From a virus, in the IMG/VR virus record IMGVR_UViG_3300006802_000086, positions 14,993 through 78,992 of that record: a stretch of DNA of 64,000 bases; one strand, written 5' to 3'. Below, piece by piece: positions 1 to 64,000 of the stretch. How positions within the stretch are numbered: the stretch's first letter is position 1; each line of letters begins with the position of its first letter. The notes beneath the pieces are model-generated. The model was not told the DNA's origin, made no database searches, and was given only the letters and a program-made list of their open reading frames with translations. A program made the position numbers and the translations under genes.

Positions 1-1
1 C

Positions 2-795
2 TATTTAAAAGAAGAAATTAATTCATCAGTTTGCATGATAACTAGTTATCATTATGAAATATTTCCTCTGAGAAAAAAATGTTACTTAGACTTAAATGAC
101 GTTTTATATGAAGGAAATATATTAGAAAAACCAATATATGACCACAGTGGTGTGACCGGTAGAACTAGTATTAAAAAAGGATTTAATTACCTCACACTAA
201 AAAAAGAAAACAGAAAAAAACTAAAATCTACAAACAAAGAAAATATTTTAGTCGAAGTTGACTTTAAGTCTTGTGAACCGTTCTTTTATTTAAAGTCACA
301 GGGGCATAAGATTAATCAGAATGATGTTTATTCATGGGTTTGTGATAATTATAATATTAAGATAAAAGATCGATCCAGGGTTAAGCGCGGGATATTAGCT
401 TTAATATATGGAGCTAATGAGTATACAATTTCTAAATTAATGGGAGTAAAAGAATCTGTCGCTCTTGATATTAAAAAAGACTTAGGCGTACAGACTTAAA
501 TGATCGATTAGAAAAAGAGTTTATCGAAAATGGATATGTTTTAAATTACTACGGAAGACCAATAACAAGTAATAACAATTTAGTTAACTACTGGATTCAA
601 TCTTCAGCAGTTGATTTTTGCTCATTAGCTTTTTTACAGTTTTATAATCATCAAAATATTGCACCTAGTTTTTTTATCCACGACAGTATGACTTTTGAAA
701 CATCGTTAAAAAGATTTAATGATATCAAAAATATTGTATCTATAAAAGAAAAACATTCAAACATAGAAATACCAGTGGAATTTAATCTATTATAG
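2..795 (+). pseudogene. Family A DNA polymerase-like gene (polymerase domain), 5'-truncated by the window edge and interrupted by a -1 frameshift near 475-499
   Basis: Frame of ORF 35..499 is open from base 2 and has PolA motif A-like VEVDFKSCEP and motif B-like RSRVKRGILALIYG. The -1 frame (493..795, TAG) continues with GYVLNYYGR, NYWIQSSAVD (cf. NxxIQGSAAD) and motif C-like FIHDS. It could be an intact gene with an assembly indel. Confidence 0.75.
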
Positions 796-809
796 TAATA
801 ATTACTATT

Positions 810-2063
810 ATGAGAAAAATAAAAGAAATCAAAACCGGAGCTTTTCGTCCTAGTATAGACAGTATAGGTTTAGGTACACATAATAGAACAATGGGAAGGT
901 CTAGTCCGTCCACCGGTGCAGACTCTTGGTTTAGTAGATATTCCCAGTCTCCGCCTAATATAGTTTTAGATGATGAAGAATACGAAGAAGATGAAGATAT
1001 GATATTGGAAAATAGAGTATATAAAAACGGTAAATACTGTCTAATAGAAACTTTAAATAACTTATTAGAACAGCCTGACTATGTTACTCCTTATAGGATT
1101 ATGGCCGATAAGATTAATCAAGCATCCCAAAAAAGAAAAGAAAATGTTAGAAATTTAGATAGTTTAGAAGACATGGTTGAAGATCCAATAGATGAAATGT
1201 CTGCCGGTGGCGTTGCAGGCGTTGCTGTTCCTTTAGGTCATACGAGTAAAGGAAAACCTGAGACTAAGTCACAAAGAAGAAAACGACAAAAGTACAATAG
1301 AGAAAAAAGCTATCCACTTGGTGAAAATTTCCACCAGGATATAATTAAAGAAGGCTGGCGCGAATTGCTTTCAACTATAACAGCAGGAAATATTGATCAT
1401 AGAAAAAGGTTAGAAATAGAATACGAGTCGACATTGGATGATATAGCATTATATATTGACTCTAGTAATAAGCATATTAACATATACACCTATATACCAG
1501 TAGGTTTTAACGGAAGCTCCGCTGTAATTGATGTATATAACCCACCTAAGTTGGTAGGTTTTATTAAATCAAGATTGCTTTCTTCTAAATCGAATCCTTG
1601 TATACCGAAAACTTTTCACGTAAAAGTGTCAGCTGTTGCTAAAGATTTTCAAGGAAAAGGTATGGGTAAATTAATTTACAATATCTTAGCAACTGTTGCA
1701 AAAAGCAAAGGTGCAGGAATAACCTCAGATCATAATGTCTCGACCTCTCCATCCGCTACTAGGGTCTGGAATAGTATGGATAGGAACCCAAACTATACTA
1801 AAAGAGTTACGAAAGCAGGAAATGATAAATTTGATTATAACGGATCAACACCTTTTGATACAGAAGATGATTGCAAGAGACCTGGGATGGGTGAACCTGC
1901 TATTGATCATAGCCTAGAAATAATTGCTGGTATTGATGATCAAATGGAAGTCATGGAGAGAAGACATAAGAAATACACATCCGATGCAATAAGAATGAAC
2001 GCATCAGCCATGAGAAGAAAATTAAAGCATTCCGGTTCTGATACCTTTGACGAAGTTTATTAA
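810..2063 (+). CDS. Putative virion-associated protein with C-terminal GNAT acetyltransferase domain
   Basis: Acetyl-CoA binding motif SAVAKDFQGKGMGKLIY followed by ITSD...SATRVWNSM; low-complexity N-terminal half with several I/L-x-E sites. Confidence 0.6.
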   Translation: MRKIKEIKTGAFRPSIDSIGLGTHNRTMGRSSPSTGADSWFSRYSQSPPNIVLDDEEYEEDEDMILENRVYKNGKYCLIETLNNLLEQPDYVTPYRIMADKINQASQKRKENVRNLDSLEDMVEDPIDEMSAGGVAGVAVPLGHTSKGKPETKSQRRKRQKYNREKSYPLGENFHQDIIKEGWRELLSTITAGNIDHRKRLEIEYESTLDDIALYIDSSNKHINIYTYIPVGFNGSSAVIDVYNPPKLVGFIKSRLLSSKSNPCIPKTFHVKVSAVAKDFQGKGMGKLIYNILATVAKSKGAGITSDHNVSTSPSATRVWNSMDRNPNYTKRVTKAGNDKFDYNGSTPFDTEDDCKRPGMGEPAIDHSLEIIAGIDDQMEVMERRHKKYTSDAIRMNASAMRRKLKHSGSDTFDEVY

Positions 2064-2171
2064 TAAAAAATTAATTTTTTTAATAAATTTTCTCTTAACA
2101 CAGTAATATATTAAAGTTCAATTAATCATTTAGATTTTGAATATTACAAGTTAGACATTAAAGGAGAAAAT

Positions 2172-2957
2172 ATGGCACTTGATTTTGACGCGATTAAACG
2201 CAAATTAGACAAACTTAGTGGTAATACTACCAGCAGAAATGTAATGTGGAAACCTGAAGAAGGGCAAGAATATAAGGTAAGACTTCTTTCTTTCCCTAAC
2301 AACGACGGTCAACCATTTAAAGAGCTTATGTTCTATTATAACATTCCAGGACAAAGAGGCCTTCTGGCACCAAGTCAATTTGGTAAGCGTGACCCAGTTC
2401 AAGAACTTATTACAAAGCTTCGTGATGAAGGAACAAAAGAAAGCTATGAAATGGCAAAGAAATTGTATCCTAAAATGCGTGTATATGCTCCTGTCTTAGT
2501 TCGAGGAGAAGAAGGTGAAGGTGTTCGAATTTGGTCATTTGGAAAACTAGTATATCAGTCTTTATTATCTCTTATGATGGATGAAGATTATGGTGATATT
2601 ACAGATCTTAAAACAGGAACTGATCTTAAAATTAAGTGCACCAAAGCACCTGGTCAGCAATGGGCAAAGACTGAAGTATTACCTGTTCGAAAGTCATCTG
2701 CACTCTCTAGTGACGCAAAACAAGCTAAACAATGGGTTGATGACATTCCTGATATCGATAGTATTTTTCAAATTAAGTCTTATGATGAGTTATCGAATAT
2801 CATCAATGGATGGCTTAACGGTGATGAAGTCGAAACTGAAGGTTCAGAATGGGGAACAAAAGGTAGTTCTACATCAGATACTGACTCTAATAATGGAGAA
2901 AATTCAGATAGCTCATATTCGAGTTTAGATGATGCCTTTTCTGACTTAATGAGTTAA
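2172..2957 (+). CDS. Single-stranded DNA-binding protein, T4 gp32-like
   Basis: WKP...VRLL, GVRIWSFGK, DYGDITD..TGTDL motifs; acidic C-terminal tail ending LDDAFSDLMS; SD AAGGAG. Confidence 0.85.
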   Translation: MALDFDAIKRKLDKLSGNTTSRNVMWKPEEGQEYKVRLLSFPNNDGQPFKELMFYYNIPGQRGLLAPSQFGKRDPVQELITKLRDEGTKESYEMAKKLYPKMRVYAPVLVRGEEGEGVRIWSFGKLVYQSLLSLMMDEDYGDITDLKTGTDLKIKCTKAPGQQWAKTEVLPVRKSSALSSDAKQAKQWVDDIPDIDSIFQIKSYDELSNIINGWLNGDEVETEGSEWGTKGSSTSDTDSNNGENSDSSYSSLDDAFSDLMS

Positions 2958-2993
2958 GTTATATCTAACAAAAATATTAAGTTTTATATTTTT

Positions 2994-3020
2994 AAGCCCG
3001 AATTTATTCGGGCTTTTTTT
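2994..3020 (+). terminator. Rho-independent terminator after ssb
   Basis: AAGCCCGAA-TTTA-TTCGGGCTT hairpin followed by a T run. Confidence 0.9.
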
Positions 3021-3077
3021 GTTTTATTGATATAATTACTACTAAAGACAAAATATTTGTAAAAAAGAGGTGTAATA

Positions 3078-5144
3078 ATGGCAATGACAAACTATGCTTA
3101 TGTTTTAGTTGAATCAAATAGGCAAAAATCAATACAGAGCAGAAGGTGGTTAAAACATAATCCAGGGTTAATACAAGAAAGCTATGATGCTATAACATTT
3201 GAATCGATTAATTTTGAAAATTTTTATAAAAGAAATAAGATCATTATTGATGAAGCACACAATCAAATATTAGAACACTACGGTTTTTCAAACAGTGATA
3301 TTGAATATCTTAGAGAAAACTGGCTAAAAGACTTAGCTATTGATATTGGTATTGGTGCAGGTTCTATGATACCTGGTATCGGATCTGCAATTGCTACTGG
3401 TGGTGTTTTTTATTATCTTAATAGAGCATTAAACGCAAATCAAAGAGGAGAAATGTTTACAGCCTTTATGGAAGTATTTAGTGCAATCATGACCAGCGCA
3501 TCAGTAGTTCCGGCTATAGGAACAGCTTTGACTGCTATTGGAAAAGGACTAATGGCACCTGTCAAAGGATTTCTAGGTCTATTTAAAGGTGGTGGAAAAA
3601 TTGCAACTGCTTTTGCTAAGATATTTTCTTGGTTTGGAAAAGGAGCACCTGCAGCAGAAAAAGCAGTCGCTGAAGAAGCAGCAGTAGTTGTATCATCAGC
3701 TGCTAAAGAAGCATCAGCAATTGGGAAAGGCCTAGAAAAACTAGAAGGCCCGCTTGAAACCCTAGCAAAATCGCTTAAAGATACAAACTCAGTTTGGTAT
3801 AAAATAGCAGATAAAATTCCAGGTGGAAAGAAAACACTTGAGTTATTAGCTAAAGGTGTAGAAAGTATTAGAAGTATTGGAAGCTTAATAACAAAACTAG
3901 GAAAAGCAGAAGGAGATGAAGCACTTGCAGCTGTTGCCGGGAGTATTGATGAAGTTGCTGAAGTAGGTGGAGCTATAGGTAATGAAGCACTTAAGGCGGA
4001 AGCAACAGCCTTAAAGGCAGAAAAAGCAGCTTTGCAGCGGGAATTATCAGCAACTGCAAAAGAGGCACGTGCAGCATCTAAGGCAGCAAAAACTAGTAGA
4101 GAAGCTGCTGCAGCAACCGATGCACTTGATGCAGCAGCCGATGCAGCTAGACTAGAATTAAGATCTGGGTTTAAAGAAGTTGAAAGAGCTATGAAAGCAG
4201 GAGAATATGTAGATCCTAAACTTGTCAATCAAATTTCCGATGCAACTTTGGCCAAAGCTGACGACATTGCAAGAGAAGCCGCTGAAGTACTGCCAGATGC
4301 ATTTAAAAATATGAGTCCCGATGAAATAGCAAACGCATTTTTTAAGGATGGTTCCCAGATAAGCTCATTTAAATCTCAGCTTAAAAAAGCAGGAATGCTT
4401 TCTGATGACTTAGCAAGACTAACAGGGGATGAATTTGCAATAGAATTTGCAAAACAATTCAAAAACGGCCCAGTGGAAATTGCAGACATTGTAAAGACAG
4501 CATCTGGAGTAGTGTCTGTACACGTAAGAGGCGCTAATGGTGCAATATTAAAAGCAACCCCTATGAATATATTTAACATGTTTGGCCCAGAAGAAGGATT
4601 CAAAGCATGTATGAAAATATTTGAAGGAGGAATTGAGTCAGCAACAGCTGAAGCTCTAAGAGTTGCAACTAAAGAAATGACAGAAGCAGCAACAGAAGCA
4701 GCCGCAAAAAGAGGCGTTGCAACAAATATTGCTAAGAAAATAAAATTGATAAATTCACAACTTGACGATATCATTCCTAGGATAGTTACAGAAACAATGG
4801 AAGAAGTTGCTGAATCCGGTGCAAGAGAAGTAGGGGAAGAAGTTGCAGAAGAAGCTATAAAAAATACTCCGGGATTGCTTAAGGCAATGCTGAAAGGCGT
4901 TCAAAAAAGAGCATACGATCGTTTGGCTGTTTATTTAATTAAAGCTTTAGAAATGGATGATGTTGAAAAGAGACAGGCGACTTACGGAACAAGAGATGAT
5001 GGAAGAATGACTAGTGACGAAAGAAGTGATGCTCAAGGATTAAATGAATATTTTGAAATGAGACAATTGAATAATTTAATTAGAGAGTCAAGAAGAAGAT
5101 CTAGAATAATTAAGGGTCAAAAATTATCTAGATTGATCCATTAA
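3078..5144 (+). CDS. Ala/Glu/Lys-rich helical protein with N-terminal hydrophobic hairpin; putative virion internal/ejection protein
   Basis: 688 aa ORF; hydrophobic Gly-rich segments (GAGSMIPGIG, VVPAIG), long Ala-rich coiled region, multiple L/I-x-E sites; SD GAGGTG. Confidence 0.5.
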   Translation: MAMTNYAYVLVESNRQKSIQSRRWLKHNPGLIQESYDAITFESINFENFYKRNKIIIDEAHNQILEHYGFSNSDIEYLRENWLKDLAIDIGIGAGSMIPGIGSAIATGGVFYYLNRALNANQRGEMFTAFMEVFSAIMTSASVVPAIGTALTAIGKGLMAPVKGFLGLFKGGGKIATAFAKIFSWFGKGAPAAEKAVAEEAAVVVSSAAKEASAIGKGLEKLEGPLETLAKSLKDTNSVWYKIADKIPGGKKTLELLAKGVESIRSIGSLITKLGKAEGDEALAAVAGSIDEVAEVGGAIGNEALKAEATALKAEKAALQRELSATAKEARAASKAAKTSREAAAATDALDAAADAARLELRSGFKEVERAMKAGEYVDPKLVNQISDATLAKADDIAREAAEVLPDAFKNMSPDEIANAFFKDGSQISSFKSQLKKAGMLSDDLARLTGDEFAIEFAKQFKNGPVEIADIVKTASGVVSVHVRGANGAILKATPMNIFNMFGPEEGFKACMKIFEGGIESATAEALRVATKEMTEAATEAAAKRGVATNIAKKIKLINSQLDDIIPRIVTETMEEVAESGAREVGEEVAEEAIKNTPGLLKAMLKGVQKRAYDRLAVYLIKALEMDDVEKRQATYGTRDDGRMTSDERSDAQGLNEYFEMRQLNNLIRESRRRSRIIKGQKLSRLIH

Positions 5145-5147
5145 TTA

Positions 5148-5176
5148 TTGAAAATATCGAACGTTTGATATATACT
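5148..5176 (+). promoter_or_regulatory. Sigma70-like (early/middle) promoter for the recA operon
   Basis: TTGAAA-N17-TATACT. Confidence 0.65.
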
Positions 5177-5200
5177 CTTAATAACAAGAAAGGAGTGTAT

Positions 5201-6364
5201 ATGACAAATAAAGATGATTTTACTTCACAATTAATTAAGTCTCTAAATAAGGACTATAAAACAAAAGTAGCTTATAATTTGGCTGAAGATGAAAGCCCAA
5301 CGCAAGTAAAAAGATGGGTTAGCACAGGTTCTAAACTCTTAGATTATATTTGTGCAAATCAAGAAAACGGAGGGTTTCCTGAGGGTAGAATTGTTGAAAT
5401 GTTTGGTCCACCGTCTATTGGTAAGTCACATATCGCAACACAGATTGCAAGAAGTACCCAAAAAATGGGTGGTATTGTTGTATATATTGATACAGAAAAC
5501 GCAACGAGTATTGAGAATCTAGGAAATTTAGGTGTAGACGTGTCCCAAAGATTTGTATATGTAGATACACATTGCACTGAAGAAGTTCTAGATCTTGCAG
5601 AAAAAACTATTCTTAAAGCAAAAGCATTAGATAAAGATGTACCCGTTACGATCATTTGGGATAGTGTGGCAGCATCATCACCAAAAGCCGAGCTCTTAGG
5701 AGACTATGATAAAGAAAGTATTGGATTGCAAGCACGAGCAATTTCAAAAGGAATGAGAAAAATTACTGGCGTAATTGGACAAACAAATAGTTTACTAGTT
5801 TGTTTAAATCAAATTAGAACAAAAGTAGGAGTTATGTATGGAGATCCTGATACTACACCCGGAGGTAAGGCAATACCTTTTCACTCATCTATACGAATCA
5901 AATTGGGAGCAGGACAACAAATCAAAGAAGGCGACGATGTTATCGGTATTAATGTCTGGGCTAAGACAGTTAAAAATAAAGTTGCACCGCCATTTAGGAA
6001 AGTAGCATTTCAAATTCACTTTGGAAAAGGCATTGTTGAGCACGAGGAAACATTTGACTTGTTAAGAAAACACGGCATGGTAAACTGTGGTGATCGATCC
6101 TATCAGATATCTGGGACAGGTGGTTGGAAAAATATTGAAATGTTTGACGAAACTGGTACTTTGATTGAGTCCAAAAAGTTTAGAAAAACAGAATTTAATG
6201 AAATTATGACAGATAATTTTTGGGGCCCTGTTGTTGATATTATTTTAAAAGATGCGATGGTTAAAAAAATGGGAACTAGTGAAGGTGTAGAAATAGACTC
6301 TGACTCTTATGAAGAAATTAGATCACTTAATGATATGTTAGACTTTGAAGAGAGTGATATTTGA
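5201..6364 (+). CDS. recA: RecA/UvsX recombinase
   Basis: GRIVEMFGPPSIGKS Walker A, YIDTE, WDSVAA, LNQIR, TPGGKAIPFHSSIRI, KNKVAPPF; ATG 5201 with SD AAGGAG. Confidence 0.95.
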   Translation: MTNKDDFTSQLIKSLNKDYKTKVAYNLAEDESPTQVKRWVSTGSKLLDYICANQENGGFPEGRIVEMFGPPSIGKSHIATQIARSTQKMGGIVVYIDTENATSIENLGNLGVDVSQRFVYVDTHCTEEVLDLAEKTILKAKALDKDVPVTIIWDSVAASSPKAELLGDYDKESIGLQARAISKGMRKITGVIGQTNSLLVCLNQIRTKVGVMYGDPDTTPGGKAIPFHSSIRIKLGAGQQIKEGDDVIGINVWAKTVKNKVAPPFRKVAFQIHFGKGIVEHEETFDLLRKHGMVNCGDRSYQISGTGGWKNIEMFDETGTLIESKKFRKTEFNEIMTDNFWGPVVDIILKDAMVKKMGTSEGVEIDSDSYEEIRSLNDMLDFEESDI

Positions 6365-7341
6365 TGGTTAAAGATAGAGTACTTATTTTTGATGCACTTA
6401 ATGTTTTTATGAGACATTATATGGCGCATCCAGCAATGTCAGATAATGGTGAACAAATAGGTGGAATTGTGGGGTTTTATTATAATTTAGTTAATTTAAT
6501 TGAAAAATGTAAACCAGAGTCTGTCATTGTTGTATGGGAGGGCGGAGGATCAAAAAGAAAGCGAGACATATATCCAGACTACAAAAAAGGTAGTAGACCT
6601 GCAAAAATGAATAGGTACTACGATAATGATGAAATACCTGACAGCATTGCAAATAGAAATTTTCAAATCAAAAATCTAGTAGGAATATTATCTAATCTAC
6701 CAATTTGTCAAGTCTATATTGAAGATGCAGAAGCCGATGATGCGATAGGTTATATTTGCAAGTACAAACTATCAAACAAAAATAAAGTAATAGTCTCCGG
6801 AGACCATGATTTCTATCAACTAGTCGACGATAATTGTATTATCTATTCTCCTAACTCTAAGTCTTTTGTCGATAAAAAGACCGTAATTAAAAAATACGGA
6901 ATACATCCGAACAACTTTTGCCTTGCCAAATCAATGGTAGGCGATAAATCAGATAATATACCAGGGGTACCCGGTCTAGGATTTAAAACGCTAGCTAAAG
7001 AGTACGGATCGATACTTTTAAAGGAAGATTTTGATAATAACACTTTACAACTATTCATTGATAACGACGTTAAACACAGTGATAATCCAAAGAAAAAGCT
7101 ATATAAAACCATTAAAGACAGTGAAAAGTTAATAGAACGTAATGTGAAGTTGGTCAGATTGGATGTAGATAACCTAGTACATATGCAAACTAAAAGAATT
7201 GATGAAAGTATTGAAAATTTTAAGCCGACATGGAATAATATAAACGCAATTAAATACCTTAAAGAGAATAATATAAAAAATATAGACATACTACAACATG
7301 GCTATTTATTTAAAACTTTAACCCAAGGAAAAATAATATAA
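6364..7341 (+). CDS. 5'-3' exonuclease / flap endonuclease (T4 RNase H / PolI N-terminal type)
   Basis: LIFDALN, YPDYKKG, EADDAIG, SGDHDFYQL, GDKSDNIPGVPGLG. Confidence 0.92.
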   Translation: MVKDRVLIFDALNVFMRHYMAHPAMSDNGEQIGGIVGFYYNLVNLIEKCKPESVIVVWEGGGSKRKRDIYPDYKKGSRPAKMNRYYDNDEIPDSIANRNFQIKNLVGILSNLPICQVYIEDAEADDAIGYICKYKLSNKNKVIVSGDHDFYQLVDDNCIIYSPNSKSFVDKKTVIKKYGIHPNNFCLAKSMVGDKSDNIPGVPGLGFKTLAKEYGSILLKEDFDNNTLQLFIDNDVKHSDNPKKKLYKTIKDSEKLIERNVKLVRLDVDNLVHMQTKRIDESIENFKPTWNNINAIKYLKENNIKNIDILQHGYLFKTLTQGKII

Positions 7342-8723
7342 TGAATGCAATGGCAAACAATAACTACTTTTCTAAATACGGCAAAGATTTTCAAGAAAAG
7401 ATTTTTCAAGCGCTACTAGATGATCATATGTGGGCTGCACAGATGATGGAGGTAATGAAGTTTGATTATTTCGAATTAAAATATCTTCAATTTTTATGTG
7501 ATAGATTTTTTGGTTTCCACGAAAAGTATAGAAACTTTCCAACTATGCAACTGTTAGTATCTATGATCAAAGATGATTTATCATCAGGCGATGATATCAT
7601 CTTAAGAGAACAAGTAATTGAGTATCTTACACGTATTAAGTCTAATCCAAACTTTGGTGATCTTAAGTTTGTCAAAGATAAAACACTAGACTTTTGTAAA
7701 AAACAAGCACTACAACAAGCACTTGAAGAAAGCGTAAAAGCAATTAAATCAGAAAATTATGAGTCAGTACTCAGCATTATGAAAGATGCTGTCTTTAAAG
7801 GTAATTCTTCAACAATTGGACACGACTTTTTTGAAGATCATGAATCAAGATTTACACTTGTAGATCGTGCAACATGCCCAACAGGTATCACCCATCTAGA
7901 TAAAAAAGATGTGCTTAATGGCGGTTTAGGTAGAGGAGAAATTGGAGTTGTAGTTGCTAATACTGGGGTTGGAAAATCTCACTACTTAGTATCTATGGGT
8001 GCTGAAGCACTTCGAAGAGGTAAGAATGTTGTGCATTATACGTTTGAGTTAACAGAGACAGCAGTAGGAATTAGATATGATTCAAACTTATGCAATATAC
8101 CGTCTTCAAACGTCTATGAAAATAAAGAAAAAATACTCAAAACTTATTCAGAAAGCGACTTTGGTCGCTTAATAATTAAGCAATACCCAACAGGGGCTGC
8201 GAGCATTGTTACAATTAGAAATCACTTGGAAAAATTATCAATGAAAGATTTTAAACCGAGTTTAATTGTAATAGACTATGCAGATATTATGCGATCTACT
8301 CGTACTTATGACTCACTTAGACACGAACTAAAATTAGTCTATGAGGAACTTAGAAACTTGGCAATGGAAATGAACATACCTATCTGGACAGCATCTCAAG
8401 CAAACAGAGATTCAGCTAAGTCTGAAGTTGTTGGACTGGAAAATATGTCTGAAGCTTACGGAAAAGCTATGGTTGCTGACGTCGTTGTCTCCCTTTCTAG
8501 GAAGCCTATGGAAAAATCAACAGGTGCAGGTCGACTCTTTGTGGCAAAAAATAGAGCAGGGCGCGACGGTCTTATGTTTCCTATTCGCATCGATACAGCT
8601 AGATCTAAAATAGAAGTTTTAGAAGATGTGGGCGAAATGTCTATTACAGATGCTATCGAGGCTAGTAATGCTGGGACCAAAAATATGCTAAAATCAAAGT
8701 GGAAAGAAATTACAGGAAAATAA
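7341..8723 (+). CDS. dnaB: Replicative DNA helicase, DnaB/gp41 family
   Basis: ANTGVGKS Walker A, TFEL, VIDYAD, WTASQANR, AKNRAGRDG. Confidence 0.92.
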   Translation: MNAMANNNYFSKYGKDFQEKIFQALLDDHMWAAQMMEVMKFDYFELKYLQFLCDRFFGFHEKYRNFPTMQLLVSMIKDDLSSGDDIILREQVIEYLTRIKSNPNFGDLKFVKDKTLDFCKKQALQQALEESVKAIKSENYESVLSIMKDAVFKGNSSTIGHDFFEDHESRFTLVDRATCPTGITHLDKKDVLNGGLGRGEIGVVVANTGVGKSHYLVSMGAEALRRGKNVVHYTFELTETAVGIRYDSNLCNIPSSNVYENKEKILKTYSESDFGRLIIKQYPTGAASIVTIRNHLEKLSMKDFKPSLIVIDYADIMRSTRTYDSLRHELKLVYEELRNLAMEMNIPIWTASQANRDSAKSEVVGLENMSEAYGKAMVADVVVSLSRKPMEKSTGAGRLFVAKNRAGRDGLMFPIRIDTARSKIEVLEDVGEMSITDAIEASNAGTKNMLKSKWKEITGK

Positions 8724-8736
8724 ACAAGGAGTAAGA

Positions 8737-11211
8737 ATGTATACACACGAGCAAGTATTTCAAGCTAGTCTTGAGTACTTTAAAGGGGATGAGCTAGCAG
8801 CGAGCGTCTTTACAAATAAATACGCTTTACAAGATGAAAAAGGAAATTATAAAGAATCAACACCAGACGATATGCATAGAAGGCTGGCTAGAGAATTTGC
8901 GAGGATTGAGAGAAAGTATCCTAACAATATGGTTCTTGAAGAAATTTATCAACTATTAAAAGACTTTAAATATGTGGTGCCACAAGGCTCACCAATGAGT
9001 GGTATTGGAAATGAAGCAAAAATTCAATCTTTATCGAACTGCTTTGTCATTGAATCCCCTGCCGATTCTTATGGGGGAATTCTTAAGACGGACCAAGAAC
9101 AAGTTCAAATCATGAAGCGCAGGGGTGGCGTTGGTTTTGATGTGTCAAAAATTAGACCAAAAGGTATGTACACATCTAACGCAGCAAAAACAACAGACGG
9201 AATTGAAGTATTCTTAGATCGTTTCTCTAATTCATGCCGAGAAGTTGCGCAAGGCGGACGACGTGGTGCGTTAATGTTGTCAATTTCTGTTCATCATCCT
9301 CAAGTGATGGATTTTATTAAAATTAAGCGAGACTTGACACGTGTGACAGGTGCAAATATCTCAGTTCGTGTAACAGATGAGTTTATGAAAGCTGTTAAAT
9401 CTGGAACGGAGTATGTCCAACGTTGGCCAGTAGACTCTCAAACCCCAGAGGTTCATGATCACGTCGACGCAAAAGAAGTTTGGGATGCACTAATTGAAGG
9501 TGCACATGCTTCTGCTGAACCCGGGGTTTTATTTTGGGATACAGCTACACGAATGACTCCATCTGATGTATATACAGCTGATGGTTTTGGTTCTGTTTCT
9601 ACAAACCCGTGCGGCGAGATTATCTTATCACCTTACGACTCATGCCGTCTAATGCTGGTTAACCTTACTTCTTTTATTAAAAACCCGTGGACAGAAAAAG
9701 CAGAGTTTGATTATGGTCTTTTTAGAGATGTATCAAGAAAAGCACAGCGTTTAATGGATGATATGATTGATTTAGAAATTGAGCAAATTGAAAAAATCCT
9801 TGCTAAGATTGATTCTGATCCAGAAGAAGAGTCTGTAAAAGTAGCAGAAAGAAACTTATGGCAAACAATTAAAAAAGTCGCTATTGATGGTAGAAGAACT
9901 GGTTTAGGAATTACCGGCTTAGGTGATGCTCTTGCAATGTTAGGTCAAACTTATGGATCTGATGAAAGCATTAAGACGACAGAAGAAATTTATAAATGGT
10001 TGTCATTAGCATCTTACGAAGAGTCAATTCAGCTAGCCAAAGAACGTGGAAGCTTTCCTATCTGGAGCGAAGAAAAAGAGAAAGGGCACCCATTCCTTGA
10101 CAGAGTCATTTCAGAACTTACTCCTGAAGTTCAAGCTGACTATAAAAAATATGGTCGTCGCAATATTGCAAATACAACAACTGCTCCTGCTGGATCCGTT
10201 TCTTGCTTGACACAAACAACAAGTGGTATCGAGCCTGCATTTATGCTATATTATAAGCGTCGCAAGAAAGTTCAAGCTGACGAAGAAGTTATGTTTGTTG
10301 ATGATTTAGGTGATGAGTGGACAGAGTTCCTTGTGTATCATCACGGCTTTAAGGAATGGCTAGATTCTCAAGTCGGCCGTGCGTGGGTCGAACCAGAGCA
10401 TGCTGTTGCGGAGAGTCCTTATGCTGGTGCAACTGCAAATGAAATTAATTGGCGTGCAAAAGTAGAACTCCAGTCAGTTGCACAAAAGTGGATCTGCCAT
10501 GCTATCTCGAATACTACGAACTTGCCAAATGATATCGATGTAGAAACTGTGAAAGACATCTATATGATGGGCTGGGAACTAGGATGTAAGGGTGTGACTG
10601 TATACCGTGACGGTTCTCGTTCAGGTGTTCTCGTATCTACTGATGAAAAGAAGACAGAGGCAGGTATTGTCGAAAGAGACGCGCCAAAAAGACCTGAAGA
10701 GCTGGAATGCGATATCTACCATACCTCAGTAAAAGGCCAAAAATGGGTTGTTCTTATTGGCCTACTTGACGGTAAGCCGTATGAGGTCATTGGAGGCTCT
10801 GCGGATCAAATAGAGATCCCTTCTAGATTTAGAAATGGTAAACTATATAAACGAGTCTTCAAGACAAAGAACAGTAAATACGACCTTACCATTGGTGAAG
10901 ATGACAACAAGCTTGTCGTAAAAGATGTAGTATCAGTATTTGATAATCCTAATCATGCTGGCTATACAAGAGTTATTTCAACATCTCTTCGTCATGGCGT
11001 GCCAGTTCAGTATCTTGTAGAACAAATGCAAAAAGATAAAGAAATGGACATGTTTAGTTTTAGCAAGGTTATTTCACGTTGTCTTAAAAACTATATTATT
11101 GACGGAACTGAAGTCGGAAAAACATGCTCTGAGTGCGGAACTGAAGGGAGTCTAGTATATCAGGAGGGTTGTGTAACGTGCAAAAGTTGTGGAAGTGGAA
11201 AATGTGGTTAA
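8737..11211 (+). CDS. nrdJ: Class II (adenosylcobalamin-dependent) ribonucleotide reductase
   Basis: LSNCFV, GGRRGALM, TNPCGE, TTAPAGSVS, KGVTVYRDGSR, C-terminal CSECG...EGCVTCKSCG; no small-subunit gene adjacent. Confidence 0.92.
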   Translation: MYTHEQVFQASLEYFKGDELAASVFTNKYALQDEKGNYKESTPDDMHRRLAREFARIERKYPNNMVLEEIYQLLKDFKYVVPQGSPMSGIGNEAKIQSLSNCFVIESPADSYGGILKTDQEQVQIMKRRGGVGFDVSKIRPKGMYTSNAAKTTDGIEVFLDRFSNSCREVAQGGRRGALMLSISVHHPQVMDFIKIKRDLTRVTGANISVRVTDEFMKAVKSGTEYVQRWPVDSQTPEVHDHVDAKEVWDALIEGAHASAEPGVLFWDTATRMTPSDVYTADGFGSVSTNPCGEIILSPYDSCRLMLVNLTSFIKNPWTEKAEFDYGLFRDVSRKAQRLMDDMIDLEIEQIEKILAKIDSDPEEESVKVAERNLWQTIKKVAIDGRRTGLGITGLGDALAMLGQTYGSDESIKTTEEIYKWLSLASYEESIQLAKERGSFPIWSEEKEKGHPFLDRVISELTPEVQADYKKYGRRNIANTTTAPAGSVSCLTQTTSGIEPAFMLYYKRRKKVQADEEVMFVDDLGDEWTEFLVYHHGFKEWLDSQVGRAWVEPEHAVAESPYAGATANEINWRAKVELQSVAQKWICHAISNTTNLPNDIDVETVKDIYMMGWELGCKGVTVYRDGSRSGVLVSTDEKKTEAGIVERDAPKRPEELECDIYHTSVKGQKWVVLIGLLDGKPYEVIGGSADQIEIPSRFRNGKLYKRVFKTKNSKYDLTIGEDDNKLVVKDVVSVFDNPNHAGYTRVISTSLRHGVPVQYLVEQMQKDKEMDMFSFSKVISRCLKNYIIDGTEVGKTCSECGTEGSLVYQEGCVTCKSCGSGKCG

Positions 11212-11255
11212 AATGTCCATGTTGCGAATGTGATTCTTGCGATTGTCATAAATAA
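11202..11255 (+). CDS. Putative Cys-rich micropeptide MWLKCPCCECDSCDCHK
   Basis: ATG overlaps the end of nrdJ; 6 Cys + 1 His in 17 aa; not in the ORF track because of its size. Confidence 0.45.
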   Translation: MWLKCPCCECDSCDCHK

Positions 11256-11330
11256 AATTAATTAAAACTTTTAAGACATATATAGATAATTAATTAATAA
11301 TTAATATTTGTATGATAGGAGAAAATTATA

Positions 11331-12299
11331 ATGAAAATAACAAAAAAGCAACTAAATGCTCTAATTGAAAGTTTTTTATTGAATGAGGATAGCGAGGTTG
11401 ATTACGAATCTGAAGTGGGCGAAGAAGAAAATGAAACATCCGACAAAAAATCTTCTAGAGGCTACACTAAAGTTAAATATGCATCTCCATACTTAGGTAA
11501 TACACTTTCTGAATTCCAGAACTGGGCGAGTAAAAATGGAATGCCTGGAGAGTTTATGAATTATCTAGATCATCTAGAAAATATTACAAATCGATCGAAA
11601 GAGCTTGGTAACTTAACAGACTTAACAAGCGCCGGAGGTGTCGGTGCAATAGGCGGACAATTGTCAACTGAACAGGGAAGAAAAGCTTATCAACAGGAAC
11701 AAACTGACGGTATAGCACTTTTTAGAAAATTTATGACTAATGCAAATGGGCCATATACGCAACAAGCATTTAGTGCCATTACCGACAAAGCCAAATCAAT
11801 TATTGAATATATTTATTCTAACGGAGGTGCACCAGTCGGACCGGGAACTGAATGGTCACCATCTGCACTTATTGACAAAGTTAGAGGTTCACTCGCGTCA
11901 GTGTTTGGTGACACATCCCCTAGGTTTATGTGCTCTGACTCCGGTGCCATGATTGCATTAGTTCCAATGACTGTTGACTATCAAAAAAATAAGTATGTAC
12001 CTGCTTTAGAGAAAGATATGCCTCACCCTGTCGACGTCGAGCTTAAAAAGATCAGGTCTACATTATCTAAGCCACCAGGATATCAGTCTGATATTGATAT
12101 TAAAATACCTGGTAGCGATAATTATCTTGAGCCGGCATATATCGTTCCTATTCGATCTATAAACGACATAGCTACAAGCCTATCTCTTGTGGATAAATTT
12201 AATGAAAAAAATCAACTTACTAAAAGTGATATCGATCAACAAATTAGAGATAGAGGTCAAGACTTAGTAACAGTTGTAATTGCATTCACGAAGGTATAG
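11331..12299 (+). CDS. Leader-bearing hypothetical protein (putative internal virion protein)
   Basis: N-terminus MKITKKQLNALIESFLLNE; SD AGGAG; ATAATTA upstream. Confidence 0.6.
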   Translation: MKITKKQLNALIESFLLNEDSEVDYESEVGEEENETSDKKSSRGYTKVKYASPYLGNTLSEFQNWASKNGMPGEFMNYLDHLENITNRSKELGNLTDLTSAGGVGAIGGQLSTEQGRKAYQQEQTDGIALFRKFMTNANGPYTQQAFSAITDKAKSIIEYIYSNGGAPVGPGTEWSPSALIDKVRGSLASVFGDTSPRFMCSDSGAMIALVPMTVDYQKNKYVPALEKDMPHPVDVELKKIRSTLSKPPGYQSDIDIKIPGSDNYLEPAYIVPIRSINDIATSLSLVDKFNEKNQLTKSDIDQQIRDRGQDLVTVVIAFTKV

Positions 12300-12336
12300 C
12301 TTAAGCCTAACTATAGTAATAGTAGTTACAAAACTT

Positions 12337-12367
12337 AAAAGAGCAATGTACATTGCTCTTTTTTTTT
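12337..12367 (+). terminator. Rho-independent terminator overlapping the -35 of the next promoter
   Basis: AAAAGAGCAATG-TA-CATTGCTCTTTT inverted repeat plus long T run; TGTACA(12347)-N17-TATAAT(12370). Confidence 0.8.
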
Positions 12368-12412
12368 GTTATAATAAACTATAATTAAAATTGATAAATA
12401 AAAGGAGAATCA

Positions 12413-13015
12413 ATGCTTTGGAAATATAATACGTCACCCCTCATTAAAGAGTACGAACTTCACATGCAACCCGTTATTGTAACAGTCAATAAGTTTGATG
12501 AAGAGTCTGCAAAAGAGTTTCGAAACAAAGTAGCATTAGCTCACAACACTGGCCAAAAAATCATTCCAGTTGTTATTGACTCTTACGGAGGACAAGTATA
12601 TTCCCTAATGTCAATGATATCGACAATCAAAGGGTCAGAGTTGCCTATCGCAACAATCGTCCAAGGTAAGGCTATGAGCTGTGGTGCTATTCTTTTCTCA
12701 TTTGGAAAGGAAGGATATCGTTTCATTGATAGAAATGCAACAGTTATGATTCATGATGTTTCTTCAGGACAACTAGGCAAAGTTGATGAAGTTGTTGCAT
12801 CAGCGAAAGAAACTGAAAGATTAAATGAAATTGTTTATAAAATGATGGCGCAGAATTGTGGTAAAAAAGACGATTACTTTTTAAAACTAGTAGACAAGAA
12901 AAAACACGCTGACTGGTTTTTGGATGCTGAAGAATGTATAAAACATGATCTGGCAAATCATATTAGAATACCAAAAATTAACGTCAATGTGGATGTTAAC
13001 ATTGATTTTGAATAG
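12413..13015 (+). CDS. clpP: ClpP-like protease subunit
   Basis: IDSYGGQV, GKAMSCGA (catalytic Ser), VMIHD (His), DWFLDAEEC. Confidence 0.85.
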   Translation: MLWKYNTSPLIKEYELHMQPVIVTVNKFDEESAKEFRNKVALAHNTGQKIIPVVIDSYGGQVYSLMSMISTIKGSELPIATIVQGKAMSCGAILFSFGKEGYRFIDRNATVMIHDVSSGQLGKVDEVVASAKETERLNEIVYKMMAQNCGKKDDYFLKLVDKKKHADWFLDAEECIKHDLANHIRIPKINVNVDVNIDFE

Positions 13016-13043
13016 TTATCATTATTAACAGTGGGAGAGTCGA

Positions 13044-13508
13044 ATGGTAAATGAGTTAGCCCAGTATATTGGATGTACTAAAGCACTAGCGACATGGGTG
13101 CATGCTGCACATCACGTTGCAAAAGGAAAAGGATTTATTGGTGATCATGAAAGTCTTTATGGAAAAATGTATGAGGAAATAATCGATGACTTTGATAAGC
13201 TAATCGAAAAATCTATTGTTATTACAGACTCAGAAGAGATAGCATGTCCTGTTACAATTACGAAAAATTCATTGCCGTTTGTGTCTAAATTTCAGTCACC
13301 TGCAAATCTAGATTCTGACATAATTGCTGTAACTGCATTAGACTTTATGCGTCACCATGTTGATCATTTAACCTCAGTGTATCACATACTAGATAGAGCC
13401 GGTGCACTAACGCTTGGTATGGACGATTATTTGGCTGCTGCAGCAAATCAATATGAAGAATATATATATCTGCTAGGACAACGTGTTAAGAGCGGGAGGG
13501 CATATTAA
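13044..13508 (+). CDS. Dps/ferritin-like protein
   Basis: HAAHHVAKGKGFIGDHESLYGKMYEE...DKLIEK resembles the Dps ferroxidase signature. Confidence 0.65.
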   Translation: MVNELAQYIGCTKALATWVHAAHHVAKGKGFIGDHESLYGKMYEEIIDDFDKLIEKSIVITDSEEIACPVTITKNSLPFVSKFQSPANLDSDIIAVTALDFMRHHVDHLTSVYHILDRAGALTLGMDDYLAAAANQYEEYIYLLGQRVKSGRAY

Positions 13509-14401
13509 TGGATAAGGTTTTTTATAATGAAAGTTCTGCAGCGAATCTAGGTTGGAAACCAGACTGGTTCAGTTGCACTGATTTTGACGATGATTTGGTA
13601 GAAGCAATTTCAGCATGGCAAAAGAAAAATGGTCTCAAACCAGATGGTTTATGTGGTCCAGGAACTTTTAGAAGAATTTACACAGAAAGACAAAGCGAAA
13701 TTGACGATTATATACCTGATCTGATTCCGGACAAAGACGAATCCTTTATTGTACACCAAGGAAATTTTTTTCCTATTGACTGGCCAAAAGTTGTGCTTTG
13801 GTCAGAAGAAAAAGGTTATAAAGCACGCAATGGTTTTACTTCTTATTTCGAACCTCGTGATATTAAAATGTTTGTTAATCATTGGGATGTATGCTTAAAC
13901 AGTAAGACATGTTATAAAGTTTTAGCAAAAAGAGGATTAGCCGTTCATTTTCTTATTGATAATGATGGAACAATTTATCAGTTATTAGATATGAATCATG
14001 CTGCTTATCATGCAGGAAGCAAGAAACACAATCATAGTTCAATCGGTGTCGAGATATCAAATGCATATGACCCCAAATATCAAAGCTGGTATCAGAAAAA
14101 CGGCTATGGTGAAAGACCAATACTCACAGAAGAGACTGTCCATGGCAAAAGCTTAGGTGATTTTACAGGTTTTTATGATGTACAACTTAATGCGCTTAAA
14201 GCGCTTTGGAAGGCTGTTCACGAAGCAACAGGAATTCCTCTTAAGTGTCCTACCGATAAAGAGGGCAACACACTTAAAAAAGTATCAACATCAGCTGCAG
14301 CAAACAATTTCAAAGGTTTTGTTAGTCATTATCACTTGACAAATAGAAAAATTGATTGTGCAGGCTTAGATATAAATGCAATGCTAAAAGATATTAAATA
14401 A
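13508..14401 (+). CDS. N-acetylmuramoyl-L-alanine amidase (endolysin) with N-terminal peptidoglycan-binding domain
   Basis: WQKKNGLKPDGLCGPGT PG-binding motif; amidase_2 motifs VNHWD, VHFLIDNDGTIYQ, AYHAG, SIGVEI, SHYHL..KIDC. Confidence 0.9.
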   Translation: MDKVFYNESSAANLGWKPDWFSCTDFDDDLVEAISAWQKKNGLKPDGLCGPGTFRRIYTERQSEIDDYIPDLIPDKDESFIVHQGNFFPIDWPKVVLWSEEKGYKARNGFTSYFEPRDIKMFVNHWDVCLNSKTCYKVLAKRGLAVHFLIDNDGTIYQLLDMNHAAYHAGSKKHNHSSIGVEISNAYDPKYQSWYQKNGYGERPILTEETVHGKSLGDFTGFYDVQLNALKALWKAVHEATGIPLKCPTDKEGNTLKKVSTSAAANNFKGFVSHYHLTNRKIDCAGLDINAMLKDIK

Positions 14402-14503
14402 AATATTTTTACACTTTTAATGGCAATTATATAATTAATTGTTATTAGGATTACTTCTGTATTCCAAGTTTAGTTTAGTTTAGTTTTTGTTTGAGTATAG
14501 TTA

Positions 14504-17500
14504 ATGACTGCGATAAGAGTAAATGAGTCGTCGGGATCCATTGGGTCTCTACAAATTGCTGATGGATATGGAGGGTTTTTATCCGGAAGTATCATTGCAG
14601 GTTCAAATGTAACTGTACAAGATGACGGAAGCGGAAACTTTACTATAGCTAGTACCGGAGGCGGTGGAAGTATAACAGTTAACTCAGGTTCTGTTAATGT
14701 TTCCACCGTTTCTACTATTGCAGCATCAGACGGGTTTATCGTTAATGATGAAGGTAGCGGAAGGGCAGCCTTAACAGCATCAATCGGTGTATCTGAAGAC
14801 GGAACATATACAGACGGTTTATTTAAAGACTTTACACCACAAACACGGTTAGGAGTCGCAATCGATCGGTTTAATGAGATTCTTTCTCTTTTAGCACCTG
14901 CTCCAGCACCCGACCTAGACGATATAGATGTAGATGTTGACGGAACTGATGTTGAATTATCATTTGGCGCTTCTAATGACTTAGAAGGAGAAGTTACACC
15001 TTATTTTAGCGTAGGTACTGCTGCCGGTTTTTCTGCACTCGATGTTAACGATACATACTCGACAGCAGTTAGCGGAAACAATCTAAGGGCATCAGTTTTT
15101 ACAGGCACAACGCCAATAGTAGGCGATTTAAACGAAGATGTAATACAAGATCCGTCCGGGACAGGCAATAACTATCCAAACAAATCTTTTGGGAATGCTG
15201 ATCAAGGAACACTAAAATTAGAAATAAATGGATCTGTAATTCATACAGTCGATTTAACTAGTTTCACAGGCACAGGTAACCCAGGTAGCGGCACCGGTAT
15301 CACGAATTCATCCGGATCCTGTTTTACAAACTTTTCAATCGCTGGTCCTGGAACATTAGATAATGGAACTGAATTTCCTAACTTTAAGCACAGGACAGGA
15401 AAGTTTAAAGTAATTACATCTGATCAACGTCAAGGTTGGAACTATGCTAGAGTCTTGCACGAATACGGAACTACAAATCTAACAACAAACTATGTTGAGT
15501 GGGTCAACGATTCGAATGCAGACGCATTGACTGCAACAGGAAATGAAATTGACTTTACAGGCACAGGAACTGTCCACCTATCAGGCGTCGAGTATTTTAC
15601 AGGTGGGTCAGTTGAATATCGCGTAAGAGGTAACAATGTTTATAGAAATGTTTACGATACTAACAATATAACATTTACTACTTCTAATGCAGGATCATTA
15701 AGTAGCGGTGTATCATTTTCTATATCAGGTCAGTCTAAACCTACTATCGATACAGTCTCAGGTGAAGATCATACAAAAGTATTACATTTAACCGGTTCAG
15801 GTAATGTTACAGCAAATTACATGATTAACGGTTCTGTAACAGCCGGCGTTAATATTACGCATCCTTTAAAATCAAATCTTTCAAATGCCGGCCAGACAAC
15901 TGCGTCTGGGATTCTTGCTTATAATTTGTCGAATAATTCTACAAATTTAGTTGAAACTTTTAGAAGAGAAAATTTTAGAATCGTATCCGGTTCATATAAT
16001 AACCAGGCGTCACTAACAGACTCAGGAAATGTTTGGGACAGCACTGTCCATATGACAGCATCTAATGGTGCACACACAAATGGCCTACAATTTTATAATC
16101 AAAGATTATATTCACCAACAAACACACTTAACTCTGGTGATTTTAGAGATACTGACGATGGTGGTTCATTAGATAATGCACCCAGAGAAAACCCTGATTA
16201 TTCTGGAGAATCTGGCCAACGAACTTTTTATAGATGGTTTAGAAATGAAACAGGCACCACGCAATATGATTTCACAATTAATATTCAAGGAAGCGGTACA
16301 ACCATAGTTCCAGCTGCAACAGGATTAGATAGTGGCAAAATAAGAGTTTTTGTTAAGTTTCCAAATAACGGAAGTAGAGAAACTGGTTGGCTAGATTTGG
16401 CAAATGAATTTGTTTTAGACAACTATAATGACAATGACGGAGCACATACAGCAAACGGATCTCTTTCTTTTGACAACACACTAAATGCATTAAATTACGT
16501 AACCTTAGGGACAGTCGGTGTATTAGATGATGAATATATAGGATTACGAATTGAAGCTGATTCTAGTTGGACAGGTTATATTAGCCAAATAACTGTATCT
16601 TTCGGAGCGGGAACAGGTACAATAACACCCATTCCAGATTTAGATGACATTGACTGTAGTAACTCAGGAACAACAGCTTTGTTATCATTTGGTGCTACAA
16701 AATCTATAACAGGATATGAAAATGTGGGCACAACTGCTGGGTTTAGCGCTGTAGGTTTAAATGGCTTATATAATCAAACGTCAAGTGGCAATAATTTAAG
16801 AAGAGCAGTTTTTGACAAAACAACTACTATAGAGGGTGTCTTGAACCAAGACGTGAGCTTTGTTTCTCCTGACTACGTAGCAAATTCTTTTTCGGATGCC
16901 AATAGTGGATCTTTGGTTTTAGAAGTAAATGGAAGTGATTTACACTCAGTCGATTTAACCGGGGCATATAATAATGTAGGTTCTGGTGAGCCGGGTATTA
17001 ATGATGGCACCGGTGGAACATCTTTTACGGGTAATAGCGGGTTTTGGGACTTAAGTGTTTGGCGTCCTGCTGAATATGACAACGATGTTCCTTATTACTT
17101 AGAAATACAAAGAACAGGTAAATACAGAGTTCATACAGACGATCAAAGGGACGGTTGGAATTATGCCAAGGTTAAACATATTGGTAGCTGGGGAACAAGA
17201 ACTACCAACTATGTTGAATGGGTAAACGATAGTGAAAGCCAAAATAACAATATTACAGATGCAGGAACTGGGATAACGCAATTTGGCGATGATGATATAT
17301 TCCATTTGAGCGGTGTAAAATATTTTGTCAATCCGACAGGCAGTATCGAAACACGAATTAGCAATATCTATAAAAATGTCTATTCAAACGCTAGTGACGC
17401 AATATCTTTAACATCTTTGACAAATGCAAATGCAATATCAATTGTTCAAAGAGGCAGTGGTTTAACTTCGGACAGGACAGAAAATGACGGTTTTGCTCCA

Positions 17501-18412
17501 CTACAATCGTTAAATACAAATTCAGATTCTCAAAATGAAGTAACTCACATAACTGCATCAATACAGTTTAGTCAATCAACTTCTTTAAGCGGAGCTTTTA
17601 CTTCTGACACCGGTTCACAACTTTTAAATTGTGGTGGATCATTAACTTTTAAGCATCCGCTTAAAAATGATCTTACAACGTCTACACAGACTGCAACTAA
17701 TCTTTTGGTATACTCAGCAAGTGACAACTCTACTCACAACAACGAGTATTTTAATGGAGAGCAGTATAGAATACAAAGTGGTAGTTACACAACACAAGGC
17801 AGTATTACCAACGTTAGTAACGAATGGGATTCAACAACATCAATTAATGACGCAGCAGAAACAGGATTTGTTAAAGGGTTGATGGTTTACGATGGTATAT
17901 TAATATCGCCTATAAAGGGCGGTAATTCTGGCGACTTTACCAATCACGTTGAAGGCGGGGTTTTTGAAGGCCCAGACAATAATGTCGATTATAGTAGCTT
18001 GACAGAAACTAATAGAGAATATTTTAGATACTTTGAAAATACATCTAATAATGATCTTGCAAGATTTGGTATAACATTATATGGAGATGCAACTATTGTT
18101 TCCGGGTCTCATACAAAAGGTGCAGATAAAAATTGTACAATTGAATTAAAGTGCCCGGGAAAAAATCAATTTGTTGACTTAGCTAAACCCTTTTCAGTAG
18201 GGGCTGGTTCTTCTAATGAAGGTGACGGTTGTTTGTCAGGAACACTTGATGCAGCAATCGATGGAAGCGGTGCAGCAAATGAAGTTAACTTTGGTATTTA
18301 TAATGTACAAGGTCAATCATCAGGAGCTGAGTCTATTGTTTTAAGGGTTACTAGTCACAAAGATTGGACGGGTTATATTAGTCAGATTAATATCAGATGG
18401 AGTGTTCCCTAA
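14504..18412 (+). CDS. Large beta-rich virion structural protein (tail/baseplate) with internal tandem duplication
   Basis: 1302 aa, G/S/T/N-rich; two homologous ~570-aa units, each from PDLDDID to WTGYISQI. Confidence 0.7.
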   Translation: MTAIRVNESSGSIGSLQIADGYGGFLSGSIIAGSNVTVQDDGSGNFTIASTGGGGSITVNSGSVNVSTVSTIAASDGFIVNDEGSGRAALTASIGVSEDGTYTDGLFKDFTPQTRLGVAIDRFNEILSLLAPAPAPDLDDIDVDVDGTDVELSFGASNDLEGEVTPYFSVGTAAGFSALDVNDTYSTAVSGNNLRASVFTGTTPIVGDLNEDVIQDPSGTGNNYPNKSFGNADQGTLKLEINGSVIHTVDLTSFTGTGNPGSGTGITNSSGSCFTNFSIAGPGTLDNGTEFPNFKHRTGKFKVITSDQRQGWNYARVLHEYGTTNLTTNYVEWVNDSNADALTATGNEIDFTGTGTVHLSGVEYFTGGSVEYRVRGNNVYRNVYDTNNITFTTSNAGSLSSGVSFSISGQSKPTIDTVSGEDHTKVLHLTGSGNVTANYMINGSVTAGVNITHPLKSNLSNAGQTTASGILAYNLSNNSTNLVETFRRENFRIVSGSYNNQASLTDSGNVWDSTVHMTASNGAHTNGLQFYNQRLYSPTNTLNSGDFRDTDDGGSLDNAPRENPDYSGESGQRTFYRWFRNETGTTQYDFTINIQGSGTTIVPAATGLDSGKIRVFVKFPNNGSRETGWLDLANEFVLDNYNDNDGAHTANGSLSFDNTLNALNYVTLGTVGVLDDEYIGLRIEADSSWTGYISQITVSFGAGTGTITPIPDLDDIDCSNSGTTALLSFGATKSITGYENVGTTAGFSAVGLNGLYNQTSSGNNLRRAVFDKTTTIEGVLNQDVSFVSPDYVANSFSDANSGSLVLEVNGSDLHSVDLTGAYNNVGSGEPGINDGTGGTSFTGNSGFWDLSVWRPAEYDNDVPYYLEIQRTGKYRVHTDDQRDGWNYAKVKHIGSWGTRTTNYVEWVNDSESQNNNITDAGTGITQFGDDDIFHLSGVKYFVNPTGSIETRISNIYKNVYSNASDAISLTSLTNANAISIVQRGSGLTSDRTENDGFAPLQSLNTNSDSQNEVTHITASIQFSQSTSLSGAFTSDTGSQLLNCGGSLTFKHPLKNDLTTSTQTATNLLVYSASDNSTHNNEYFNGEQYRIQSGSYTTQGSITNVSNEWDSTTSINDAAETGFVKGLMVYDGILISPIKGGNSGDFTNHVEGGVFEGPDNNVDYSSLTETNREYFRYFENTSNNDLARFGITLYGDATIVSGSHTKGADKNCTIELKCPGKNQFVDLAKPFSVGAGSSNEGDGCLSGTLDAAIDGSGAANEVNFGIYNVQGQSSGAESIVLRVTSHKDWTGYISQINIRWSVP

Positions 18413-19776
18413 TGGCATTAAAGACTAACGAAACAGCAACACTTTTTTCTCAAAAGAAATTACTGGGTAAAGCACACACATCTAACTTAAACTTAGATGT
18501 AAACGAGTCTATTGGGTCAACAATACAATCCTCAGCTGGTTTATTGTTTGGTGAAGCTATTCCAACAAATCCAAGTTTAACCTTAAATACAGTTCAAAGT
18601 AATACTGTTGAATATGTAGAATTTGTCTTAGAAACGATTGCAGGTTCAACTTACGATGCAAATGATCAAGGAGGTGGCGCAGGTAGTGACAGTGGTGAGT
18701 CTTCACAAGTGTCAGGTCCGCACGCTTATGCTTTTAAATTTAAATCAGATTACGAAACTGATACTGATAATTCAAGAGCTAATGATGGAAACTTTGACAA
18801 TGATAAAATTGTACATGAAACGTTAGGGAAAGTTCAGCTAATACCACCCTTTTATTCAAGAGAGTTAGTTAATCCGTATATCATTAAAATTTATAAAGAC
18901 GATGGCGCAGGTGGTATTGGGGACGAAATACCCCTATTAGATGATATTGACTGGCAAGTTGATACATACAACGGTGTACTTTTCGTTCAAGATTATAATG
19001 CTTCAAAAATACCTGCTTTTGCTCGAGCATTTATTTATGTTGGTAAGATGCTTGACGAAGTTGTCTCTGATGCTGCAGCTTCAGGAGGTTCAGGTGGATC
19101 CGGCGGAGGTAGCAGAGAAAAAAGAGATTACGAAATATCATCAACAATCAGCTCTGGTTCAGCATTTACAGCAACAGATTCGAGCTTTACTGATTCCGAA
19201 AACGACATAACGCTAATTGATGTTTTTTATAACGGTCAATTAATGCTGTCAGGAACTAACTCTGAAGTAGGTGCTTTAGACGCAGACTATTTCACACTAT
19301 CAACAAACCAGATAAAGTTTGGATTTGACCTATTGCCAGACGATACAGTTAGCGTGATAACATATTCATCAGGTAGCGCATCGTCGGGAGGAGACGCAGA
19401 CACAGGAGCTGAATATCTAGTTTTAAGTGCAACCGGTTCTTTAAGTAATGAAAGAGTTCTGACAGCTGGAACCGGTTTACAGTCAACAGATGCTGGAGCC
19501 GGCGGCGCCTTTACAATAAAAGTTGAAAAAGAAATGGTGTTTAACGAAAAACTAGGCGGCACAGTTGACGGAACTAATACACTATTTACACTCGCTAATA
19601 CACCTTTTGCAACTAATGAGATAAGTATATTTGTGAATGGTCAACTCCAGACGCCACCTGATTTAACAACTTGGCAAGACTATTCAGTAACCGGTTCTAA
19701 CGTCTATTTTACAACCGGATCAACTCCAGAAATAGGATCTCTAATTTTAGCAATGTATAATAAGGTGGTGTCATGA
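18412..19776 (+). CDS. Virion structural protein (tail fibre/baseplate associated)
   Basis: ATG in TAATG overlap with the previous stop; two copies of a VFxNGQL...DY beta domain; Gly/Ser linkers. Confidence 0.65.
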   Translation: MALKTNETATLFSQKKLLGKAHTSNLNLDVNESIGSTIQSSAGLLFGEAIPTNPSLTLNTVQSNTVEYVEFVLETIAGSTYDANDQGGGAGSDSGESSQVSGPHAYAFKFKSDYETDTDNSRANDGNFDNDKIVHETLGKVQLIPPFYSRELVNPYIIKIYKDDGAGGIGDEIPLLDDIDWQVDTYNGVLFVQDYNASKIPAFARAFIYVGKMLDEVVSDAAASGGSGGSGGGSREKRDYEISSTISSGSAFTATDSSFTDSENDITLIDVFYNGQLMLSGTNSEVGALDADYFTLSTNQIKFGFDLLPDDTVSVITYSSGSASSGGDADTGAEYLVLSATGSLSNERVLTAGTGLQSTDAGAGGAFTIKVEKEMVFNEKLGGTVDGTNTLFTLANTPFATNEISIFVNGQLQTPPDLTTWQDYSVTGSNVYFTTGSTPEIGSLILAMYNKVVS

Positions 19777-19997
19777 ATAATAATTATATAACTAGTGATA
19801 TTGCTATTGCTTCGTATCTTATGATGAAAGGGATGCAATTAGTTGATGCCAGAAAAGAAAGAAATGGAAGATTTCGTTTTGAATTTGCAGACCCACAAGG
19901 TTTAGCTCAAAAATATGTCGTAGAATATGTTAATTCAGAATCTGCAAAATTTGACGCACATATGAAAAATCTCAAAAATATTATTTTTAAAAATTGA
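19773..19997 (+). CDS. Small phage protein, DUF5659-like
   Basis: YITSDIAIASYLMMKG...RFRFEF pattern; ATGA overlap. Confidence 0.55.
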   Translation: MNNNYITSDIAIASYLMMKGMQLVDARKERNGRFRFEFADPQGLAQKYVVEYVNSESAKFDAHMKNLKNIIFKN

Positions 19998-20111
19998 TAA
20001 CTTAAGATAATTTCTCGCATATATATTAATAGATTTAAAAAATCAAAATTAGAAGTTGAGTTTGGGTTATAAGAAATAGAAGTATATTAACAATAACACA
20101 AGGAGATATAT

Positions 20112-21989
20112 ATGGCTTCAAAAACACAATTAAGACTGGGTCAAATTACTGGCTCATTTGACAATGTTGAAGGCGGCATTGTAGATAACAGGGCAGCTCA
20201 AGCAGGTGCAGCAAATATTAATGCATTGACATTAAGTTCAGGCTCTCTAGTAGGCGTTTTTTCAGAACTTGCTTCTGCTGTTAAAAGAGTTCACGGTGGT
20301 GATACTTTTGCCGGTGCTCTTGCTGGTGAGTTTTTGCAAGGAATTACAGTAGCAGATGCAGGTGGTTTAACAATTGGTGCCGGTGGAAATGAATTCAGTA
20401 TTACTGAGTCTAGTGATGACGTTACTCTTAAAACTTTAATATCTGACAAGGATATGATTTTTAATGTGAACGACGACGGAACTGACACAGAGGTATTTAG
20501 GTTAGACGGAGACGTATCAGCGCTTAAGATGGCGTCTGGAAAGCAAATCCAATTCGGTGACGCTGGAGAAAACATTAGTGGTGATGGTACTGATCTTGCA
20601 GTTAATTCGAGCAATAACATCGATATTGTTGCGGCTAATCTTTTGACAATTGATGCACAAGGTACTGATTCTGGAGACGGTGTAAAAATTACATTAGGGT
20701 CAGATACAGCTGATACAGTATTTAAAGTGGTTAACAACAGTGATTCAGACGCTTTTACTATTAATGGTGCAAAGAATGCTACTGTCGGCGGTAATTTAAC
20801 AGTTACGGGTGATTTAACTGTAAATGGTACAACCACAACTATTAATACTGACAGCTTGGTTGTTGAAGATGCAGTTATTGCTTTAGCATCAGGATCAGCA
20901 GCAACTGCAGACGTTAACTCAGCTTTGGTTTTCCAAAGAGCAACTGCAGATTTAGGTGGCAACACTGATATGCAAAACGGTGCATTGATGTTCTTGCAAG
21001 GAACAGGGTTTAAATTAGGCTATACAAATGACAACGCTGAAACTGCACAAGGTTCCCTTGCAATTGCTAATGATGATTTAGCATCAGTTTGGGTTGACAG
21101 GTTAAATATTGCCGGAGACACTCACTATTTTAATGTAGCTGGTAGTACACTTTCAGCAATCGCCAATTCAGAATTTGAAGTTCAATCAGGCGGTGATATC
21201 GTTCTTGATGCAGACAGTGCAAAAGTTATTTTGAAAGATGCTGGAACTGAAATAGGTAGGTTAACGCATGACTCAGGAAACGCTACGTTTATTCTTTCAT
21301 CGTCGGGTACCGACAGCATTTCTTTAGAATCTAGATCAGGTGAGGTATTCTTTAACGACCAAGATTTAACTGTAACAGCCGGTCTTAACGTTCAAACTGC
21401 TAATCAAATTAAATTCGGTCACGTGTCAGGCGGTTCGCATACCGTAGGCTTCTTAAATCTTAAAGATAATGCAGTCTCAATACTTTCCGCTTCAAGTGGT
21501 TTACAAATTGATGCAGGTGCAGATGCAGCGAATTTACAGTTGAAATCAGACAATGCTAACACATTTGCTTTTAAGGCGCCTGGTGCATTAGGCGGTAGCT
21601 ATACAGTTCAAATGCCTGGAAATGGTAATATCGCAATAGGTAAAGTTCTTAAAGTAAACAATAACATAGGCGGTGGAGAATGGGGATTAGACTGGGCATC
21701 TGAGACAGCTGCATCTTATGAGAAAGCTGCAAAAATTATCACTGGTGGGACTGTAAATGCTGGGACAGGTGTCGACATGTCATCAGTTAATCATGGGACT
21801 GCTCCTGCTTCATTACAAGTTGCTTATGCTAATGCTGACGTTTTTGTTAACGGTCAGTTATTGCTTTCAGGAACTGAAGCTAATAGATCTGGTGGTAATG
21901 TAGACTATACTGTATCTGGTGGACAAGAATTGACATTCGCTTTTAATCTTGAAGATGACGATATCATATCAGTGTTTGTAAGAGGCTAA
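20112..21989 (+). CDS. Tail fibre-like structural protein
   Basis: GNLTVTGDLTVNGTTTTINT..LVVED fibre motif; C-terminal VFVNGQLLLSG..DY domain; SD AAGGAG. Confidence 0.7.
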   Translation: MASKTQLRLGQITGSFDNVEGGIVDNRAAQAGAANINALTLSSGSLVGVFSELASAVKRVHGGDTFAGALAGEFLQGITVADAGGLTIGAGGNEFSITESSDDVTLKTLISDKDMIFNVNDDGTDTEVFRLDGDVSALKMASGKQIQFGDAGENISGDGTDLAVNSSNNIDIVAANLLTIDAQGTDSGDGVKITLGSDTADTVFKVVNNSDSDAFTINGAKNATVGGNLTVTGDLTVNGTTTTINTDSLVVEDAVIALASGSAATADVNSALVFQRATADLGGNTDMQNGALMFLQGTGFKLGYTNDNAETAQGSLAIANDDLASVWVDRLNIAGDTHYFNVAGSTLSAIANSEFEVQSGGDIVLDADSAKVILKDAGTEIGRLTHDSGNATFILSSSGTDSISLESRSGEVFFNDQDLTVTAGLNVQTANQIKFGHVSGGSHTVGFLNLKDNAVSILSASSGLQIDAGADAANLQLKSDNANTFAFKAPGALGGSYTVQMPGNGNIAIGKVLKVNNNIGGGEWGLDWASETAASYEKAAKIITGGTVNAGTGVDMSSVNHGTAPASLQVAYANADVFVNGQLLLSGTEANRSGGNVDYTVSGGQELTFAFNLEDDDIISVFVRG

Positions 21990-22012
21990 TTTTTTAGTTA
22001 TTCTTAATACGA

Positions 22013-22045
22013 AGAAGGGGTATTTACTATCCCTTCTTTTTTTTT
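22013..22045 (+). terminator. Rho-independent terminator
   Basis: AGAAGGGG...TCCCTTCT hairpin followed by a long T run. Confidence 0.8.
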
Positions 22046-22073
22046 ATAATAATTAGAGTTAAAGGAGACAACA

Positions 22074-22415
22074 ATGAAAAAAGAAATTTTTAAAGATTTA
22101 ATCAAACCGAAGCTGGTAGATCAAACAATTTATCAGCTATCACAAGTCAAAGGATTTGTCGACGTGTCTTTACGTGAGGTTGCTACTAAAAATTTTGAAA
22201 GTGATGAAGCAAAAATTAAATATTTACTTGATACACTTTATAGCGTTCGTGATTTTGTCATGGCTCAAACAACAGACAACTCCATGCGTCAAACACTTAT
22301 CAAACAATTTGAATTAATTGAAAAAGAAGTAGAAACGGGAAACGATTTAAAAGAGCAAAAAGAAAGTCGATCAAAGACGCTAGACGAACTATTGGCGTCA
22401 GACCCGTCAAATTAA
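22074..22415 (+). CDS. Hypothetical protein; candidate -1 frameshift isoform ending at 22435
   Basis: SD AAGGAG; in-frame G GGA AAC heptamer at 22337-22343. Confidence 0.7.
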   Translation: MKKEIFKDLIKPKLVDQTIYQLSQVKGFVDVSLREVATKNFESDEAKIKYLLDTLYSVRDFVMAQTTDNSMRQTLIKQFELIEKEVETGNDLKEQKESRSKTLDELLASDPSN

Positions 22416-22431
22416 GAGACAGGAGAAATAA

Positions 22432-22851
22432 TTGAAAGTTTTGCAAACTGCTAATTTAGGAAAAGGATATGCTGATAGAACATCTGATATTAGGTATTCT
22501 ATTTATGATACATTAGGTTCGGAGACAACATCTGCAACTAACTCGGGTATTTATCAGTTGGGAACGAGCACCGGATTGTATGGTGTAGAGTTAAATCTCA
22601 ATAATCGCTTTAGTGGGTCAATTGTTTGGTCAGTTGATGGTAATACAAATGTATACGCAACAGAAGAGATAAAAATGGATCAAAAAATGGCACGATTTAT
22701 TCATACCGGCAGATGGATTATCGATGAAAATACAAATCAAATGGTATTCTATGAAGATGATAATGTGACAGAGATCGCCAGATATGATCTTAAAGATCGC
22801 GACGGTAATGCATCAATAACCGAAATATTTGAAAGATCTAGGATTAGTTAG
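22432..22851 (+). CDS. Hypothetical structural-module protein
   Basis: TTG start with SD AGGAG; GRWIID..NQMVFYEDDN..EIARYDL motif. Confidence 0.65.
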   Translation: MKVLQTANLGKGYADRTSDIRYSIYDTLGSETTSATNSGIYQLGTSTGLYGVELNLNNRFSGSIVWSVDGNTNVYATEEIKMDQKMARFIHTGRWIIDENTNQMVFYEDDNVTEIARYDLKDRDGNASITEIFERSRIS

Positions 22852-23222
22852 TGGCATTAATTCAACGTCCCGGAGGTTTACTAGTAACAAGAGGATTAGG
22901 AGGACCGACCACGCAGATTATCGCGAGAGGATTCCTACCTATACTGGTAGATGAGATAGTTGAAGTTGCTCGCGGAGCACGTGTATTAGGTAGTAGATCT
23001 AAGCAAAAAATAGAAGATCTGATAGACGAGTTAAAAATCACCGCAGCTTTAATTGCAATTAATGGAAAAGACCTTGTCAAACCGATAATTAATACTATAA
23101 ACAGAACTTACGAGGATAAACCTGCACCAAAAATTGAGGTTACTCCTACTAAATTATCCGTAAGACAACCTGATATAAAAGTATCAGTTAAGAAAGTGAG
23201 GAATAAAAATGTCGACGATTGA
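22851..23222 (+). CDS. Hypothetical protein
   Basis: ORF coupled to both neighbours. Confidence 0.6.
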   Translation: MALIQRPGGLLVTRGLGGPTTQIIARGFLPILVDEIVEVARGARVLGSRSKQKIEDLIDELKITAALIAINGKDLVKPIINTINRTYEDKPAPKIEVTPTKLSVRQPDIKVSVKKVRNKNVDD

Positions 23223-23709
23223 TCTAATGATTGATGAGGAAAATGAATTAACATTTCAAGTACACATTGAAGGTACTAGACCGGGATCAGCAAAATGTCG
23301 GCTTATGCTCGAGTCAAAAGATATGGCATTGGCGTTTGAAGGTCAGTCAACAGGAGATGAAGTGACAGTTGTTTTACCTCCATTAGATCACGTAATCAAG
23401 GAAGGAATGTACGATATGACTTTAGAAGTCGTCGTCGATGATCGATTTTTTGAGCCTCTTAAATTGCAAGGTGCATTTGAAAAGAGGCTCAAGGTGACAG
23501 CAGAGGCAGTCACTGTTCGAACAAAGCCAAAAGTGAAAACATCAGCTTCACTTGTTGAAGTTAAAAAGAGTAACAAACCTGCACAAGTAAGCGTTTCAAA
23601 TAGCACCAGTCAAAAACAAAAAAGAAAAAATATTCAAGAAACAAAAACATATACTGATAAAGATATCATGGATTTAATAAAATCGTTATCTAAAAGAGGA
23701 AAAAGATGA
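23209..23709 (+). CDS. Hypothetical protein (beta-sandwich N-terminus, basic tail)
   Basis: ORF with SD GAGG; LEVVVDDRFFEP motif. Confidence 0.65.
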   Translation: MSTIDLMIDEENELTFQVHIEGTRPGSAKCRLMLESKDMALAFEGQSTGDEVTVVLPPLDHVIKEGMYDMTLEVVVDDRFFEPLKLQGAFEKRLKVTAEAVTVRTKPKVKTSASLVEVKKSNKPAQVSVSNSTSQKQKRKNIQETKTYTDKDIMDLIKSLSKRGKR

Positions 23710-23933
23710 TTTTTATCTTGTTTTATTTAGCAATTGCATTTTCAATTTACTACAGTCTTAAAACACATCTAAGCACGATTGAACTTCTTTATGCAAAATT
23801 AGATGTTAAATCTAGGCAAAGACTAGACAATAGACGCTTCAAAGTAAACAAAAAATTAAAATGGGTTTTGTTATGGCCTGTTCTATTAGCACAAGAAATA
23901 TATGCAGAGTATAAAAAGAAAAAACAAGATTAA
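23706..23933 (+). CDS. Small membrane protein
   Basis: Hydrophobic N-terminus, WVLLWPVLL segment. Confidence 0.55.
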   Translation: MIFILFYLAIAFSIYYSLKTHLSTIELLYAKLDVKSRQRLDNRRFKVNKKLKWVLLWPVLLAQEIYAEYKKKKQD

Positions 23934-24627
23934 ACTATTAGAATATAAGCTAGCTTTTGAAGAGGCTGTACAAGTTAAAAAAGAATACGAAGAAGGCGCT
24001 AATGACTTAAATTATCGCCTTTCTTTTTTTCGAAAAAGACTAGTCAAAACGCAATGCTCAAATCCTGAAGTTTTTGACGCTGCTTTTATGCGGGACAGTA
24101 AAGAATATAATAAAACAAAAGACATAGAGATACCCAGAGTTAAAAAAGAGACACTTTTACCAAAAAACAATATAAAACCATGGGCTAAAAAATTATATAG
24201 AAAAATAGCTATATCATGTCATCCTGATAAAATCTCTAATATATCATCTAAAGAATTAAAAGAAAAGTTGACTTCTAATTATCTCATTGCGACTAAGTCA
24301 TATGAAGAAGCAGAATATAGCGACTTACTTATGATAGCAGCTGACCTAAATATCGAGTTTTCAGAAGAAAAGATTCAAGAACATGTTGTACCTGATTTAA
24401 TAAAAAAGACTAATATTATAAATAGCACTAAGAAAAAAATAGAATGGCAATGGCACCACGTCCCGCATGCGATGAGAAATGATGAGCTTAAAAAAATATT
24501 AACAGCTATGGGATTTGAGTTTACTGAAGAGCTAGTTGAAGAAGTTAATAAAAGAAAAAAGCCTAGATCTAGAAAAGCCGGGGTAAAACCAACTAACAAA
24601 ATACAAAGAAGAAAAAGGCTAAGCTAG
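23902..24627 (+). CDS. J-domain (DnaJ-like) protein
   Basis: KKLYRKIAISCHPDK with the HPD motif. Confidence 0.7.
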   Translation: MQSIKRKNKIKLLEYKLAFEEAVQVKKEYEEGANDLNYRLSFFRKRLVKTQCSNPEVFDAAFMRDSKEYNKTKDIEIPRVKKETLLPKNNIKPWAKKLYRKIAISCHPDKISNISSKELKEKLTSNYLIATKSYEEAEYSDLLMIAADLNIEFSEEKIQEHVVPDLIKKTNIINSTKKKIEWQWHHVPHAMRNDELKKILTAMGFEFTEELVEEVNKRKKPRSRKAGVKPTNKIQRRKRLS

Positions 24628-24699
24628 GATTGTAAATCCCCGACAATACTCTTTAAATTTAATAGTTAACAAATTTAAATTTAAAAGAAGGAGTATTTT

Positions 24700-25515
24700 A
24701 TGCCTGAAGGACCAGAAGTAAAAATAACAACAGATTTTTTAAACATGCTTGTAGGAAAATCATTCCACAGTTTTGCAATCTTGTCAGGAAGATATACAAA
24801 AACAGACGGGATTCCAAACACAGAGATTGCAGGTTTACCGGCAAAGATATCATCGGTCAACTGTAAAGGAAAGTTTATATACTTTACGCTCACTGATGAA
24901 ATACTTAACAAAAAATACTATCTTTTTAATACACTGGGTATGACTGGGATGTGGTCAGAAAAAGAATCAAAACATTCGAGATTTGTAATTTATTTTGATG
25001 ATGATACTCGACTATTTTACAATGATATTAGAAATTTTGGTACACTTAAATTTGTCCACACTAAAAAAGAACTAGACAAAAAACTTGACTCACTAGGTCC
25101 TGATATTTTAAAGACTGATATCGACTGGCTGGGATATAGAAATCGTTTTCTTAAGAAACCTAATAAAACAATTGCAGAGTGTCTTATGAATCAATCTGTG
25201 ATCTCTGGCGTAGGTAATTATTTAAAAGCAGAGATATTATATGCAACAAAAATATCACCAAAAAGATTAATCAAAGATATTGTAAACGATGAATGGCATA
25301 AACTTTACTTTGAAACAATCACAATTGCACAAAGATCGTATAAGTTGGGCGGTGCAACTATTGAAAGTTATAGACAACCTAATGGCGAAAAAGGTTTGTA
25401 CAGTCGACGTTTTGCAGTGTATAATCAAAAGTCAGATCCTTTAGGAAATGAAGTAATTAAAGAAACAACAGCAGATAAGCGTACCACACATTGGGTACCA
25501 TCAATTCAAAAGTAA
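24700..25515 (+). CDS. mutM: Fpg/Nei family DNA glycosylase/AP lyase
   Basis: N-terminal MPEGPEV, KGKFIY, LGMTG, DIRNFG, LGPD, H2TH NQSVISGVGNYLKAEILY; C-terminus RTTHWVP lacks zinc-finger cysteines. Confidence 0.9.
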   Translation: MPEGPEVKITTDFLNMLVGKSFHSFAILSGRYTKTDGIPNTEIAGLPAKISSVNCKGKFIYFTLTDEILNKKYYLFNTLGMTGMWSEKESKHSRFVIYFDDDTRLFYNDIRNFGTLKFVHTKKELDKKLDSLGPDILKTDIDWLGYRNRFLKKPNKTIAECLMNQSVISGVGNYLKAEILYATKISPKRLIKDIVNDEWHKLYFETITIAQRSYKLGGATIESYRQPNGEKGLYSRRFAVYNQKSDPLGNEVIKETTADKRTTHWVPSIQK

Positions 25516-25524
25516 GGAGAAAAA

Positions 25525-25761
25525 ATGAAAGAAACTGTTACTCTAAATGATAGTGTTATTGCACATTTGGTAAAATTAATCCAAGTAGGTTTTTTAACAG
25601 GAACCGACATTGTTGATCATTTTAGAATGATCAAAATGACAATTGAAGACGGTGAACTTTTTCTAGACACAGACTATGAAAAAAATCATGAAGTCAATGT
25701 GCAAAAAATGCTAGATGAAGCCCAAGAATTAGAAAATAAAGTAGAAGACACAGAGGGGTAA
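25525..25761 (+). CDS. Hypothetical protein
   Basis: ORF with SD AAGGAG; LTGTDIVDHFRMI. Confidence 0.65.
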   Translation: MKETVTLNDSVIAHLVKLIQVGFLTGTDIVDHFRMIKMTIEDGELFLDTDYEKNHEVNVQKMLDEAQELENKVEDTEG

Positions 25762-25762
25762 A

Positions 25763-26140
25763 ATGAACTGCAAGCTTGAAGAAATGTTTAAGTTAAGGCT
25801 ATCATTCATGAATATGATGAAGGAACACATTCCCGAGTCTTATCCTGAATTTCCAGTTGATATTACTGAAAAGTCATCTCAGCAAGTTTGCAGAGATTTA
25901 GCTCTCAAAGGTGTTGAAGAAATGTTTGAAGCTCTGCAACATCTCAAAAACTGGAAACCACATCGTAAGACTGAAATTAATGACGCCTTAAATAAGGAAG
26001 AGTTTTTAGAAGAAGTCGTAGATGCACTAAATTATTTTTTTGCGATGCTTATTGTCACAGGTTTTGATGACAAAGAGCTGTTTGAAGCCTATTTAAAAAA
26101 GGACAAGAAAATTAGAGAGAGGCTATTAGATGGATACTAA
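25763..26140 (+). CDS. Dimeric (all-alpha) dUTPase/dCTPase-like NTP pyrophosphatase
   Basis: EEMFEALQHLKNWKPH...EEVVDALNYF (ExxE...ExxD metal motif), Y.KK. Confidence 0.75.
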   Translation: MNCKLEEMFKLRLSFMNMMKEHIPESYPEFPVDITEKSSQQVCRDLALKGVEEMFEALQHLKNWKPHRKTEINDALNKEEFLEEVVDALNYFFAMLIVTGFDDKELFEAYLKKDKKIRERLLDGY

Positions 26141-26387
26141 AATTGTTTTTAACGGAAGACAATTTACAAATACTGTAGATCTAACAAAAGAAATAAAACA
26201 ATTAAAACCTGAAGAACTTAAGTTTTCAGGTTCTTTAGTGTACGATTCAGGGTTAAGTATGTTTTTGTTTAATTCTGTAAATTATGAAAAGATTGAGTAT
26301 TATATGAAGGAAATTAACAATATTAACAAAACTAGTGAGGTGGAATTTGAATTTCAAACAGATGATGAAAAAGCAGGAAGCTTATAA
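26130..26387 (+). CDS. Hypothetical protein
   Basis: ORF overlapping both neighbours, SD GAGG. Confidence 0.55.
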   Translation: MDTKIVFNGRQFTNTVDLTKEIKQLKPEELKFSGSLVYDSGLSMFLFNSVNYEKIEYYMKEINNINKTSEVEFEFQTDDEKAGSL

Positions 26388-27297
26388 TAGAAAAATCGTT
26401 GGAAGATCCGATCAATTATCACAAGAATTAAAAGAAAAAATAACACAAGAAAATGTTTTATGCGCTCATTCAGAATTAAGTGCTTTAGTTAACGCTACAC
26501 ACTATAAAAATCATCACACTCATTCAGAGCCTGTAGCAAATAGGTCGACTGTTCTTTATGAAACAGTTGATGTAATTCGCTATATGATTGCAACTTTAAA
26601 TACGTGGGGTATTACGTCAGGAGAATTTGAAAAAGCCTTTGATAAAAAAGATGTATATCTCAATAAGCATCACGAGATGCAACAAAAAAAATGGGATGGT
26701 GTACAACCTGTAGCAATTGTTGACATTGATGATGTATTAGCAAATTTTAGAGAAGGATTTTCTAATTGGCTGAAGAAAGAGTACGGAGTAGAGCCTGATG
26801 TTAATTCTAAAGAATACTACTTTATTACAGCACTATCAAAAATCAATATGAACTCAGAAACTGTCTTTAAGAGGTATTTAGATAGTGGAGGATTTGCAGA
26901 TCTTACTATAGATACAGACAATTTAGAACTTTTACATCAACTTAAACACCAAGGATATTGGATACATCTTCTCACAGCAAGGCCTGAGGAAGAATTGCAA
27001 TGTCTATATGATACTTACTACTGGATTTGGCTGCAAAATATTCCTTGCGATGCAATTTCATTTTCACCTGAAAAATTTAGATGGTGTGCCAAGTCAAAAT
27101 ATTATGATGCAGGTGCTATTAAATTTGCAATTGATGACGCACCTAAACACGCACAAGACTATGCTAAGCATGGAATAAAATGCTTCGTTCCTAAAAAGTC
27201 ATACAATGAGCATCTTCACGATAAAAATATTTTTCTTTATAAAAATTATAGTCACATTACTAATTTATTAATGATGCAAGGTTTGTTAAGGGAATGA
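26335..27297 (+). CDS. MazG/dUTPase-like domain fused to HAD-family 5'(3')-deoxyribonucleotidase (true start probably 26347 or 26362)
   Basis: N-half SELSAL...YETVDVIRY; C-half IVDIDDVL, LLTAR, IDDAPKH HAD motifs. Confidence 0.75.
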   Translation: MRWNLNFKQMMKKQEAYNRKIVGRSDQLSQELKEKITQENVLCAHSELSALVNATHYKNHHTHSEPVANRSTVLYETVDVIRYMIATLNTWGITSGEFEKAFDKKDVYLNKHHEMQQKKWDGVQPVAIVDIDDVLANFREGFSNWLKKEYGVEPDVNSKEYYFITALSKINMNSETVFKRYLDSGGFADLTIDTDNLELLHQLKHQGYWIHLLTARPEEELQCLYDTYYWIWLQNIPCDAISFSPEKFRWCAKSKYYDAGAIKFAIDDAPKHAQDYAKHGIKCFVPKKSYNEHLHDKNIFLYKNYSHITNLLMMQGLLRE

Positions 27298-27352
27298 TGA
27301 TATAACTGGCTCTAACCTCATATATATGATTATATAGACAAAGGGTAAAGAT

Positions 27353-28360
27353 ATGCATGTCAAAATGTCAGATTTAAAATTAATTGTAGAAAGATTCTTA
27401 AAAGAACAAGAAGGCGACTGGCTAGGTGATGAAGAAGATAATCTAGGTAATTTAGGCGTAAACAGACTTGATCAAAAATTAAAAAATTTAAAAAATTTGT
27501 GTATTGATCAGATTATTGATGAATTATCAAGCTCAAACTTTAGAGATCAAAACATTTCAGAACAGATGTTAAAAGTAGTAGAGCGAAACTTAAAAAATGT
27601 AAGTGTTGTTGTGTCAAAAGTCACAGCTAGTAAAGAAATTAATCTTTCTTCAATGGCTATTTGTTTTACACCTAACATTACACATACCAAAGAAGAAAAT
27701 AATATGGTTTTACAGACACCTAAAATACCTAGCGACATCAATGATATTTCTAAAGATGTGCTTAGTAGATATAATTCTTCTCCTGGAAAATACCCAATCA
27801 TACTTTTTCTAGAAAAAAATATATCCAGTGACATAGATGATCAGAAACTCAAAGATATTTTACTTCACGAATTAGGTCATGTTAAAAACAACACAATAAA
27901 GGCACTATCATTAACAGCATCAGATCAGTCTGGAGAAAATATAGGAAACATTCAGCTTAATCGAGATGAGATAAAGTCAATTTTAAGAAAAGACTTTAAA
28001 GAAAAGTCTGTTAATGAAATAATATTCATATTAACTTCTGAAGGCTGGTTAGACAAAGAACAAAAAGATGAAAATCAAGAGTTAGTAAGTGAGCTTAAAG
28101 AATATTATGATGGTGTTGAAGACTCAAGCAACATGAAAGCAGTTGAAGAGTTAGCTGTCAGAGTATCTGCGCTAAAAAGAAATAGTGAAGCTTTTACAAG
28201 ATTTGTTGTCAATAAAGAAATAGATCGCTATACCAACATATCAAAAGATTATAATCTAGACATTGCTGACATAGTTTTACTTATAAGTAAAAATGCAAAT
28301 ACTAATGATATAAATAAAATTGTCAAAAATAAGCAGTCAAGAAAAAATGTAACTGTATAA
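27353..28360 (+). CDS. Leader-bearing zincin-like metalloprotease
   Basis: N-terminus MHVKMSDLKLIVERFLKE; LLHELGHV (HExxH) and downstream EELAVR. Confidence 0.55.
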   Translation: MHVKMSDLKLIVERFLKEQEGDWLGDEEDNLGNLGVNRLDQKLKNLKNLCIDQIIDELSSSNFRDQNISEQMLKVVERNLKNVSVVVSKVTASKEINLSSMAICFTPNITHTKEENNMVLQTPKIPSDINDISKDVLSRYNSSPGKYPIILFLEKNISSDIDDQKLKDILLHELGHVKNNTIKALSLTASDQSGENIGNIQLNRDEIKSILRKDFKEKSVNEIIFILTSEGWLDKEQKDENQELVSELKEYYDGVEDSSNMKAVEELAVRVSALKRNSEAFTRFVVNKEIDRYTNISKDYNLDIADIVLLISKNANTNDINKIVKNKQSRKNVTV

Positions 28361-28375
28361 AATATTTGATATAAT
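28347..28375 (+). promoter_or_regulatory. Sigma70-like promoter for the cglF-like gene
   Basis: ATGTAA-N17-TATAAT. Confidence 0.6.
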
Positions 28376-28406
28376 AAAAAATATAAAACATACTAAAGGA
28401 GAAAAT

Positions 28407-28634
28407 ATGATTTTATTACTAGCAACACTATTTACAGCACAAGCAGAAGAAAACATGATCAGATATCAAAATAAAACAGAGATTGACTTTGACGCATTAG
28501 AACTTACGGGCGAAATGGTAAAACCGCAAGGATCACTAATCATTGAGAGAAGTAACGTTCGATTCAATCCGCTTATTGAACTTCGCAAAGACTTTAATCC
28601 GGAAATGGCAAAATCAGTTAACTTAATTAAGTAG
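28407..28634 (+). CDS. cglF: CglF/GltF-like adventurous gliding motility protein with signal peptide
   Basis: Signal peptide ending AQA; KTEIDFD...GEMVKPQGS...FNPLIELRKDFNPEMAKS matches the CglF pattern recalled from memory (KTxIDF...GELxKPEGS...LIxxRxxFxPExxKS). Confidence 0.75.
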   Translation: MILLLATLFTAQAEENMIRYQNKTEIDFDALELTGEMVKPQGSLIIERSNVRFNPLIELRKDFNPEMAKSVNLIK

Positions 28635-28674
28635 TTTTCCTGACCAATAAAACTAATTAGTTTAGTAATTTTTT

Positions 28675-28713
28675 AAGCACTATTTTGTAATAGTGCTTTT
28701 TTTGTCATATAAT
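28675..28713 (+). terminator. Rho-independent terminator fused with a sigma70-like promoter for thyX
   Basis: AAGCACTA...TAGTGCTT hairpin plus T run; TTGTAA(28685)-N17-TATAAT(28708). Confidence 0.75.
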
Positions 28714-28748
28714 GATTATACAAATTAAATATTAAAAAAGGAGAATGG

Positions 28749-29735
28749 ATGCCTCAAAACAGTAACTTAAAACCTATTACGTTGCCGATGCAACTTAAAT
28801 TTGGTGAAAAGCCAAAAACAGAATTTTACAACAATTTATCTGCACTTAAAGTTGAACTAGTTGATTCACCTACCAGATCGCAGGCACTCAATGTTGCATG
28901 GCAATATGTCAAAGCAACATGGGCAGATCATCATGATGAGACAAACCCATCTACTACATCTTTGCAAGAATTGTCAGCCAATCTAGAAGACGTGCTTAAT
29001 TTTCGCGCACTTCCAACTCCAATGGAGTGCCTAGGATTTACCTTTAAATTAAGCGGGCTTTCATTCCAAGAAGTAACTCATATCATTCGACATCGAGCTG
29101 GATCATTTGCTGCACAGTGCACAGGTGACCGTGATCTTCGACATGATCCTGCTGTTATTCCAGAAGCTGTACAAAATAGTCCAGAATTTTTAACTCGTTG
29201 GAAGAAATTAGTAGAAGATAGCAAACAACTTTATGCAGACATGACAGACTCAAAAGATGTGTCTATGATGGACGCACGAATGATCCTTCCAAAAGCAATG
29301 ACGTCCTTTTATCTTATGCGCCTCAATCTTAAAGATCTACTAGGTTTTATTGCGCAACGTCAAGATATGCAAATTCAACCTGCTGCTGATAATCTTCTTG
29401 CTGTCTACATGGCACGTGAAGTCCTAAAGATTTTACCAGAAGCTAGCACGCGCATTAATTTCGACAAACCAGACATGCATTATGTGAAAACTTTCCGTGT
29501 ACCTGATGGTAAAGGTGGTCATACATCTCGAGGTACAAATCTGTACTGGCCAGAACCTAAGAATGATAAGTTTGAGTATCATCCTGATGACAGTATTTAC
29601 CAGGCACGCCGCGAAGATATCAACGGGACACACAATCCAGGAGGTGATACTGTATTTACAAAATTGTGGTCAGAAACAATTGAAGAGATCGATGAAATGA
29701 AATATGAATATAACAAATTTATGGGGAGAGAATAA
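28749..29735 (+). CDS. thyX: Flavin-dependent thymidylate synthase family protein (variant motif)
   Basis: THIIRHRAGSFAAQCTGDRD (RHRx7C instead of RHRx7S), DARMILP, NLKDLLGFIAQR. Confidence 0.8.
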   Translation: MPQNSNLKPITLPMQLKFGEKPKTEFYNNLSALKVELVDSPTRSQALNVAWQYVKATWADHHDETNPSTTSLQELSANLEDVLNFRALPTPMECLGFTFKLSGLSFQEVTHIIRHRAGSFAAQCTGDRDLRHDPAVIPEAVQNSPEFLTRWKKLVEDSKQLYADMTDSKDVSMMDARMILPKAMTSFYLMRLNLKDLLGFIAQRQDMQIQPAADNLLAVYMAREVLKILPEASTRINFDKPDMHYVKTFRVPDGKGGHTSRGTNLYWPEPKNDKFEYHPDDSIYQARREDINGTHNPGGDTVFTKLWSETIEEIDEMKYEYNKFMGRE

Positions 29736-29736
29736 T

Positions 29737-30186
29737 ATGAGTTTAGGAAAAGTTTATTTAGCAAGTGGGTGGTTTTCACCTGAATGGTTGGAAGAAGTAG
29801 AAAATATCAAAGCGGTATTTGAAAAACACGGTGTTAGTTATTTTTCACCAAAAGATGAAAATCTATGTGATAACGACGCAAATGAGTCAATGCAAGATCA
29901 GATCTTTAGTGGTAACATTAAACACTTGCATGAATGCGATTGGATGTTGTGTAACACACGCAACAAAGATATGGGAAGTATTTTTGAGGCAGGTTATATG
30001 AACTGTCTAGAAAAACCAATCGTATATTTCTGCGACGGCCTTCCTCCAGGTGCACAATTTAATCTTATGTTGGCAGCTAGTGGTATTAAGGTTTGTCGAT
30101 CGTTAGAAGACCTAGATACATACCTTGCACAATGCAAAACTACAGAAAGACTAGTCGTTGAAAGATATCAAGGAGATATTGAGTAG
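29737..30186 (+). CDS. Nucleoside 2-deoxyribosyltransferase / nucleotide N-hydrolase family protein
   Basis: VYLASGWFS, FSPKD, DMGSIFEAGY (catalytic Glu), KPIVY, NLML. Confidence 0.85.
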   Translation: MSLGKVYLASGWFSPEWLEEVENIKAVFEKHGVSYFSPKDENLCDNDANESMQDQIFSGNIKHLHECDWMLCNTRNKDMGSIFEAGYMNCLEKPIVYFCDGLPPGAQFNLMLAASGIKVCRSLEDLDTYLAQCKTTERLVVERYQGDIE

Positions 30187-30207
30187 ATTAATCTTTAGTC
30201 TTCTTAA

Positions 30208-30243
30208 GCCTAACAGGATTAAGCTAATGCTTTCTTGTTAGGC
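30208..30243. terminator. Hairpin between convergent genes (possible bidirectional terminator)
   Basis: GCCTAACAGGA ... TCTTGTTAGGC inverted repeat. Confidence 0.4.
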
Positions 30244-33200
30244 ACTATTTTAACTAAAATTAAGAAAACTGTATGTGATCTGTTAATTGATATCTTTTTC
30301 ATAGTTCCACCTGTTGTCGATGTGTTGTCTAAATTACCACCAATTAATTTTCCTCCTGAGTAAACGTTCATATGTGCACCTGACTGAGGCTCCGATCCTG
30401 CAAATTTTTTAAAGGTTTTCATACCGCAACCAGAAGGAAGTCCTCTTTTAGAACTATAACCGTTAAGCGAAAAGACGCCGTCTAGAAGGTTTAAGTCAGA
30501 TCTAGATTCGACCTCTTCCCTAGTAAAGGGTAGCAAAACTACTTGCCCGATAAAACTTTCAGGATCATTTTCAACTTCTTGTCTTTTTAACATTAATTGT
30601 GCCCACGGGTATGAAATCCCCATTTGCTTTGGCACGCTGTTTACTATATCGTAGGCAGGATGCGAAGGAGTTACCATTGCATTGAAAGTATGTCCACTCC
30701 AAGCTACTCTATTTAAGTACTTCCAACTATCTTTAATATTGACAGGCATGAATGTATCTGGGTGCATCAGCGCTATTTTTCCGTCACCATGATTTGTAAT
30801 TGCTTGCTTGACAACAATATCATTTATTTTCTTAAGACCTTCTTCTGACTTTTCGCCAAACCCTGTGATTTGTGAAAGTAATCTCTCACCCTCAGCAGCA
30901 CCTGCAGACATGTCCAGCTGTTCAAACTTAATAGGTAAAGAATCCTCATCTAAAAATGCATGTTCCTTCGGATTAAAATTTTTCTTAGAAGCTTTTGAAG
31001 AGTTGTCCTTGACAGAATTCGAAGACTTCGATACTTGTTTTTCTTTTTCAATAATTTTTTTCTGAAGTTCACTATTTCCTTTAAACGATTTACTTACTGC
31101 ATCTGGGCCGCTATAATTACCGTCCTTAATATCTTTGTATACTTTGGCAGGATTAATATAGTTTTCTTTAAATAAATAATTTCTAATTTTACGAACTGAT
31201 TCATTCAAAGGTTCAATCTTAAAATTCTTGTCAACACCTCTTTTTGCCTGTCCTATCTGTCCGGACACGGAATCGACAGCAATAACAATGTCATCAATAT
31301 AGAATTTATAATATCTGTTTTTCATACCTCTGCCAGCTGTATATGTTCCAGGCTCACCTTTTTTATCTCCGTAAGCCATTTCCATTTTTCCACCGGTATC
31401 TTGATTTTTCTTTTTATTGAATTCCTGCGTAGCTTTTTTAATAGCTTCCGGGTCTTGTGCGAGTCTTACCATCTCTGCAACGCCTGAAGGATTTTTCTTT
31501 TTCGGATCATTAAGTACTAAACTAGCCACTTGTGCAGCGTTATTTTTAAATTTAAGAATCGTTTCTTTTTTAACACCCTTGTCAATTGCTGCTTTTATAA
31601 TCATGTCAATATTTTTTTCGATCCAGGCCACCCAAGCTTTGTCTGTGTTAGGCCCCCAATCTCCATCAACTGTAGTACCAATAACACCTTGGACATATTC
31701 AACATCTTTTTTATTATTTTCTATTAAGACACTTTTAATTGCTTTTCTTAAGCTTGCTTCTGTTAAAATCATTTTACCTTTCCTTGTTTTAAAAATATTT
31801 TCTGCCATGGCTTTTTGCTTAGGCATAATTTCTGATTCAATTGTTGCAACAAATTGCTCACCAGGCTTTTCATCAACATGCACACCATCTCTCGAGCTAG
31901 TAACATTTGACTCAAACCACGGGTAGGGATCGATAACATTAATTCTTCCTGACATTCCTAATTGAGACTCAACAGCATCAATACCTGCAACAATCTCTCT
32001 GTTTCTTTTTGCTCGAGTTGCTTTAAATTTTGAAACTTCTCGCTCAGGTTTTCCAGGGGTGTTGACATATGTTGTTTTCTCTGTAGGTTTAACTGCAGGC
32101 GGCGCCAAGACCCAAGTTATTTGTGCGTCTTCTGGGGCATTTTGTAAAATATCTTTTGCCAAATAACTAGCTCTGCTAGAACCGTTGCCGCCTAGCGTAA
32201 GGATAATATTGTTTGTTCTGCTGACTGCATCAATAATTTTATCTTCCCCAAACTCACTCATGACGCCTGCTGGTGTAGCTCCGTTCTTCTGAAAAAAGTT
32301 CTTTCCCTTCGTAGCTGTGCCTAGGCGTTTTCTAATTCCTTTTCCTAGACCGCTGTTGCCTTGACTGTCTGCAATGTATACATACGGGAGAGGTTCGTCA
32401 GAAGATTCTCTCTGTTGTTTCTGTTCGCCACTTTCTCCTTCAAATCCTAATAAAAATAATTTAGCTTCTTCGTGCCTTCTCTTTTCTAGGCCCTGCACAT
32501 ATTCACCCTTGCTAGTTCTAGGTTTTGCATCTATTACATCAGCTGCTTCTTTATAACGACCTTGATTAATTAATTGCGTTATAGACTCGCCTTTATTATT
32601 TTTAAATTTATTTAAAGCACTTGCACCTCCATTAAAGCAATAACTTGCTAATGCAACAAACATGTTATGAGTGATTGGTGCTTTTAATTGTGACTTAAAT
32701 ACTCGTGTATGTTTTGCAACGTCGCTTCCAAAGAGTTCTAGAGCTTGTTGTAAATTCATTTCCTTTGATCCACTTCCTAAAAATTCTTTAAATTTTTCTC
32801 TTTCGTTTGATCTAATTAAGTGCCCAATGCCAATTGTTGGATATCCGCTTGACTCTTCATAGCTATTTATTGTTCTCCCGCCTTTGTCATCATAAACTTT
32901 TGATCTAAAACCTTCACCGCCTTTTATAAATACTTGAATTTCTTTAGACACGTCTTCGTATTGACTAGCACTTTTTAATGTTTGATCCGCAGTAAATTTT
33001 CCACCACCAGCCTTGTTAATTTTTGCCTCAAGACCTTTGACAGCTTTGTTAACAATTTTAGCGTCTGAATTTGAATTATTACCTGGCGAAGTAGGAATAT
33101 TAAGTTTTGACTTTGATTTCACAGCTTTCTTAAGTGTGTCAGCTTTTTTCTTGATAGTATCCTTAAACTCACTGCTAATTTTCTCTGCACCTTTTATGCT

Positions 33201-34280
33201 CCCAGATTCAATTCCTTTTTGGACTTTGTCAATAATTTTGCTTACATCTAATTTTCTCTCTCTTAGAATTTTATATCTATGTCTTTTTAGAATTCTTTGT
33301 TCTTTTAAGTATTCCCCGCCTTTTCCTCTAGGTCTTTGGTAAACTTCACCATCAGTATCAATAGCAACTGCAACATCATCAATCCAAAATTTTAAATAGT
33401 CTTTGTCGATACCTTTGCCTGTCTCTGCTTTTTTAAACCCCATTAATACTGGCTCGTTATTTGTTCCAAATTTTTTAAGATACTCTTCATACTCTTCTTT
33501 AAAAGTTGTATATGCTAACTTAAAATGGTCATTGTTAAAACTACCTCGCCTTCCTAAGGTTTTGTCATCGCTAGGCAGGTCTTTAAGCGCATTTGCAATT
33601 TCTTCTTTAGATTTATTATCATTAATCCAGTCTCGAAACATATCACCCTTATCTTGGTTTAAATCTTTAGGAATTCTTTTAAGCTGCTCATCTGTAAATT
33701 CATATTTTTTATCTTTTGAAGATTTCGATTGTGATTTTGTTCCACCATATTTTTTATCTAAATTCTCACCACCTTTCTTGTTGATAGGTGTCCAAGGTCC
33801 ATTATTTTTACTGTAACTCCACCCAAATTCTGCAGAAGGATCTTTTTTGTATTTGTAAACACCGTCGCCATCATCGTATATTTTTTCTTTAGAAAAATTT
33901 TCTATCTTTCCTATTTGTTCAGCGGCCGGCCCTGAAATAACTTTATATTTGCCATTACCTAAGTCTTCGTAAGTAAAGCCTGATAAGTCTTTGTCAGATT
34001 TAATCCCAAGTTCTTGAGCATTTTTACCTAAAGTTTCTTTTTTGGTAAATTCTTCATAATAAGTTTTAAGCATGTAATAAGCTACTCTTTTCCCATCAGG
34101 AACATCTGCCTTATCTAAAGCTGCCTTTATATTTGGTGCTTTTGTAGATTTAAAACGCAAAGCATTGTCATTAGAGCCAAAACCTGTGTCAAAGCCTATA
34201 TACTTTTTTGATTCTTCTTGCTCGCGAAGAAGTCTTTTGAGTGATTTAATTTTAATAAGTTTGTTTAGATTGTTATTCAT
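30219..34280 (-). CDS. Multidomain virion-associated peptidoglycan hydrolase: GH24 lysozyme + SGNH hydrolase + PG-binding domain + C-terminal CHAP/DUF2272-like domain
   Basis: EGFRSKVYDD...YPTIGIGH...GLEKRRHEE (lysozyme); IADSQ, LGGNG, DGVH (SGNH); VQGVIGTTVDGDWGPNT (PG-binding); AWSG...HMNV...IGGN. Confidence 0.8.
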   Translation of the reverse strand: MNNNLNKLIKIKSLKRLLREQEESKKYIGFDTGFGSNDNALRFKSTKAPNIKAALDKADVPDGKRVAYYMLKTYYEEFTKKETLGKNAQELGIKSDKDLSGFTYEDLGNGKYKVISGPAAEQIGKIENFSKEKIYDDGDGVYKYKKDPSAEFGWSYSKNNGPWTPINKKGGENLDKKYGGTKSQSKSSKDKKYEFTDEQLKRIPKDLNQDKGDMFRDWINDNKSKEEIANALKDLPSDDKTLGRRGSFNNDHFKLAYTTFKEEYEEYLKKFGTNNEPVLMGFKKAETGKGIDKDYLKFWIDDVAVAIDTDGEVYQRPRGKGGEYLKEQRILKRHRYKILRERKLDVSKIIDKVQKGIESGSIKGAEKISSEFKDTIKKKADTLKKAVKSKSKLNIPTSPGNNSNSDAKIVNKAVKGLEAKINKAGGGKFTADQTLKSASQYEDVSKEIQVFIKGGEGFRSKVYDDKGGRTINSYEESSGYPTIGIGHLIRSNEREKFKEFLGSGSKEMNLQQALELFGSDVAKHTRVFKSQLKAPITHNMFVALASYCFNGGASALNKFKNNKGESITQLINQGRYKEAADVIDAKPRTSKGEYVQGLEKRRHEEAKLFLLGFEGESGEQKQQRESSDEPLPYVYIADSQGNSGLGKGIRKRLGTATKGKNFFQKNGATPAGVMSEFGEDKIIDAVSRTNNIILTLGGNGSSRASYLAKDILQNAPEDAQITWVLAPPAVKPTEKTTYVNTPGKPEREVSKFKATRAKRNREIVAGIDAVESQLGMSGRINVIDPYPWFESNVTSSRDGVHVDEKPGEQFVATIESEIMPKQKAMAENIFKTRKGKMILTEASLRKAIKSVLIENNKKDVEYVQGVIGTTVDGDWGPNTDKAWVAWIEKNIDMIIKAAIDKGVKKETILKFKNNAAQVASLVLNDPKKKNPSGVAEMVRLAQDPEAIKKATQEFNKKKNQDTGGKMEMAYGDKKGEPGTYTAGRGMKNRYYKFYIDDIVIAVDSVSGQIGQAKRGVDKNFKIEPLNESVRKIRNYLFKENYINPAKVYKDIKDGNYSGPDAVSKSFKGNSELQKKIIEKEKQVSKSSNSVKDNSSKASKKNFNPKEHAFLDEDSLPIKFEQLDMSAGAAEGERLLSQITGFGEKSEEGLKKINDIVVKQAITNHGDGKIALMHPDTFMPVNIKDSWKYLNRVAWSGHTFNAMVTPSHPAYDIVNSVPKQMGISYPWAQLMLKRQEVENDPESFIGQVVLLPFTREEVESRSDLNLLDGVFSLNGYSSKRGLPSGCGMKTFKKFAGSEPQSGAHMNVYSGGKLIGGNLDNTSTTGGTMKKISINRSHTVFLILVKIVPNKKALA

Positions 34281-34361
34281 ATAACTCTGCCTCTAGAATA
34301 TTTTGATAAACATATTATATATATGTTCTATAATTTTAAAATAATAGCAAAGCAATTAATT

Positions 34362-34390
34362 ATGAAAACTTTAAAACTTCTAAGTATTAT
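34362..34390 (+). promoter_or_regulatory. Sigma70-like promoter for the epimerase (divergent from the hydrolase gene)
   Basis: ATGAAA-N17-TATTAT; SD GAGGAGG follows. Confidence 0.5.
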
Positions 34391-34411
34391 AAGTTTATTA
34401 GAGGAGGTTTT

Positions 34412-35404
34412 ATGAAAAAAGTATTTATTACCGGTGAAAAAGGTTTTATTGGAACAAATTTGGCCAAACGTGCCAAATTACACGGTTTCGAACATGTCTC
34501 TGGTGTGCATGCACAAAACGAAGACGCAGTTTTCGTATCACAATATGTCACAGAAAAGGGTGAACCTTGTGTGCATCAAAATAGCGAGGAAGCATGGCAA
34601 TCTTTCTTTGAAGTCAACAGCATCGACTATGTAATCCATAATGCAGCAGTTGTAGGTACAGATGTAGTTGCACTCAATGCAAAAGAGTCAACATTAACCA
34701 ACGTGCAAGGTACTTTCAACATCTGTCGTGCTGCAAAGAAATGCGGTATTCCAGTCTGTTATATGGGAACCACAGTTATTTATGACACACCTAAGTATCA
34801 ACAATCAGCTATTGTCGAAGACTCCGATCGCGGCCCTAGTACATTCTACGGTTGTCAGAAACTCTCAGCTGAGGAAGTTGTCAAGTCTCATAGCAGCAAG
34901 TGGATGATCGTCCGCCCACTCTTTGCTTATGGCGGTGAAGGTGATATGAATTCTCTTATTGCCAAAACGATCTATGCAAAACTCAACGGTGTAGAAAAGA
35001 TCCAAATGTTTCTCGATCCTAGTAAGATTAAAGACTACTTACATGTCAATGACTACTGTGACGGTGTTTTCTCTTGCATGAAAGAAGACAAGTGCTGGAA
35101 CAATGACTTTAATATCGCCGCAGAAACACCACTTGTCACCGGTGAAATTATCAAATTAATGGACGAAGTGTGTGGTCAGAGTTTCGCAGATACTGTAGAA
35201 TGGCTTCCGCAGACTGAATATATGGGAAATCATATCTTATCAAGTGCAAAAGCAAGAGAGTATACTGGCTGGTCTCCACGTATATCACTGGCTAAAGGTA
35301 TTCGCATGTCATACGAAAGTATTCTCAAGTCAGAAGGTTATAATCCTCTGCGTTATCTTGAAGAAGCAGCAGAGCGCAATATTGATTTAACAGAGTATTT
35401 TTAG
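34412..35404 (+). CDS. NAD-dependent epimerase/dehydratase (extended SDR)
   Basis: TGEKGFIG, HNAA, YGCQK (YxxxK), KDYLHVND. Confidence 0.88.
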   Translation: MKKVFITGEKGFIGTNLAKRAKLHGFEHVSGVHAQNEDAVFVSQYVTEKGEPCVHQNSEEAWQSFFEVNSIDYVIHNAAVVGTDVVALNAKESTLTNVQGTFNICRAAKKCGIPVCYMGTTVIYDTPKYQQSAIVEDSDRGPSTFYGCQKLSAEEVVKSHSSKWMIVRPLFAYGGEGDMNSLIAKTIYAKLNGVEKIQMFLDPSKIKDYLHVNDYCDGVFSCMKEDKCWNNDFNIAAETPLVTGEIIKLMDEVCGQSFADTVEWLPQTEYMGNHILSSAKAREYTGWSPRISLAKGIRMSYESILKSEGYNPLRYLEEAAERNIDLTEYF

Positions 35405-35414
35405 CCACCTCTTA

Positions 35415-35421
35415 ATAATTA
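35415..35421 (+). promoter_or_regulatory. Representative putative late promoter ATAWWTA
   Basis: ATAATTA/ATATATA/ATATTTA also at 798, 3032, 11286, 14431, 20019, 22049, 27320, 34318(-), 38081, 43631, 52089, 56044 and 61726, each shortly upstream of a structural or leader-bearing gene (block). Confidence 0.5.
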
Positions 35422-35440
35422 TCTTTAGTGAGGATGACAT

Positions 35441-37597
35441 ATGAGAATTTCAAGGCGACAACTCGGTCTATTGATAGAAAATTATTTACTCCAAGAAACG
35501 CGGCAAGCAAGACAATGGATACAAAATTCAGTCCCAGCTGAAGAACAGCAAGACTATTTAGATGCATACAATAGAGGGGTCACGATTTTATCAGACCTCT
35601 CTTGGATTAAAAAAGTAAGAGGCGGTGAGCCTGTTGCTGATATTGTGGGTGATGTTATAAGCTTTAGGATGGATGACAGTCAAACAAAACTGTTAGCCAA
35701 CGGTTTTCCAACTGATCTAACAAAAAGAAACTATCCCACAGTTGGTGAACTGAGAAGAGCTCTAGCAGTTATTAATACAGATTTAGACATGTCAAGAAAT
35801 CAAGATATCTCTATAGAAACATCAAGCCCTAATATCGATGTTATTGGTAATATAGGCCCGTGGACAATTCTCTTGCCTAAGACAAAAGAAGGATCGACAG
35901 CTTGTGACATTAGCGGTAAAGATACCACTTGGTGCACTACCAAAACAAGAGGACAAAACTTATTTTATAATTATGCAAAAGATGATTTATTCTTATATTA
36001 TGTAATGGATTACAGTCGCACCCCGGATGACCCATACAAAAGCCAAGACAGAGCATGCGTAGAAAACAACGATAGTCGTCTATCAGTTGGAATTATTAGA
36101 GGTGAAATAACCTTGGAAGGTGAAGATGGCGGTGTTTCTGTTGACGCTGCGAATAAAGGACTCTATCCCGAAGACTTAGAAAGTGCTCTAGGTCAATATC
36201 ATGATCAGGTAATTAATTTAATCAAAACCAACTTTGATTCTCACCAGTCACATCCGGGTAGAGAAAAATTTAGACAAGCAGCACAAAATATTGTTATTAT
36301 GCGTGATGCAGTTAGAGACTTGACGCCGCCTGCCAAGGCTGATTTTTTAGGTGAAGTATCCTATTCAACAAGCATGACACCCGAAGTTGTAGTCTATTTA
36401 TTTAATTTTGCTAACGAACCAATTAGAACTAAAGACTACAATACGGATGACTGGTTTTTAGAGCATGAAAGTAAAGGCAGGATTATTGAAAATATTTTTC
36501 TTAATGAGCCTAGTGCAAGCATTCCTGTGCGACTAAGAAAGTCTTTAATAGTAGAGCTAACTAAGAAACTAGGTGAAGAAGGCTTATACGCCTACCAAGA
36601 TGCACGTGGATGGTACGTCGGAACGGCAGCATCAGAACTACTAAATTCACAAAAAGAAGTTAAATCATATTTAGACCTATTGCTAGAATATTCAAATAGC
36701 CGATCTTACGATACTACGTTTGGAGATCCTATAGAGCAAATTTTAGAATCCTATTTAAGAAAACTCGACTTAAGTGATCCTGAGGTGTATCAGATAACTT
36801 TGAGTTTTATTCCTAACGCAAGAAGCACAAATTCAATTGTCCCTATTGTTAAAAATGAAAGTATCGAAGAGAGTGTACTAGAGGACATTCTTATAAATAC
36901 GCCACTCTTGCAAAACAAAGACAAAATGAGTCATGTTGCTTACGAATTATTAAATGCTCGCGCGCTCGCCATCCAACAAGTAATGGCCGAAAGAAAATTT
37001 GGAAACGGATTAAGCGCTGAGTTTTTACAAAAACATGCAAGAAGACTAACTAACGATTTTAAAGATAGAATGAGTTTAACAAAGTTGCTTTTTCAAGAAA
37101 ATTTGCCTAAAAGCTTGTTTGACGAAATATTTGATTACGTCGATACCATTGTTAAGACACCGCGGACACCTGAACAGCAAAGAAACTACATTGTAGTACT
37201 AAAGGACATGTTGAGGCACCCTTTCATGCCTGACGATGTAATAAATGAATATTCTAATGACCCAGAATTTCATGAACCACTATTGTCGAGGGTTTGGAGC
37301 ACTAACACAACTAACCCTGAAGTAGTTGAAAAGATTCTAGAAACTACAAAAGATCCGATCCCTCCATATTTTCATGACATACTAGCTAATAGTAACATGA
37401 CAAAAAGAACTTATGAAATATTAATAAACTTGCTTGATGAAGGGCTAGCTGATATGCAAGAACTAGGCGCAGTTGGAATGTTTGAGTTCAATCTAGATCC
37501 ACCTCACAGTGCTGAAGATGTAAGAAGATGCTTTGAGCACGCTTACGCCGCTGGACTAGCTAAATTAAGAGAGAGAAGGGCAGAGTTTGAGATATAA
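35441..37597 (+). CDS. Leader-bearing protein with TxWCT domain and C-terminal helical repeats
   Basis: MRISRRQLGLLIENYLLQE; PKT..GS...TTWCTT...NLFYNY; paralogous to 44236..46581. Confidence 0.65.
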   Translation: MRISRRQLGLLIENYLLQETRQARQWIQNSVPAEEQQDYLDAYNRGVTILSDLSWIKKVRGGEPVADIVGDVISFRMDDSQTKLLANGFPTDLTKRNYPTVGELRRALAVINTDLDMSRNQDISIETSSPNIDVIGNIGPWTILLPKTKEGSTACDISGKDTTWCTTKTRGQNLFYNYAKDDLFLYYVMDYSRTPDDPYKSQDRACVENNDSRLSVGIIRGEITLEGEDGGVSVDAANKGLYPEDLESALGQYHDQVINLIKTNFDSHQSHPGREKFRQAAQNIVIMRDAVRDLTPPAKADFLGEVSYSTSMTPEVVVYLFNFANEPIRTKDYNTDDWFLEHESKGRIIENIFLNEPSASIPVRLRKSLIVELTKKLGEEGLYAYQDARGWYVGTAASELLNSQKEVKSYLDLLLEYSNSRSYDTTFGDPIEQILESYLRKLDLSDPEVYQITLSFIPNARSTNSIVPIVKNESIEESVLEDILINTPLLQNKDKMSHVAYELLNARALAIQQVMAERKFGNGLSAEFLQKHARRLTNDFKDRMSLTKLLFQENLPKSLFDEIFDYVDTIVKTPRTPEQQRNYIVVLKDMLRHPFMPDDVINEYSNDPEFHEPLLSRVWSTNTTNPEVVEKILETTKDPIPPYFHDILANSNMTKRTYEILINLLDEGLADMQELGAVGMFEFNLDPPHSAEDVRRCFEHAYAAGLAKLRERRAEFEI

Positions 37598-37629
37598 AGA
37601 TCACAAGCTAAAAACAGAATAAAGTGAAA

Positions 37630-37658
37630 ATGTAATAAATACTTTTTTTGTATAGAAT
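37630..37658 (+). promoter_or_regulatory. Sigma70-like promoter
   Basis: ATGTAA-N17-TAGAAT. Confidence 0.55.
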
Positions 37659-37676
37659 ATTAAAAAAGAGGTGATC

Positions 37677-38078
37677 ATGAAAAAAGAATTACAAGACAAA
37701 CTATTCGAAACTTATCCAAACATTTTTAGACAAAAAGACTTAGACAAAACACAGACAGCAATGTGCTGGGGTATCAGCTGCGGTGACGGTTGGTATACGA
37801 TCTTAGACGAACTATGCGCAAATATCCAAAACAGAATTAGAAATGTAAACAGAAACAAGCCTGAAGAGGAGCACCTTGTTTGTGAAGCAGTCCAAGTCAA
37901 AGAAAAGTTTGGCGGGTTATGCTTTTACACTTACGGTGGTGACGACTATATCGACGGCTTAATAAGCTTGGCTGAGTCAATGTCTTATCGAACATGTTCT
38001 GAGTGCGGCAACCCATCAACACTCAATGAAAAAAATAGAGGTTGGATATATACTCTTTGTGATAATTGCAAAACCTAG
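37677..38078 (+). CDS. Conserved phage hypothetical protein with C-terminal Zn ribbon
   Basis: CGDGWY, QVKEKFGGL.FY, CSECG...LCDNC. Confidence 0.7.
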   Translation: MKKELQDKLFETYPNIFRQKDLDKTQTAMCWGISCGDGWYTILDELCANIQNRIRNVNRNKPEEEHLVCEAVQVKEKFGGLCFYTYGGDDYIDGLISLAESMSYRTCSECGNPSTLNEKNRGWIYTLCDNCKT

Positions 38079-38124
38079 TAATATTTATTTTATAGCCATA
38101 GCCAACAAGGAGCGGGAGATGTAC

Positions 38125-38214
38125 ATGAAGCTGTCAAGAATTCAATTACGAAGATTGATTTTTGAAGCTTAAGCTTCAGTAGTCAATGAAGAAGAAGTAA
38201 AAAATGCTAATTAA
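38125..38214 (+). pseudogene. Orphan leader remnant MKLSRIQLRRLIFEA*ASVVNEEE
   Basis: SD GGAG; leader consensus; in-frame TAA at 38170 created by an AAGCTT tandem duplication. Confidence 0.6.
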
Positions 38215-39097
38215 AAAATCTGAATTAAAAAAATTAATTGAAAGCTTTTTAAACGAAGAAGAGGATACACCTAAAAAACCTACAATCGTTGAAAAACCAA
38301 AAACAAAGGCCTTCAATCCTTCAACAAATCCTCAGCAGAATAAAATGTTTTACCCAGTAATGTCTGGAAATCATGAAGGAGGATTTTTAGCAGAAGTTGA
38401 AGGATCTGGCTTCTATATGTTATTAGATGAAGACGAGGTCTCAAGATGGAATAATCCAGATGCAGTAGTTAAAAAAATCGATGCAGTTAAAAGAGCCATA
38501 GAGGCTAACGGCTTTTCCATACCTGAAGCAAAGTTAATCAAACATGTTAATGACGGAAGAGTTGTATTTGCAACAAAACTAGTAGAACCGGTATCATCTG
38601 ACGAAAAAGTAATTTACAAAATATATGACGCAGTTTACGACACTATTTTAGATAGTTCAGCAACAGCACTCGGCTTTGATATTTTAAGCCCTTCACTTCA
38701 ACTATTAAGCAGTGAAATCAATGCAGCGCAAGCAGCAAAAAAAATGTCCCAAGGAAGATTTTTAGATGCCGGAATTGCAGCCATCGCATCATTACCCTAT
38801 TTTGTACCCGGAAAGGTATTAACCCCTCTTAAATCACTAAGTGTAACCAATCAATCTCGAGCGATGAACTTGATTTATAGTTCTCCGGCGATCCAACAAG
38901 CCTTGTGGTCAATTGTTCATTGGCTTCAAGAACACGAAATGCAAATTAGGGAAGTGCTTGAAAAGATAGTGTCTGTATGTGAGTTCACATACGGCGAATT
39001 TAAAGAAGGAGCAGGAATGGCCATTGACTATACATGGCGTCTACTTAAGGCATTTTTTAAAAGCTTGACAAATGAAGAATTTAAACTGCCTAGTTAA
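38204..39097 (+). CDS. Leader-bearing hypothetical protein
   Basis: MLIKKSELKKLIESFLNE; hydrophobic FLDAGIAAIASLP segment. Confidence 0.65.
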   Translation: MLIKKSELKKLIESFLNEEEDTPKKPTIVEKPKTKAFNPSTNPQQNKMFYPVMSGNHEGGFLAEVEGSGFYMLLDEDEVSRWNNPDAVVKKIDAVKRAIEANGFSIPEAKLIKHVNDGRVVFATKLVEPVSSDEKVIYKIYDAVYDTILDSSATALGFDILSPSLQLLSSEINAAQAAKKMSQGRFLDAGIAAIASLPYFVPGKVLTPLKSLSVTNQSRAMNLIYSSPAIQQALWSIVHWLQEHEMQIREVLEKIVSVCEFTYGEFKEGAGMAIDYTWRLLKAFFKSLTNEEFKLPS

Positions 39098-39114
39098 TTA
39101 AACAAGAGTTAAAA

Positions 39115-40038
39115 ATGCTAATTAAAAAATCTGACTTAAAAAAAATAATTAACGTCTACTTAAGAGAACAAGCTTCTATATCCAAAGTCATGGCAAAGCA
39201 AACCACAAAGAAAAATTTACAATCTGATCTTGACCAAGGAACAGTTGAAAGTGTATTAGGACTTCTTGGTGACGCGTCAGAAGTATATGCGGCAATCACA
39301 GATGAAGCAAAAGCAGTTCAATTTTCTGAAAATTTTATTAATGCACTGTATGTTGCTTCTCCGGAAATTGTTGATTTTTTAAGTAATCCTAAGATTAGGA
39401 ATGCCGTCGTCAAATTAAAATCTTTAATAAAATCGTCAACAATTGTTGTAAAGCTTGGTTCACTGACAGTACTGTCTGAAGTATTAGGGTTTTTAATGTT
39501 AGTACTTGCAGTACCTAGAATGGCATATCAAGTTTTAGATAATTTAGCATCTGTTGAAGGTCAATTAGTTAATTTAAAGAAAGCACCTGGCCGGAAAAAT
39601 GAAGGAAAGCCTTTAAAACCTGAAGATCTTTCTGATAAATTTACAACAGGAGGCCTAGCAAAACTAGGAATAAAAACCAAAAATGATCTATTTCTTATTT
39701 TAGCTGCAAACATAATATCTGAAAAAGAAGGACAAAACATCGGATTTAAGATGCTCCAAGATGGGATAATTTCAAATGAATTCTGGGGTGAAATATTAAA
39801 AGCTAGAAAAAAAGTCAAAAGCCGGCCAATTGATGATATGAATGAATTGATTGAAAAAGCAGATAAATTACCAAAAGAAATAAAACACAATGCAATTGTG
39901 CTAGGTTTTGTAACAAATGTTTTAGGCGGATTATTTGCAATCCAATCTGAAAATATTCAGCAGACACTCTCTATAAAAGGATTTTCCCCTGATGATATAA
40001 TTAAGTTTTCTGCGCAAGCATATGATAGCATTAAATAA
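39115..40038 (+). CDS. Leader-bearing hypothetical protein with hydrophobic segments
   Basis: MLIKKSDLKKIINVYLRE; VLSEVLGFLMLVLAVP. Confidence 0.65.
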   Translation: MLIKKSDLKKIINVYLREQASISKVMAKQTTKKNLQSDLDQGTVESVLGLLGDASEVYAAITDEAKAVQFSENFINALYVASPEIVDFLSNPKIRNAVVKLKSLIKSSTIVVKLGSLTVLSEVLGFLMLVLAVPRMAYQVLDNLASVEGQLVNLKKAPGRKNEGKPLKPEDLSDKFTTGGLAKLGIKTKNDLFLILAANIISEKEGQNIGFKMLQDGIISNEFWGEILKARKKVKSRPIDDMNELIEKADKLPKEIKHNAIVLGFVTNVLGGLFAIQSENIQQTLSIKGFSPDDIIKFSAQAYDSIK

Positions 40039-40047
40039 AAGTTAATA

Positions 40048-40076
40048 ATGTAATCTTAAACTTCTTGTGGTATACT
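40048..40076 (+). promoter_or_regulatory. Sigma70-like promoter for dnaE
   Basis: ATGTAA-N17-TATACT with extended -10 TG. Confidence 0.7.
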
Positions 40077-40107
40077 ATAACAAAAATACTACAAGGAGTT
40101 TTAACAT

Positions 40108-43100
40108 ATGGACATTAAATTATTAACACCACCCGATCGATTTGTTGGCTTTCATGGTCATACAGGATTTTCTGTTTTTGACGGTCTAGGTTATCCATCT
40201 GATCATATCGACTTTGTACTTGAAAACGGTATGGATGCTTGGGCACTAACTGATCACGGAAACGGCAGTGGATTAGCACATGCTTATAAACATGCACAAA
40301 AAATCCAAAAGTCTGGTCGCAAATTCCGTCAAATTTACGGTTGTGAATTCTATTTTGTTCCGTCACTTAAAGACTGGAAATCCGACTACGAACAAGCCAA
40401 AGTAGATCGAGCTGCAGCAAAACAAGCTGCACTTAAAGAAGACGAAGAAGGCGGTCATATTATTGAAAACGAAGATGAGACTAAGACTTTGGATTTAGGT
40501 AAAGACGAATGGAAACGACGTTATCATCTGGTTGTTACTGCACAAAACCGCGAAGGTTTAGGTAATTTATTTACCCTGATTAAACGTGCCTATACAGACG
40601 GCTTTTATAGATATCCTCGCATTGACTTTGATCTACTTAAGCAGTATGGAAAGGGTTTGACAGTATCGACAGCTTGCCTAGGTGGCATCTTTTCTAATCG
40701 AATTATGCGTGGTAACGCATTAAACCTCACAGACGAACAAATTCAAAACGAATTATTGTACTTATCTGATCGATTTGTTGATGCTGTGGGCGAAGACAAT
40801 TTCTATTTAGAGGTGCAGTTTAATAGACTTAAGCAACAACATCTCGTAAATCATCATTTATTGCGTCATGCTGATAAAACAGGGCTTCAGCTTATTGCGA
40901 CTCCTGACTCTCATTATTACTCACCGGATAAATGGGAGGCAAGAGAGTTATATAAGAAACTAGGGTGGATGGGTAATGATCCATCACCACTTCCTGAATT
41001 CGAGGATCTTAAGTGTGAACTATATCCTAAAAATGCACAACAAATGTGGGATGAGTTTACTCGACACTATGATGAGTACAAAGAAACATATGAAGGTTAC
41101 GAAGAGGCAATTAAAAAGTCAATTGAAATTACACATGATATTGCATGGGAAAAGTGTGAAGACTGCTGGATTGATACTTCTGTTAAACTTCCCGATTTCA
41201 ATCGACCTGATCAAACAGCTTTCCAACAGCTTGCAGACAAAGTCAAGCATGCAATCGTTAAGGAAGGCCTTCATACAAAAACTGAGTATGTCGAAAGAGC
41301 TAAACACGAATTAGAAGACATTAAATTCTTAGGTTTTGAAAATTATTTTCTAGTGATGAATGAAGTATTTCATAAAGCTGCTGATCATACCTTGTTCGGA
41401 GCAGCACGCGGTTCTGGTGGTGGATCACTTGTAAATTACTTGTTAGGAATCACGCAGGTCGATCCGCTTAAATATGACTTACTTTGGGAACGTTTTCTGG
41501 GTAGACACAGAACTTCATGGCCAGATATTGACTCCGATGCAGGTGATCGTGATGCACTAATCAATGCAGCGCGTGAGTTATACGGTGATGAGGCTGTTAT
41601 TCCAGTGTCTAACTTTAACACACTTAAGCTTAAATCCTTAGTAAAAGACATTGCCAAGTTTTACGGTGTCGATTTTGGTGAAGTCAATAAAATGACAGGA
41701 CCTCTCCAAGATGAAGTCATGGCACAAGCACGAGATGAAAACACAGAAAAGTCTGTGTTTGTTCTTAAACACGCAGACTGTATGGAATATTCAAAAGGTT
41801 ACCGCTCTTTTATGGAAAAATATCCAAAAGTAAAGGATCATATTGAATCCCTCTTTATGCAAAACAGATCGATTGGTCGACATGCCGGTGGAGTTATTAT
41901 CGGCCCACCAGAAGACTTAGAACAATCAATGCCAATTATTGGTGTTCGCGGTGAACTACAAACACCTTGGACAGAAGGTATGAACTTTCGAAATCTTGAA
42001 GACAATGGGTTTATTAAGTTTGACTTTCTTGGACTTACACTTCTAAAAGATGTTGAAAACTGCATCCGACGAATTCTTACACGTGAGCGAGGCGAAGAAC
42101 CTACGTTTCTAGAAATCCGCGATTGGTTTGACAAACATCTGAACTGTCGATATGTTGATCAGGACGACGATGCAGTTTGGAAACATGTCTATCATCAACG
42201 TCGAAAGGTAGGTGTATTTCAGTTCACTGCTGAAGGTGCACGCCGATTTTGTGAAGATGCAAAACCAACAAACATTGAAGAGCTGGCCGCACTAACAGCA
42301 ATTTATCGACCCGGGCCTCTTCGTGCCAACGTTCATAAAAAGTATGTCAAAGATAAGATGAATTCAGATGAAATTCATTATGCACACCCAATCATTCAGG
42401 AAATTCTCGGCCCAACTTTTGGACATGTAACATTCCAAGAGCAGTTCATGCTTCTCGCACAAAAGCTAGGCGGGTTTACACCAGCTGAGTCAGATAAGCT
42501 TCGAAAGACCCTGGTAAAGAAATCCTTGGATACAATGGGTAAGAAAGGAGATGAACGTGAAGCAGCTAGAGTTAAATTTGTGACCGGTGCGAAAGAAATC
42601 AATGGCGTACCAGAACATATCTCCCAAGAGCTATGGGAACGGATTGAATTTTTCTCAGTTTACGGCTTTAATAAATCTCACGCTATTGCCTATGCAATTG
42701 GGTCTTATTATGCAGCGTGGCTTCACACATACTATGAAACTGATTGGTTAGGTACAATTCTTCAGTCTGAAAACAATAACCCAAATGCTTTATCAAAAGC
42801 AATTGCCGAGATTAAAGAAATGGGCTATCGCATTGAACTACCAGATGTTAATGAATCAGGTACGTATTGGCAATGGTCAGATCGAAAGCAAGCATTTATC
42901 CCACCTTTAACATCAATTAAAGGCGTAGGAAAAACTGCAGTTGTTGAAATTATGGAAAATAGACCGTATGAGTCAGTTGACGATATGTTGTTTGATAGGG
43001 AAGGGAAGTGGCGTCATTCTAAACTTAATAAAACTGGATTTGCATCACTGTGCAAAGTAGAAGCATTTAACGGATTACGTGAAATGTGGGACGGTACAAT

Positions 43101-43626
43101 TGACAACCACAATCAACTATATAATATTATTATTGAAAATTATAACACACTAAAGAAAAGTCGATGGGGTATGACAACCAGAAAAGCAAAGAAAGAAAAT
43201 GCGCCTGAATATCTTCCTCTGCTTATCGAACAAACAAAAGACACAGAAGACTGGAGTCGTATTGAAAAGTTAAATGCATATCAAGAGTTATGTTCAGCAA
43301 CACGTGATGATTTGGCATTTCCTGACGATATGATGGAAAAAATTAGAAGTGCCGGTGTAAAGTCTGTTTTAAACATGCTACCTGGAGAGAAATGTGTTGC
43401 TTGGTGCTGCATTGTTGATATGATACAAAAGAAAACTAAAAATCAAAAAGTATTTTATCGACTTAAAATTACAGATTATGAAAATAATACAGGGTGGCTT
43501 CGTATGTGGGGTGACAAACCTGAAGAAATGGAACCTTATTCTATCTGGCTTGTTGAGGCACATAATGACCCTAGTTGGGGTGCTAGCACAAGTGTAAGAA
43601 AAATCAGACCTTTAGTTGTTGACTAA
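40108..43626 (+). CDS. dnaE: DNA polymerase III alpha subunit (family C)
   Basis: PHP domain HGHTGFSVFDG, ALTDHG, GCEFY; ARGSGGGSL, PDIDSD, RHAGG, KFDFLGL, YRPGP, YGFNKSHA. Confidence 0.95.
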   Translation: MDIKLLTPPDRFVGFHGHTGFSVFDGLGYPSDHIDFVLENGMDAWALTDHGNGSGLAHAYKHAQKIQKSGRKFRQIYGCEFYFVPSLKDWKSDYEQAKVDRAAAKQAALKEDEEGGHIIENEDETKTLDLGKDEWKRRYHLVVTAQNREGLGNLFTLIKRAYTDGFYRYPRIDFDLLKQYGKGLTVSTACLGGIFSNRIMRGNALNLTDEQIQNELLYLSDRFVDAVGEDNFYLEVQFNRLKQQHLVNHHLLRHADKTGLQLIATPDSHYYSPDKWEARELYKKLGWMGNDPSPLPEFEDLKCELYPKNAQQMWDEFTRHYDEYKETYEGYEEAIKKSIEITHDIAWEKCEDCWIDTSVKLPDFNRPDQTAFQQLADKVKHAIVKEGLHTKTEYVERAKHELEDIKFLGFENYFLVMNEVFHKAADHTLFGAARGSGGGSLVNYLLGITQVDPLKYDLLWERFLGRHRTSWPDIDSDAGDRDALINAARELYGDEAVIPVSNFNTLKLKSLVKDIAKFYGVDFGEVNKMTGPLQDEVMAQARDENTEKSVFVLKHADCMEYSKGYRSFMEKYPKVKDHIESLFMQNRSIGRHAGGVIIGPPEDLEQSMPIIGVRGELQTPWTEGMNFRNLEDNGFIKFDFLGLTLLKDVENCIRRILTRERGEEPTFLEIRDWFDKHLNCRYVDQDDDAVWKHVYHQRRKVGVFQFTAEGARRFCEDAKPTNIEELAALTAIYRPGPLRANVHKKYVKDKMNSDEIHYAHPIIQEILGPTFGHVTFQEQFMLLAQKLGGFTPAESDKLRKTLVKKSLDTMGKKGDEREAARVKFVTGAKEINGVPEHISQELWERIEFFSVYGFNKSHAIAYAIGSYYAAWLHTYYETDWLGTILQSENNNPNALSKAIAEIKEMGYRIELPDVNESGTYWQWSDRKQAFIPPLTSIKGVGKTAVVEIMENRPYESVDDMLFDREGKWRHSKLNKTGFASLCKVEAFNGLREMWDGTIDNHNQLYNIIIENYNTLKKSRWGMTTRKAKKENAPEYLPLLIEQTKDTEDWSRIEKLNAYQELCSATRDDLAFPDDMMEKIRSAGVKSVLNMLPGEKCVAWCCIVDMIQKKTKNQKVFYRLKITDYENNTGWLRMWGDKPEEMEPYSIWLVEAHNDPSWGASTSVRKIRPLVVD

Positions 43627-43662
43627 ATACATATATATGCATGCATTACTTATGAGGTGTCT

Positions 43663-44208
43663 ATGAAGATTACAAGAATGGAATTAAGAAGACTAATTCA
43701 AGAGTCTTTAAGCATGAACGAAAGTTTGTCACTAATCATTAGCGGCGTTTTGGCTGCCCCTGTGCTTTTAGAAGGGCTAGCCCACATAATAGAAAAAGCA
43801 GGGAAAAAGTTTGGAAGAGAAAAGGCCGAGCTCAAAGCAGAAAATCTCGAGCACTTTGCTCATAAAGTACACGGTGTGTATGAAGCACCGATTAAATTTT
43901 TAATTAAAAAGTCAGCAAAAGCTGCAAAAAAAGAGATATCAGAAGAAAAAGTACAAAAATATACTGATATTATTTTTGGTATTATTATTGCATGCTTAAT
44001 GGCTAGCGCAGGTTTATCAATACTAGAACACGCTAAACACTTAGGACCGCATGCTGAACTAGTAACTACAGGAATGTTAGCTCTAGAATCTGCTGATATT
44101 GTTGTCGAAGGAGTTGAATTATCACAAATTATTTCTCGTCTCAAAAATCCGGCGAGTCATGAAAAATTAGCAGCAGCTATTGAAGAGCATTCAAAATCAC
44201 ATCATTAA
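43663..44208 (+). CDS. Leader-bearing membrane-type protein
   Basis: MKITRMELRRLIQESLSMNE; hydrophobic helices; His-rich. Confidence 0.65.
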   Translation: MKITRMELRRLIQESLSMNESLSLIISGVLAAPVLLEGLAHIIEKAGKKFGREKAELKAENLEHFAHKVHGVYEAPIKFLIKKSAKAAKKEISEEKVQKYTDIIFGIIIACLMASAGLSILEHAKHLGPHAELVTTGMLALESADIVVEGVELSQIISRLKNPASHEKLAAAIEEHSKSHH

Positions 44209-44235
44209 AGCTTTGAAAGCAATAAGAGACCGGCG

Positions 44236-46581
44236 ATGAAAATAACACGTAGACAGTTAAGTACATTGATAGAAAATTACTTAAAGCAAGATAATATACT
44301 TTTTGAAATAAAAAAGAAATCATTTAATCAGTTTATAGCAAGAGGTTTAATGACCCAGCAAGAATTTGATATATACGTTTTTCGAAATGACTGGGTTGCG
44401 CCTTTTACTGATCCTGTAATACGCAAAGTTCTCTTCAATACATTGAACGCTGATGAAGGGCATAGTGTTAGAGAAATTGCTGAGCGTGGTCAAGAGTTTT
44501 TGGAAAGAATTGTTGATCTTGCCAGAACACCTGACCCGGACAACCCAGGTCAAAATATGCTCAAGTCCACACGCGTAAGAGGTACTTCAGGAGTTAATCC
44601 TAATGATATCATAGATATAAATAGCAAGATAGATGTTGACAACCCTGACAATACAGCAGCAACTTATAATGATATGTCAAGCTACTTAGAGAACCGATCT
44701 GGTATTGCTAAGAGAGCTGACGTGCTAACAAACGCAATTCAGGCAGGATTTGACGGCACTGATACATCTAATTTTGAAGTAATTTCTGCACCGGGAAGCC
44801 CTTATGTTGTGACTTATCCTAAAACCTATAAAGGATCGATAGCTGTTGCACGTATGGGCCCAGACTTTCAGTATTACGATCCGAACACCTCTGCAGGTCG
44901 ACAAGTGATTGGAAAAATGACATGGTGTACATCAGTTGATAGTGCAGGAAACATGTTCTTAAATTATCACCGCGCACAAAATCTGCACATGTACTACTTA
45001 GTCAAAGTTAAAGACTATAACCCTACTAGCCCAGATAGAAAACTTTGCTTAAGTTTTGCCAAGACAGACTCCGGAGACGTAATATATCGAACCGGGCACT
45101 CATCTGTCGACGGAGATAACAAAGCACTAAGTGAGAAAGACGCAAAAGAATACATTGGCAAGTCATTGTTCGAAACAATTGTCAATGATGTCAAAAGACC
45201 AGAAAGATTAGTAATCAATCCTGTAAAATACTACAAGTCAATAAATTTAGAGCAATATATTGACATGAGAAACGCACATCAGAATGAACAAGATACAAAG
45301 CTTTTTGCTAAAGAAGCTGAACAAATTGCAAAATATACAGAAAATAATGACATTATAAAAGCAATCCTAGGTGATAACAATCCAATTGTTTCAGGAGTTG
45401 CTTATCCTTATATAAAGGACAGTAAAGTCTTTGACTCAATTATAGAAAAAAGCAATGGAAACATAGATGTTTTTATTAACCTCTTTAAGGCAAAAGCACT
45501 ACAACCTCAGCATATCAAGAAAATTTATATGACGTCTAGGCAAGGAGGAAAAGTTGATCCTGACATTATGGTATATGCTACAGAGCACGCATCAACGCCC
45601 CTCGATGTATTGAATTTAGTTTTTGATGATGCGCTAAATGATCGGTTAATTCCAAAAGAGTCTGGTTTTAAAACGTATAATTCACTCTTTGTAATATGTC
45701 AATTAGTTAGGAGTAAAAATGCTTCATCTGATTTACTTAGAAAAGTGTATGCATATTTAGACAAAAATAGAAATATTGATTATACTAACAGCTATATTCC
45801 ATTAATCGCTAGCCATCCAAACACACCTCCTGATTTAATTGCAAAAGAAATCGAAGGTCTAGTAACACCCTCAAGCAATCCTTTGTCAGCACACTCCGGA
45901 ACATCATCGTCAGGTCATAGTAGGACAGATGCCGCGATGATGATAAGAAGAATCATCAGTGGTATTAGCAATGAAATGTTTGAAGCAATTGGTGAAAAAA
46001 CATTTAAAAATATATTAGACTATTTTGTCATACAAGATTTTGCAAATTATCAACCGTTAGCTATAGCAAATCGATTTACAGAAAACCATAGATTGTCCTT
46101 GGAATATGCGCTAAAAATGTTTGAATATGCAATGTTTAAAGAAAACGAGCCTAAACCTCGAGGCAAAGAAAGTTTAACCTTAAAATGGGCAGATCTAGCA
46201 ACTGCATTTGCTGAGAATCTATCAATGTACGTTTATCCTGTAAGCATTTATATTGATGAAAATCCACATTACAATGATTACATGATGGAAGTTGCAATGC
46301 CTCTCTCTGAACAAGACTTAAATGGTACAACAGAGATACATGGTCTTTTAAATGGATTTTATGGACAATCTCATACAATACAGCTCCAAAAGTCAATAGA
46401 AGAATATATTCAAAAATATAGCGAACAGCCTGAAAACGATAATCCTGACTATAATATCTATGCACAACAGTTGTTGAAAATAGTGAAAGAAATAAATAGA
46501 AAAAAGCAGGAGTATGCTCAATATTCTCGAAGAACAGGGTTCCAATTCCCTAGCAAGTATAGCAATATGTTTGAATATTAA
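44236..46581 (+). CDS. Leader-bearing protein with TxWCT domain and LRV/HEAT-like repeats
   Basis: MKITRRQLSTLIENYL; PKTYKGS...MTWCTS...NMFLNY; IASHPNTPPDLI and HASTPLDVL repeats. Confidence 0.65.
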   Translation: MKITRRQLSTLIENYLKQDNILFEIKKKSFNQFIARGLMTQQEFDIYVFRNDWVAPFTDPVIRKVLFNTLNADEGHSVREIAERGQEFLERIVDLARTPDPDNPGQNMLKSTRVRGTSGVNPNDIIDINSKIDVDNPDNTAATYNDMSSYLENRSGIAKRADVLTNAIQAGFDGTDTSNFEVISAPGSPYVVTYPKTYKGSIAVARMGPDFQYYDPNTSAGRQVIGKMTWCTSVDSAGNMFLNYHRAQNLHMYYLVKVKDYNPTSPDRKLCLSFAKTDSGDVIYRTGHSSVDGDNKALSEKDAKEYIGKSLFETIVNDVKRPERLVINPVKYYKSINLEQYIDMRNAHQNEQDTKLFAKEAEQIAKYTENNDIIKAILGDNNPIVSGVAYPYIKDSKVFDSIIEKSNGNIDVFINLFKAKALQPQHIKKIYMTSRQGGKVDPDIMVYATEHASTPLDVLNLVFDDALNDRLIPKESGFKTYNSLFVICQLVRSKNASSDLLRKVYAYLDKNRNIDYTNSYIPLIASHPNTPPDLIAKEIEGLVTPSSNPLSAHSGTSSSGHSRTDAAMMIRRIISGISNEMFEAIGEKTFKNILDYFVIQDFANYQPLAIANRFTENHRLSLEYALKMFEYAMFKENEPKPRGKESLTLKWADLATAFAENLSMYVYPVSIYIDENPHYNDYMMEVAMPLSEQDLNGTTEIHGLLNGFYGQSHTIQLQKSIEEYIQKYSEQPENDNPDYNIYAQQLLKIVKEINRKKQEYAQYSRRTGFQFPSKYSNMFEY

Positions 46582-46582
46582 A

Positions 46583-46611
46583 ATGTAATTAGTGCAATAG
46601 TTTAATATAAT
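46583..46611 (+). promoter_or_regulatory. Sigma70-like promoter
   Basis: ATGTAA-N17-TATAAT. Confidence 0.65.
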
Positions 46612-46632
46612 ATTACCAAAAGAGGTAATACT

Positions 46633-47544
46633 ATGTCATACACTACACCAATAAACTATATTTTTATTGAAGGGCCTGACTGCAGTGGGAAAACAACACT
46701 TTATGAAATGATCCACAAAGAGTCAGGTTATCAATGGAATATTCAAGATCGATCAGCGTTATCAATGTTAATCCATGCCCGATATTATGGTCGTGATACA
46801 TTTAATCATGTTGAACAGTTAAAAAAAGAGCTATACAACATTAACAATCAGTTGGTTATATGTCTACCGGATTGGAAAGTGATTGTTGAACGATTTCAAA
46901 AACGCGGCGACCCTATTCAAAATATTACTAGCCTTCGCAAAATCTATGAACTGTTTGAAGAGGCAGTACAAGAGTTTCAAAACTATGCAAACGTAACAGT
47001 TATTAGACATGAAGTAAATAAGCACACAGTAAAAGATTTAGTTACATGGTTTAAATATTTTGAAAGACGTTCTTTGAGTGAGTTGCAAACTTATGTATTA
47101 CAAACAGTTGCAGCAAGTGGTAAAAAAGAAGCTTTAGGTTTTAATTTTGTTCATTATGACACCGGTGATTTTAATGATATTAATAAACAGATGTTATTGT
47201 ATGATAAAGAAAAAGATTATTATCAAAAAATTGAGACTGCAGTTTTTGACAAGATTAAATCAGAAATGAAAGGAGAAAACGAATATGAAAGACCGGAAGA
47301 ATTGGACTCGAGAAGATTTATTTATACTGATGATTCTTGTATTAGTCTTGCTCATTTTTTAGTTCGTGACGGTTATATGGATGCTAAATTCTTTTTGCGA
47401 TCATCAAATGTTAAAGATACATTGCGATATGATTTAAATTTTGTTAAACACTTGTCAGGCGAGGTTTTTCGTTATTTCAAATGCGATAGACAAGGTGACT
47501 ATTGCAAAATTGAAGTTGTCATTAATTCAGGACATGTAATATAA
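46633..47544 (+). CDS. dNMP (thymidylate-type) kinase fused to a thymidylate synthase/dCMP hydroxymethylase-like domain
   Basis: IEGPDCSGKTT P-loop, QDRS; C-half DSRRF...SCIS..HF.VRDG...LRSSNVKDTLRYD...SGHV. Confidence 0.7.
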   Translation: MSYTTPINYIFIEGPDCSGKTTLYEMIHKESGYQWNIQDRSALSMLIHARYYGRDTFNHVEQLKKELYNINNQLVICLPDWKVIVERFQKRGDPIQNITSLRKIYELFEEAVQEFQNYANVTVIRHEVNKHTVKDLVTWFKYFERRSLSELQTYVLQTVAASGKKEALGFNFVHYDTGDFNDINKQMLLYDKEKDYYQKIETAVFDKIKSEMKGENEYERPEELDSRRFIYTDDSCISLAHFLVRDGYMDAKFFLRSSNVKDTLRYDLNFVKHLSGEVFRYFKCDRQGDYCKIEVVINSGHVI

Positions 47545-47556
47545 AAAAGGAGAGAG

Positions 47557-47730
47557 ATGATTAAAACGTTAATGCTAACAGCCATGTTAGCCAATCCACA
47601 AGTTGAAGAAATTCGACCAGACAATGAAAAGAAAATTAAAACAATTGCAATTTCTGCAACTTTTATTATTGTTGTAAACTTACTGGCATATTCACCAATC
47701 ATTGCAGCAAACATTAACAAAGGAGAATAA
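47557..47730 (+). CDS. Small membrane/secreted protein (57 aa, not in ORF track)
   Basis: SD AAGGAG; MIKTLMLTAMLA... with hydrophobic IAISATFIIVVNLLAY; fills the gap between genes. Confidence 0.6.
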   Translation: MIKTLMLTAMLANPQVEEIRPDNEKKIKTIAISATFIIVVNLLAYSPIIAANINKGE

Positions 47731-47733
47731 TAA

Positions 47734-47976
47734 ATGAAAAATGAAGATTTAATACCCGTAACGGATAACACATTGAAAGATTTTGTGAACGCAAGAAAAG
47801 AAAACAAACCGATTGCGATACAGATGCAAAGATGGATAGAACACAAGAAGAAATATTTCTCAAATTTTCTATCTTATGCATTTGACAAAAAAGGAAATCT
47901 ATATAGGCGAGATTTTTTAACAAAAAACGGATGGGTAAAAGTTAACACCCTAGACGAAAACGATCTAAAGAGGTAA
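47734..47976 (+). CDS. Hypothetical protein
   Basis: SD AAGGAG, operon context. Confidence 0.6.
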   Translation: MKNEDLIPVTDNTLKDFVNARKENKPIAIQMQRWIEHKKKYFSNFLSYAFDKKGNLYRRDFLTKNGWVKVNTLDENDLKR

Positions 47977-47978
47977 TA

Positions 47979-48398
47979 ATGAAAGTTAAAATTAAAAAAT
48001 TGCACACAGAGGCAGTAATTCCCCAATATGCAAAACCAGGTGATGCAGGTATGGATTTGACTGCGGTTCACGTTTCAACTGATCAATATGGTTGTTTTAC
48101 ATATCACACAGGATTAGCAGTTGAGATACCACCTTGGCACGTTGGTCTCCTGTTTCCAAGATCTTCTATATATAAAACTGGACAAAGACTTACAAATTGT
48201 GTAGGCGTAATTGATAGCGGTTATAGAGGCGAAATCATGATGAAGTTCTCTCTATCAGCTAATCGCAATGAATATCAAATTGGTGATAGAATTGGTCAGC
48301 TAATTATTCTTCCATACCCTCAAATTAAGTTTGAAGAAGTCGACTCACTTGATAGTTCTGAACGCGGCGAAGGTGGTTATGGAAGCACCGGTAAATGA
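47979..48398 (+). CDS. dut: Trimeric dUTPase
   Basis: AGMDL, PRSS, GVIDSGYRGEI, RIGQL, RGEGGYGSTG. Confidence 0.95.
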   Translation: MKVKIKKLHTEAVIPQYAKPGDAGMDLTAVHVSTDQYGCFTYHTGLAVEIPPWHVGLLFPRSSIYKTGQRLTNCVGVIDSGYRGEIMMKFSLSANRNEYQIGDRIGQLIILPYPQIKFEEVDSLDSSERGEGGYGSTGK

Positions 48399-48639
48399 AA
48401 AAAACATAAAACCTGGCGATTTTATTTTATTAAAAATAATGAACAGGTGGAAGAAGTATGAAGTATCAAGTGTTAAAGATGACTGGATTTATTTTAAAAA
48501 TCCGGACGGAAAAGAGTTCGTTCTGAACACAAAAATACACACACATCATATGAAATATCCTAAAACTAAAAAAACAGAAAAAATCAAAGACAAAAAGAAA
48601 ACAAAGAAAAAAACAACAAGGAAAAAGAAAAATGGGTGA
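48379..48639 (+). CDS. Small basic hypothetical protein
   Basis: ATG at 48379 within ORF 48331..48639; Lys-rich tail. Confidence 0.5.
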   Translation: MEAPVNEKNIKPGDFILLKIMNRWKKYEVSSVKDDWIYFKNPDGKEFVLNTKIHTHHMKYPKTKKTEKIKDKKKTKKKTTRKKKNG

Positions 48640-49189
48640 ATACGATTTTATGATAAAAAGAATACAAAAATTAATTATTGATGTTCCGGACTTTCCAAAA
48701 CCCGGAATTTTGTTTAAAGATATATCGCCTATTTTTAGCGATCAAAGTGAGCTTCGAAATCTCATTACAGCACAAGCTCGCTTTATTAAAAACAACGGCC
48801 GAGACTTTGATAAAATCGTAGCAATAGAGTCACGAGGTTTTCTTTTAGGGACACTTCTTGCTTATGAAACCGGTTTACCCCTGGTGCTTGCTAGAAAAGC
48901 AGGAAAACTACCTAGAGAAACTGTATCAGCCTCATATGGGTTAGAATACGGAAGTGATAAAATTGAAATTCATACCAGTGACATATTAGAAGACGAACAT
49001 GTCTTGATTGTTGATGATGTATTAGCAACGGGAGGAACAGCGTCTGCAGTTGCAGACATTGTTGACTCACTAGGTGGAAAAGTAGCAGGCTTTTGGTTTC
49101 TCATGGAGATCAAAGATTTAGAAGGACAGGATAATCTAATTAATAATTGCCCAGGTATTGATGCTAGCGATATTGAAATAGTATTATAA
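48632..49189 (+). CDS. apt: Adenine phosphoribosyltransferase
   Basis: PDFPKPGILFKDI, ESRGF, RKAGKLP, YGLEYG, IVDDVLATGGT. Confidence 0.95.
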   Translation: MGEYDFMIKRIQKLIIDVPDFPKPGILFKDISPIFSDQSELRNLITAQARFIKNNGRDFDKIVAIESRGFLLGTLLAYETGLPLVLARKAGKLPRETVSASYGLEYGSDKIEIHTSDILEDEHVLIVDDVLATGGTASAVADIVDSLGGKVAGFWFLMEIKDLEGQDNLINNCPGIDASDIEIVL

Positions 49190-49232
49190 TCTTTGCTGAA
49201 ATTGATTATAATAGACTAAAAAAGGAGCATAT

Positions 49233-50234
49233 ATGAAAACAGCACTTGTAACAGGTGGTTGCGGATTTATTGGCAGCAACTTGGTAAAAAAATTAGTAAG
49301 CCTAGGATGGCAAGTAGACGTTGTTGATGACATGTCTAACGGACATCTAGATCTTTTGACCGGTCTAGATTTTAAAGTACTCATGAATGGGTCATTCTAC
49401 ACTGCGTATAATATGCAAAGTAGTGAAAGACCTCAAGATAGAGTCTTGATTATCCAAGATGACTTTGCTGATGACAATGTATTAAATGCAATATATCAAG
49501 GAAAATACGACGTAATTTTCCATCAGGCTGCTGTACCACGTGTAAGCTATTCGGTTGATTATCCAGCTCATTCAGCAAATGTCAATATTGACAAGACAGT
49601 TCAGCTTTTTGAAGCAGCAAGAGGATCAGTTGATAGAATTGTATGGGCTTCATCATCCTCTGTTTACGGAGGCGCTGCTAATTTACCAACTCGCGAAACA
49701 GAACAGAAAAAATATAACTCACCTTACGCATGGCAAAAAGGAGCAATCGAAGACTTTGCAAAAATGTGTTGGGATCTGTATAAATTGGATATTGTATGTC
49801 TAAGATATTTTAATGTTTTCGGCCCAGGACAATATGGCGACAGCCCTTACAGTACTGCAGTCTCAGCCTGGTGTCATGCAATTAAACATGGTGAAGAATG
49901 TCGTAGCGATGGTGATGGCGAACAAACTCGAGATATGTGTTATATTGATAATATTGTTCATGCAAATATTTTAGCTGCGAATTCAATTAATAAGTTTAGA
50001 GGTGAAGCATATAATATTGCTTGTCGTAGAAAAGTTTCCAATAATGAGATATTAGAGAATTTAAAAGAACGTTTTGGAGAAAGAGTAAAAATTAAACATG
50101 CACCTGAAAGAGTAGGAGATGTTAAACATACTTTGGCAGATATTACAAAGGCAAATCGAGATTTTGGTTATGAGCCCTTAGTTCATTTTTGGGAAGGGCT
50201 GGAAAAGACATACAAGTGGTGGGGGCTGGAATAA
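49233..50234 (+). CDS. NAD-dependent UDP-sugar 4-epimerase/dehydratase
   Basis: TGGCGFIGS, HQAA, ASSSSVYG, SPYAWQK, LRYFNVFGP, QTRD. Confidence 0.92.
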   Translation: MKTALVTGGCGFIGSNLVKKLVSLGWQVDVVDDMSNGHLDLLTGLDFKVLMNGSFYTAYNMQSSERPQDRVLIIQDDFADDNVLNAIYQGKYDVIFHQAAVPRVSYSVDYPAHSANVNIDKTVQLFEAARGSVDRIVWASSSSVYGGAANLPTRETEQKKYNSPYAWQKGAIEDFAKMCWDLYKLDIVCLRYFNVFGPGQYGDSPYSTAVSAWCHAIKHGEECRSDGDGEQTRDMCYIDNIVHANILAANSINKFRGEAYNIACRRKVSNNEILENLKERFGERVKIKHAPERVGDVKHTLADITKANRDFGYEPLVHFWEGLEKTYKWWGLE

Positions 50235-50809
50235 TGGCAGATTTAATTTTATATACCGGTCCAATGTTTAGTTCAAAGACGACCAGACTATTGATGGAAG
50301 CTGATACCAGACAATATAGAAAACAAAATATTATATCATTTAAATCAAGAATGGATGATAGATACTCATCTGTTGGTGAAATAGTGACACATAATTTTAA
50401 TAAACTTCCTGCTCATCTTGTTAACACTGGCGACGAAATGTTAGCAAAAATAGCTGAGCAGGAAAACCTAGGAAATTCAATTGACTGTGTTATTATCGAT
50501 GAACTGTTTTTAATTGAAGATGGTGCCACTGCTTGTGTAAATCTCTTTAAAAAAGGTTATGATGTAATCATGGCATCAATTGATTTGTCATTTACTGGAG
50601 AACCTTTTCTGGAAATTAAAAATATTATGCCTTACTGCACAAAAATTATTAAATGTACAGCAGTATGTAGTGTATGTCAAAAAGACGCGGCTTATACAGG
50701 CAAGAAAACACAACAAAGTTTATCCAACGCAAATGTACAAATTCAAGTAGGCGGTTCAGAACTTTACGAACCAAGATGTCAAGAACACCATATATATATG
50801 AGAGACTAG
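50234..50809 (+). CDS. tdk: Thymidine kinase
   Basis: GPMFSSKTT, IDE, CSVC, VGGSELYEPRC. Confidence 0.9.
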   Translation: MADLILYTGPMFSSKTTRLLMEADTRQYRKQNIISFKSRMDDRYSSVGEIVTHNFNKLPAHLVNTGDEMLAKIAEQENLGNSIDCVIIDELFLIEDGATACVNLFKKGYDVIMASIDLSFTGEPFLEIKNIMPYCTKIIKCTAVCSVCQKDAAYTGKKTQQSLSNANVQIQVGGSELYEPRCQEHHIYMRD

Positions 50810-50822
50810 ACAAGGAGACGAA

Positions 50823-51659
50823 ATGTTAGAACCGTCAAGCGTTAATTGCGTAATTTACCATGCCGATTGCACAGATGGGTTTGGATCGGCTTATTCAGCT
50901 TGGAAGTTATTAGGAAACCGTGCTGAGTACTATCCGTGTAAACATGGTCAAGAGCCGCCCGATGTCAAGGGAAAAAATGTAGTAATTCTCGATTTTTCAT
51001 TTAGTAATACAATAACAAAAAAGATGATCGAAGAAGCAAATGACTTAATGGTAATAGACCACCACAAATCTGCAGTTGTAGAATTGCATGATATATCAAA
51101 TACAATTTTTGATATGAGTAAGTCAGGAGCAACTTTAGCTTGGGATTTCTTTCATCCGGGCAAGGAAGCACCAAAATTTATTCAATATATTACTGATAGA
51201 GATCTGTGGAAGTGGGAATTACCATATTCAAAAGAATTTAGTGCTGCATTTGATATGGTGCCTTTTGAATTTGAAGAATTTGAAAAATTTGAAGATGACA
51301 GTGTTTTTGACGATGCAGTTAAGAGAGGTAGCTACATTCTTGCTTATTCAAAGACCGTTATTAAAAAAGTTTGTGATAAAGCATCAGAGCGAAGAATTGG
51401 AGGAAAGCATGTTATGGTTGTCAATTCTTCGCATTGGATGAGCGAAATCGGAGCAAAGTTATCTCCTGATTGTGATTACGCACTTATTTGGTATTATGAT
51501 CATAACGATAAAAAAATCAAAGTAAGCCTTAGATCTTTTCATGAGCATGTCGATGTATCAGACGTATCAAAGAAGTTTGGCGGAGGTGGTCATAAAAAAG
51601 CAGCTGGTTTTACCCTTCCAGGTGATTTTAAAATAGAAGAACTTTTTGACAAGGAATAA
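50823..51659 (+). CDS. DHH/DHHA1 phosphoesterase (NrnB-like oligoribonuclease)
   Basis: IYHADCTDG, IDHH, DRDLW, SLRS, GGGGHKKAAG. Confidence 0.88.
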   Translation: MLEPSSVNCVIYHADCTDGFGSAYSAWKLLGNRAEYYPCKHGQEPPDVKGKNVVILDFSFSNTITKKMIEEANDLMVIDHHKSAVVELHDISNTIFDMSKSGATLAWDFFHPGKEAPKFIQYITDRDLWKWELPYSKEFSAAFDMVPFEFEEFEKFEDDSVFDDAVKRGSYILAYSKTVIKKVCDKASERRIGGKHVMVVNSSHWMSEIGAKLSPDCDYALIWYYDHNDKKIKVSLRSFHEHVDVSDVSKKFGGGGHKKAAGFTLPGDFKIEELFDKE

Positions 51660-51662
51660 TAA

Positions 51663-52073
51663 GTGTCTAGACCTGAATGGAATGAAGTGTGGAAAAGATT
51701 TGCACTTGATATCGCAAAGAGATCGCCAGACCCCAAATTTCAAGTCGGAGCTGTTATTGTTACTGATGATAATACTCAAGTTTTAGCATTAGGGTATAAT
51801 GGTGATCATAAAGGTGGTCCTAACTGTAGAGACTCGCTTGAAACAGGCAAGAGCGGCTTTATTCATGCAGAAGTTAATGCTTTAATTAAATGTGATTTTA
51901 ACAATCCAAAGTCTAAGAAAATGTATTTGACACATGCACCGTGCCCAGTATGCGCAAAATGTATTGTCAATGCAGGAATTAAAACTGTTATTTATTTAGA
52001 AAAATATACAGACATGTCTGGAATTGATATTCTTAAAGCGTCAGGTGTTGATGTATTTAGTTTGTCTGGATAA
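51663..52073 (+). CDS. dCMP deaminase
   Basis: VGAVIV, GYNG, HAEVNAL, PCPVC. Confidence 0.9.
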   Translation: MSRPEWNEVWKRFALDIAKRSPDPKFQVGAVIVTDDNTQVLALGYNGDHKGGPNCRDSLETGKSGFIHAEVNALIKCDFNNPKSKKMYLTHAPCPVCAKCIVNAGIKTVIYLEKYTDMSGIDILKASGVDVFSLSG

Positions 52074-52117
52074 TTACTGCCCGAACTAATAATTATATTT
52101 AGTAAAGGTGGAAATAA

Positions 52118-52345
52118 ATGAATGAAAATTTAAAAAAAGCGTTTAAGAAAAACCATGTAATTGCTAGTGAACACCTGGTAATAAGACATAAGCCTACGAA
52201 AATAGAATACACAATCAGTCAAATAGTATTTAAAAAAAGAAAACCTTGTATTATAGCATATAGATATTACAGCAAACCTGGAAGCAAAAAGAAGGTATTT
52301 ATTAAAATTCTCGAAAAAGATTTTAAAGAATATGAAAGGATATAA
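52118..52345 (+). CDS. Small basic hypothetical protein
   Basis: SD AGGTGG; ATAATTA upstream. Confidence 0.6.
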   Translation: MNENLKKAFKKNHVIASEHLVIRHKPTKIEYTISQIVFKKRKPCIIAYRYYSKPGSKKKVFIKILEKDFKEYERI

Positions 52346-53023
52346 ATGAAAGAGTTATTTAACCAAAAAGCAAAAAAAGCAATCAAAGATACACTTAAAT
52401 TAAACGAATCTTTAAGTGCACAAGAAAAAAAGTTTACATTTAATTCTGACTTTTTAAGCGATGATAATCATCAAAATCACGTAGAATTATACAAAGGATA
52501 TGTTAAAAACTTTAATGAAATTAGTGCAAAACTAGACAGCGTAGATAGGCAAGGTGTCAATTGCAATCATTCACAATATCGTTCTCTCAAACTTGACGAA
52601 ACCTTCAATATGAACGGCGTTTATCTGCATGAGCTTCATTTTTCAAATATTGGTGATGTTAATTCAGAAATTAAGATGGATTCATTGGCATATATGCGAC
52701 TGTCACGTGATTTTGGAAGTTTTGATAATTGGCAAAAAGATTTTATGGCATGTATGGCAGCATCTCAATGCGGATGGGCAATCACGTACTTAAATACATA
52801 TACACAGACTTACATGAATGCAGTTGTCGACTTGCACACCAACAATGTGCCTTTTGGAAGTTACCCAATTATTGTTTTAGATGCATGGCAGCATGCTTAT
52901 TATCGTGATTATCTAAAAGATATTAATACTTATACACGTGCTATGATGAAACAGCTAAGATGGCCAGTAATTGAAGAAAGAATTAGGAAAGCTGACAAGA
53001 TTATACAGATACTGAGGAGTTAA
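52346..53023 (+). CDS. Fe/Mn superoxide dismutase family protein
   Basis: NHVELYKGYV, LHELHF, RDFGSFDNW, GWA, LDAWQHAYY (cf. DxWEHAYY). Confidence 0.85.
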   Translation: MKELFNQKAKKAIKDTLKLNESLSAQEKKFTFNSDFLSDDNHQNHVELYKGYVKNFNEISAKLDSVDRQGVNCNHSQYRSLKLDETFNMNGVYLHELHFSNIGDVNSEIKMDSLAYMRLSRDFGSFDNWQKDFMACMAASQCGWAITYLNTYTQTYMNAVVDLHTNNVPFGSYPIIVLDAWQHAYYRDYLKDINTYTRAMMKQLRWPVIEERIRKADKIIQILRS

Positions 53024-53024
53024 T

Positions 53025-53663
53025 ATGAGAAAAACAAGGCGATATCTTTTTGAAGATAATGATGATGTAAATACTGGTGCACCTGAAAATGATTTATCAT
53101 ATTCTAGTCGACCTAAGGCAAGAAAGTCTAAAGACTCTCTCGATGATCAGATTGACTCTTTAATTTTAATGTACGAACAAAGAGCTATTAAAAATGATGA
53201 TGATAGACTAGACGAAGCGCTATTTAAAAGATCTCTATTGACACTTCTTAGAGAGCAAGATGAAGAAGCTGCTGATGATGCAATGGATGATACTGCTGAT
53301 GATACTGCTGATGATGCAATGGATGATGGCACATCTGCAGATGATCCTTCAGGATCTGAAGAAATGAGTGCTAATGCAGCAGAAAAAGATTTAGTACCCG
53401 ACTTAGATATCGATCAGTTTACAATAAAGGTTGCCAGACTCATTATGAATTATCGATCTCTTTTAGAAGTAGAGCAGGTGATTTTAAACAGGGCAAAAAA
53501 CTTTCTTAATGAAAATTACGGGGATGTTTTTGTTAACAGATATCTACAAACGCTTGACGAACAGTTTGGTATAAATAGTAAAGAATTCGACGTCAGTTAT
53601 AATGAAGATGTACCTTTTGGTATTGGCGCAAATCCTGCCGGTGCAGGATCTGTAGGAGGATAA
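53025..53663 (+). CDS. Acidic hypothetical protein (putative head-associated)
   Basis: DSLDDQID motif, LLREQ site, Asp/Ala repeat linker. Confidence 0.6.
   Translation: MRKTRRYLFEDNDDVNTGAPENDLSYSSRPKARKSKDSLDDQIDSLILMYEQRAIKNDDDRLDEALFKRSLLTLLREQDEEAADDAMDDTADDTADDAMDDGTSADDPSGSEEMSANAAEKDLVPDLDIDQFTIKVARLIMNYRSLLEVEQVILNRAKNFLNENYGDVFVNRYLQTLDEQFGINSKEFDVSYNEDVPFGIGANPAGAGSVGG
53271..53328 (+). repeat. In-frame low-complexity repeat (ADDAMDD/TADD)
   Basis: GCTGATGATGCAATGGATGAT twice, flanking ACTGCTGATGAT units. Confidence 0.7.
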
Positions 53664-53664
53664 A

Positions 53665-53934
53665 TTGTCAGCGCAATACGATGTTTTAGTAAAAAAGTCT
53701 GTTCATTTTAGCCTCACTAAAGACGCCCATATAGCTTTAAAAATGGCATGTGCAGCAAGAAGCTTGTCAATGCAAGAAGTTATTGAAGCTTTTGCAAAAA
53801 GAATTGAGATTGAAGATAATAAAATATTAAGATTCTTGGATGAAGTCGTTGAACAGAAAAAACAAAAAGCCAATAAATCTTTTAGTAAATCAGATGTTGA
53901 AAGCATATTTAATATGATAGAAGAAGAAGACTAG
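53665..53934 (+). CDS. Ribbon-helix-helix-like DNA-binding protein
   Basis: KSVHFSLTKDAHIALKMACAARSLSMQEVIEAF; SD GGAGG. Confidence 0.55.
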   Translation: MSAQYDVLVKKSVHFSLTKDAHIALKMACAARSLSMQEVIEAFAKRIEIEDNKILRFLDEVVEQKKQKANKSFSKSDVESIFNMIEEED

Positions 53935-53943
53935 GAGGCTAAT

Positions 53944-54378
53944 ATGAAAATATCAAGACAGCAACTAAAAAAATTAATTTTAAATTCTTTAAACGAAGGA
54001 ATTTTTGGAGATATTAGTGACAAGATGAACTATGGTGCAAAAACCAAAGATCTTTTAAAAAACTCATCGCAAGATGCTCTTGATATATTTAAAGCTTGTA
54101 AAGGTTTGGGCACAGACGAAGAAGCAATTACAAAAATTATTACTAAAAGATCGAATGATCTGCATAAGTTATATATAGAATTTAATAACTTAATTGTTAA
54201 CTATACAAAGGCTAATGCAGGATTTAAATCAGTCGATAGTGCATTAGTCGACAAAAACTATAATCAAGATTTAATTGCCTGGTTAGAGGAAGAGGGCATG
54301 GATAACGAAGCAGTTTTGATTGAGGAAGCTATAGCAGTAGCAAAAGTACAAAGAAAAGAAATTCCAGCAGCTGTTTAA
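53944..54378 (+). CDS. Leader-bearing protein with an annexin-like repeat
   Basis: MKISRQQLKKLILNSLNE; DALDIFKACKGLGTDEEAITKIITKRS. Confidence 0.7.
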   Translation: MKISRQQLKKLILNSLNEGIFGDISDKMNYGAKTKDLLKNSSQDALDIFKACKGLGTDEEAITKIITKRSNDLHKLYIEFNNLIVNYTKANAGFKSVDSALVDKNYNQDLIAWLEEEGMDNEAVLIEEAIAVAKVQRKEIPAAV

Positions 54379-54393
54379 AGGAGCATTTTTAAT

Positions 54394-54747
54394 ATGAAAA
54401 AATTAAATAGAAGTCAAGTAAGAAAAGTACTCTTAGAAGAACTAATTGCCTCAGGTGATAAGATATCTGAAATGGAGCAATTTGCTAAAAGTAAGTCAGG
54501 AAAAAAAGTTATGAAAACTGCTGAGTCGATTAAAAAGGCTGGTGTGACAATGCATGAAATAGCCCAAGACCAAACTGGCGCAATGAGAAACACTTTAGGA
54601 AGTGTATCTAAGTTTGTATACGAACTAGGTAATGCCTTGTCAGGAATGGACAGTCTTGAAGAAGGTGAGTCTGTGTCAAGCAAGTTACCGACTGTCCAAG
54701 AATTTAAAAATGTTCTTAAAGAACTACAAAAATTAGAAAAAATGTAA
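54394..54747 (+). CDS. Leader-bearing hypothetical protein
   Basis: MKKLNRSQVRKVLLEE. Confidence 0.6.
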   Translation: MKKLNRSQVRKVLLEELIASGDKISEMEQFAKSKSGKKVMKTAESIKKAGVTMHEIAQDQTGAMRNTLGSVSKFVYELGNALSGMDSLEEGESVSSKLPTVQEFKNVLKELQKLEKM

Positions 54748-54757
54748 AGAGGTGTTT

Positions 54758-55027
54758 ATGGATATTGACAAAGTAAAAGAAGTAGTTGAAAAATTACCTG
54801 AAGATAGAATAGAAGAAATCAAAAAAGATCTATATTTAAACAGTAAAACGAAAGGCATATTAGACAGTATGCAAGAAAAAGTCATTTCTAGAAAATTGCT
54901 TGTGTTCTTGACAGCAACAATGCTGCTAGTGTATTCAGGTTTGGATGCAGATACATGGGGAATGATTGCTATGATGTATATAGGTGGTCAATCTGCTGTT
55001 GACTTCGCAAGAATATGGAAGGGTTAA
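54758..55027 (+). CDS. Putative holin (two TM helices)
   Basis: SRKLLVFLTATMLLVY and WGMIAMMYIGGQSAVD. Confidence 0.5.
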   Translation: MDIDKVKEVVEKLPEDRIEEIKKDLYLNSKTKGILDSMQEKVISRKLLVFLTATMLLVYSGLDADTWGMIAMMYIGGQSAVDFARIWKG

Positions 55028-55312
55028 ATGAGAAAACTAACTAGAAGACAATTAAGAAACCTGATTAGCGAAGCAATATTTCGTGAAGGATACGGTATCG
55101 ATACTGGATCAAAAAAAAGAGAAATAGGTAACTCTTCTTTTGAAAAAGCCCAAGAAGACGCAAAAAAGAACGGAAAGTCGTATTTTGTTAACAAAAAAGA
55201 TGAAGTCATTGTTTTTGATGAAGACGGCAATGCCTCAAAAAAACCTGACATGTCAAACAAAGATGCTTTTGATGCAGCTGACGGTACCGTGCATTATGTA
55301 GGGTCGTTATGA
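55028..55312 (+). CDS. Leader-bearing small protein
   Basis: MRKLTRRQLRNLISEAIFRE. Confidence 0.6.
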   Translation: MRKLTRRQLRNLISEAIFREGYGIDTGSKKREIGNSSFEKAQEDAKKNGKSYFVNKKDEVIVFDEDGNASKKPDMSNKDAFDAADGTVHYVGSL

Positions 55313-55638
55313 TCGATTGGCTTAAAGAAAAGTGGAAATGGCTAGTCGGCGGACTTTTCACAATTATTGCTGTTGTATTATCTAAAAAAAGAGATAGTAT
55401 ATCAAAGGTGGAAAAAAATGATAGCAAAGCAAAGACGCGTCGTGATAAAAAAGTCAATGAAGGCCAAAAAGTATCTTATGAAAAATTTATATCAAAAAGA
55501 TCAAAAGCGGAAAAAGAATTTCAAAAAGATGTTGAAGAGATTGCTGAAAGAAAAAAATCACGTCAAAAAGAATTAGAAAACAATCCCGAAGAACTAGATA
55601 GAATATTGAAGGAAAAATATAATCTAAAGGGGGAATAA
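55309..55638 (+). CDS. N-terminal TM + coiled-coil protein (inner-membrane spanin-like)
   Basis: WKWLVGGLFTIIAVVL followed by a charged helix. Confidence 0.5.
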   Translation: MIDWLKEKWKWLVGGLFTIIAVVLSKKRDSISKVEKNDSKAKTRRDKKVNEGQKVSYEKFISKRSKAEKEFQKDVEEIAERKKSRQKELENNPEELDRILKEKYNLKGE

Positions 55639-56033
55639 TGTTTTTATATACATTGATTGCATCATTATGGGCATCAGATATAGACTATATAACAATTGAA
55701 AAGGGAGAGGCAGCACCTTTTTCTGGAAAGTTAATGTCGACTTCTGCGCTAGTACAAATAGTTGAAACTCATGAGTCAGAAATTTTAAGACTAGACTTAG
55801 AAAAAGAATATGAACTACAAAAACAAGCAGATGAATTTCAACTAAAATATGAGCTATATGAGACAAGATGCACAGCGAATACAGAAATGTATCAACAAAT
55901 GATTGATGTTAGAGACAAAGAGTTAAGTATTCAATCAAAAAAAGACTGGATCCAGCAGCTAGCTTTTTTTGGTGGATTTGTTTTAGGTACAACAGTCGCA
56001 GTCGGCATTACCTATTCTGTTAATCAAAATTAA
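55638..56033 (+). CDS. Signal peptide + coiled coil + C-terminal TM protein (possible spanin partner)
   Basis: MFLYTLIASLWA, GEAAPFSGKL, FFGGFVLGTTVAVGITY. Confidence 0.5.
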   Translation: MFLYTLIASLWASDIDYITIEKGEAAPFSGKLMSTSALVQIVETHESEILRLDLEKEYELQKQADEFQLKYELYETRCTANTEMYQQMIDVRDKELSIQSKKDWIQQLAFFGGFVLGTTVAVGITYSVNQN

Positions 56034-56072
56034 AATTAGATTAATATTTAGTTAAGTGTACGTGAGGTTAAA

Positions 56073-58661
56073 ATGGAAATAGCAGTTAAAAAAAGTGTAT
56101 TATTTAGTCTTCTCAAAAAAAAGCTAAATGAAAATAGAAGCAATAATGATCATGCAGGAAGATTAATTCACCCGTTCAATATTCAATCACCTAATTCTGA
56201 TCCTTTTGGTTTTTACGAAGATCAAGAAGATTTACCAGTCCGACCTAGTACGCATATGGCAACCCAGTTATCAATTGAAGAACCACCTGTTGATGATCCA
56301 GAGTATGTTCCGTCAACGCCTAATGAGCTAAGTTCTTCATGTTCAATAATATGTAGAGAAGTTCCAATTAATCAGATTGAATATTTTTATAGAAAATTAC
56401 ATATGCTTCTTGATGAATGTCTAGATAGAGAAGAAGATCAAGAAATCGATCAGCTTAATGAAAGATTCGACATCACCAAATTAACAACTATCAAGGATTA
56501 CAATTTGATAGTGGAAGCTGATCGCATTAGAGTAAGAAAGAGAGGAGTAGAGAAACCGCCTGGCTACGCTGAAGCTGAAAATCAAGAAGCTTTTATGGAC
56601 GGTTATGAAGCAGGCATGTCTGATCCGGATCCTAGTCAAGAAAATGCTGAAAATCAAAGCATGGGCTCACAAGACTACATTAACGGTTACCTTCAAGCTA
56701 TGTCAGAAGACGAAATGGGCGACGACAGCCTAGGATTTTTAGGTGTCGACGATGATGAATATGACCTACCTTTTAGACACGATGATGGCGTCGAAGGAAG
56801 AACAACAGCACAATATCGTACATTCCAACAATATCTTACACGCTCTGCAGTTGAAGAAATTATGCAGCAACCTTTTGAATCTCTTGATCCATTTGAACAA
56901 GCAGTGTTTAATTTACACGATGAATTACAGGATCTTTTTAAAAAAATAGATATGGAGTTTACAAATGAGATATTAAACCCGGATCTAGAAAAAGAAATTA
57001 TGGCATTTATGAAACCTTTGACAAATCAATACGGTATCACACATAATGAAATTCTTACTCCTCTTAACGTTCAAAGAATGTTTGCAACTGTTGCCCGTAC
57101 TAAAAACGCAGCAAAAAAAGAAGAAATGATGAATAATCTTTTAATGGTGGTGTTTACAAGAATTAGTGCTATTGTTGAAGAAATGCTCAAAACAGACCGT
57201 CGCACCATGCAAATGATTAACAGCTTAGCACAACAAGCCGGTGTCCCTATTCAACAATTTATACTTAAACTTAAAGAAGCAATCACACAAGATTACGCGA
57301 CCTACGGTACAGCTAGTAGATTTGATACCGATGATGAACTAATTAAACAAAAGTTAGAAAGCACGTTTTCAATTATGATTAAAACCTTAAAAGTTTCAGA
57401 AGATAGTGAAAGTAAGTTTAAAAATAGAAAACATTTTATTAATAATGTCAACTTAAATGCAGAGCAAGAAATTGAAGATATATTTCTGGACGTGTTAAAC
57501 AAGTTTAAAAAAGGCGACAATTACGAGTTAGTAGACAAAGATAAAACTGTGACACTGCCGGCCGAGGATTTTGAAGAAGAAGCGCGTGGCTTTGTTGCAA
57601 TGATATTTGACATGGCAGAAGATGCACAGTCTAGTCCAGTATTAGAAGACGAAGAGGAATTAACTCCAGAAGAAGAAGAAATTCCTGCTGGTTTGACAGA
57701 AGAAGAAGCGTTTCAAAAGAAAGTTGAAATGTACGCCAAAAGACTGTCTGCAGGTAAGCCTATTGACTGGATTGATTTGGCACCTTATTTTGGCTTTAGC
57801 AACGTCTCAGGTATAAGACAATGGTTCTTAAAGAAAGTTGAGCCTAAAATTAGAATCTTTTCATTTAGACCGGATCCGGATGATCCACAACAAAGATCGA
57901 ATATCAATGACATGTTTGATTTTAATATGACACTATTATCTCAAAAAATGGTAGAGGCAATTAATCAAGAATTAATTCCGGGCCTAGAAAAGAAAGTCAA
58001 AAAAGGTACAGCTAAAGCGCTTTCTGTCGATAAAAAGAAAAACAAAATTAAACAAATTGATGAAGCACAATACTTGAAAGCTCTTAAGAATCAAATTGTA
58101 CCTATGCTTGAAGCAATGAACGAATACTTTACGCAAGGCGTAACTTATGAAGAATTAGCTGAAGGATCTGAGTTTATGCAAACTATTGCAGGAAAAGTAC
58201 TTCGCAATGTAGGTGGTTATACATTAGATTCTATTGTTGCATCGTTGTCTGATAGCTGGAACGAAGCAATTAAACAAGTAATTAACCCAATTATTCAAAA
58301 GCACAATCCTGGTGCACCAGCGTTAAATAGTAATCAACTAGAAAGCATAGTAGAATACTTTACAGGATTGAAGAATAAGCCTGACTTTGAAAACAAAACC
58401 AAGGCAGCTAAAAATCTATTAGAAGCAGGAATTACTCCGGAGTCGTACATGGAGATTGCAGTTGAAGCTGCAAACGCTTGGGAAGACCTAGCAGATCAAT
58501 TTGAGGACTATGATGGTGCACAATTTGCTGAGCAAATGGAAAACGATACTGATGACTTACTGAAGAACTTAAAAGAACTGGGTAAGAGAATTGACAGTGC
58601 GTTTAAGGAGTTTATGCAAGAAGAGCTTGATAGTATGAGAGCAAGACAAGTAGGGTTATAA
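56073..58661 (+). CDS. Large acidic helical protein, putative internal virion protein
   Basis: 862 aa; leader-like MEIAVKKSVLFSLLKKKLNE; ATATTTA upstream. Confidence 0.6.
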   Translation: MEIAVKKSVLFSLLKKKLNENRSNNDHAGRLIHPFNIQSPNSDPFGFYEDQEDLPVRPSTHMATQLSIEEPPVDDPEYVPSTPNELSSSCSIICREVPINQIEYFYRKLHMLLDECLDREEDQEIDQLNERFDITKLTTIKDYNLIVEADRIRVRKRGVEKPPGYAEAENQEAFMDGYEAGMSDPDPSQENAENQSMGSQDYINGYLQAMSEDEMGDDSLGFLGVDDDEYDLPFRHDDGVEGRTTAQYRTFQQYLTRSAVEEIMQQPFESLDPFEQAVFNLHDELQDLFKKIDMEFTNEILNPDLEKEIMAFMKPLTNQYGITHNEILTPLNVQRMFATVARTKNAAKKEEMMNNLLMVVFTRISAIVEEMLKTDRRTMQMINSLAQQAGVPIQQFILKLKEAITQDYATYGTASRFDTDDELIKQKLESTFSIMIKTLKVSEDSESKFKNRKHFINNVNLNAEQEIEDIFLDVLNKFKKGDNYELVDKDKTVTLPAEDFEEEARGFVAMIFDMAEDAQSSPVLEDEEELTPEEEEIPAGLTEEEAFQKKVEMYAKRLSAGKPIDWIDLAPYFGFSNVSGIRQWFLKKVEPKIRIFSFRPDPDDPQQRSNINDMFDFNMTLLSQKMVEAINQELIPGLEKKVKKGTAKALSVDKKKNKIKQIDEAQYLKALKNQIVPMLEAMNEYFTQGVTYEELAEGSEFMQTIAGKVLRNVGGYTLDSIVASLSDSWNEAIKQVINPIIQKHNPGAPALNSNQLESIVEYFTGLKNKPDFENKTKAAKNLLEAGITPESYMEIAVEAANAWEDLADQFEDYDGAQFAEQMENDTDDLLKNLKELGKRIDSAFKEFMQEELDSMRARQVGL

Positions 58662-59075
58662 ATGAGAAGTAGAATTATTGAGAATATTCTCAAAAACAAT
58701 AATGTCAATCCGGATTTTAAAAATGTTAACTCAGCAATGCGACGTCTTTTAGGATATACAGACTATAACGAAGACATAGATGACAATAATCCTATTGACC
58801 CTAAACCATCCGGGTGGCTTCAATCAAGCGACAGCCAAAAAAATTATTTAGTTAAAACTTATGACTTGTCTTCTAAAAAATTTGTTATGTATTTTTTAAG
58901 CGAGTTATATGACTTATCTTCACAACATAACCATTATCCGGAGATACACATAAAAGAAAACGAAGTAACAGTTGTTTTATACACTGAAATGATGAACGAT
59001 GTATCAGACGTCGATATTTCTTTATCAAAACAGATCGATGACATAATTGAAGACATTGATATTATCAGGTTTTAA
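58662..59075 (+). CDS. Pterin-4-alpha-carbinolamine dehydratase-like protein
   Basis: HNHYPEI...VTVVLYT...VSDVDISLSKQID. Confidence 0.65.
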   Translation: MRSRIIENILKNNNVNPDFKNVNSAMRRLLGYTDYNEDIDDNNPIDPKPSGWLQSSDSQKNYLVKTYDLSSKKFVMYFLSELYDLSSQHNHYPEIHIKENEVTVVLYTEMMNDVSDVDISLSKQIDDIIEDIDIIRF

Positions 59076-59077
59076 TT

Positions 59078-59422
59078 ATGTCTTTTTTCGTAAGTGATAG
59101 TCTTAAAGGTGTCATTAGCGAAGATGACATAGCAATAAATACAAAAACTGATTCTACTTTTTTACTTTGCTTAAATGACGTTGAACACGATATAAAAGAA
59201 ATTTATATTAAAGAAAAATATTTTATAATTGACATTAGTGTTAGCATGTCTAAGATCGATTCAGTGGTCAGGCGTTCAAAAATTAGCAATGCGTTTTTTA
59301 AAATAGGAAAGTCTATAATTAATTTAAAAAGTGATAGTTATAAAATTATGTCTATTAAAAGTTGTGATTTGTTAAACTTTGTCGACATGCAAATACTTAT
59401 ACAATATAACGAGGAATTATAA
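59078..59422 (+). CDS. Hypothetical protein
   Basis: ORF in operon context. Confidence 0.55.
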   Translation: MSFFVSDSLKGVISEDDIAINTKTDSTFLLCLNDVEHDIKEIYIKEKYFIIDISVSMSKIDSVVRRSKISNAFFKIGKSIINLKSDSYKIMSIKSCDLLNFVDMQILIQYNEEL

Positions 59423-59426
59423 AGCA

Positions 59427-60125
59427 ATGAAAGTCACTAGTGAAAAACAACTAATTAAAATATTAAAAATAATTTCTGAAGAATCTGTTAAAAAATCAAG
59501 AAAAATTTTATCTGAGTCGTCATATGATATCCAAGATATGTATATGCAAGGAATTGAACAAGACGAAAATCTTTATGGTGTCAGCTTGACAGAACAAGAT
59601 GATGAAGATGAAGAAGTTCCTGAAGATGAAGAAGTTCCTGAAGACGAAGAAACAGATACTAAAAGTGATGAAGAAAACGAAGAAGCTGAACCAACAGAGG
59701 AAGAACTCGATCCTGAAAACTTTGGTGTCTCATTTGATGGTGTTGTTAAGGCAATTAATAGTCTAAGAGCAGGCCGATCAACAAAAGACAAAGAAATTAA
59801 AGAAGAACTTTTAGAGTACTATGAAAGAATTAGCGAAGACGAAAGAAAAGTTCTCTATCTTTTTCTCAGAGAATTGTCTAAGATATTACAAGGAGCACTA
59901 GACGGTGGCGATGCAATCGATCCATCCGACCCTCCATTTAATATTGATATTCATGTTGGAGGTGAAGATGATTCAGATGATCAACCAGAAGGTGAATCTG
60001 ATATAAGTGGTGAAGAAACTGACCGGTCAGGTGAAGAAAATACTGCACCGCCAATTAAAGTCAACGAAAGACAAGAGCTTAATGAGATTAGAAGAAAAGT
60101 TCAGAGATTAATGAAGAGATTTTAA
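59427..60125 (+). CDS. Acidic leader-bearing protein (putative prohead core/internal protein)
   Basis: MKVTSEKQLIKILKIISEES; INSLRAGRS motif; 18-nt repeat encoding EDEEVP. Confidence 0.6.
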   Translation: MKVTSEKQLIKILKIISEESVKKSRKILSESSYDIQDMYMQGIEQDENLYGVSLTEQDDEDEEVPEDEEVPEDEETDTKSDEENEEAEPTEEELDPENFGVSFDGVVKAINSLRAGRSTKDKEIKEELLEYYERISEDERKVLYLFLRELSKILQGALDGGDAIDPSDPPFNIDIHVGGEDDSDDQPEGESDISGEETDRSGEENTAPPIKVNERQELNEIRRKVQRLMKRF

Positions 60126-61306
60126 TGAAAATACGTGTATCAGACTTAGAAAGAATTATTGAATCGAATTTAGGCAGAGATTATAAGAGATCTTTGCATG
60201 AAATTACACTTGTTCAGGGACTTAAGTCTGCATCCGGGACATTTTCTTTTGAGGCGTGTGACTTAAGTGAAATTGAGTTTACAAAAGGGTTTAAGGCATT
60301 ACGTGAATTTAATGATAACGCTGAAACTAAGGAATTGACACGGGAAATTAGTGCTGCCAAAGACGAGGTAGACAACATGGCATCGACTGCATCAGATGCA
60401 GAAGTTGCTGCATCTTTACAAAAATATGAAGACTTGCAAAATAGCATGAGGAGTTTAACTGACTCATTTTTTGGTGATTTCGCACCAGGTCTAGTCAATG
60501 ACACGTTTATACAAAATATCACACAATTAGGAAACATTGCGATGCTTGGAGCCTTGGGTCCAGGAAGTGTTGTTTATTGTGCTCTAATGAAAACAATTGT
60601 CAAATCAATTAATGCTTTCATCGATGCTTATACAGATACATCTCCTGAAAAAGACAAAGAGATCAAAAATCCAGAATTTAATCCATTTTATAACGCTTTG
60701 GAGAGAGCAGCTGATAAGCTCTCTGATGAACTAACTTCATATCAGCGATCGATATTTTCAGCAGCAATTGAAAATCTCAATTTGAATGATCGAGAAAAAT
60801 CCTTGTTCAAATTCGTTTATATAAGATTTGCGAATACAATTATTGAAGAAAGAAATCTTGTTGCCACAACTGATTCCTCAGGTGATAGAGTAAGTGTTGT
60901 TAAATATCCATCCTCAACCGGAACCGGGATTGAAAATGTATCAATTGAAGAAGCAAAACGTCGCGACAGAGATAAATTTATTAGAAACATAGACGGATAT
61001 AAAAACAAAAATAAAAACGGTGACGATATTCAAGCAAAATTATATTTATCAGGTTTGATTGCTTCTGTAAGTTCTCGGGACGATTTAATAGAAAAGCTAA
61101 TTGAATTTTCGAAAAGTTATATAGAATCTGAAGAAGTAGACCCAACAACGGGAGAAACAATAACGAAGGTCGAGGTAGAAAGTAAAAAACTCAGTCAAAG
61201 AGACTTAAAAGACATGTCAAAAGAAATCATTACAAGCTATGAAAACGATACTGATGTAGGCACATTGGTCGACAATATTATAGCAAATTTGCAATCAATT
61301 CCTTGA
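60125..61306 (+). CDS. Leader-bearing hypothetical protein
   Basis: MKIRVSDLERIIESNL...LHE. Confidence 0.6.
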   Translation: MKIRVSDLERIIESNLGRDYKRSLHEITLVQGLKSASGTFSFEACDLSEIEFTKGFKALREFNDNAETKELTREISAAKDEVDNMASTASDAEVAASLQKYEDLQNSMRSLTDSFFGDFAPGLVNDTFIQNITQLGNIAMLGALGPGSVVYCALMKTIVKSINAFIDAYTDTSPEKDKEIKNPEFNPFYNALERAADKLSDELTSYQRSIFSAAIENLNLNDREKSLFKFVYIRFANTIIEERNLVATTDSSGDRVSVVKYPSSTGTGIENVSIEEAKRRDRDKFIRNIDGYKNKNKNGDDIQAKLYLSGLIASVSSRDDLIEKLIEFSKSYIESEEVDPTTGETITKVEVESKKLSQRDLKDMSKEIITSYENDTDVGTLVDNIIANLQSIP

Positions 61307-61359
61307 TTTACATAAAAAAATAATATTTTATAATTAAAAAATATTAAAGGAGAAAATTT

Positions 61360-61704
61360 ATGACAAAACATTGGGTACCAGAAATTGTATATGAAGAAGC
61401 TGAAGAGGGAATGACTAGTCAAATACCTTTTATTGCTGTTCCTCAAGAAGAAGATATGCCAAGAATGCTTTTTATTTTTGAAAGCAGGGAAACAGGTGAA
61501 TTTGAACCTAACGAAGAAGGTGAGCCAGTTCCGATCATTGAGATGGATTTGCATCAATATGCTGATATGCTGACACTAAAAAACGGATTAGATGTAACTA
61601 CATATAATAAAGTAAGAAAATGCCTAGGGCTCGAACCGCTTCAAGATGCTGTTGTTGCAGGTAGAAAAATTACAGATAATATTAGAAAAAATTTAGGTCA
61701 ATAA
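61360..61704 (+). CDS. Hypothetical protein
   Basis: SD AAGGAG; TTTACA...TATAAT upstream. Confidence 0.65.
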   Translation: MTKHWVPEIVYEEAEEGMTSQIPFIAVPQEEDMPRMLFIFESRETGEFEPNEEGEPVPIIEMDLHQYADMLTLKNGLDVTTYNKVRKCLGLEPLQDAVVAGRKITDNIRKNLGQ

Positions 61705-61756
61705 AGATAATATCTTTGTTGCATAATAATTAAGTTTGTGGATGGAGGATATCACA

Positions 61757-62239
61757 ATGCGTATTAATTTTAATAGACTTAGTGTCTTGGCAGGATTGCC
61801 AGCTTCTGGTCGGTCTTCTAGACGACTTAATGAAAACAAAGACATGTACTCTGAAATGGACAACATGGAAAATGAACCAATGGATGAAATGGAAGATCCA
61901 ATGGATGAAATGGAAGATCCAATGGATGAAATGGAAGATCCAATGGATGAAATAATTGAAGTCGACGAAACAGAGTTAGTCCAAGAGCTTAGAAGAGCTA
62001 AACGTATTATGCAAGAAAATAAGCGTAGAAAAGCTGCGTCAGCTGCTAGACAGCAAAGAAGAAAACAAAGACTTTATGAAGCACACTTAAAAGAGCTTAT
62101 CGATGAAGAAGTTCAAAATGTAATGGCTGAAATGAATTTAACCGGTGGTTGGGTTTATGGTGAAAGAAAGCCTAGACGAAGTCGTAATGGTTACACGCAT
62201 CAAGGAAGTTATTTTCCAGGTGTGGGATTCAGAAGATAA
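61757..62239 (+). CDS. Putative prohead scaffold-like protein
   Basis: SD GGAGG; RLSVLAGL, LNE/LYE sites, IEVDETELVQELRR. Confidence 0.5.
   Translation: MRINFNRLSVLAGLPASGRSSRRLNENKDMYSEMDNMENEPMDEMEDPMDEMEDPMDEMEDPMDEIIEVDETELVQELRRAKRIMQENKRRKAASAARQQRRKQRLYEAHLKELIDEEVQNVMAEMNLTGGWVYGERKPRRSRNGYTHQGSYFPGVGFRR
61877..61953 (+). repeat. 21-bp perfect tandem repeat x3.7 (PMDEMED)
   Basis: CCAATGGATGAAATGGAAGAT at 61877, 61898 and 61919, partial at 61940. Confidence 0.95.
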
Positions 62240-62316
62240 TTTAATTTAATTCTATTCCACATATTTTTATAAATCTGTCCTACTTTGTATATTATTAAAC
62301 ATCACGGAGGTGTTTT

Positions 62317-62832
62317 GTGAACGAATACAAAGTAGGGCAGATTCTTTTTTTAATAGGTAGTACTAATAGTGTGGTACCAATTCAAGTAATAGAAGAAGTA
62401 ATTAGAACAACTTTAAAAGGAAAAGAAAAGACTTATATTGTTAAGTTGCCTGATAAAAAAGAAACGACAGTCGATATTAAAAAAATTAAAGGAGAACTTT
62501 TTATTTCAAAAAAAAGTGTTGTTGATTTTATGATCGATAATGCAAAAAATGCAATTAAAGAAATGGTGCTAAATGCAGAAGAAATTGCTGCTAATGCTTT
62601 TGAGTCAGGTGAGTTTATCGAAGCAGAAAAATCTCAAGATGTTATTGATAATGAAAAAGACTTAAATTTAGATTATTACGAAGAAGACAATCCTTATATT
62701 TTGCAAGATGATGAAAATGTTGAAAAAGTGCAACAAGAAAAACAAAATGATATAATAAAAATAGATTTAGGAAATGGAAAATTTGGAAAAATTTCCTCAT
62801 CTGATTTAGAAAAAGCAGGAGGTTTAGATTGA
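62317..62832 (+). CDS. Hypothetical protein
   Basis: GTG start, SD GGAGG; YKVGQILF...PIQVIEEVIRTTLKG. Confidence 0.65.
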   Translation: MNEYKVGQILFLIGSTNSVVPIQVIEEVIRTTLKGKEKTYIVKLPDKKETTVDIKKIKGELFISKKSVVDFMIDNAKNAIKEMVLNAEEIAANAFESGEFIEAEKSQDVIDNEKDLNLDYYEEDNPYILQDDENVEKVQQEKQNDIIKIDLGNGKFGKISSSDLEKAGGLD

Positions 62833-63635
62833 AAGTACTATTGTTGGACGCATATAATTTGATATATCGTGCCAGAAGTGGTTATATGAAAGGTAACTAC
62901 CCGGTTGTTTATAATTTTTTTAGAGGGATTAGACCACTCGTTGAAAAGTTTAATCCGGACGTTGTTTATTTTGTCTTAGAAGGAAACCCAGTTTTTCGAA
63001 CACAGCTTAACGATGCTTATAAGGCTAATAGAGAAAATAACGATAGACATTTTCATGAACAGAAAGCACAGATTATTTCTATTATTAAAGAATGTTTTCC
63101 TTTTGTAACGGTTAGACATCCAAAACTTGAATGTGATGATACCATTGCAACATTGGTTAAGCAACATTGTACAGATGGTGATGATTGCACAATCATATCT
63201 TCAGACTCTGATTTTTACCAGCTTCTTAATGTTTTTGACAATTGTGACATCTACAATCCAGTTAAGAAAAAAATGATCGAAAAGCCTGACTATGACTATG
63301 TAACTTGGAAGGCATTGCGCGGTGATCCTACTGATAATATTGCTGGAATTCCTGGTTGCGGAGATAAGACAGCAGACAAACTCGTGCGATCCCCAGAATT
63401 ACTCTCAGAATATTTTAGTAAAGACCCTATTAGACAACAGGTATTCGAGCGTAATGTTAATCTAATACGTCTTGTGGACTTCTCAGACAACATCCAAGAG
63501 ATGGAACGTCATGATGGCATTGCCGATTTTGAGCAATTATATGATATCTTAGACGACTTAGACTTTCAGTCTATGTTAAAAGAAAAAACTTGGAATAAGT
63601 ACGTATCGACATTTAAAAATATACAAGGAGGATAA
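62829..63635 (+). CDS. Second 5'-3' exonuclease / flap endonuclease
   Basis: LLDAYNLIYR, YKANR, ECDDTIA, SSDSDFYQL, GDPTDNIAGIPGCG. Confidence 0.9.
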   Translation: MKVLLLDAYNLIYRARSGYMKGNYPVVYNFFRGIRPLVEKFNPDVVYFVLEGNPVFRTQLNDAYKANRENNDRHFHEQKAQIISIIKECFPFVTVRHPKLECDDTIATLVKQHCTDGDDCTIISSDSDFYQLLNVFDNCDIYNPVKKKMIEKPDYDYVTWKALRGDPTDNIAGIPGCGDKTADKLVRSPELLSEYFSKDPIRQQVFERNVNLIRLVDFSDNIQEMERHDGIADFEQLYDILDDLDFQSMLKEKTWNKYVSTFKNIQGG

Positions 63636-63845
63636 ATGTATTTAGACGATAAAGTGCAACAAGCCTTAAGGCAAATGAATAAAATTGCTCTTAACGAAGT
63701 GGTAAAAAAAGAAGGTGATTTGTTTGTAGCAGTTAACGTAGAAACCCAGCAGAGTAGAGTTGTAGCAATCGACCAATCATTAGTCGAAAGTTTAGCAAAA
63801 GGTCAGAGACCCCCTGGTTCTGGAAGGGGTCTATTAAAGGGGTAA
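63636..63845 (+). CDS. Hypothetical protein
   Basis: SD GGAGG; ends GLLKG. Confidence 0.6.
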   Translation: MYLDDKVQQALRQMNKIALNEVVKKEGDLFVAVNVETQQSRVVAIDQSLVESLAKGQRPPGSGRGLLKG

Positions 63846-63847
63846 AA

Positions 63848-64000
63848 ATGGAAACTAAGCGCGAGATTTATTCTGGTCAGGAACTAGATTTAAAATTGCA
63901 AAAAGGAATTAATAAGTTAGCCAGCGCGGTTAAAGTAACAATGGGACCCAAGGGTAAGTTAGTGTTAATTAACAGACCCGGGTCCCATCCTATTGTTACA
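63848..64000 (+). CDS. groEL: Chaperonin GroEL (partial, runs off the window)
   Basis: Translated by hand: METKREIYSGQELDLKLQKGINKLASAVKVTMGPKGKLVLINRPGSHPIVT. Confidence 0.9.
   Translation, partial: METKREIYSGQELDLKLQKGINKLASAVKVTMGPKGKLVLINRPGSHPIVT

Follow-up and report, generated by a model that had tools for sequence, protein, structure and literature searches.

A short N-terminal leader on unrelated, hypervariable proteins of an uncultured T4-like phage, probably a capsid-targeting propeptide

The window, the stretch of 64 kb analysed here, belongs to a 78,992-bp contig that is a fragment of an uncultured T4-like marine phage with a genome of roughly 300 kb; the contig is about 26% complete. 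The genes of interest are listed below, with the score of each N-terminus against a leader profile (an HMM built from 12 N-termini) and, for the seeds, its leave-one-out score.

11331..12299, +: leader protein, 322 aa, MKITKKQLNALIESFLLNE then an acidic linker; 24.4 bits, leave-one-out 16.7
12413..13015, +: ClpP-family protease, leaderless; PF00574 at 3e-24
27353..28360, +: leader protein, looser member, 335 aa, MHVKMSDLKLIVERFLKE; 22.1 bits as seed, leave-one-out 4.3
30219..34280, -: lysozyme-domain protein, 1353 aa; PF00959 at 6.5e-18; leader HMM -4.2 bits
35441..37597, +: leader protein, 718 aa; 21.5 bits, leave-one-out 14.0
38125..38172, +: decapitated leader, a 15-codon ORF then a stop, MKLSRIQLRRLIFEA; non-seed match, 12.4 bits
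38204..39097, +: leader protein, 297 aa, MLIKKSELKKLIESFLNE; 22.9 bits, leave-one-out 20.0
39115..40038, +: leader protein, 307 aa, MLIKKSDLKKIINVYLRE; 21.9 bits, leave-one-out 13.4
43663..44208, +: leader protein, 181 aa; 22.8 bits, leave-one-out 11.2
44236..46581, +: leader protein, 781 aa; 26.7 bits
53944..54378, +: leader protein, 144 aa, one annexin-type repeat; 26.3 bits, leave-one-out 18.7
54394..54747, +: loose leader protein, 117 aa, MKKLNRSQVRKVLLEE; 19.6 bits as seed, unrecovered in leave-one-out
55028..55312, +: leader protein, 94 aa, MRKLTRRQLRNLISEAIFRE; 23.3 bits, leave-one-out 9.9
59427..60125, +: loose leader protein, 232 aa, very acidic; 14.1 bits as seed, unrecovered in leave-one-out
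60125..61306, +: leader protein, 393 aa, MKIRVSDLERIIESNL; 21.0 bits as seed, leave-one-out 6.0

Regarding membership, the earlier note had reported one N-terminal pattern at about 16 sites, and all the N-termini it listed were found where it had placed them. When all 2,879 stop-to-stop segments from the six frames of the contig were scored with the profile, the 12 seeds obtained 14-27 bits; the stub at 38125, outside the seed set, followed, and the next best was an out-of-frame ORF within dnaE at 41090 (9.2 bits), with all the remaining segments at or below 7.3 bits. Every genuine match in the six frames of the 79-kb contig fell on the initiating Met of a long ORF, with no internal ones, so that matches occurred exclusively at ORF starts, as had been anticipated. 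In leave-one-out runs, eight seeds (11331, 35441, 38204, 39115, 43663, 44236, 53944, and 55028) kept at least 9.9 bits and ranked directly after the remaining seeds; 60125 and 27353 were marginal, and 54394 and 59427 were not recovered. The leader set thus consists of 8-9 robust members, four looser ones, and the 15-codon stub, which sits directly upstream of 38204.

Three of the proposed sites did not hold. The N-terminus of the protein encoded at 30219..34280(-), ..KSLKRLLRE, resembles the leader only loosely, and no leader-like match occurs inside the protein; this gene had been described as a muramidase polyprotein with a leader, and its lysozyme domain was confirmed while the leader was not, with no internal repeats found in the protein. 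As for 56073 and 52346, the resemblance is vague, and 52346 is evenly conserved over its full length with respect to its orthologue in the relative G012.

The local consensus is M-K-I-[TS]-R-x-Q-L-x-x-L-I-E-x-x-L-x-x-E, with a length of about 13-19 residues, and the leader is modelled, at modest confidence, as an amphipathic helix over residues 5-16. As had been claimed, the leaders contain the L/I-x-E motif: [LI]-x-E falls in the first 21 residues of 13/13 leader proteins versus 16/65 (25%) of the other proteins, with a background of 20% in internal 21-residue windows. Codons differ between copies (CTA/TTA/CTC; AGA/CGT/CGA/AGG), hence conservation acts at the protein level; the exception is the pair of adjacent genes 38204 and 39115, paralogues at the level of leader DNA, whose first 10 codons are nearly identical. 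This pair, the stub at 38125 that looks like a recombination scar, and the location of the leader genes in variable islands would suit a nucleic-acid feature, either a repeat for recombination and cassette shuffling or an A-rich 5' coding region favouring translation initiation. Such an origin is very unlikely: synonymous codons vary freely in the other copies while the amino-acid sequence is retained as far as residue 19, the related tag described below keeps a downstream Glu at a position on which no selection was made, and in 12 homologues of 44236 the leader is 77% identical versus 35% for the body.

The bodies behind the leaders are unrelated, as the earlier note had stated, and Pfam and PHROGs found few domains in them; the only ones at the listed sites are the lysozyme domain of 30219-34280(-), the annexin repeat of 53944 (PF00191 at 25.7 bits with a cut-off of 25, a partial match), and a SOD C-terminal domain at 52346. 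A protease had been counted among these bodies, but no leader protein has one, the only protease being the leaderless ClpP at 12413-13015. The 11331 protein has no Pfam or PHROG match; the body of 35441 resembles a helical repeat, and its proximity to viral LRV/HEAT-like clusters (ESM Atlas, 0.91) is a lead only. According to hydropathy, 43663 has two moderately hydrophobic segments and 39115 likewise has hydrophobic segments, while 9/13 bodies are acidic (pI 4.1-5.9).

The leader-gene bodies are hypervariable. Only 1/13 has a homologue in four relatives, versus 46/54 of the other genes (Fisher p=2e-7), this one being 59427, 41% identical to G012_100043. In comparisons with relatives, identity is 43-75% over the leader versus 8-36% over the body: 55028 and a G012 protein share 75% of the leader and 8% of the remainder, and 60125 and its positional orthologue in G012 share 50% and 19%, respectively. 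Most leader genes of the window are scattered among replication and metabolism genes, outside any head operon; none of the replication or nucleotide-metabolism enzymes recognised by Pfam carries the leader, in agreement with the earlier note.

For 44236, the AlphaFold model (pLDDT 83.7) places the leader helix before a conserved alpha/beta domain (about residues 57-357), with invariant Cys, His, and Asp residues, and an armadillo/HEAT-like solenoid. In structure comparisons of this model, the C-terminal part matches importin/armadillo repeats, and for the N-terminal domain no clear match exists in the PDB. Of 34 environmental homologues, the nearest 23 have a recognisably similar leader, and E13 is kept in at least 90% of 31 family sequences, down to about 24% full-length identity.

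As for expression, the upstream regions of four leader genes and the tail-tube gene share the motif CATATATA; it occurs 54 nt upstream of 11331, as a promoter-like motif at 27319 upstream of 27353, at 43630 upstream of 43663, and at 34325(-) upstream of the lysozyme-domain gene. Its presence before these four leader genes and the tail-tube gene is what suggests that the leader genes may be expressed late. In G012 this motif is not conserved.

The leader is not peculiar to this phage, being the local variant of a tag that is very widespread in uncultured T4-like phages. In IMG/VR this sister tag reads MKITKxQLKxIIKE, with a further Glu following (MKITKxQLKxIIKEE), and a degenerate pattern fixing positions 1-12 only matched more than 120 IMG/VR stretches, with 214 distinct ORFs among the matches listed. 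Glu stands at the unspecified position 14 in 98% of these 214 listed ORFs (background 9%), so that I-x-E is present in 98% of them. A stricter pattern gave 1-20 matches per large record, and its reversed control gave none in large records. The window and environmental HMMs match each other's leaders, and the canonical tag occurs on arrays of small genes in G022 and G004, the latter complete and with about 30 tag genes. The two differ in that the sister tag precedes tandem arrays of 70-260-aa genes, whereas the bearers of the window are larger and scattered; moreover, the window leader has Glu at position 13 (L-I-E) and a second L-x-E at 17-19. No tag was found in the seven cultured T4-like or related phages scanned.

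The contig carries no head genes, the S77 protease and capsid protein genes being absent from its 79 kb, and the head machinery was read from relatives. The window helicase shares 73% identity with its counterpart in G012, which is syntenic with the contig from tail sheath through GroEL, and 62% with that of the complete 293-kb G004; both relatives encode terminase, portal, S77 protease, scaffold, and a gp23-type capsid protein. The maturation site of T4 gp23, FLTE|AEIGG, where processing takes off 65 residues (PMC9958956), aligns with QLLRE|AN in G012 and QVLRE|AN in G004; likewise, the self-cleavage site of T4 gp21, MNEPQLLIE|, aligns with MQLLRE| in G012, and the catalytic His and Ser of the gp21-type protease (Peptidase_S77) are conserved in the relatives. 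We infer that this phage carries an S77 protease like its relatives, with the head module off the contig. Just downstream of the protease, small conserved head-module proteins have tag-like starts, e.g., MSKITKNDLKGIVKECLIE.

Peptidase_S77 was found in 16/22 tag-bearing records and in 5/5 of those at least 90% complete. It occurs on 14/29 fragmentary tag contigs versus 5.4 expected from completeness (P=1.3e-4), a figure inflated because IMG/VR favours fragments carrying head genes, and a co-occurrence confounded with lineage because S77 is, to our knowledge, universal in T4-like phages. Genes with the sister tag are also found within the head operon of other phages: for at least 6 of the 14 S77-bearing fragments, the distance from the protease gene to the start of a tag gene is about 1 kb or less, and G050 has three tag genes in the interval separating protease from scaffold.

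These data bear on the possibility that the leader acts as a helix for docking or oligomerisation, directed to the virion exterior, the tail or baseplate, a membrane, or an intracellular phage compartment, instead of a cleaved signal for the capsid interior. Its amphipathic character, the helix modelled at modest confidence, the two bearers with hydrophobic segments, and the mostly acidic bodies are compatible with this role, which we regard as rather unlikely: a docking helix would have no need for the near-invariant Glu of L/I-x-E, and it would account neither for tag genes between protease and scaffold genes nor for the tag-like starts of head-core proteins.

Another explanation involves ClpP, a conserved gene of the replication/metabolism block that adjoins RNR in G012, G021, and G022; in these three genomes no leader gene stands between the two, so that 11331 represents an insertion there, and its place next to ClpP an accident. 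The leader might be an N-terminal degron for the phage ClpP (via a host unfoldase or adaptor), or a chaperone tag for the phage GroEL, setting the time at which a class of accessory proteins is destroyed or folded. Certain N-terminal motifs starting with Met-basic-hydrophobic are known ClpX substrates, ClpP is conserved in the lineage and accompanies the tag almost as regularly as S77 does (14/20 tag-bearing records, 4/5 complete ones), and a GroEL gene is located at the contig end; nevertheless, the complete G003 has a tag ORF without ClpP, no unfoldase gene was found, and the fixed L/I-x-E and the linkage to the head operon are left unexplained, which makes this reading quite improbable. ClpP was also discarded as the head-maturation protease, as the head modules of the relatives use Peptidase_S77. 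The GroEL gene is truncated by the end of the contig.

Finally, recognition by a modifying enzyme, as for a RiPP leader, is extremely improbable: no radical-SAM domain occurs among the annotated genes of the window, G004 has none despite its approximately 30 tag genes, and one of five close relatives has such a gene.

The leader is therefore most likely an address label for the capsid, since it ends in the motif at which the T4-type head protease cuts and occurs frequently among uncultured phages; it is probably a capsid-targeting propeptide analogous to the T4 capsid-targeting sequence (CTS), with another sequence and on far more proteins. During head assembly, the leader helix would dock its bearer onto the prohead scaffolding core, the T4 gp21-type serine protease (Peptidase_S77) would then remove it after the Glu of L/I-x-E, and the mature protein, left in the capsid, would be ejected along with the DNA. 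The portable capsid-cargo tag proposed in the earlier note fits the strictly N-terminal position, the L/I-x-E motif, the gp21-type protease of the relatives with an L-R-E capsid site, the tag genes often flanking the protease elsewhere, and the hypervariable cargo; core binding, cleavage, packaging, and injection are presumed from these, and the tag is not limited to this phage.

The T4 CTS (MKTYQEFIAE), of which the T4 record contains two copies, is carried by IPII/IPIII, and IPI and Alt have related propeptides; removal is by the gp21 prohead protease. Like the leader, the CTS is a short N-terminal peptide on unrelated hypervariable proteins, starting with Met-Lys and ending with L/I-x-E, the gp21 cleavage motif, and the window lineage shares with T4 a gp21-type protease as well as a gp23-type capsid protein whose L-x-E maturation site is homologous. 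T-even internal proteins are diverse and have only the CTS in common (PMC3012670, PMC9026906), a pattern mirrored by the hypervariable leader bodies. The differences are also clear: the leader has 13-19 residues versus 10 in the CTS, without significant sequence similarity; the 64 kb here contain 12-13 bearers and G004 about 30, versus a handful in T4; and the cargo reaches 700-780 aa (718, 781) and is mostly acidic, whereas T4 internal proteins are basic.

A second parallel is with the phiKZ-like giant phages, in which propeptides of head proteins are processed (phiKZ gp175, 201phi2-1, SPN3US gp245; PMC9026906, PMC5694885, PMC10052503): a diverged gp21-like protease trims many head proteins, cutting after Glu, and the packaged proteins that are ejected form a large set, as proposed for the leader proteins. 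In the reviews of these phages cited here, the cut follows Glu in a very short motif and no single shared N-terminal leader is mentioned, while in the window one recognisable leader is reused.

Regarding the leader, the presence of one short N-terminal sequence on otherwise unrelated proteins is real and far beyond chance. All the N-termini quoted in the earlier note were found at the coordinates it had assigned to them, and a profile built from 12 leaders was searched against all stop-to-stop segments of the entire contig, in its six frames: the seeds reached 14-27 bits, the stub at 38125, outside the seed set, had 12.4 bits, and the best remaining matches were at 9.2 bits (an out-of-frame ORF inside dnaE) and then at 7.3 bits or less. 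Such a scan had been proposed as a check, and as for position its outcome agreed with the note: the genuine matches all started with the first Met of a long ORF, and none was internal. The list of members, instead, stood in part. Eight of them kept 9.9-20.4 bits in a leave-one-out test, 60125 and 27353 were marginal, and 54394 and 59427 were lost; 56073 and 52346 are not members, and the weak case on the minus strand, the 1353-aa lysozyme-domain protein at 30219-34280(-), scored -4.2 bits. In this last protein, the profile and a repeat check found no internal leader-like segments, no leader motifs at the domain boundaries and no internal repeats.

The codon usage varies between the leader copies, so that their conservation is at the protein level, and a DNA-level repeat is excluded for the same reason, with one paralogous pair as the exception; the adjacent genes 38204 and 39115 are the only copies that resemble a recent duplication. 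A Sec/Tat-type signal peptide is excluded by the composition of the tag, which is charged and amphipathic throughout, with K/R, Q and E every 3-4 residues and no hydrophobic stretch. As for its end, the motif [LI]-x-E occurs within 21 residues of the start in 13/13 leader proteins versus 16/65 of the other window proteins; Glu occupies position 13, as part of L-I-E, and is followed by another L-x-E at 17-19.

Three minor features concern single sites. At 38125-38172, a 15-codon ORF encodes a perfect leader (MKLSRIQLRRLIFEA) and then stops; it lies in a variable island, with the next leader gene 32 nt downstream, and resembles a decapitated cassette or the scar of a recombination event. The partial match of 9.2 bits is at 41090, in another frame inside dnaE, where an ORF starts with MKVTKRQLKSQL; its resemblance to the leader is probably due to chance. 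The gene at 52346-53023, devoid of the leader, encodes an N-terminal extension followed by an Fe/Mn superoxide dismutase C-terminal domain (PF02777, 6e-17), and it is kept in two of the related IMG/VR records, G012 and G022.

These properties are close to those of the capsid targeting sequence (CTS) of T4, MKTYQEFIAE, which is present twice in the T4 record: T4-type CTSs are likewise placed at the extreme N-terminus of otherwise unrelated proteins and end in L/I-x-E, the motif cleaved by the prohead protease gp21 (PMC9026906). The leader is rather likely, judging from sequence, to be a capsid-targeting propeptide that would be cut by a T4-type head protease, analogous and not homologous to the T4 CTS, and carried by a much larger and more varied set of proteins. 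The earlier note had described the system as analogous but distinct, and this wording fits: only the initial Met-Lys and the final I-x-E are common to the leader and MKTYQEFIAE, which makes the leader an analogue, and not a sequence homologue, of the T4 CTS.

The proteins behind the leader are unrelated to each other, as the note had claimed, and most of them have no family in Pfam or PHROGs. Among the bodies that the note had named, the helical repeats (44236 and 35441) were found, the lysozyme domain occurs only in the weak minus-strand case, and no body is a protease; the annexin repeat was recovered as follows.

53944-54378: one annexin-type repeat (GLGTDEEAITKIIT..RS) after the leader (PF00191, 25.7 bits, cut-off 25)

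The bodies are mostly acidic, and two of them have hydrophobic segments. Once the leader was removed, a homologue in the four relatives compared (G012, G021, G022 and G004; BLAST E<1e-5) was found for 1/13 leader genes versus 46/54 of the remaining window genes that encode 60 aa or more (Fisher p=2e-7). The leader genes are held in variable islands between conserved genes: 11331 is inserted between the genes of ribonucleotide reductase (RNR) and ClpP, which are neighbours in all three of G012, G021 and G022, and the slots flanking dnaE are occupied by other leader genes in G012. Positional orthologues are 43-75% identical in the leader versus 8-36% in the rest. This hypervariable cargo behind a conserved tag matches what is described for the T-even internal proteins, which have diverse bodies and the CTS alone in common (PMC3012670, PMC9026906).

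The same trend occurs within the family of the 781-aa protein (44236-46581), which has 34 environmental homologues, with a recognisably similar leader in the 23 nearest; over 12 homologues, the leader is 77% identical versus 35% for the body, and Glu13 is nearly invariant. The body has a conserved N-terminal alpha/beta domain with invariant H76, C231, D235, H251 and C271, followed by an armadillo/HEAT-like solenoid. The fold of this domain had no convincing match (best Z 4.4; no Foldseek match below E 0.09), and a profile search of PDB sequences returned nothing meaningful; the protein may be a new kind of enzyme.

The window leader is a variant of a tag widespread in IMG/VR. This catalogue was searched with a degenerate DNA pattern coding only for M-K-I-T-[basic]-x-Q-L-[basic]-x-[LIM]-I, which matched at least 120 stretches, often several times each. 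Among the matches listed there were 214 distinct ORFs, with a median of about 110 aa and unrelated bodies; at the positions left free by the pattern, these listed ORFs have K/R at 13 in 82% of cases, Glu at 14 in 98% (background 9%) and Glu at 15 in 77%, so that I-x-E is completed by residues on which the ORFs had not been selected. With a stricter pattern, there were 1-20 matches per large record, nearly all on a single strand, and 0 with the reversed-pattern control. The complete genome G004 (293,409 bp, with terminal repeats) contains about 30 tag ORFs, most of them in two tandem arrays. Regarding cultured phages, pattern scans found no tag in seven of them (Syn9, S-PM2, HTVC008M, P-SSM2, Flavobacterium phage immuto, Microcystis phage Mel-JY01 and Rhodothermus phage RM378), and one near-match came from an uncultured 484-kb phage; tblastn of the leader-bearing ORFs against cultured phages gave no useful match, probably because of low-complexity masking and short length. 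PHROGs has no family for the tag, the literature searched for the motif letters, and for a CTS in cyanophages, had nothing relevant, and no description of the motif was found there.

The record is linear, 78,992 bp long and 26% complete according to CheckV, and the window covers its bases 14,993-78,992. Genes for the tail sheath, the tube and proteins of baseplate size are upstream of the window, and the GroEL gene is truncated by the 3' end of the contig. Within the window, Pfam identified a gp32-like SSB, RecA, two 5'-3' exonucleases, a DnaB-type helicase and DnaE, along with class I/II ribonucleotide reductase, ClpP, an amidase and many enzymes of nucleotide and sugar-nucleotide metabolism. 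Three genes conserved in the lineage encode ClpP and an amidase with a peptidoglycan-binding domain (12413-14401) and GroEL (3' end); the first interval also includes a lineage-conserved 154-aa protein, Dps/ferritin-like as judged by eye only. This 26% of the genome has no terminase, portal, capsid or head-protease gene, and no match to Peptidase_S77, the gp21 family, was obtained on a contig with no head genes at all.

There is no close cultured phage, the top helicase match being 38% identical. Among uncultured relatives, the helicase of G012, a 141-kb contig with the same gene order from tail sheath to GroEL, shares 73% identity with that of the window, and several records with a length of 135-293 kb, G004 among them, have helicases at 62-65% identity. 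With the 625-aa protein (20112), a single IMG/VR contig was retrieved, G021, which carries leader ORFs as well, and G022, from the same sample as G021, is also syntenic. In G012 and G004, the head genes are ordered as terminase and portal, Peptidase_S77, small proteins with tag-like starts (e.g., MSKITKNDLKGIVKECLIE), an acidic scaffold protein and a capsid protein of the type of T4 gp23; the missing part of the window phage genome probably looks like this module. Two candidates in the window were discarded. The 625-aa protein (20112-21989) is not the capsid protein, since it does not match Gp23 and the gp23-type genes of the relatives are separate ones; ClpP (12413-13015) is not the head protease, since its gene comes directly after that of RNR in G012, G021 and G022, where the intervening leader gene is missing, and since Peptidase_S77 is the protease in the head modules of the relatives.

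Aligned with the T4 record sequences, the S77 protease of the relatives keeps the catalytic His and Ser, and MQLLRE at its start pairs with MNEPQLLIE, the self-cleavage peptide of T4; the maturation site of T4 gp23, FLTE/AEIGG, aligns with QLLRE/AN and QVLRE/AN. During T4 maturation, gp23 loses 65 residues and gp21 loses 9 (PMC9958956). Based on the conserved residues and on these aligned sites, the L/I-x-E specificity of the protease is very likely kept in this lineage.

Peptidase_S77 was found in 16/22 tag-bearing records and in 5/5 of those at least 90% complete. As for 29 smaller tag fragments (4-45% complete), the single-copy protease gene is on 14 of them versus 5.4 expected from completeness (P=1.3e-4), an excess to which the preference of virus catalogues for fragments with head genes contributes. 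This bias does not touch adjacency: in at least six of the 14 fragments, the start of a tag gene is about 1 kb or less from the protease gene. In the record G050, a tag gene and a small ORF come before the protease, and three tag genes, a conserved basic protein, the scaffold and the capsid protein come after it, in this order; in G046 two tag genes immediately precede the protease. In T4, this place around gene 21 is taken by genes 67, 68 and 22 of the prohead core.

A much less likely reading is that the leader acts as an N-terminal degron for ClpXP: ClpP is encoded, and its presence accompanies the tag nearly as frequently as that of S77, so that co-occurrence does not decide against this role. 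However, the adjacency of ClpP and a leader gene in the window is accidental, and a degron leaves both the fixed L/I-x-E and the linkage to the head operon unexplained; no gene for a Clp unfoldase was identified. A RiPP-like leader, recognised by a radical-SAM/SPASM enzyme, is opposed by the absence of PF04055 from the complete G004 and from 4/5 close relatives, and by the lack of radical-SAM proteins among the annotated genes of the window.

As for gene expression, CATATATA occurs in the window at 11277, 20018, 27319, 34325(-), 43630 and 50789, and at 3605 of the contig. The genes that follow it at a distance of 27-94 nt are the tail-tube gene, four leader or leader-like genes, the gene of the 625-aa protein in the structural region (20112) and a DHH phosphoesterase gene (50823). 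This candidate late promoter is not conserved in G012; therefore, it was rejected as a lineage-wide element and stays a local hint, and it is the one basis on which late expression of the leader genes may be proposed. This single basis for late expression, the mostly acidic bodies, the hydrophobic segments in two of them, the lack of similarity to the T4 CTS and the absence of the tag from the seven cultured phages scanned are the weak points of the capsid-targeting reading, and it is possible that the leader is an uncleaved docking helix for another structure.

The broader proposal, for which belief and doubt are evenly balanced, is that one portable leader of 14-19 residues serves as a general address for capsid loading in a large clade of uncultured marine T4-like phages, whose genomes reach about 300 kb. 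If so, the internal-protein principle of T4, known for a handful of proteins, would extend to one gene in five in some regions and, in the ocean, to thousands of proteins, and sequence would be enough to list the packaged and ejected proteins of each genome: dozens of hypervariable ones, among them multi-domain proteins of 700-780 aa. Among the many unknown genes of these phages, the tag would then single out those whose products enter the host together with the DNA; such proteins would be prime candidates for a part in counter-defence and host take-over. Being short and recognisable, it offers a direct handle for metaproteomics and for capsid loading in laboratory phage systems; with its cognate protease site, the tag would also be a ready-made system to load proteins into capsids.

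Finally, two other features emerged from the head genes and N-termini of the relatives. G004 has two tandem gp23-type capsid genes (176269-180150; 632 and 629 aa) with their first 75 residues identical, and another record, G001, also has two. Four proteins of G004 (about 1951-3792 and 292314) and two of G022 (600-1672) have in common a second N-terminal tag, MNLLREYIRELL-x-E, with no counterpart in the window except for ..RLLRE in the 1353-aa protein; L[LI]RE is strongly enriched among residues 1-25, and the tag is similar to the start of the S77 protease itself (MQLLRE in G012).

Follow-up and report, generated by a model that had tools for sequence, protein, structure and literature searches.

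We report that a phage sequence from IMG/VR encodes a homologue of GltF (CglF), the small periplasmic linker protein of the Agl–Glt machine of Myxococcus xanthus; profile and neighbourhood comparisons confirm this assignment. The window, by which we mean the whole 64,000-nucleotide stretch of DNA analysed, comprises bases 14993–78992 of record IMGVR_UViG_3300006802_000086, which is rated 26% complete and therefore implies a phage of about 300 kb. Weighing the evidence given below, together with the mechanism that we propose, we lean towards the view that an intact gltF was captured from a cellular glt cluster and has been kept alone in a phage of this size with a T4-type capsid.

A gltF homologue outside the cellular glt cluster

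28407–28634, + strand: gltF (cglF) homologue, an ORF of 75 aa with an ATG start, stop codon included

The product of this ORF matched the NCBIfam profile NF033764 (adventurous gliding motility protein CglF) with E = 2.1e-11 and 43.7 bits, residues 11–72 aligning with profile positions 25–86 of 88 at a constant offset, and a six-frame search of the whole record with NF033764 gave E = 4.7e-12. The CglF/GltF likeness that an earlier note had described from the letters alone, and for which it had proposed a profile search, is thus borne out by a significant match. Pfam and PHROGs gave no family for the phage protein. Its score lies below the equivalog cut-off of NF033764 (90 bits), as does that of the cellular gene between gltE and gltG at locus L006 (49.2 bits). 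Since a positional orthologue also falls under the cut-off, the phage score reflects the distance of an aquatic lineage from Myxococcus and not membership of another family; judged by these scores, the cut-off leaves out the whole aquatic lineage, the phage copy included.

The cellular scan covered one genome per prokaryote species, and the best 80 of 88 loci, from MAGs of Myxococcota type, were retained. Among these best 80 of 88, the cellular proteins were 41–65% identical to phage GltF, and in all 80 the gene order was gltC, a large TPR gene (gltD), gltE, the match, gltG and cglE, which places the nearest cellular homologues between gltE and gltG. At L006 the neighbours were recognized by NCBIfam as GltC (E = 1e-73), GltE (4e-28), GltG (1e-77) and CglE (1e-27), and rplC and nqrAB follow downstream of the glt genes, so that the locus is cellular. 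With a high-GC cellular GltF as the query, 1,379 proteins were retrieved, the best 120 of which were all unnamed or labelled 'hypothetical'.

M. xanthus GltF is CglF (MXAN_4868; NF033764), and the profile match covers 62 of the 88 positions. The two proteins are of similar size (75 aa in the phage, 89 aa in M. xanthus) and both have an N-terminal leader; the phage protein retains the conserved blocks of the cellular family and is predicted to be mostly disordered with a C-terminal helix. By contrast, the phage copy stands alone among nucleotide-metabolism genes and not between gltE and gltG, its leader is reduced to 13 aa with no basic residue, and its score is under the equivalog cut-off. Compared with GltF of aquatic MAGs (L006–L009 and 76 others), identity is 41–65% over the full length, and the states EMVKPQGSL, MER and IELR in L006–L009 are common to the window's clade. 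The MAG genes, however, always lie in a gltC-D-E-F-G-cglE cluster and encode signal peptides of 22–30 aa, neither of which applies to the phage copy.

The nearest MAG genomes each hold a second, divergent GltF-like gene (G001:C14:49490-49711, G002:C576:4462-4683 and G003:C893:2608-2838), 36–44% identical to the phage protein, which may be the linker of another Glt- or Nfs-type cluster. The Nfs spore-coat machine has a GltF paralogue, NfsF, which takes the corresponding small-linker place in an envelope machine of Glt type. The phage copy is much nearer to the copy in the gltC–G cluster than to the second MAG copy, whose Nfs status is supposed. The Nfs system is mentioned in PMC4488436.

Phage origin and content of the window

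UvsX, DnaB, the large subunit of RNR, a DnaE-type polymerase and ThyX are all encoded in the window, together with an NT5C-like nucleotidase, a deoxyribosyltransferase and a giant protein with a lysozyme domain. Capsid, terminase and tail genes were not found inside the 79-kb record fragment. Two syntenic relatives, G029 (237 kb) and G030 (202 kb), have the local gene order of the window with protein identities of 78–95%, and both encode Gp23 (E = 7e-66) and the large terminase (E = 2–4e-18). A T4-type capsid is presumed for this phage from Gp23 of its syntenic relatives, and its phage origin is supported by these two genes and by its IMG/VR status, in keeping with the reading of gltF as phage-encoded in the earlier note. 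Megablast with 20 kb against GenBank phages gave no match, an Rfam search gave none, and neither the window nor the remaining 15 kb of the record contains a tRNA or tmRNA.

The chance that we are dealing with cellular DNA or a mis-binned contig, and with the host's own gltF, is close to nil. A 79-kb fragment that has no capsid, terminase or tail gene would be compatible with such an origin, but no glt neighbours surround the gene, the contig has a GC content of 35% compared with 43–71% in cellular loci, a single strand bears 65 of the 67 window genes, the replication and nucleotide genes are of phage type, and the relatives with the same gene order (78–95% identity) carry Gp23 and terminase. 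On these grounds, the cellular origin was rejected.

Several other genes in the window deserve mention.

30219–34280, − strand: 1,353-aa protein whose central domain is of the phage-lysozyme type (Pfam E = 6.5e-18)
34412–35404, + strand: nucleotide-sugar epimerase-like gene (phrog_540, E = 6e-41)
49233–50234, + strand: nucleotide-sugar epimerase-like gene (phrog_540, E = 6e-75)
40108–43626, + strand: DnaE-type DNA polymerase III alpha subunit with PHP, NTPase, finger and HhH domains
14504–18412: long ORF, no PHROG family, no Pfam match
18397–19776: long ORF, no PHROG family
20112–21989: long ORF, no PHROG family, no Pfam match
35441–37597: long ORF, no PHROG family, no Pfam match
44236–46581: long ORF, no PHROG family
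56073–58661: long ORF, no PHROG family

The lysozyme-domain protein, the sole long minus-strand gene of the window, may be a virion-associated wall hydrolase, and the two epimerase-like genes may serve a surface-sugar or DNA-modification pathway. The DnaE-type polymerase occurs here in a phage whose relatives carry a T4-type Gp23 capsid; a family B polymerase is usual for T4-like phages. The six long ORFs that lack a PHROG family encode 459–1302 aa.

Leader and putative transcription unit

The signals around gltF are as follows.

28347–28375, + strand: promoter-like site with a weak −35-like ATGTAA, a 14-nt gap and an extended −10, TGaTATAAT
28395–28401, + strand: Shine–Dalgarno sequence AAAGGAG, 5 nt 5′ of the ATG
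28407–28445, + strand: short leader, a putative signal peptide (residues 1–13, MILLLATLFTAQA), with A-x-A before the cut
28675–28704, + strand: intrinsic terminator with a 10-bp stem (28675–28698), a 4-nt loop and a T-run
28685–28713, + strand: thyX promoter-like site, TTGTAA, a 17-nt spacer and TATAAT (10 of 12 matches)

The 75-aa protein and strong Shine–Dalgarno sequence described in the earlier note are both present, and most viral gltF copies have a GGAG-type site ahead of the start codon. The signal peptide that the note named is putative. The leader junction reads MILLLATLFTAQA|EE, with A-x-A at −3/−1 and a hydrophobic stretch, but this stretch is only about 8 residues long and there is no K/R n-region, whereas cellular GltF leaders are canonical (22–30 aa, K/R present). 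An ORF that extends further upstream, to include a more complete signal peptide, was ruled out, as there is no in-frame start codon upstream of 28407. Short leaders are a trait of the viral copies: a median of 24 residues precedes the conserved Tyr, compared with 34 in cellular proteins, and leaders in the window's clade have about 12–14 residues without K/R and a small −1 residue with Q, E or D after it. All viral leader variants have a small residue at −1. Export of phage GltF across the inner membrane is likely; it falls short of certain, given a leader of such unusual shortness that lacks a basic n-region.

Upstream of gltF, the −35-like ATGTAA (28347–28352) matches at three of six positions, and the extended −10 box (28367–28375) ends 31 nt 5′ of the ATG. 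A generic promoter scan found 15 sites, not above the 13.0 ± 3.8 expected by chance in 35%-GC DNA, and we therefore examined the relatives for support. A TATAAT box lies 5′ of gltF in L086, L087 and L098, three relatives which have this upstream spacer in common with the window, at a distance from the ATG of 31–44 nt over the four loci (these three and the window). In five other syntenic relatives, gltF abuts the preceding gene and the promoter is absent. The string TTGATATAAT is common to the upstream region of gltF and that of the gene at 3078. A T4-type late promoter was rejected, the box conserved in relatives being TATAAT and not TATAAATA.

Downstream, the terminator hairpin begins 40 nt past the gltF stop, and its folding beats 200 of 200 shuffles (z = −3.4). 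The hairpin is identical in L086, L087, L088 and L090 and carries a compensatory C-to-T and G-to-A pair in L091; L094 and L098 have other hairpins plus T-runs instead. The −35 of the thyX promoter-like site falls within the gltF terminator, an overlap that is kept in L087, L088 and L090. Modules in which a terminator hairpin is followed by TATAAT recur in the window, at 28675–28713 and also 5′ of 3078, 12413 and 22074. Together, these signals make it reasonable to regard gltF as its own short transcription unit in this phage. Of the stand-alone unit that the earlier note had described, the terminator stands firmly; the promoter is favoured by the extended −10, the TATAAT of three relatives and the recurring modules of the window, but not by the five relatives in which gltF directly follows the upstream gene.

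Viral relatives and selection

An alignment-based scan of IMG/VR yielded 71 contigs with a gltF relative (34–57% GC, up to 317 kb), and at least 90 protein clusters carry one. Within 10 kb on either side of gltF, neither the window nor the 71 viral loci contain another glt gene (GltC, D, E, G or CglE). Searches of five whole viral records, including one of 94% completeness, found neither GltC nor a GltG C-terminal domain. About ten contigs have the order of the window, in which a 125-aa gene and the NT5C-like gene are followed by gltF, thyX and the deoxyribosyltransferase gene, with a variable 335-aa gene ahead of gltF in some cases. In nine syntenic phages the gltF site is the same.

27353–28360, + strand: 335-aa ORF directly 5′ of gltF, with an HExxH motif (HELGH)

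This ORF, for which no Pfam or PHROG family was found, occurs in L086, L087 and L098 at 33–37% identity and is absent in L088–L094; it is a variable insert that adjoins the gltF slot, and its product may be a metallopeptidase.

Viral and cellular consensus sequences of GltF are nearly identical and have the same conserved columns, with the blocks Y..TEIDF, G.LVKPQG, FNPLI.LR and EM..SV in both. Compared with syntenic orthologues, dN/dS of gltF is 0.10–0.31, synonymous sites being near saturation, and that of ThyX in the same comparison is 0.03–0.08. By this measure, gltF is under purifying selection in phages. It is also the fastest-changing conserved gene of the neighbourhood (51–76% identity versus 84–95% for ThyX). 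Locus L094 (IMGVR_UViG_3300010883_000046, 10001–10225) has the backbone of the window, with ThyX 87% identical, and a gltF allele closest to other viral and high-GC cellular lineages; this one locus, on 58 columns only, hints at allele exchange at a fixed gltF site.

It is very improbable that gltF is a passenger, a piece of host DNA that was captured recently and plays no part in infection. A small gene with moron-like flanking signals and no PHROG family could look like one, but a recent arrival would hardly be carried by 71 contigs spanning 34–57% GC and by at least 90 protein clusters, nor occupy the same site in nine syntenic phages with its terminator conserved; dS is saturated, and yet dN/dS is 0.10–0.31.

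Host

In the phylogeny that the earlier note had proposed for host assignment, computed here on 58 columns, the window's clade (nine viral rows, SH-aLRT 98) groups with the MAG loci L006–L009 (SH-aLRT 91–93). These are the lowest-GC cellular loci (43–46% compared with 55–71% for the others), from genomes of 4.3–5.3 Mb. The best tree contains six virus/cell label changes, and a single viral clade is not rejected by the AU test (p = 0.47); the best cellular identity to phage GltF is 65%. DNA nearly identical to that of the phage is present in several runs labelled freshwater metagenome. The 58-column tree and the GC content suggest a low-GC aquatic Myxococcota host. A lower-GC host from the Myxococcota, one of the two groups named in the earlier note, would agree with the position of the nearest cellular GltFs in four MAGs of 43–46% GC. 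The glt cluster of the candidate hosts may work not in gliding but in an envelope process of Nfs-like or different kind.

Proposed place of phage GltF in the host machine

In M. xanthus, GltF is an 89-aa protein with a signal peptide that is needed for gliding, is found at focal adhesions and is required for GltD clusters (PMC3169522); CglF bears a type I signal sequence (PMC3325183). In a 2025 AlphaFold model, GltF, mostly disordered with a C-terminal helix, bridges the TonB-like C-terminal domain of GltG and GltC, a strand of GltF pairing with the TonB-like domain and the C-terminal helix lying in a crevice of GltC (PMC11761067). We mapped the contact segments by profile offset from the C terminus onto this published M. 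xanthus model, which is itself predicted; they would correspond to phage residues ~22–39 and 61–75, which are conserved blocks.

28470–28526, + strand: most conserved block, NKTEIDFDALELTGEMVKP (residues 22–40), the presumed counterpart of the GltG-facing strand
28563–28631, + strand: FNPLIELR block and C-terminal helix (residues 53–75), the presumed counterpart of the GltC-crevice helix

A monomer model of the phage protein is mostly disordered with a helix at residues 65–74, at low confidence (pLDDT 54). The GltG C-terminal domain is 67–96% identical over the host lineages sampled, so a linker that is 57–65% identical could plausibly fit.

We propose that gltF would be transcribed as its own short unit from the sigma-70-type −10 box, stopping at its own terminator, and that the 13-aa leader would carry the protein over the inner membrane and be cut after A13. 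The mature 62-aa peptide, mostly disordered, would then replace host GltF. Its TEIDF...VKPQG strand would lie along the TonB-like domain at the C terminus of the host's GltG, and its C-terminal helix would occupy the crevice in the host's GltC. The phage peptide would thereby sit at the junction of the inner-membrane motor side and the outer-membrane complex. Going by the conserved residues and the published model, we consider it quite probable that the peptide occupies this GltG–GltC junction of the host machine.

What the peptide would do there is a matter of more than one reading. Our preference, held tentatively and by analogy, is that phage GltF supplies the host: a small, disordered and probably short-lived part would be replaced by the phage, so that the machine stays coupled once the host's own genes are no longer properly expressed. 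Cyanophage psbA offers a parallel, as a phage-supplied copy of D1, a labile part of a host machine. There too, a lone host-derived machine component is carried without its partners and under purifying selection; the sequences are unrelated, and the turnover of GltF and the direction of its effect are suppositions. The somewhat less likely converse is that phage GltF jams the machine by excess: with the linker over-produced, GltG and GltC would each bind a separate GltF (a hook effect). As doubtful as this is what would follow from it, namely that the motor is uncoupled from the outer-membrane complex, so that gliding stops or later phages are excluded, and its variant in which the excluded phages are those entering via Glt outer-membrane proteins or the energised machine. 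A precedent for exclusion is T5 Llp, a phage exclusion protein that blocks FhuA; by that analogy, an envelope protein made by a phage could close off an energised route of entry, but GltF is not a lipoprotein, and Glt-based entry is hypothetical here. For the contact with GltG, a comparable case is the TonB box, which binds the TonB C-terminal domain. The likeness is again one of function: in the published model, the edge of a TonB-like domain is paired with a short strand (PMC11761067).

The strong Shine–Dalgarno sequence, extended −10 and own terminator fit high, independent expression and so favour titration, and the linker is carried alone, never with partners. The faster change of gltF (51–76% identity against 84–95% for ThyX) and the L094 allele, nearest to other lineages, would fit a module engaged in an arms race or in host matching. 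The conserved binding residues suit an inhibitor by excess as well as a supplier. Against jamming, neither binding block is systematically lost or altered in viral copies, and that Glt components act as a receptor for these phages is a supposition. A bridging adaptor can inhibit through over-production with no change of residues, which means that the sequence cannot separate supply from jamming. A further idea, to which we assign a low probability, is that gltF works as a host-matched cassette that can be swapped: alleles would be exchanged among large aquatic phages at a fixed site, to fit the GltG and GltC of the current host, a Glt-type machine being part of their infection cycle, either as an energised entry or exclusion route or by keeping the infected cell attached and moving. 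Supply remains the reading that we prefer.

Significance

A literature search that included a 2026 CRISPR-based survey of 790 myxophages found no report of a phage gltF, and a part of an envelope motility machine would be an addition to the host-derived genes known in phages. The gene gives a sequence-based lead to the host, aquatic Myxococcota, for many uncultured phages in the range of about 200–300 kb. If the gene is indeed a swappable, host-matched cassette, it would mark host range across a large clade of uncultured jumbo phages and would offer a natural means of probing how the linker couples the motor to the surface. GltF is the least understood part of Agl–Glt, a small disordered bridge between GltG and GltC that has so far only been modelled. 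Tests of binding and complementation can draw on dozens of natural variants among the phage copies, and the fact that many large phages keep the linker alone under purifying selection marks it as a control point of the machine.
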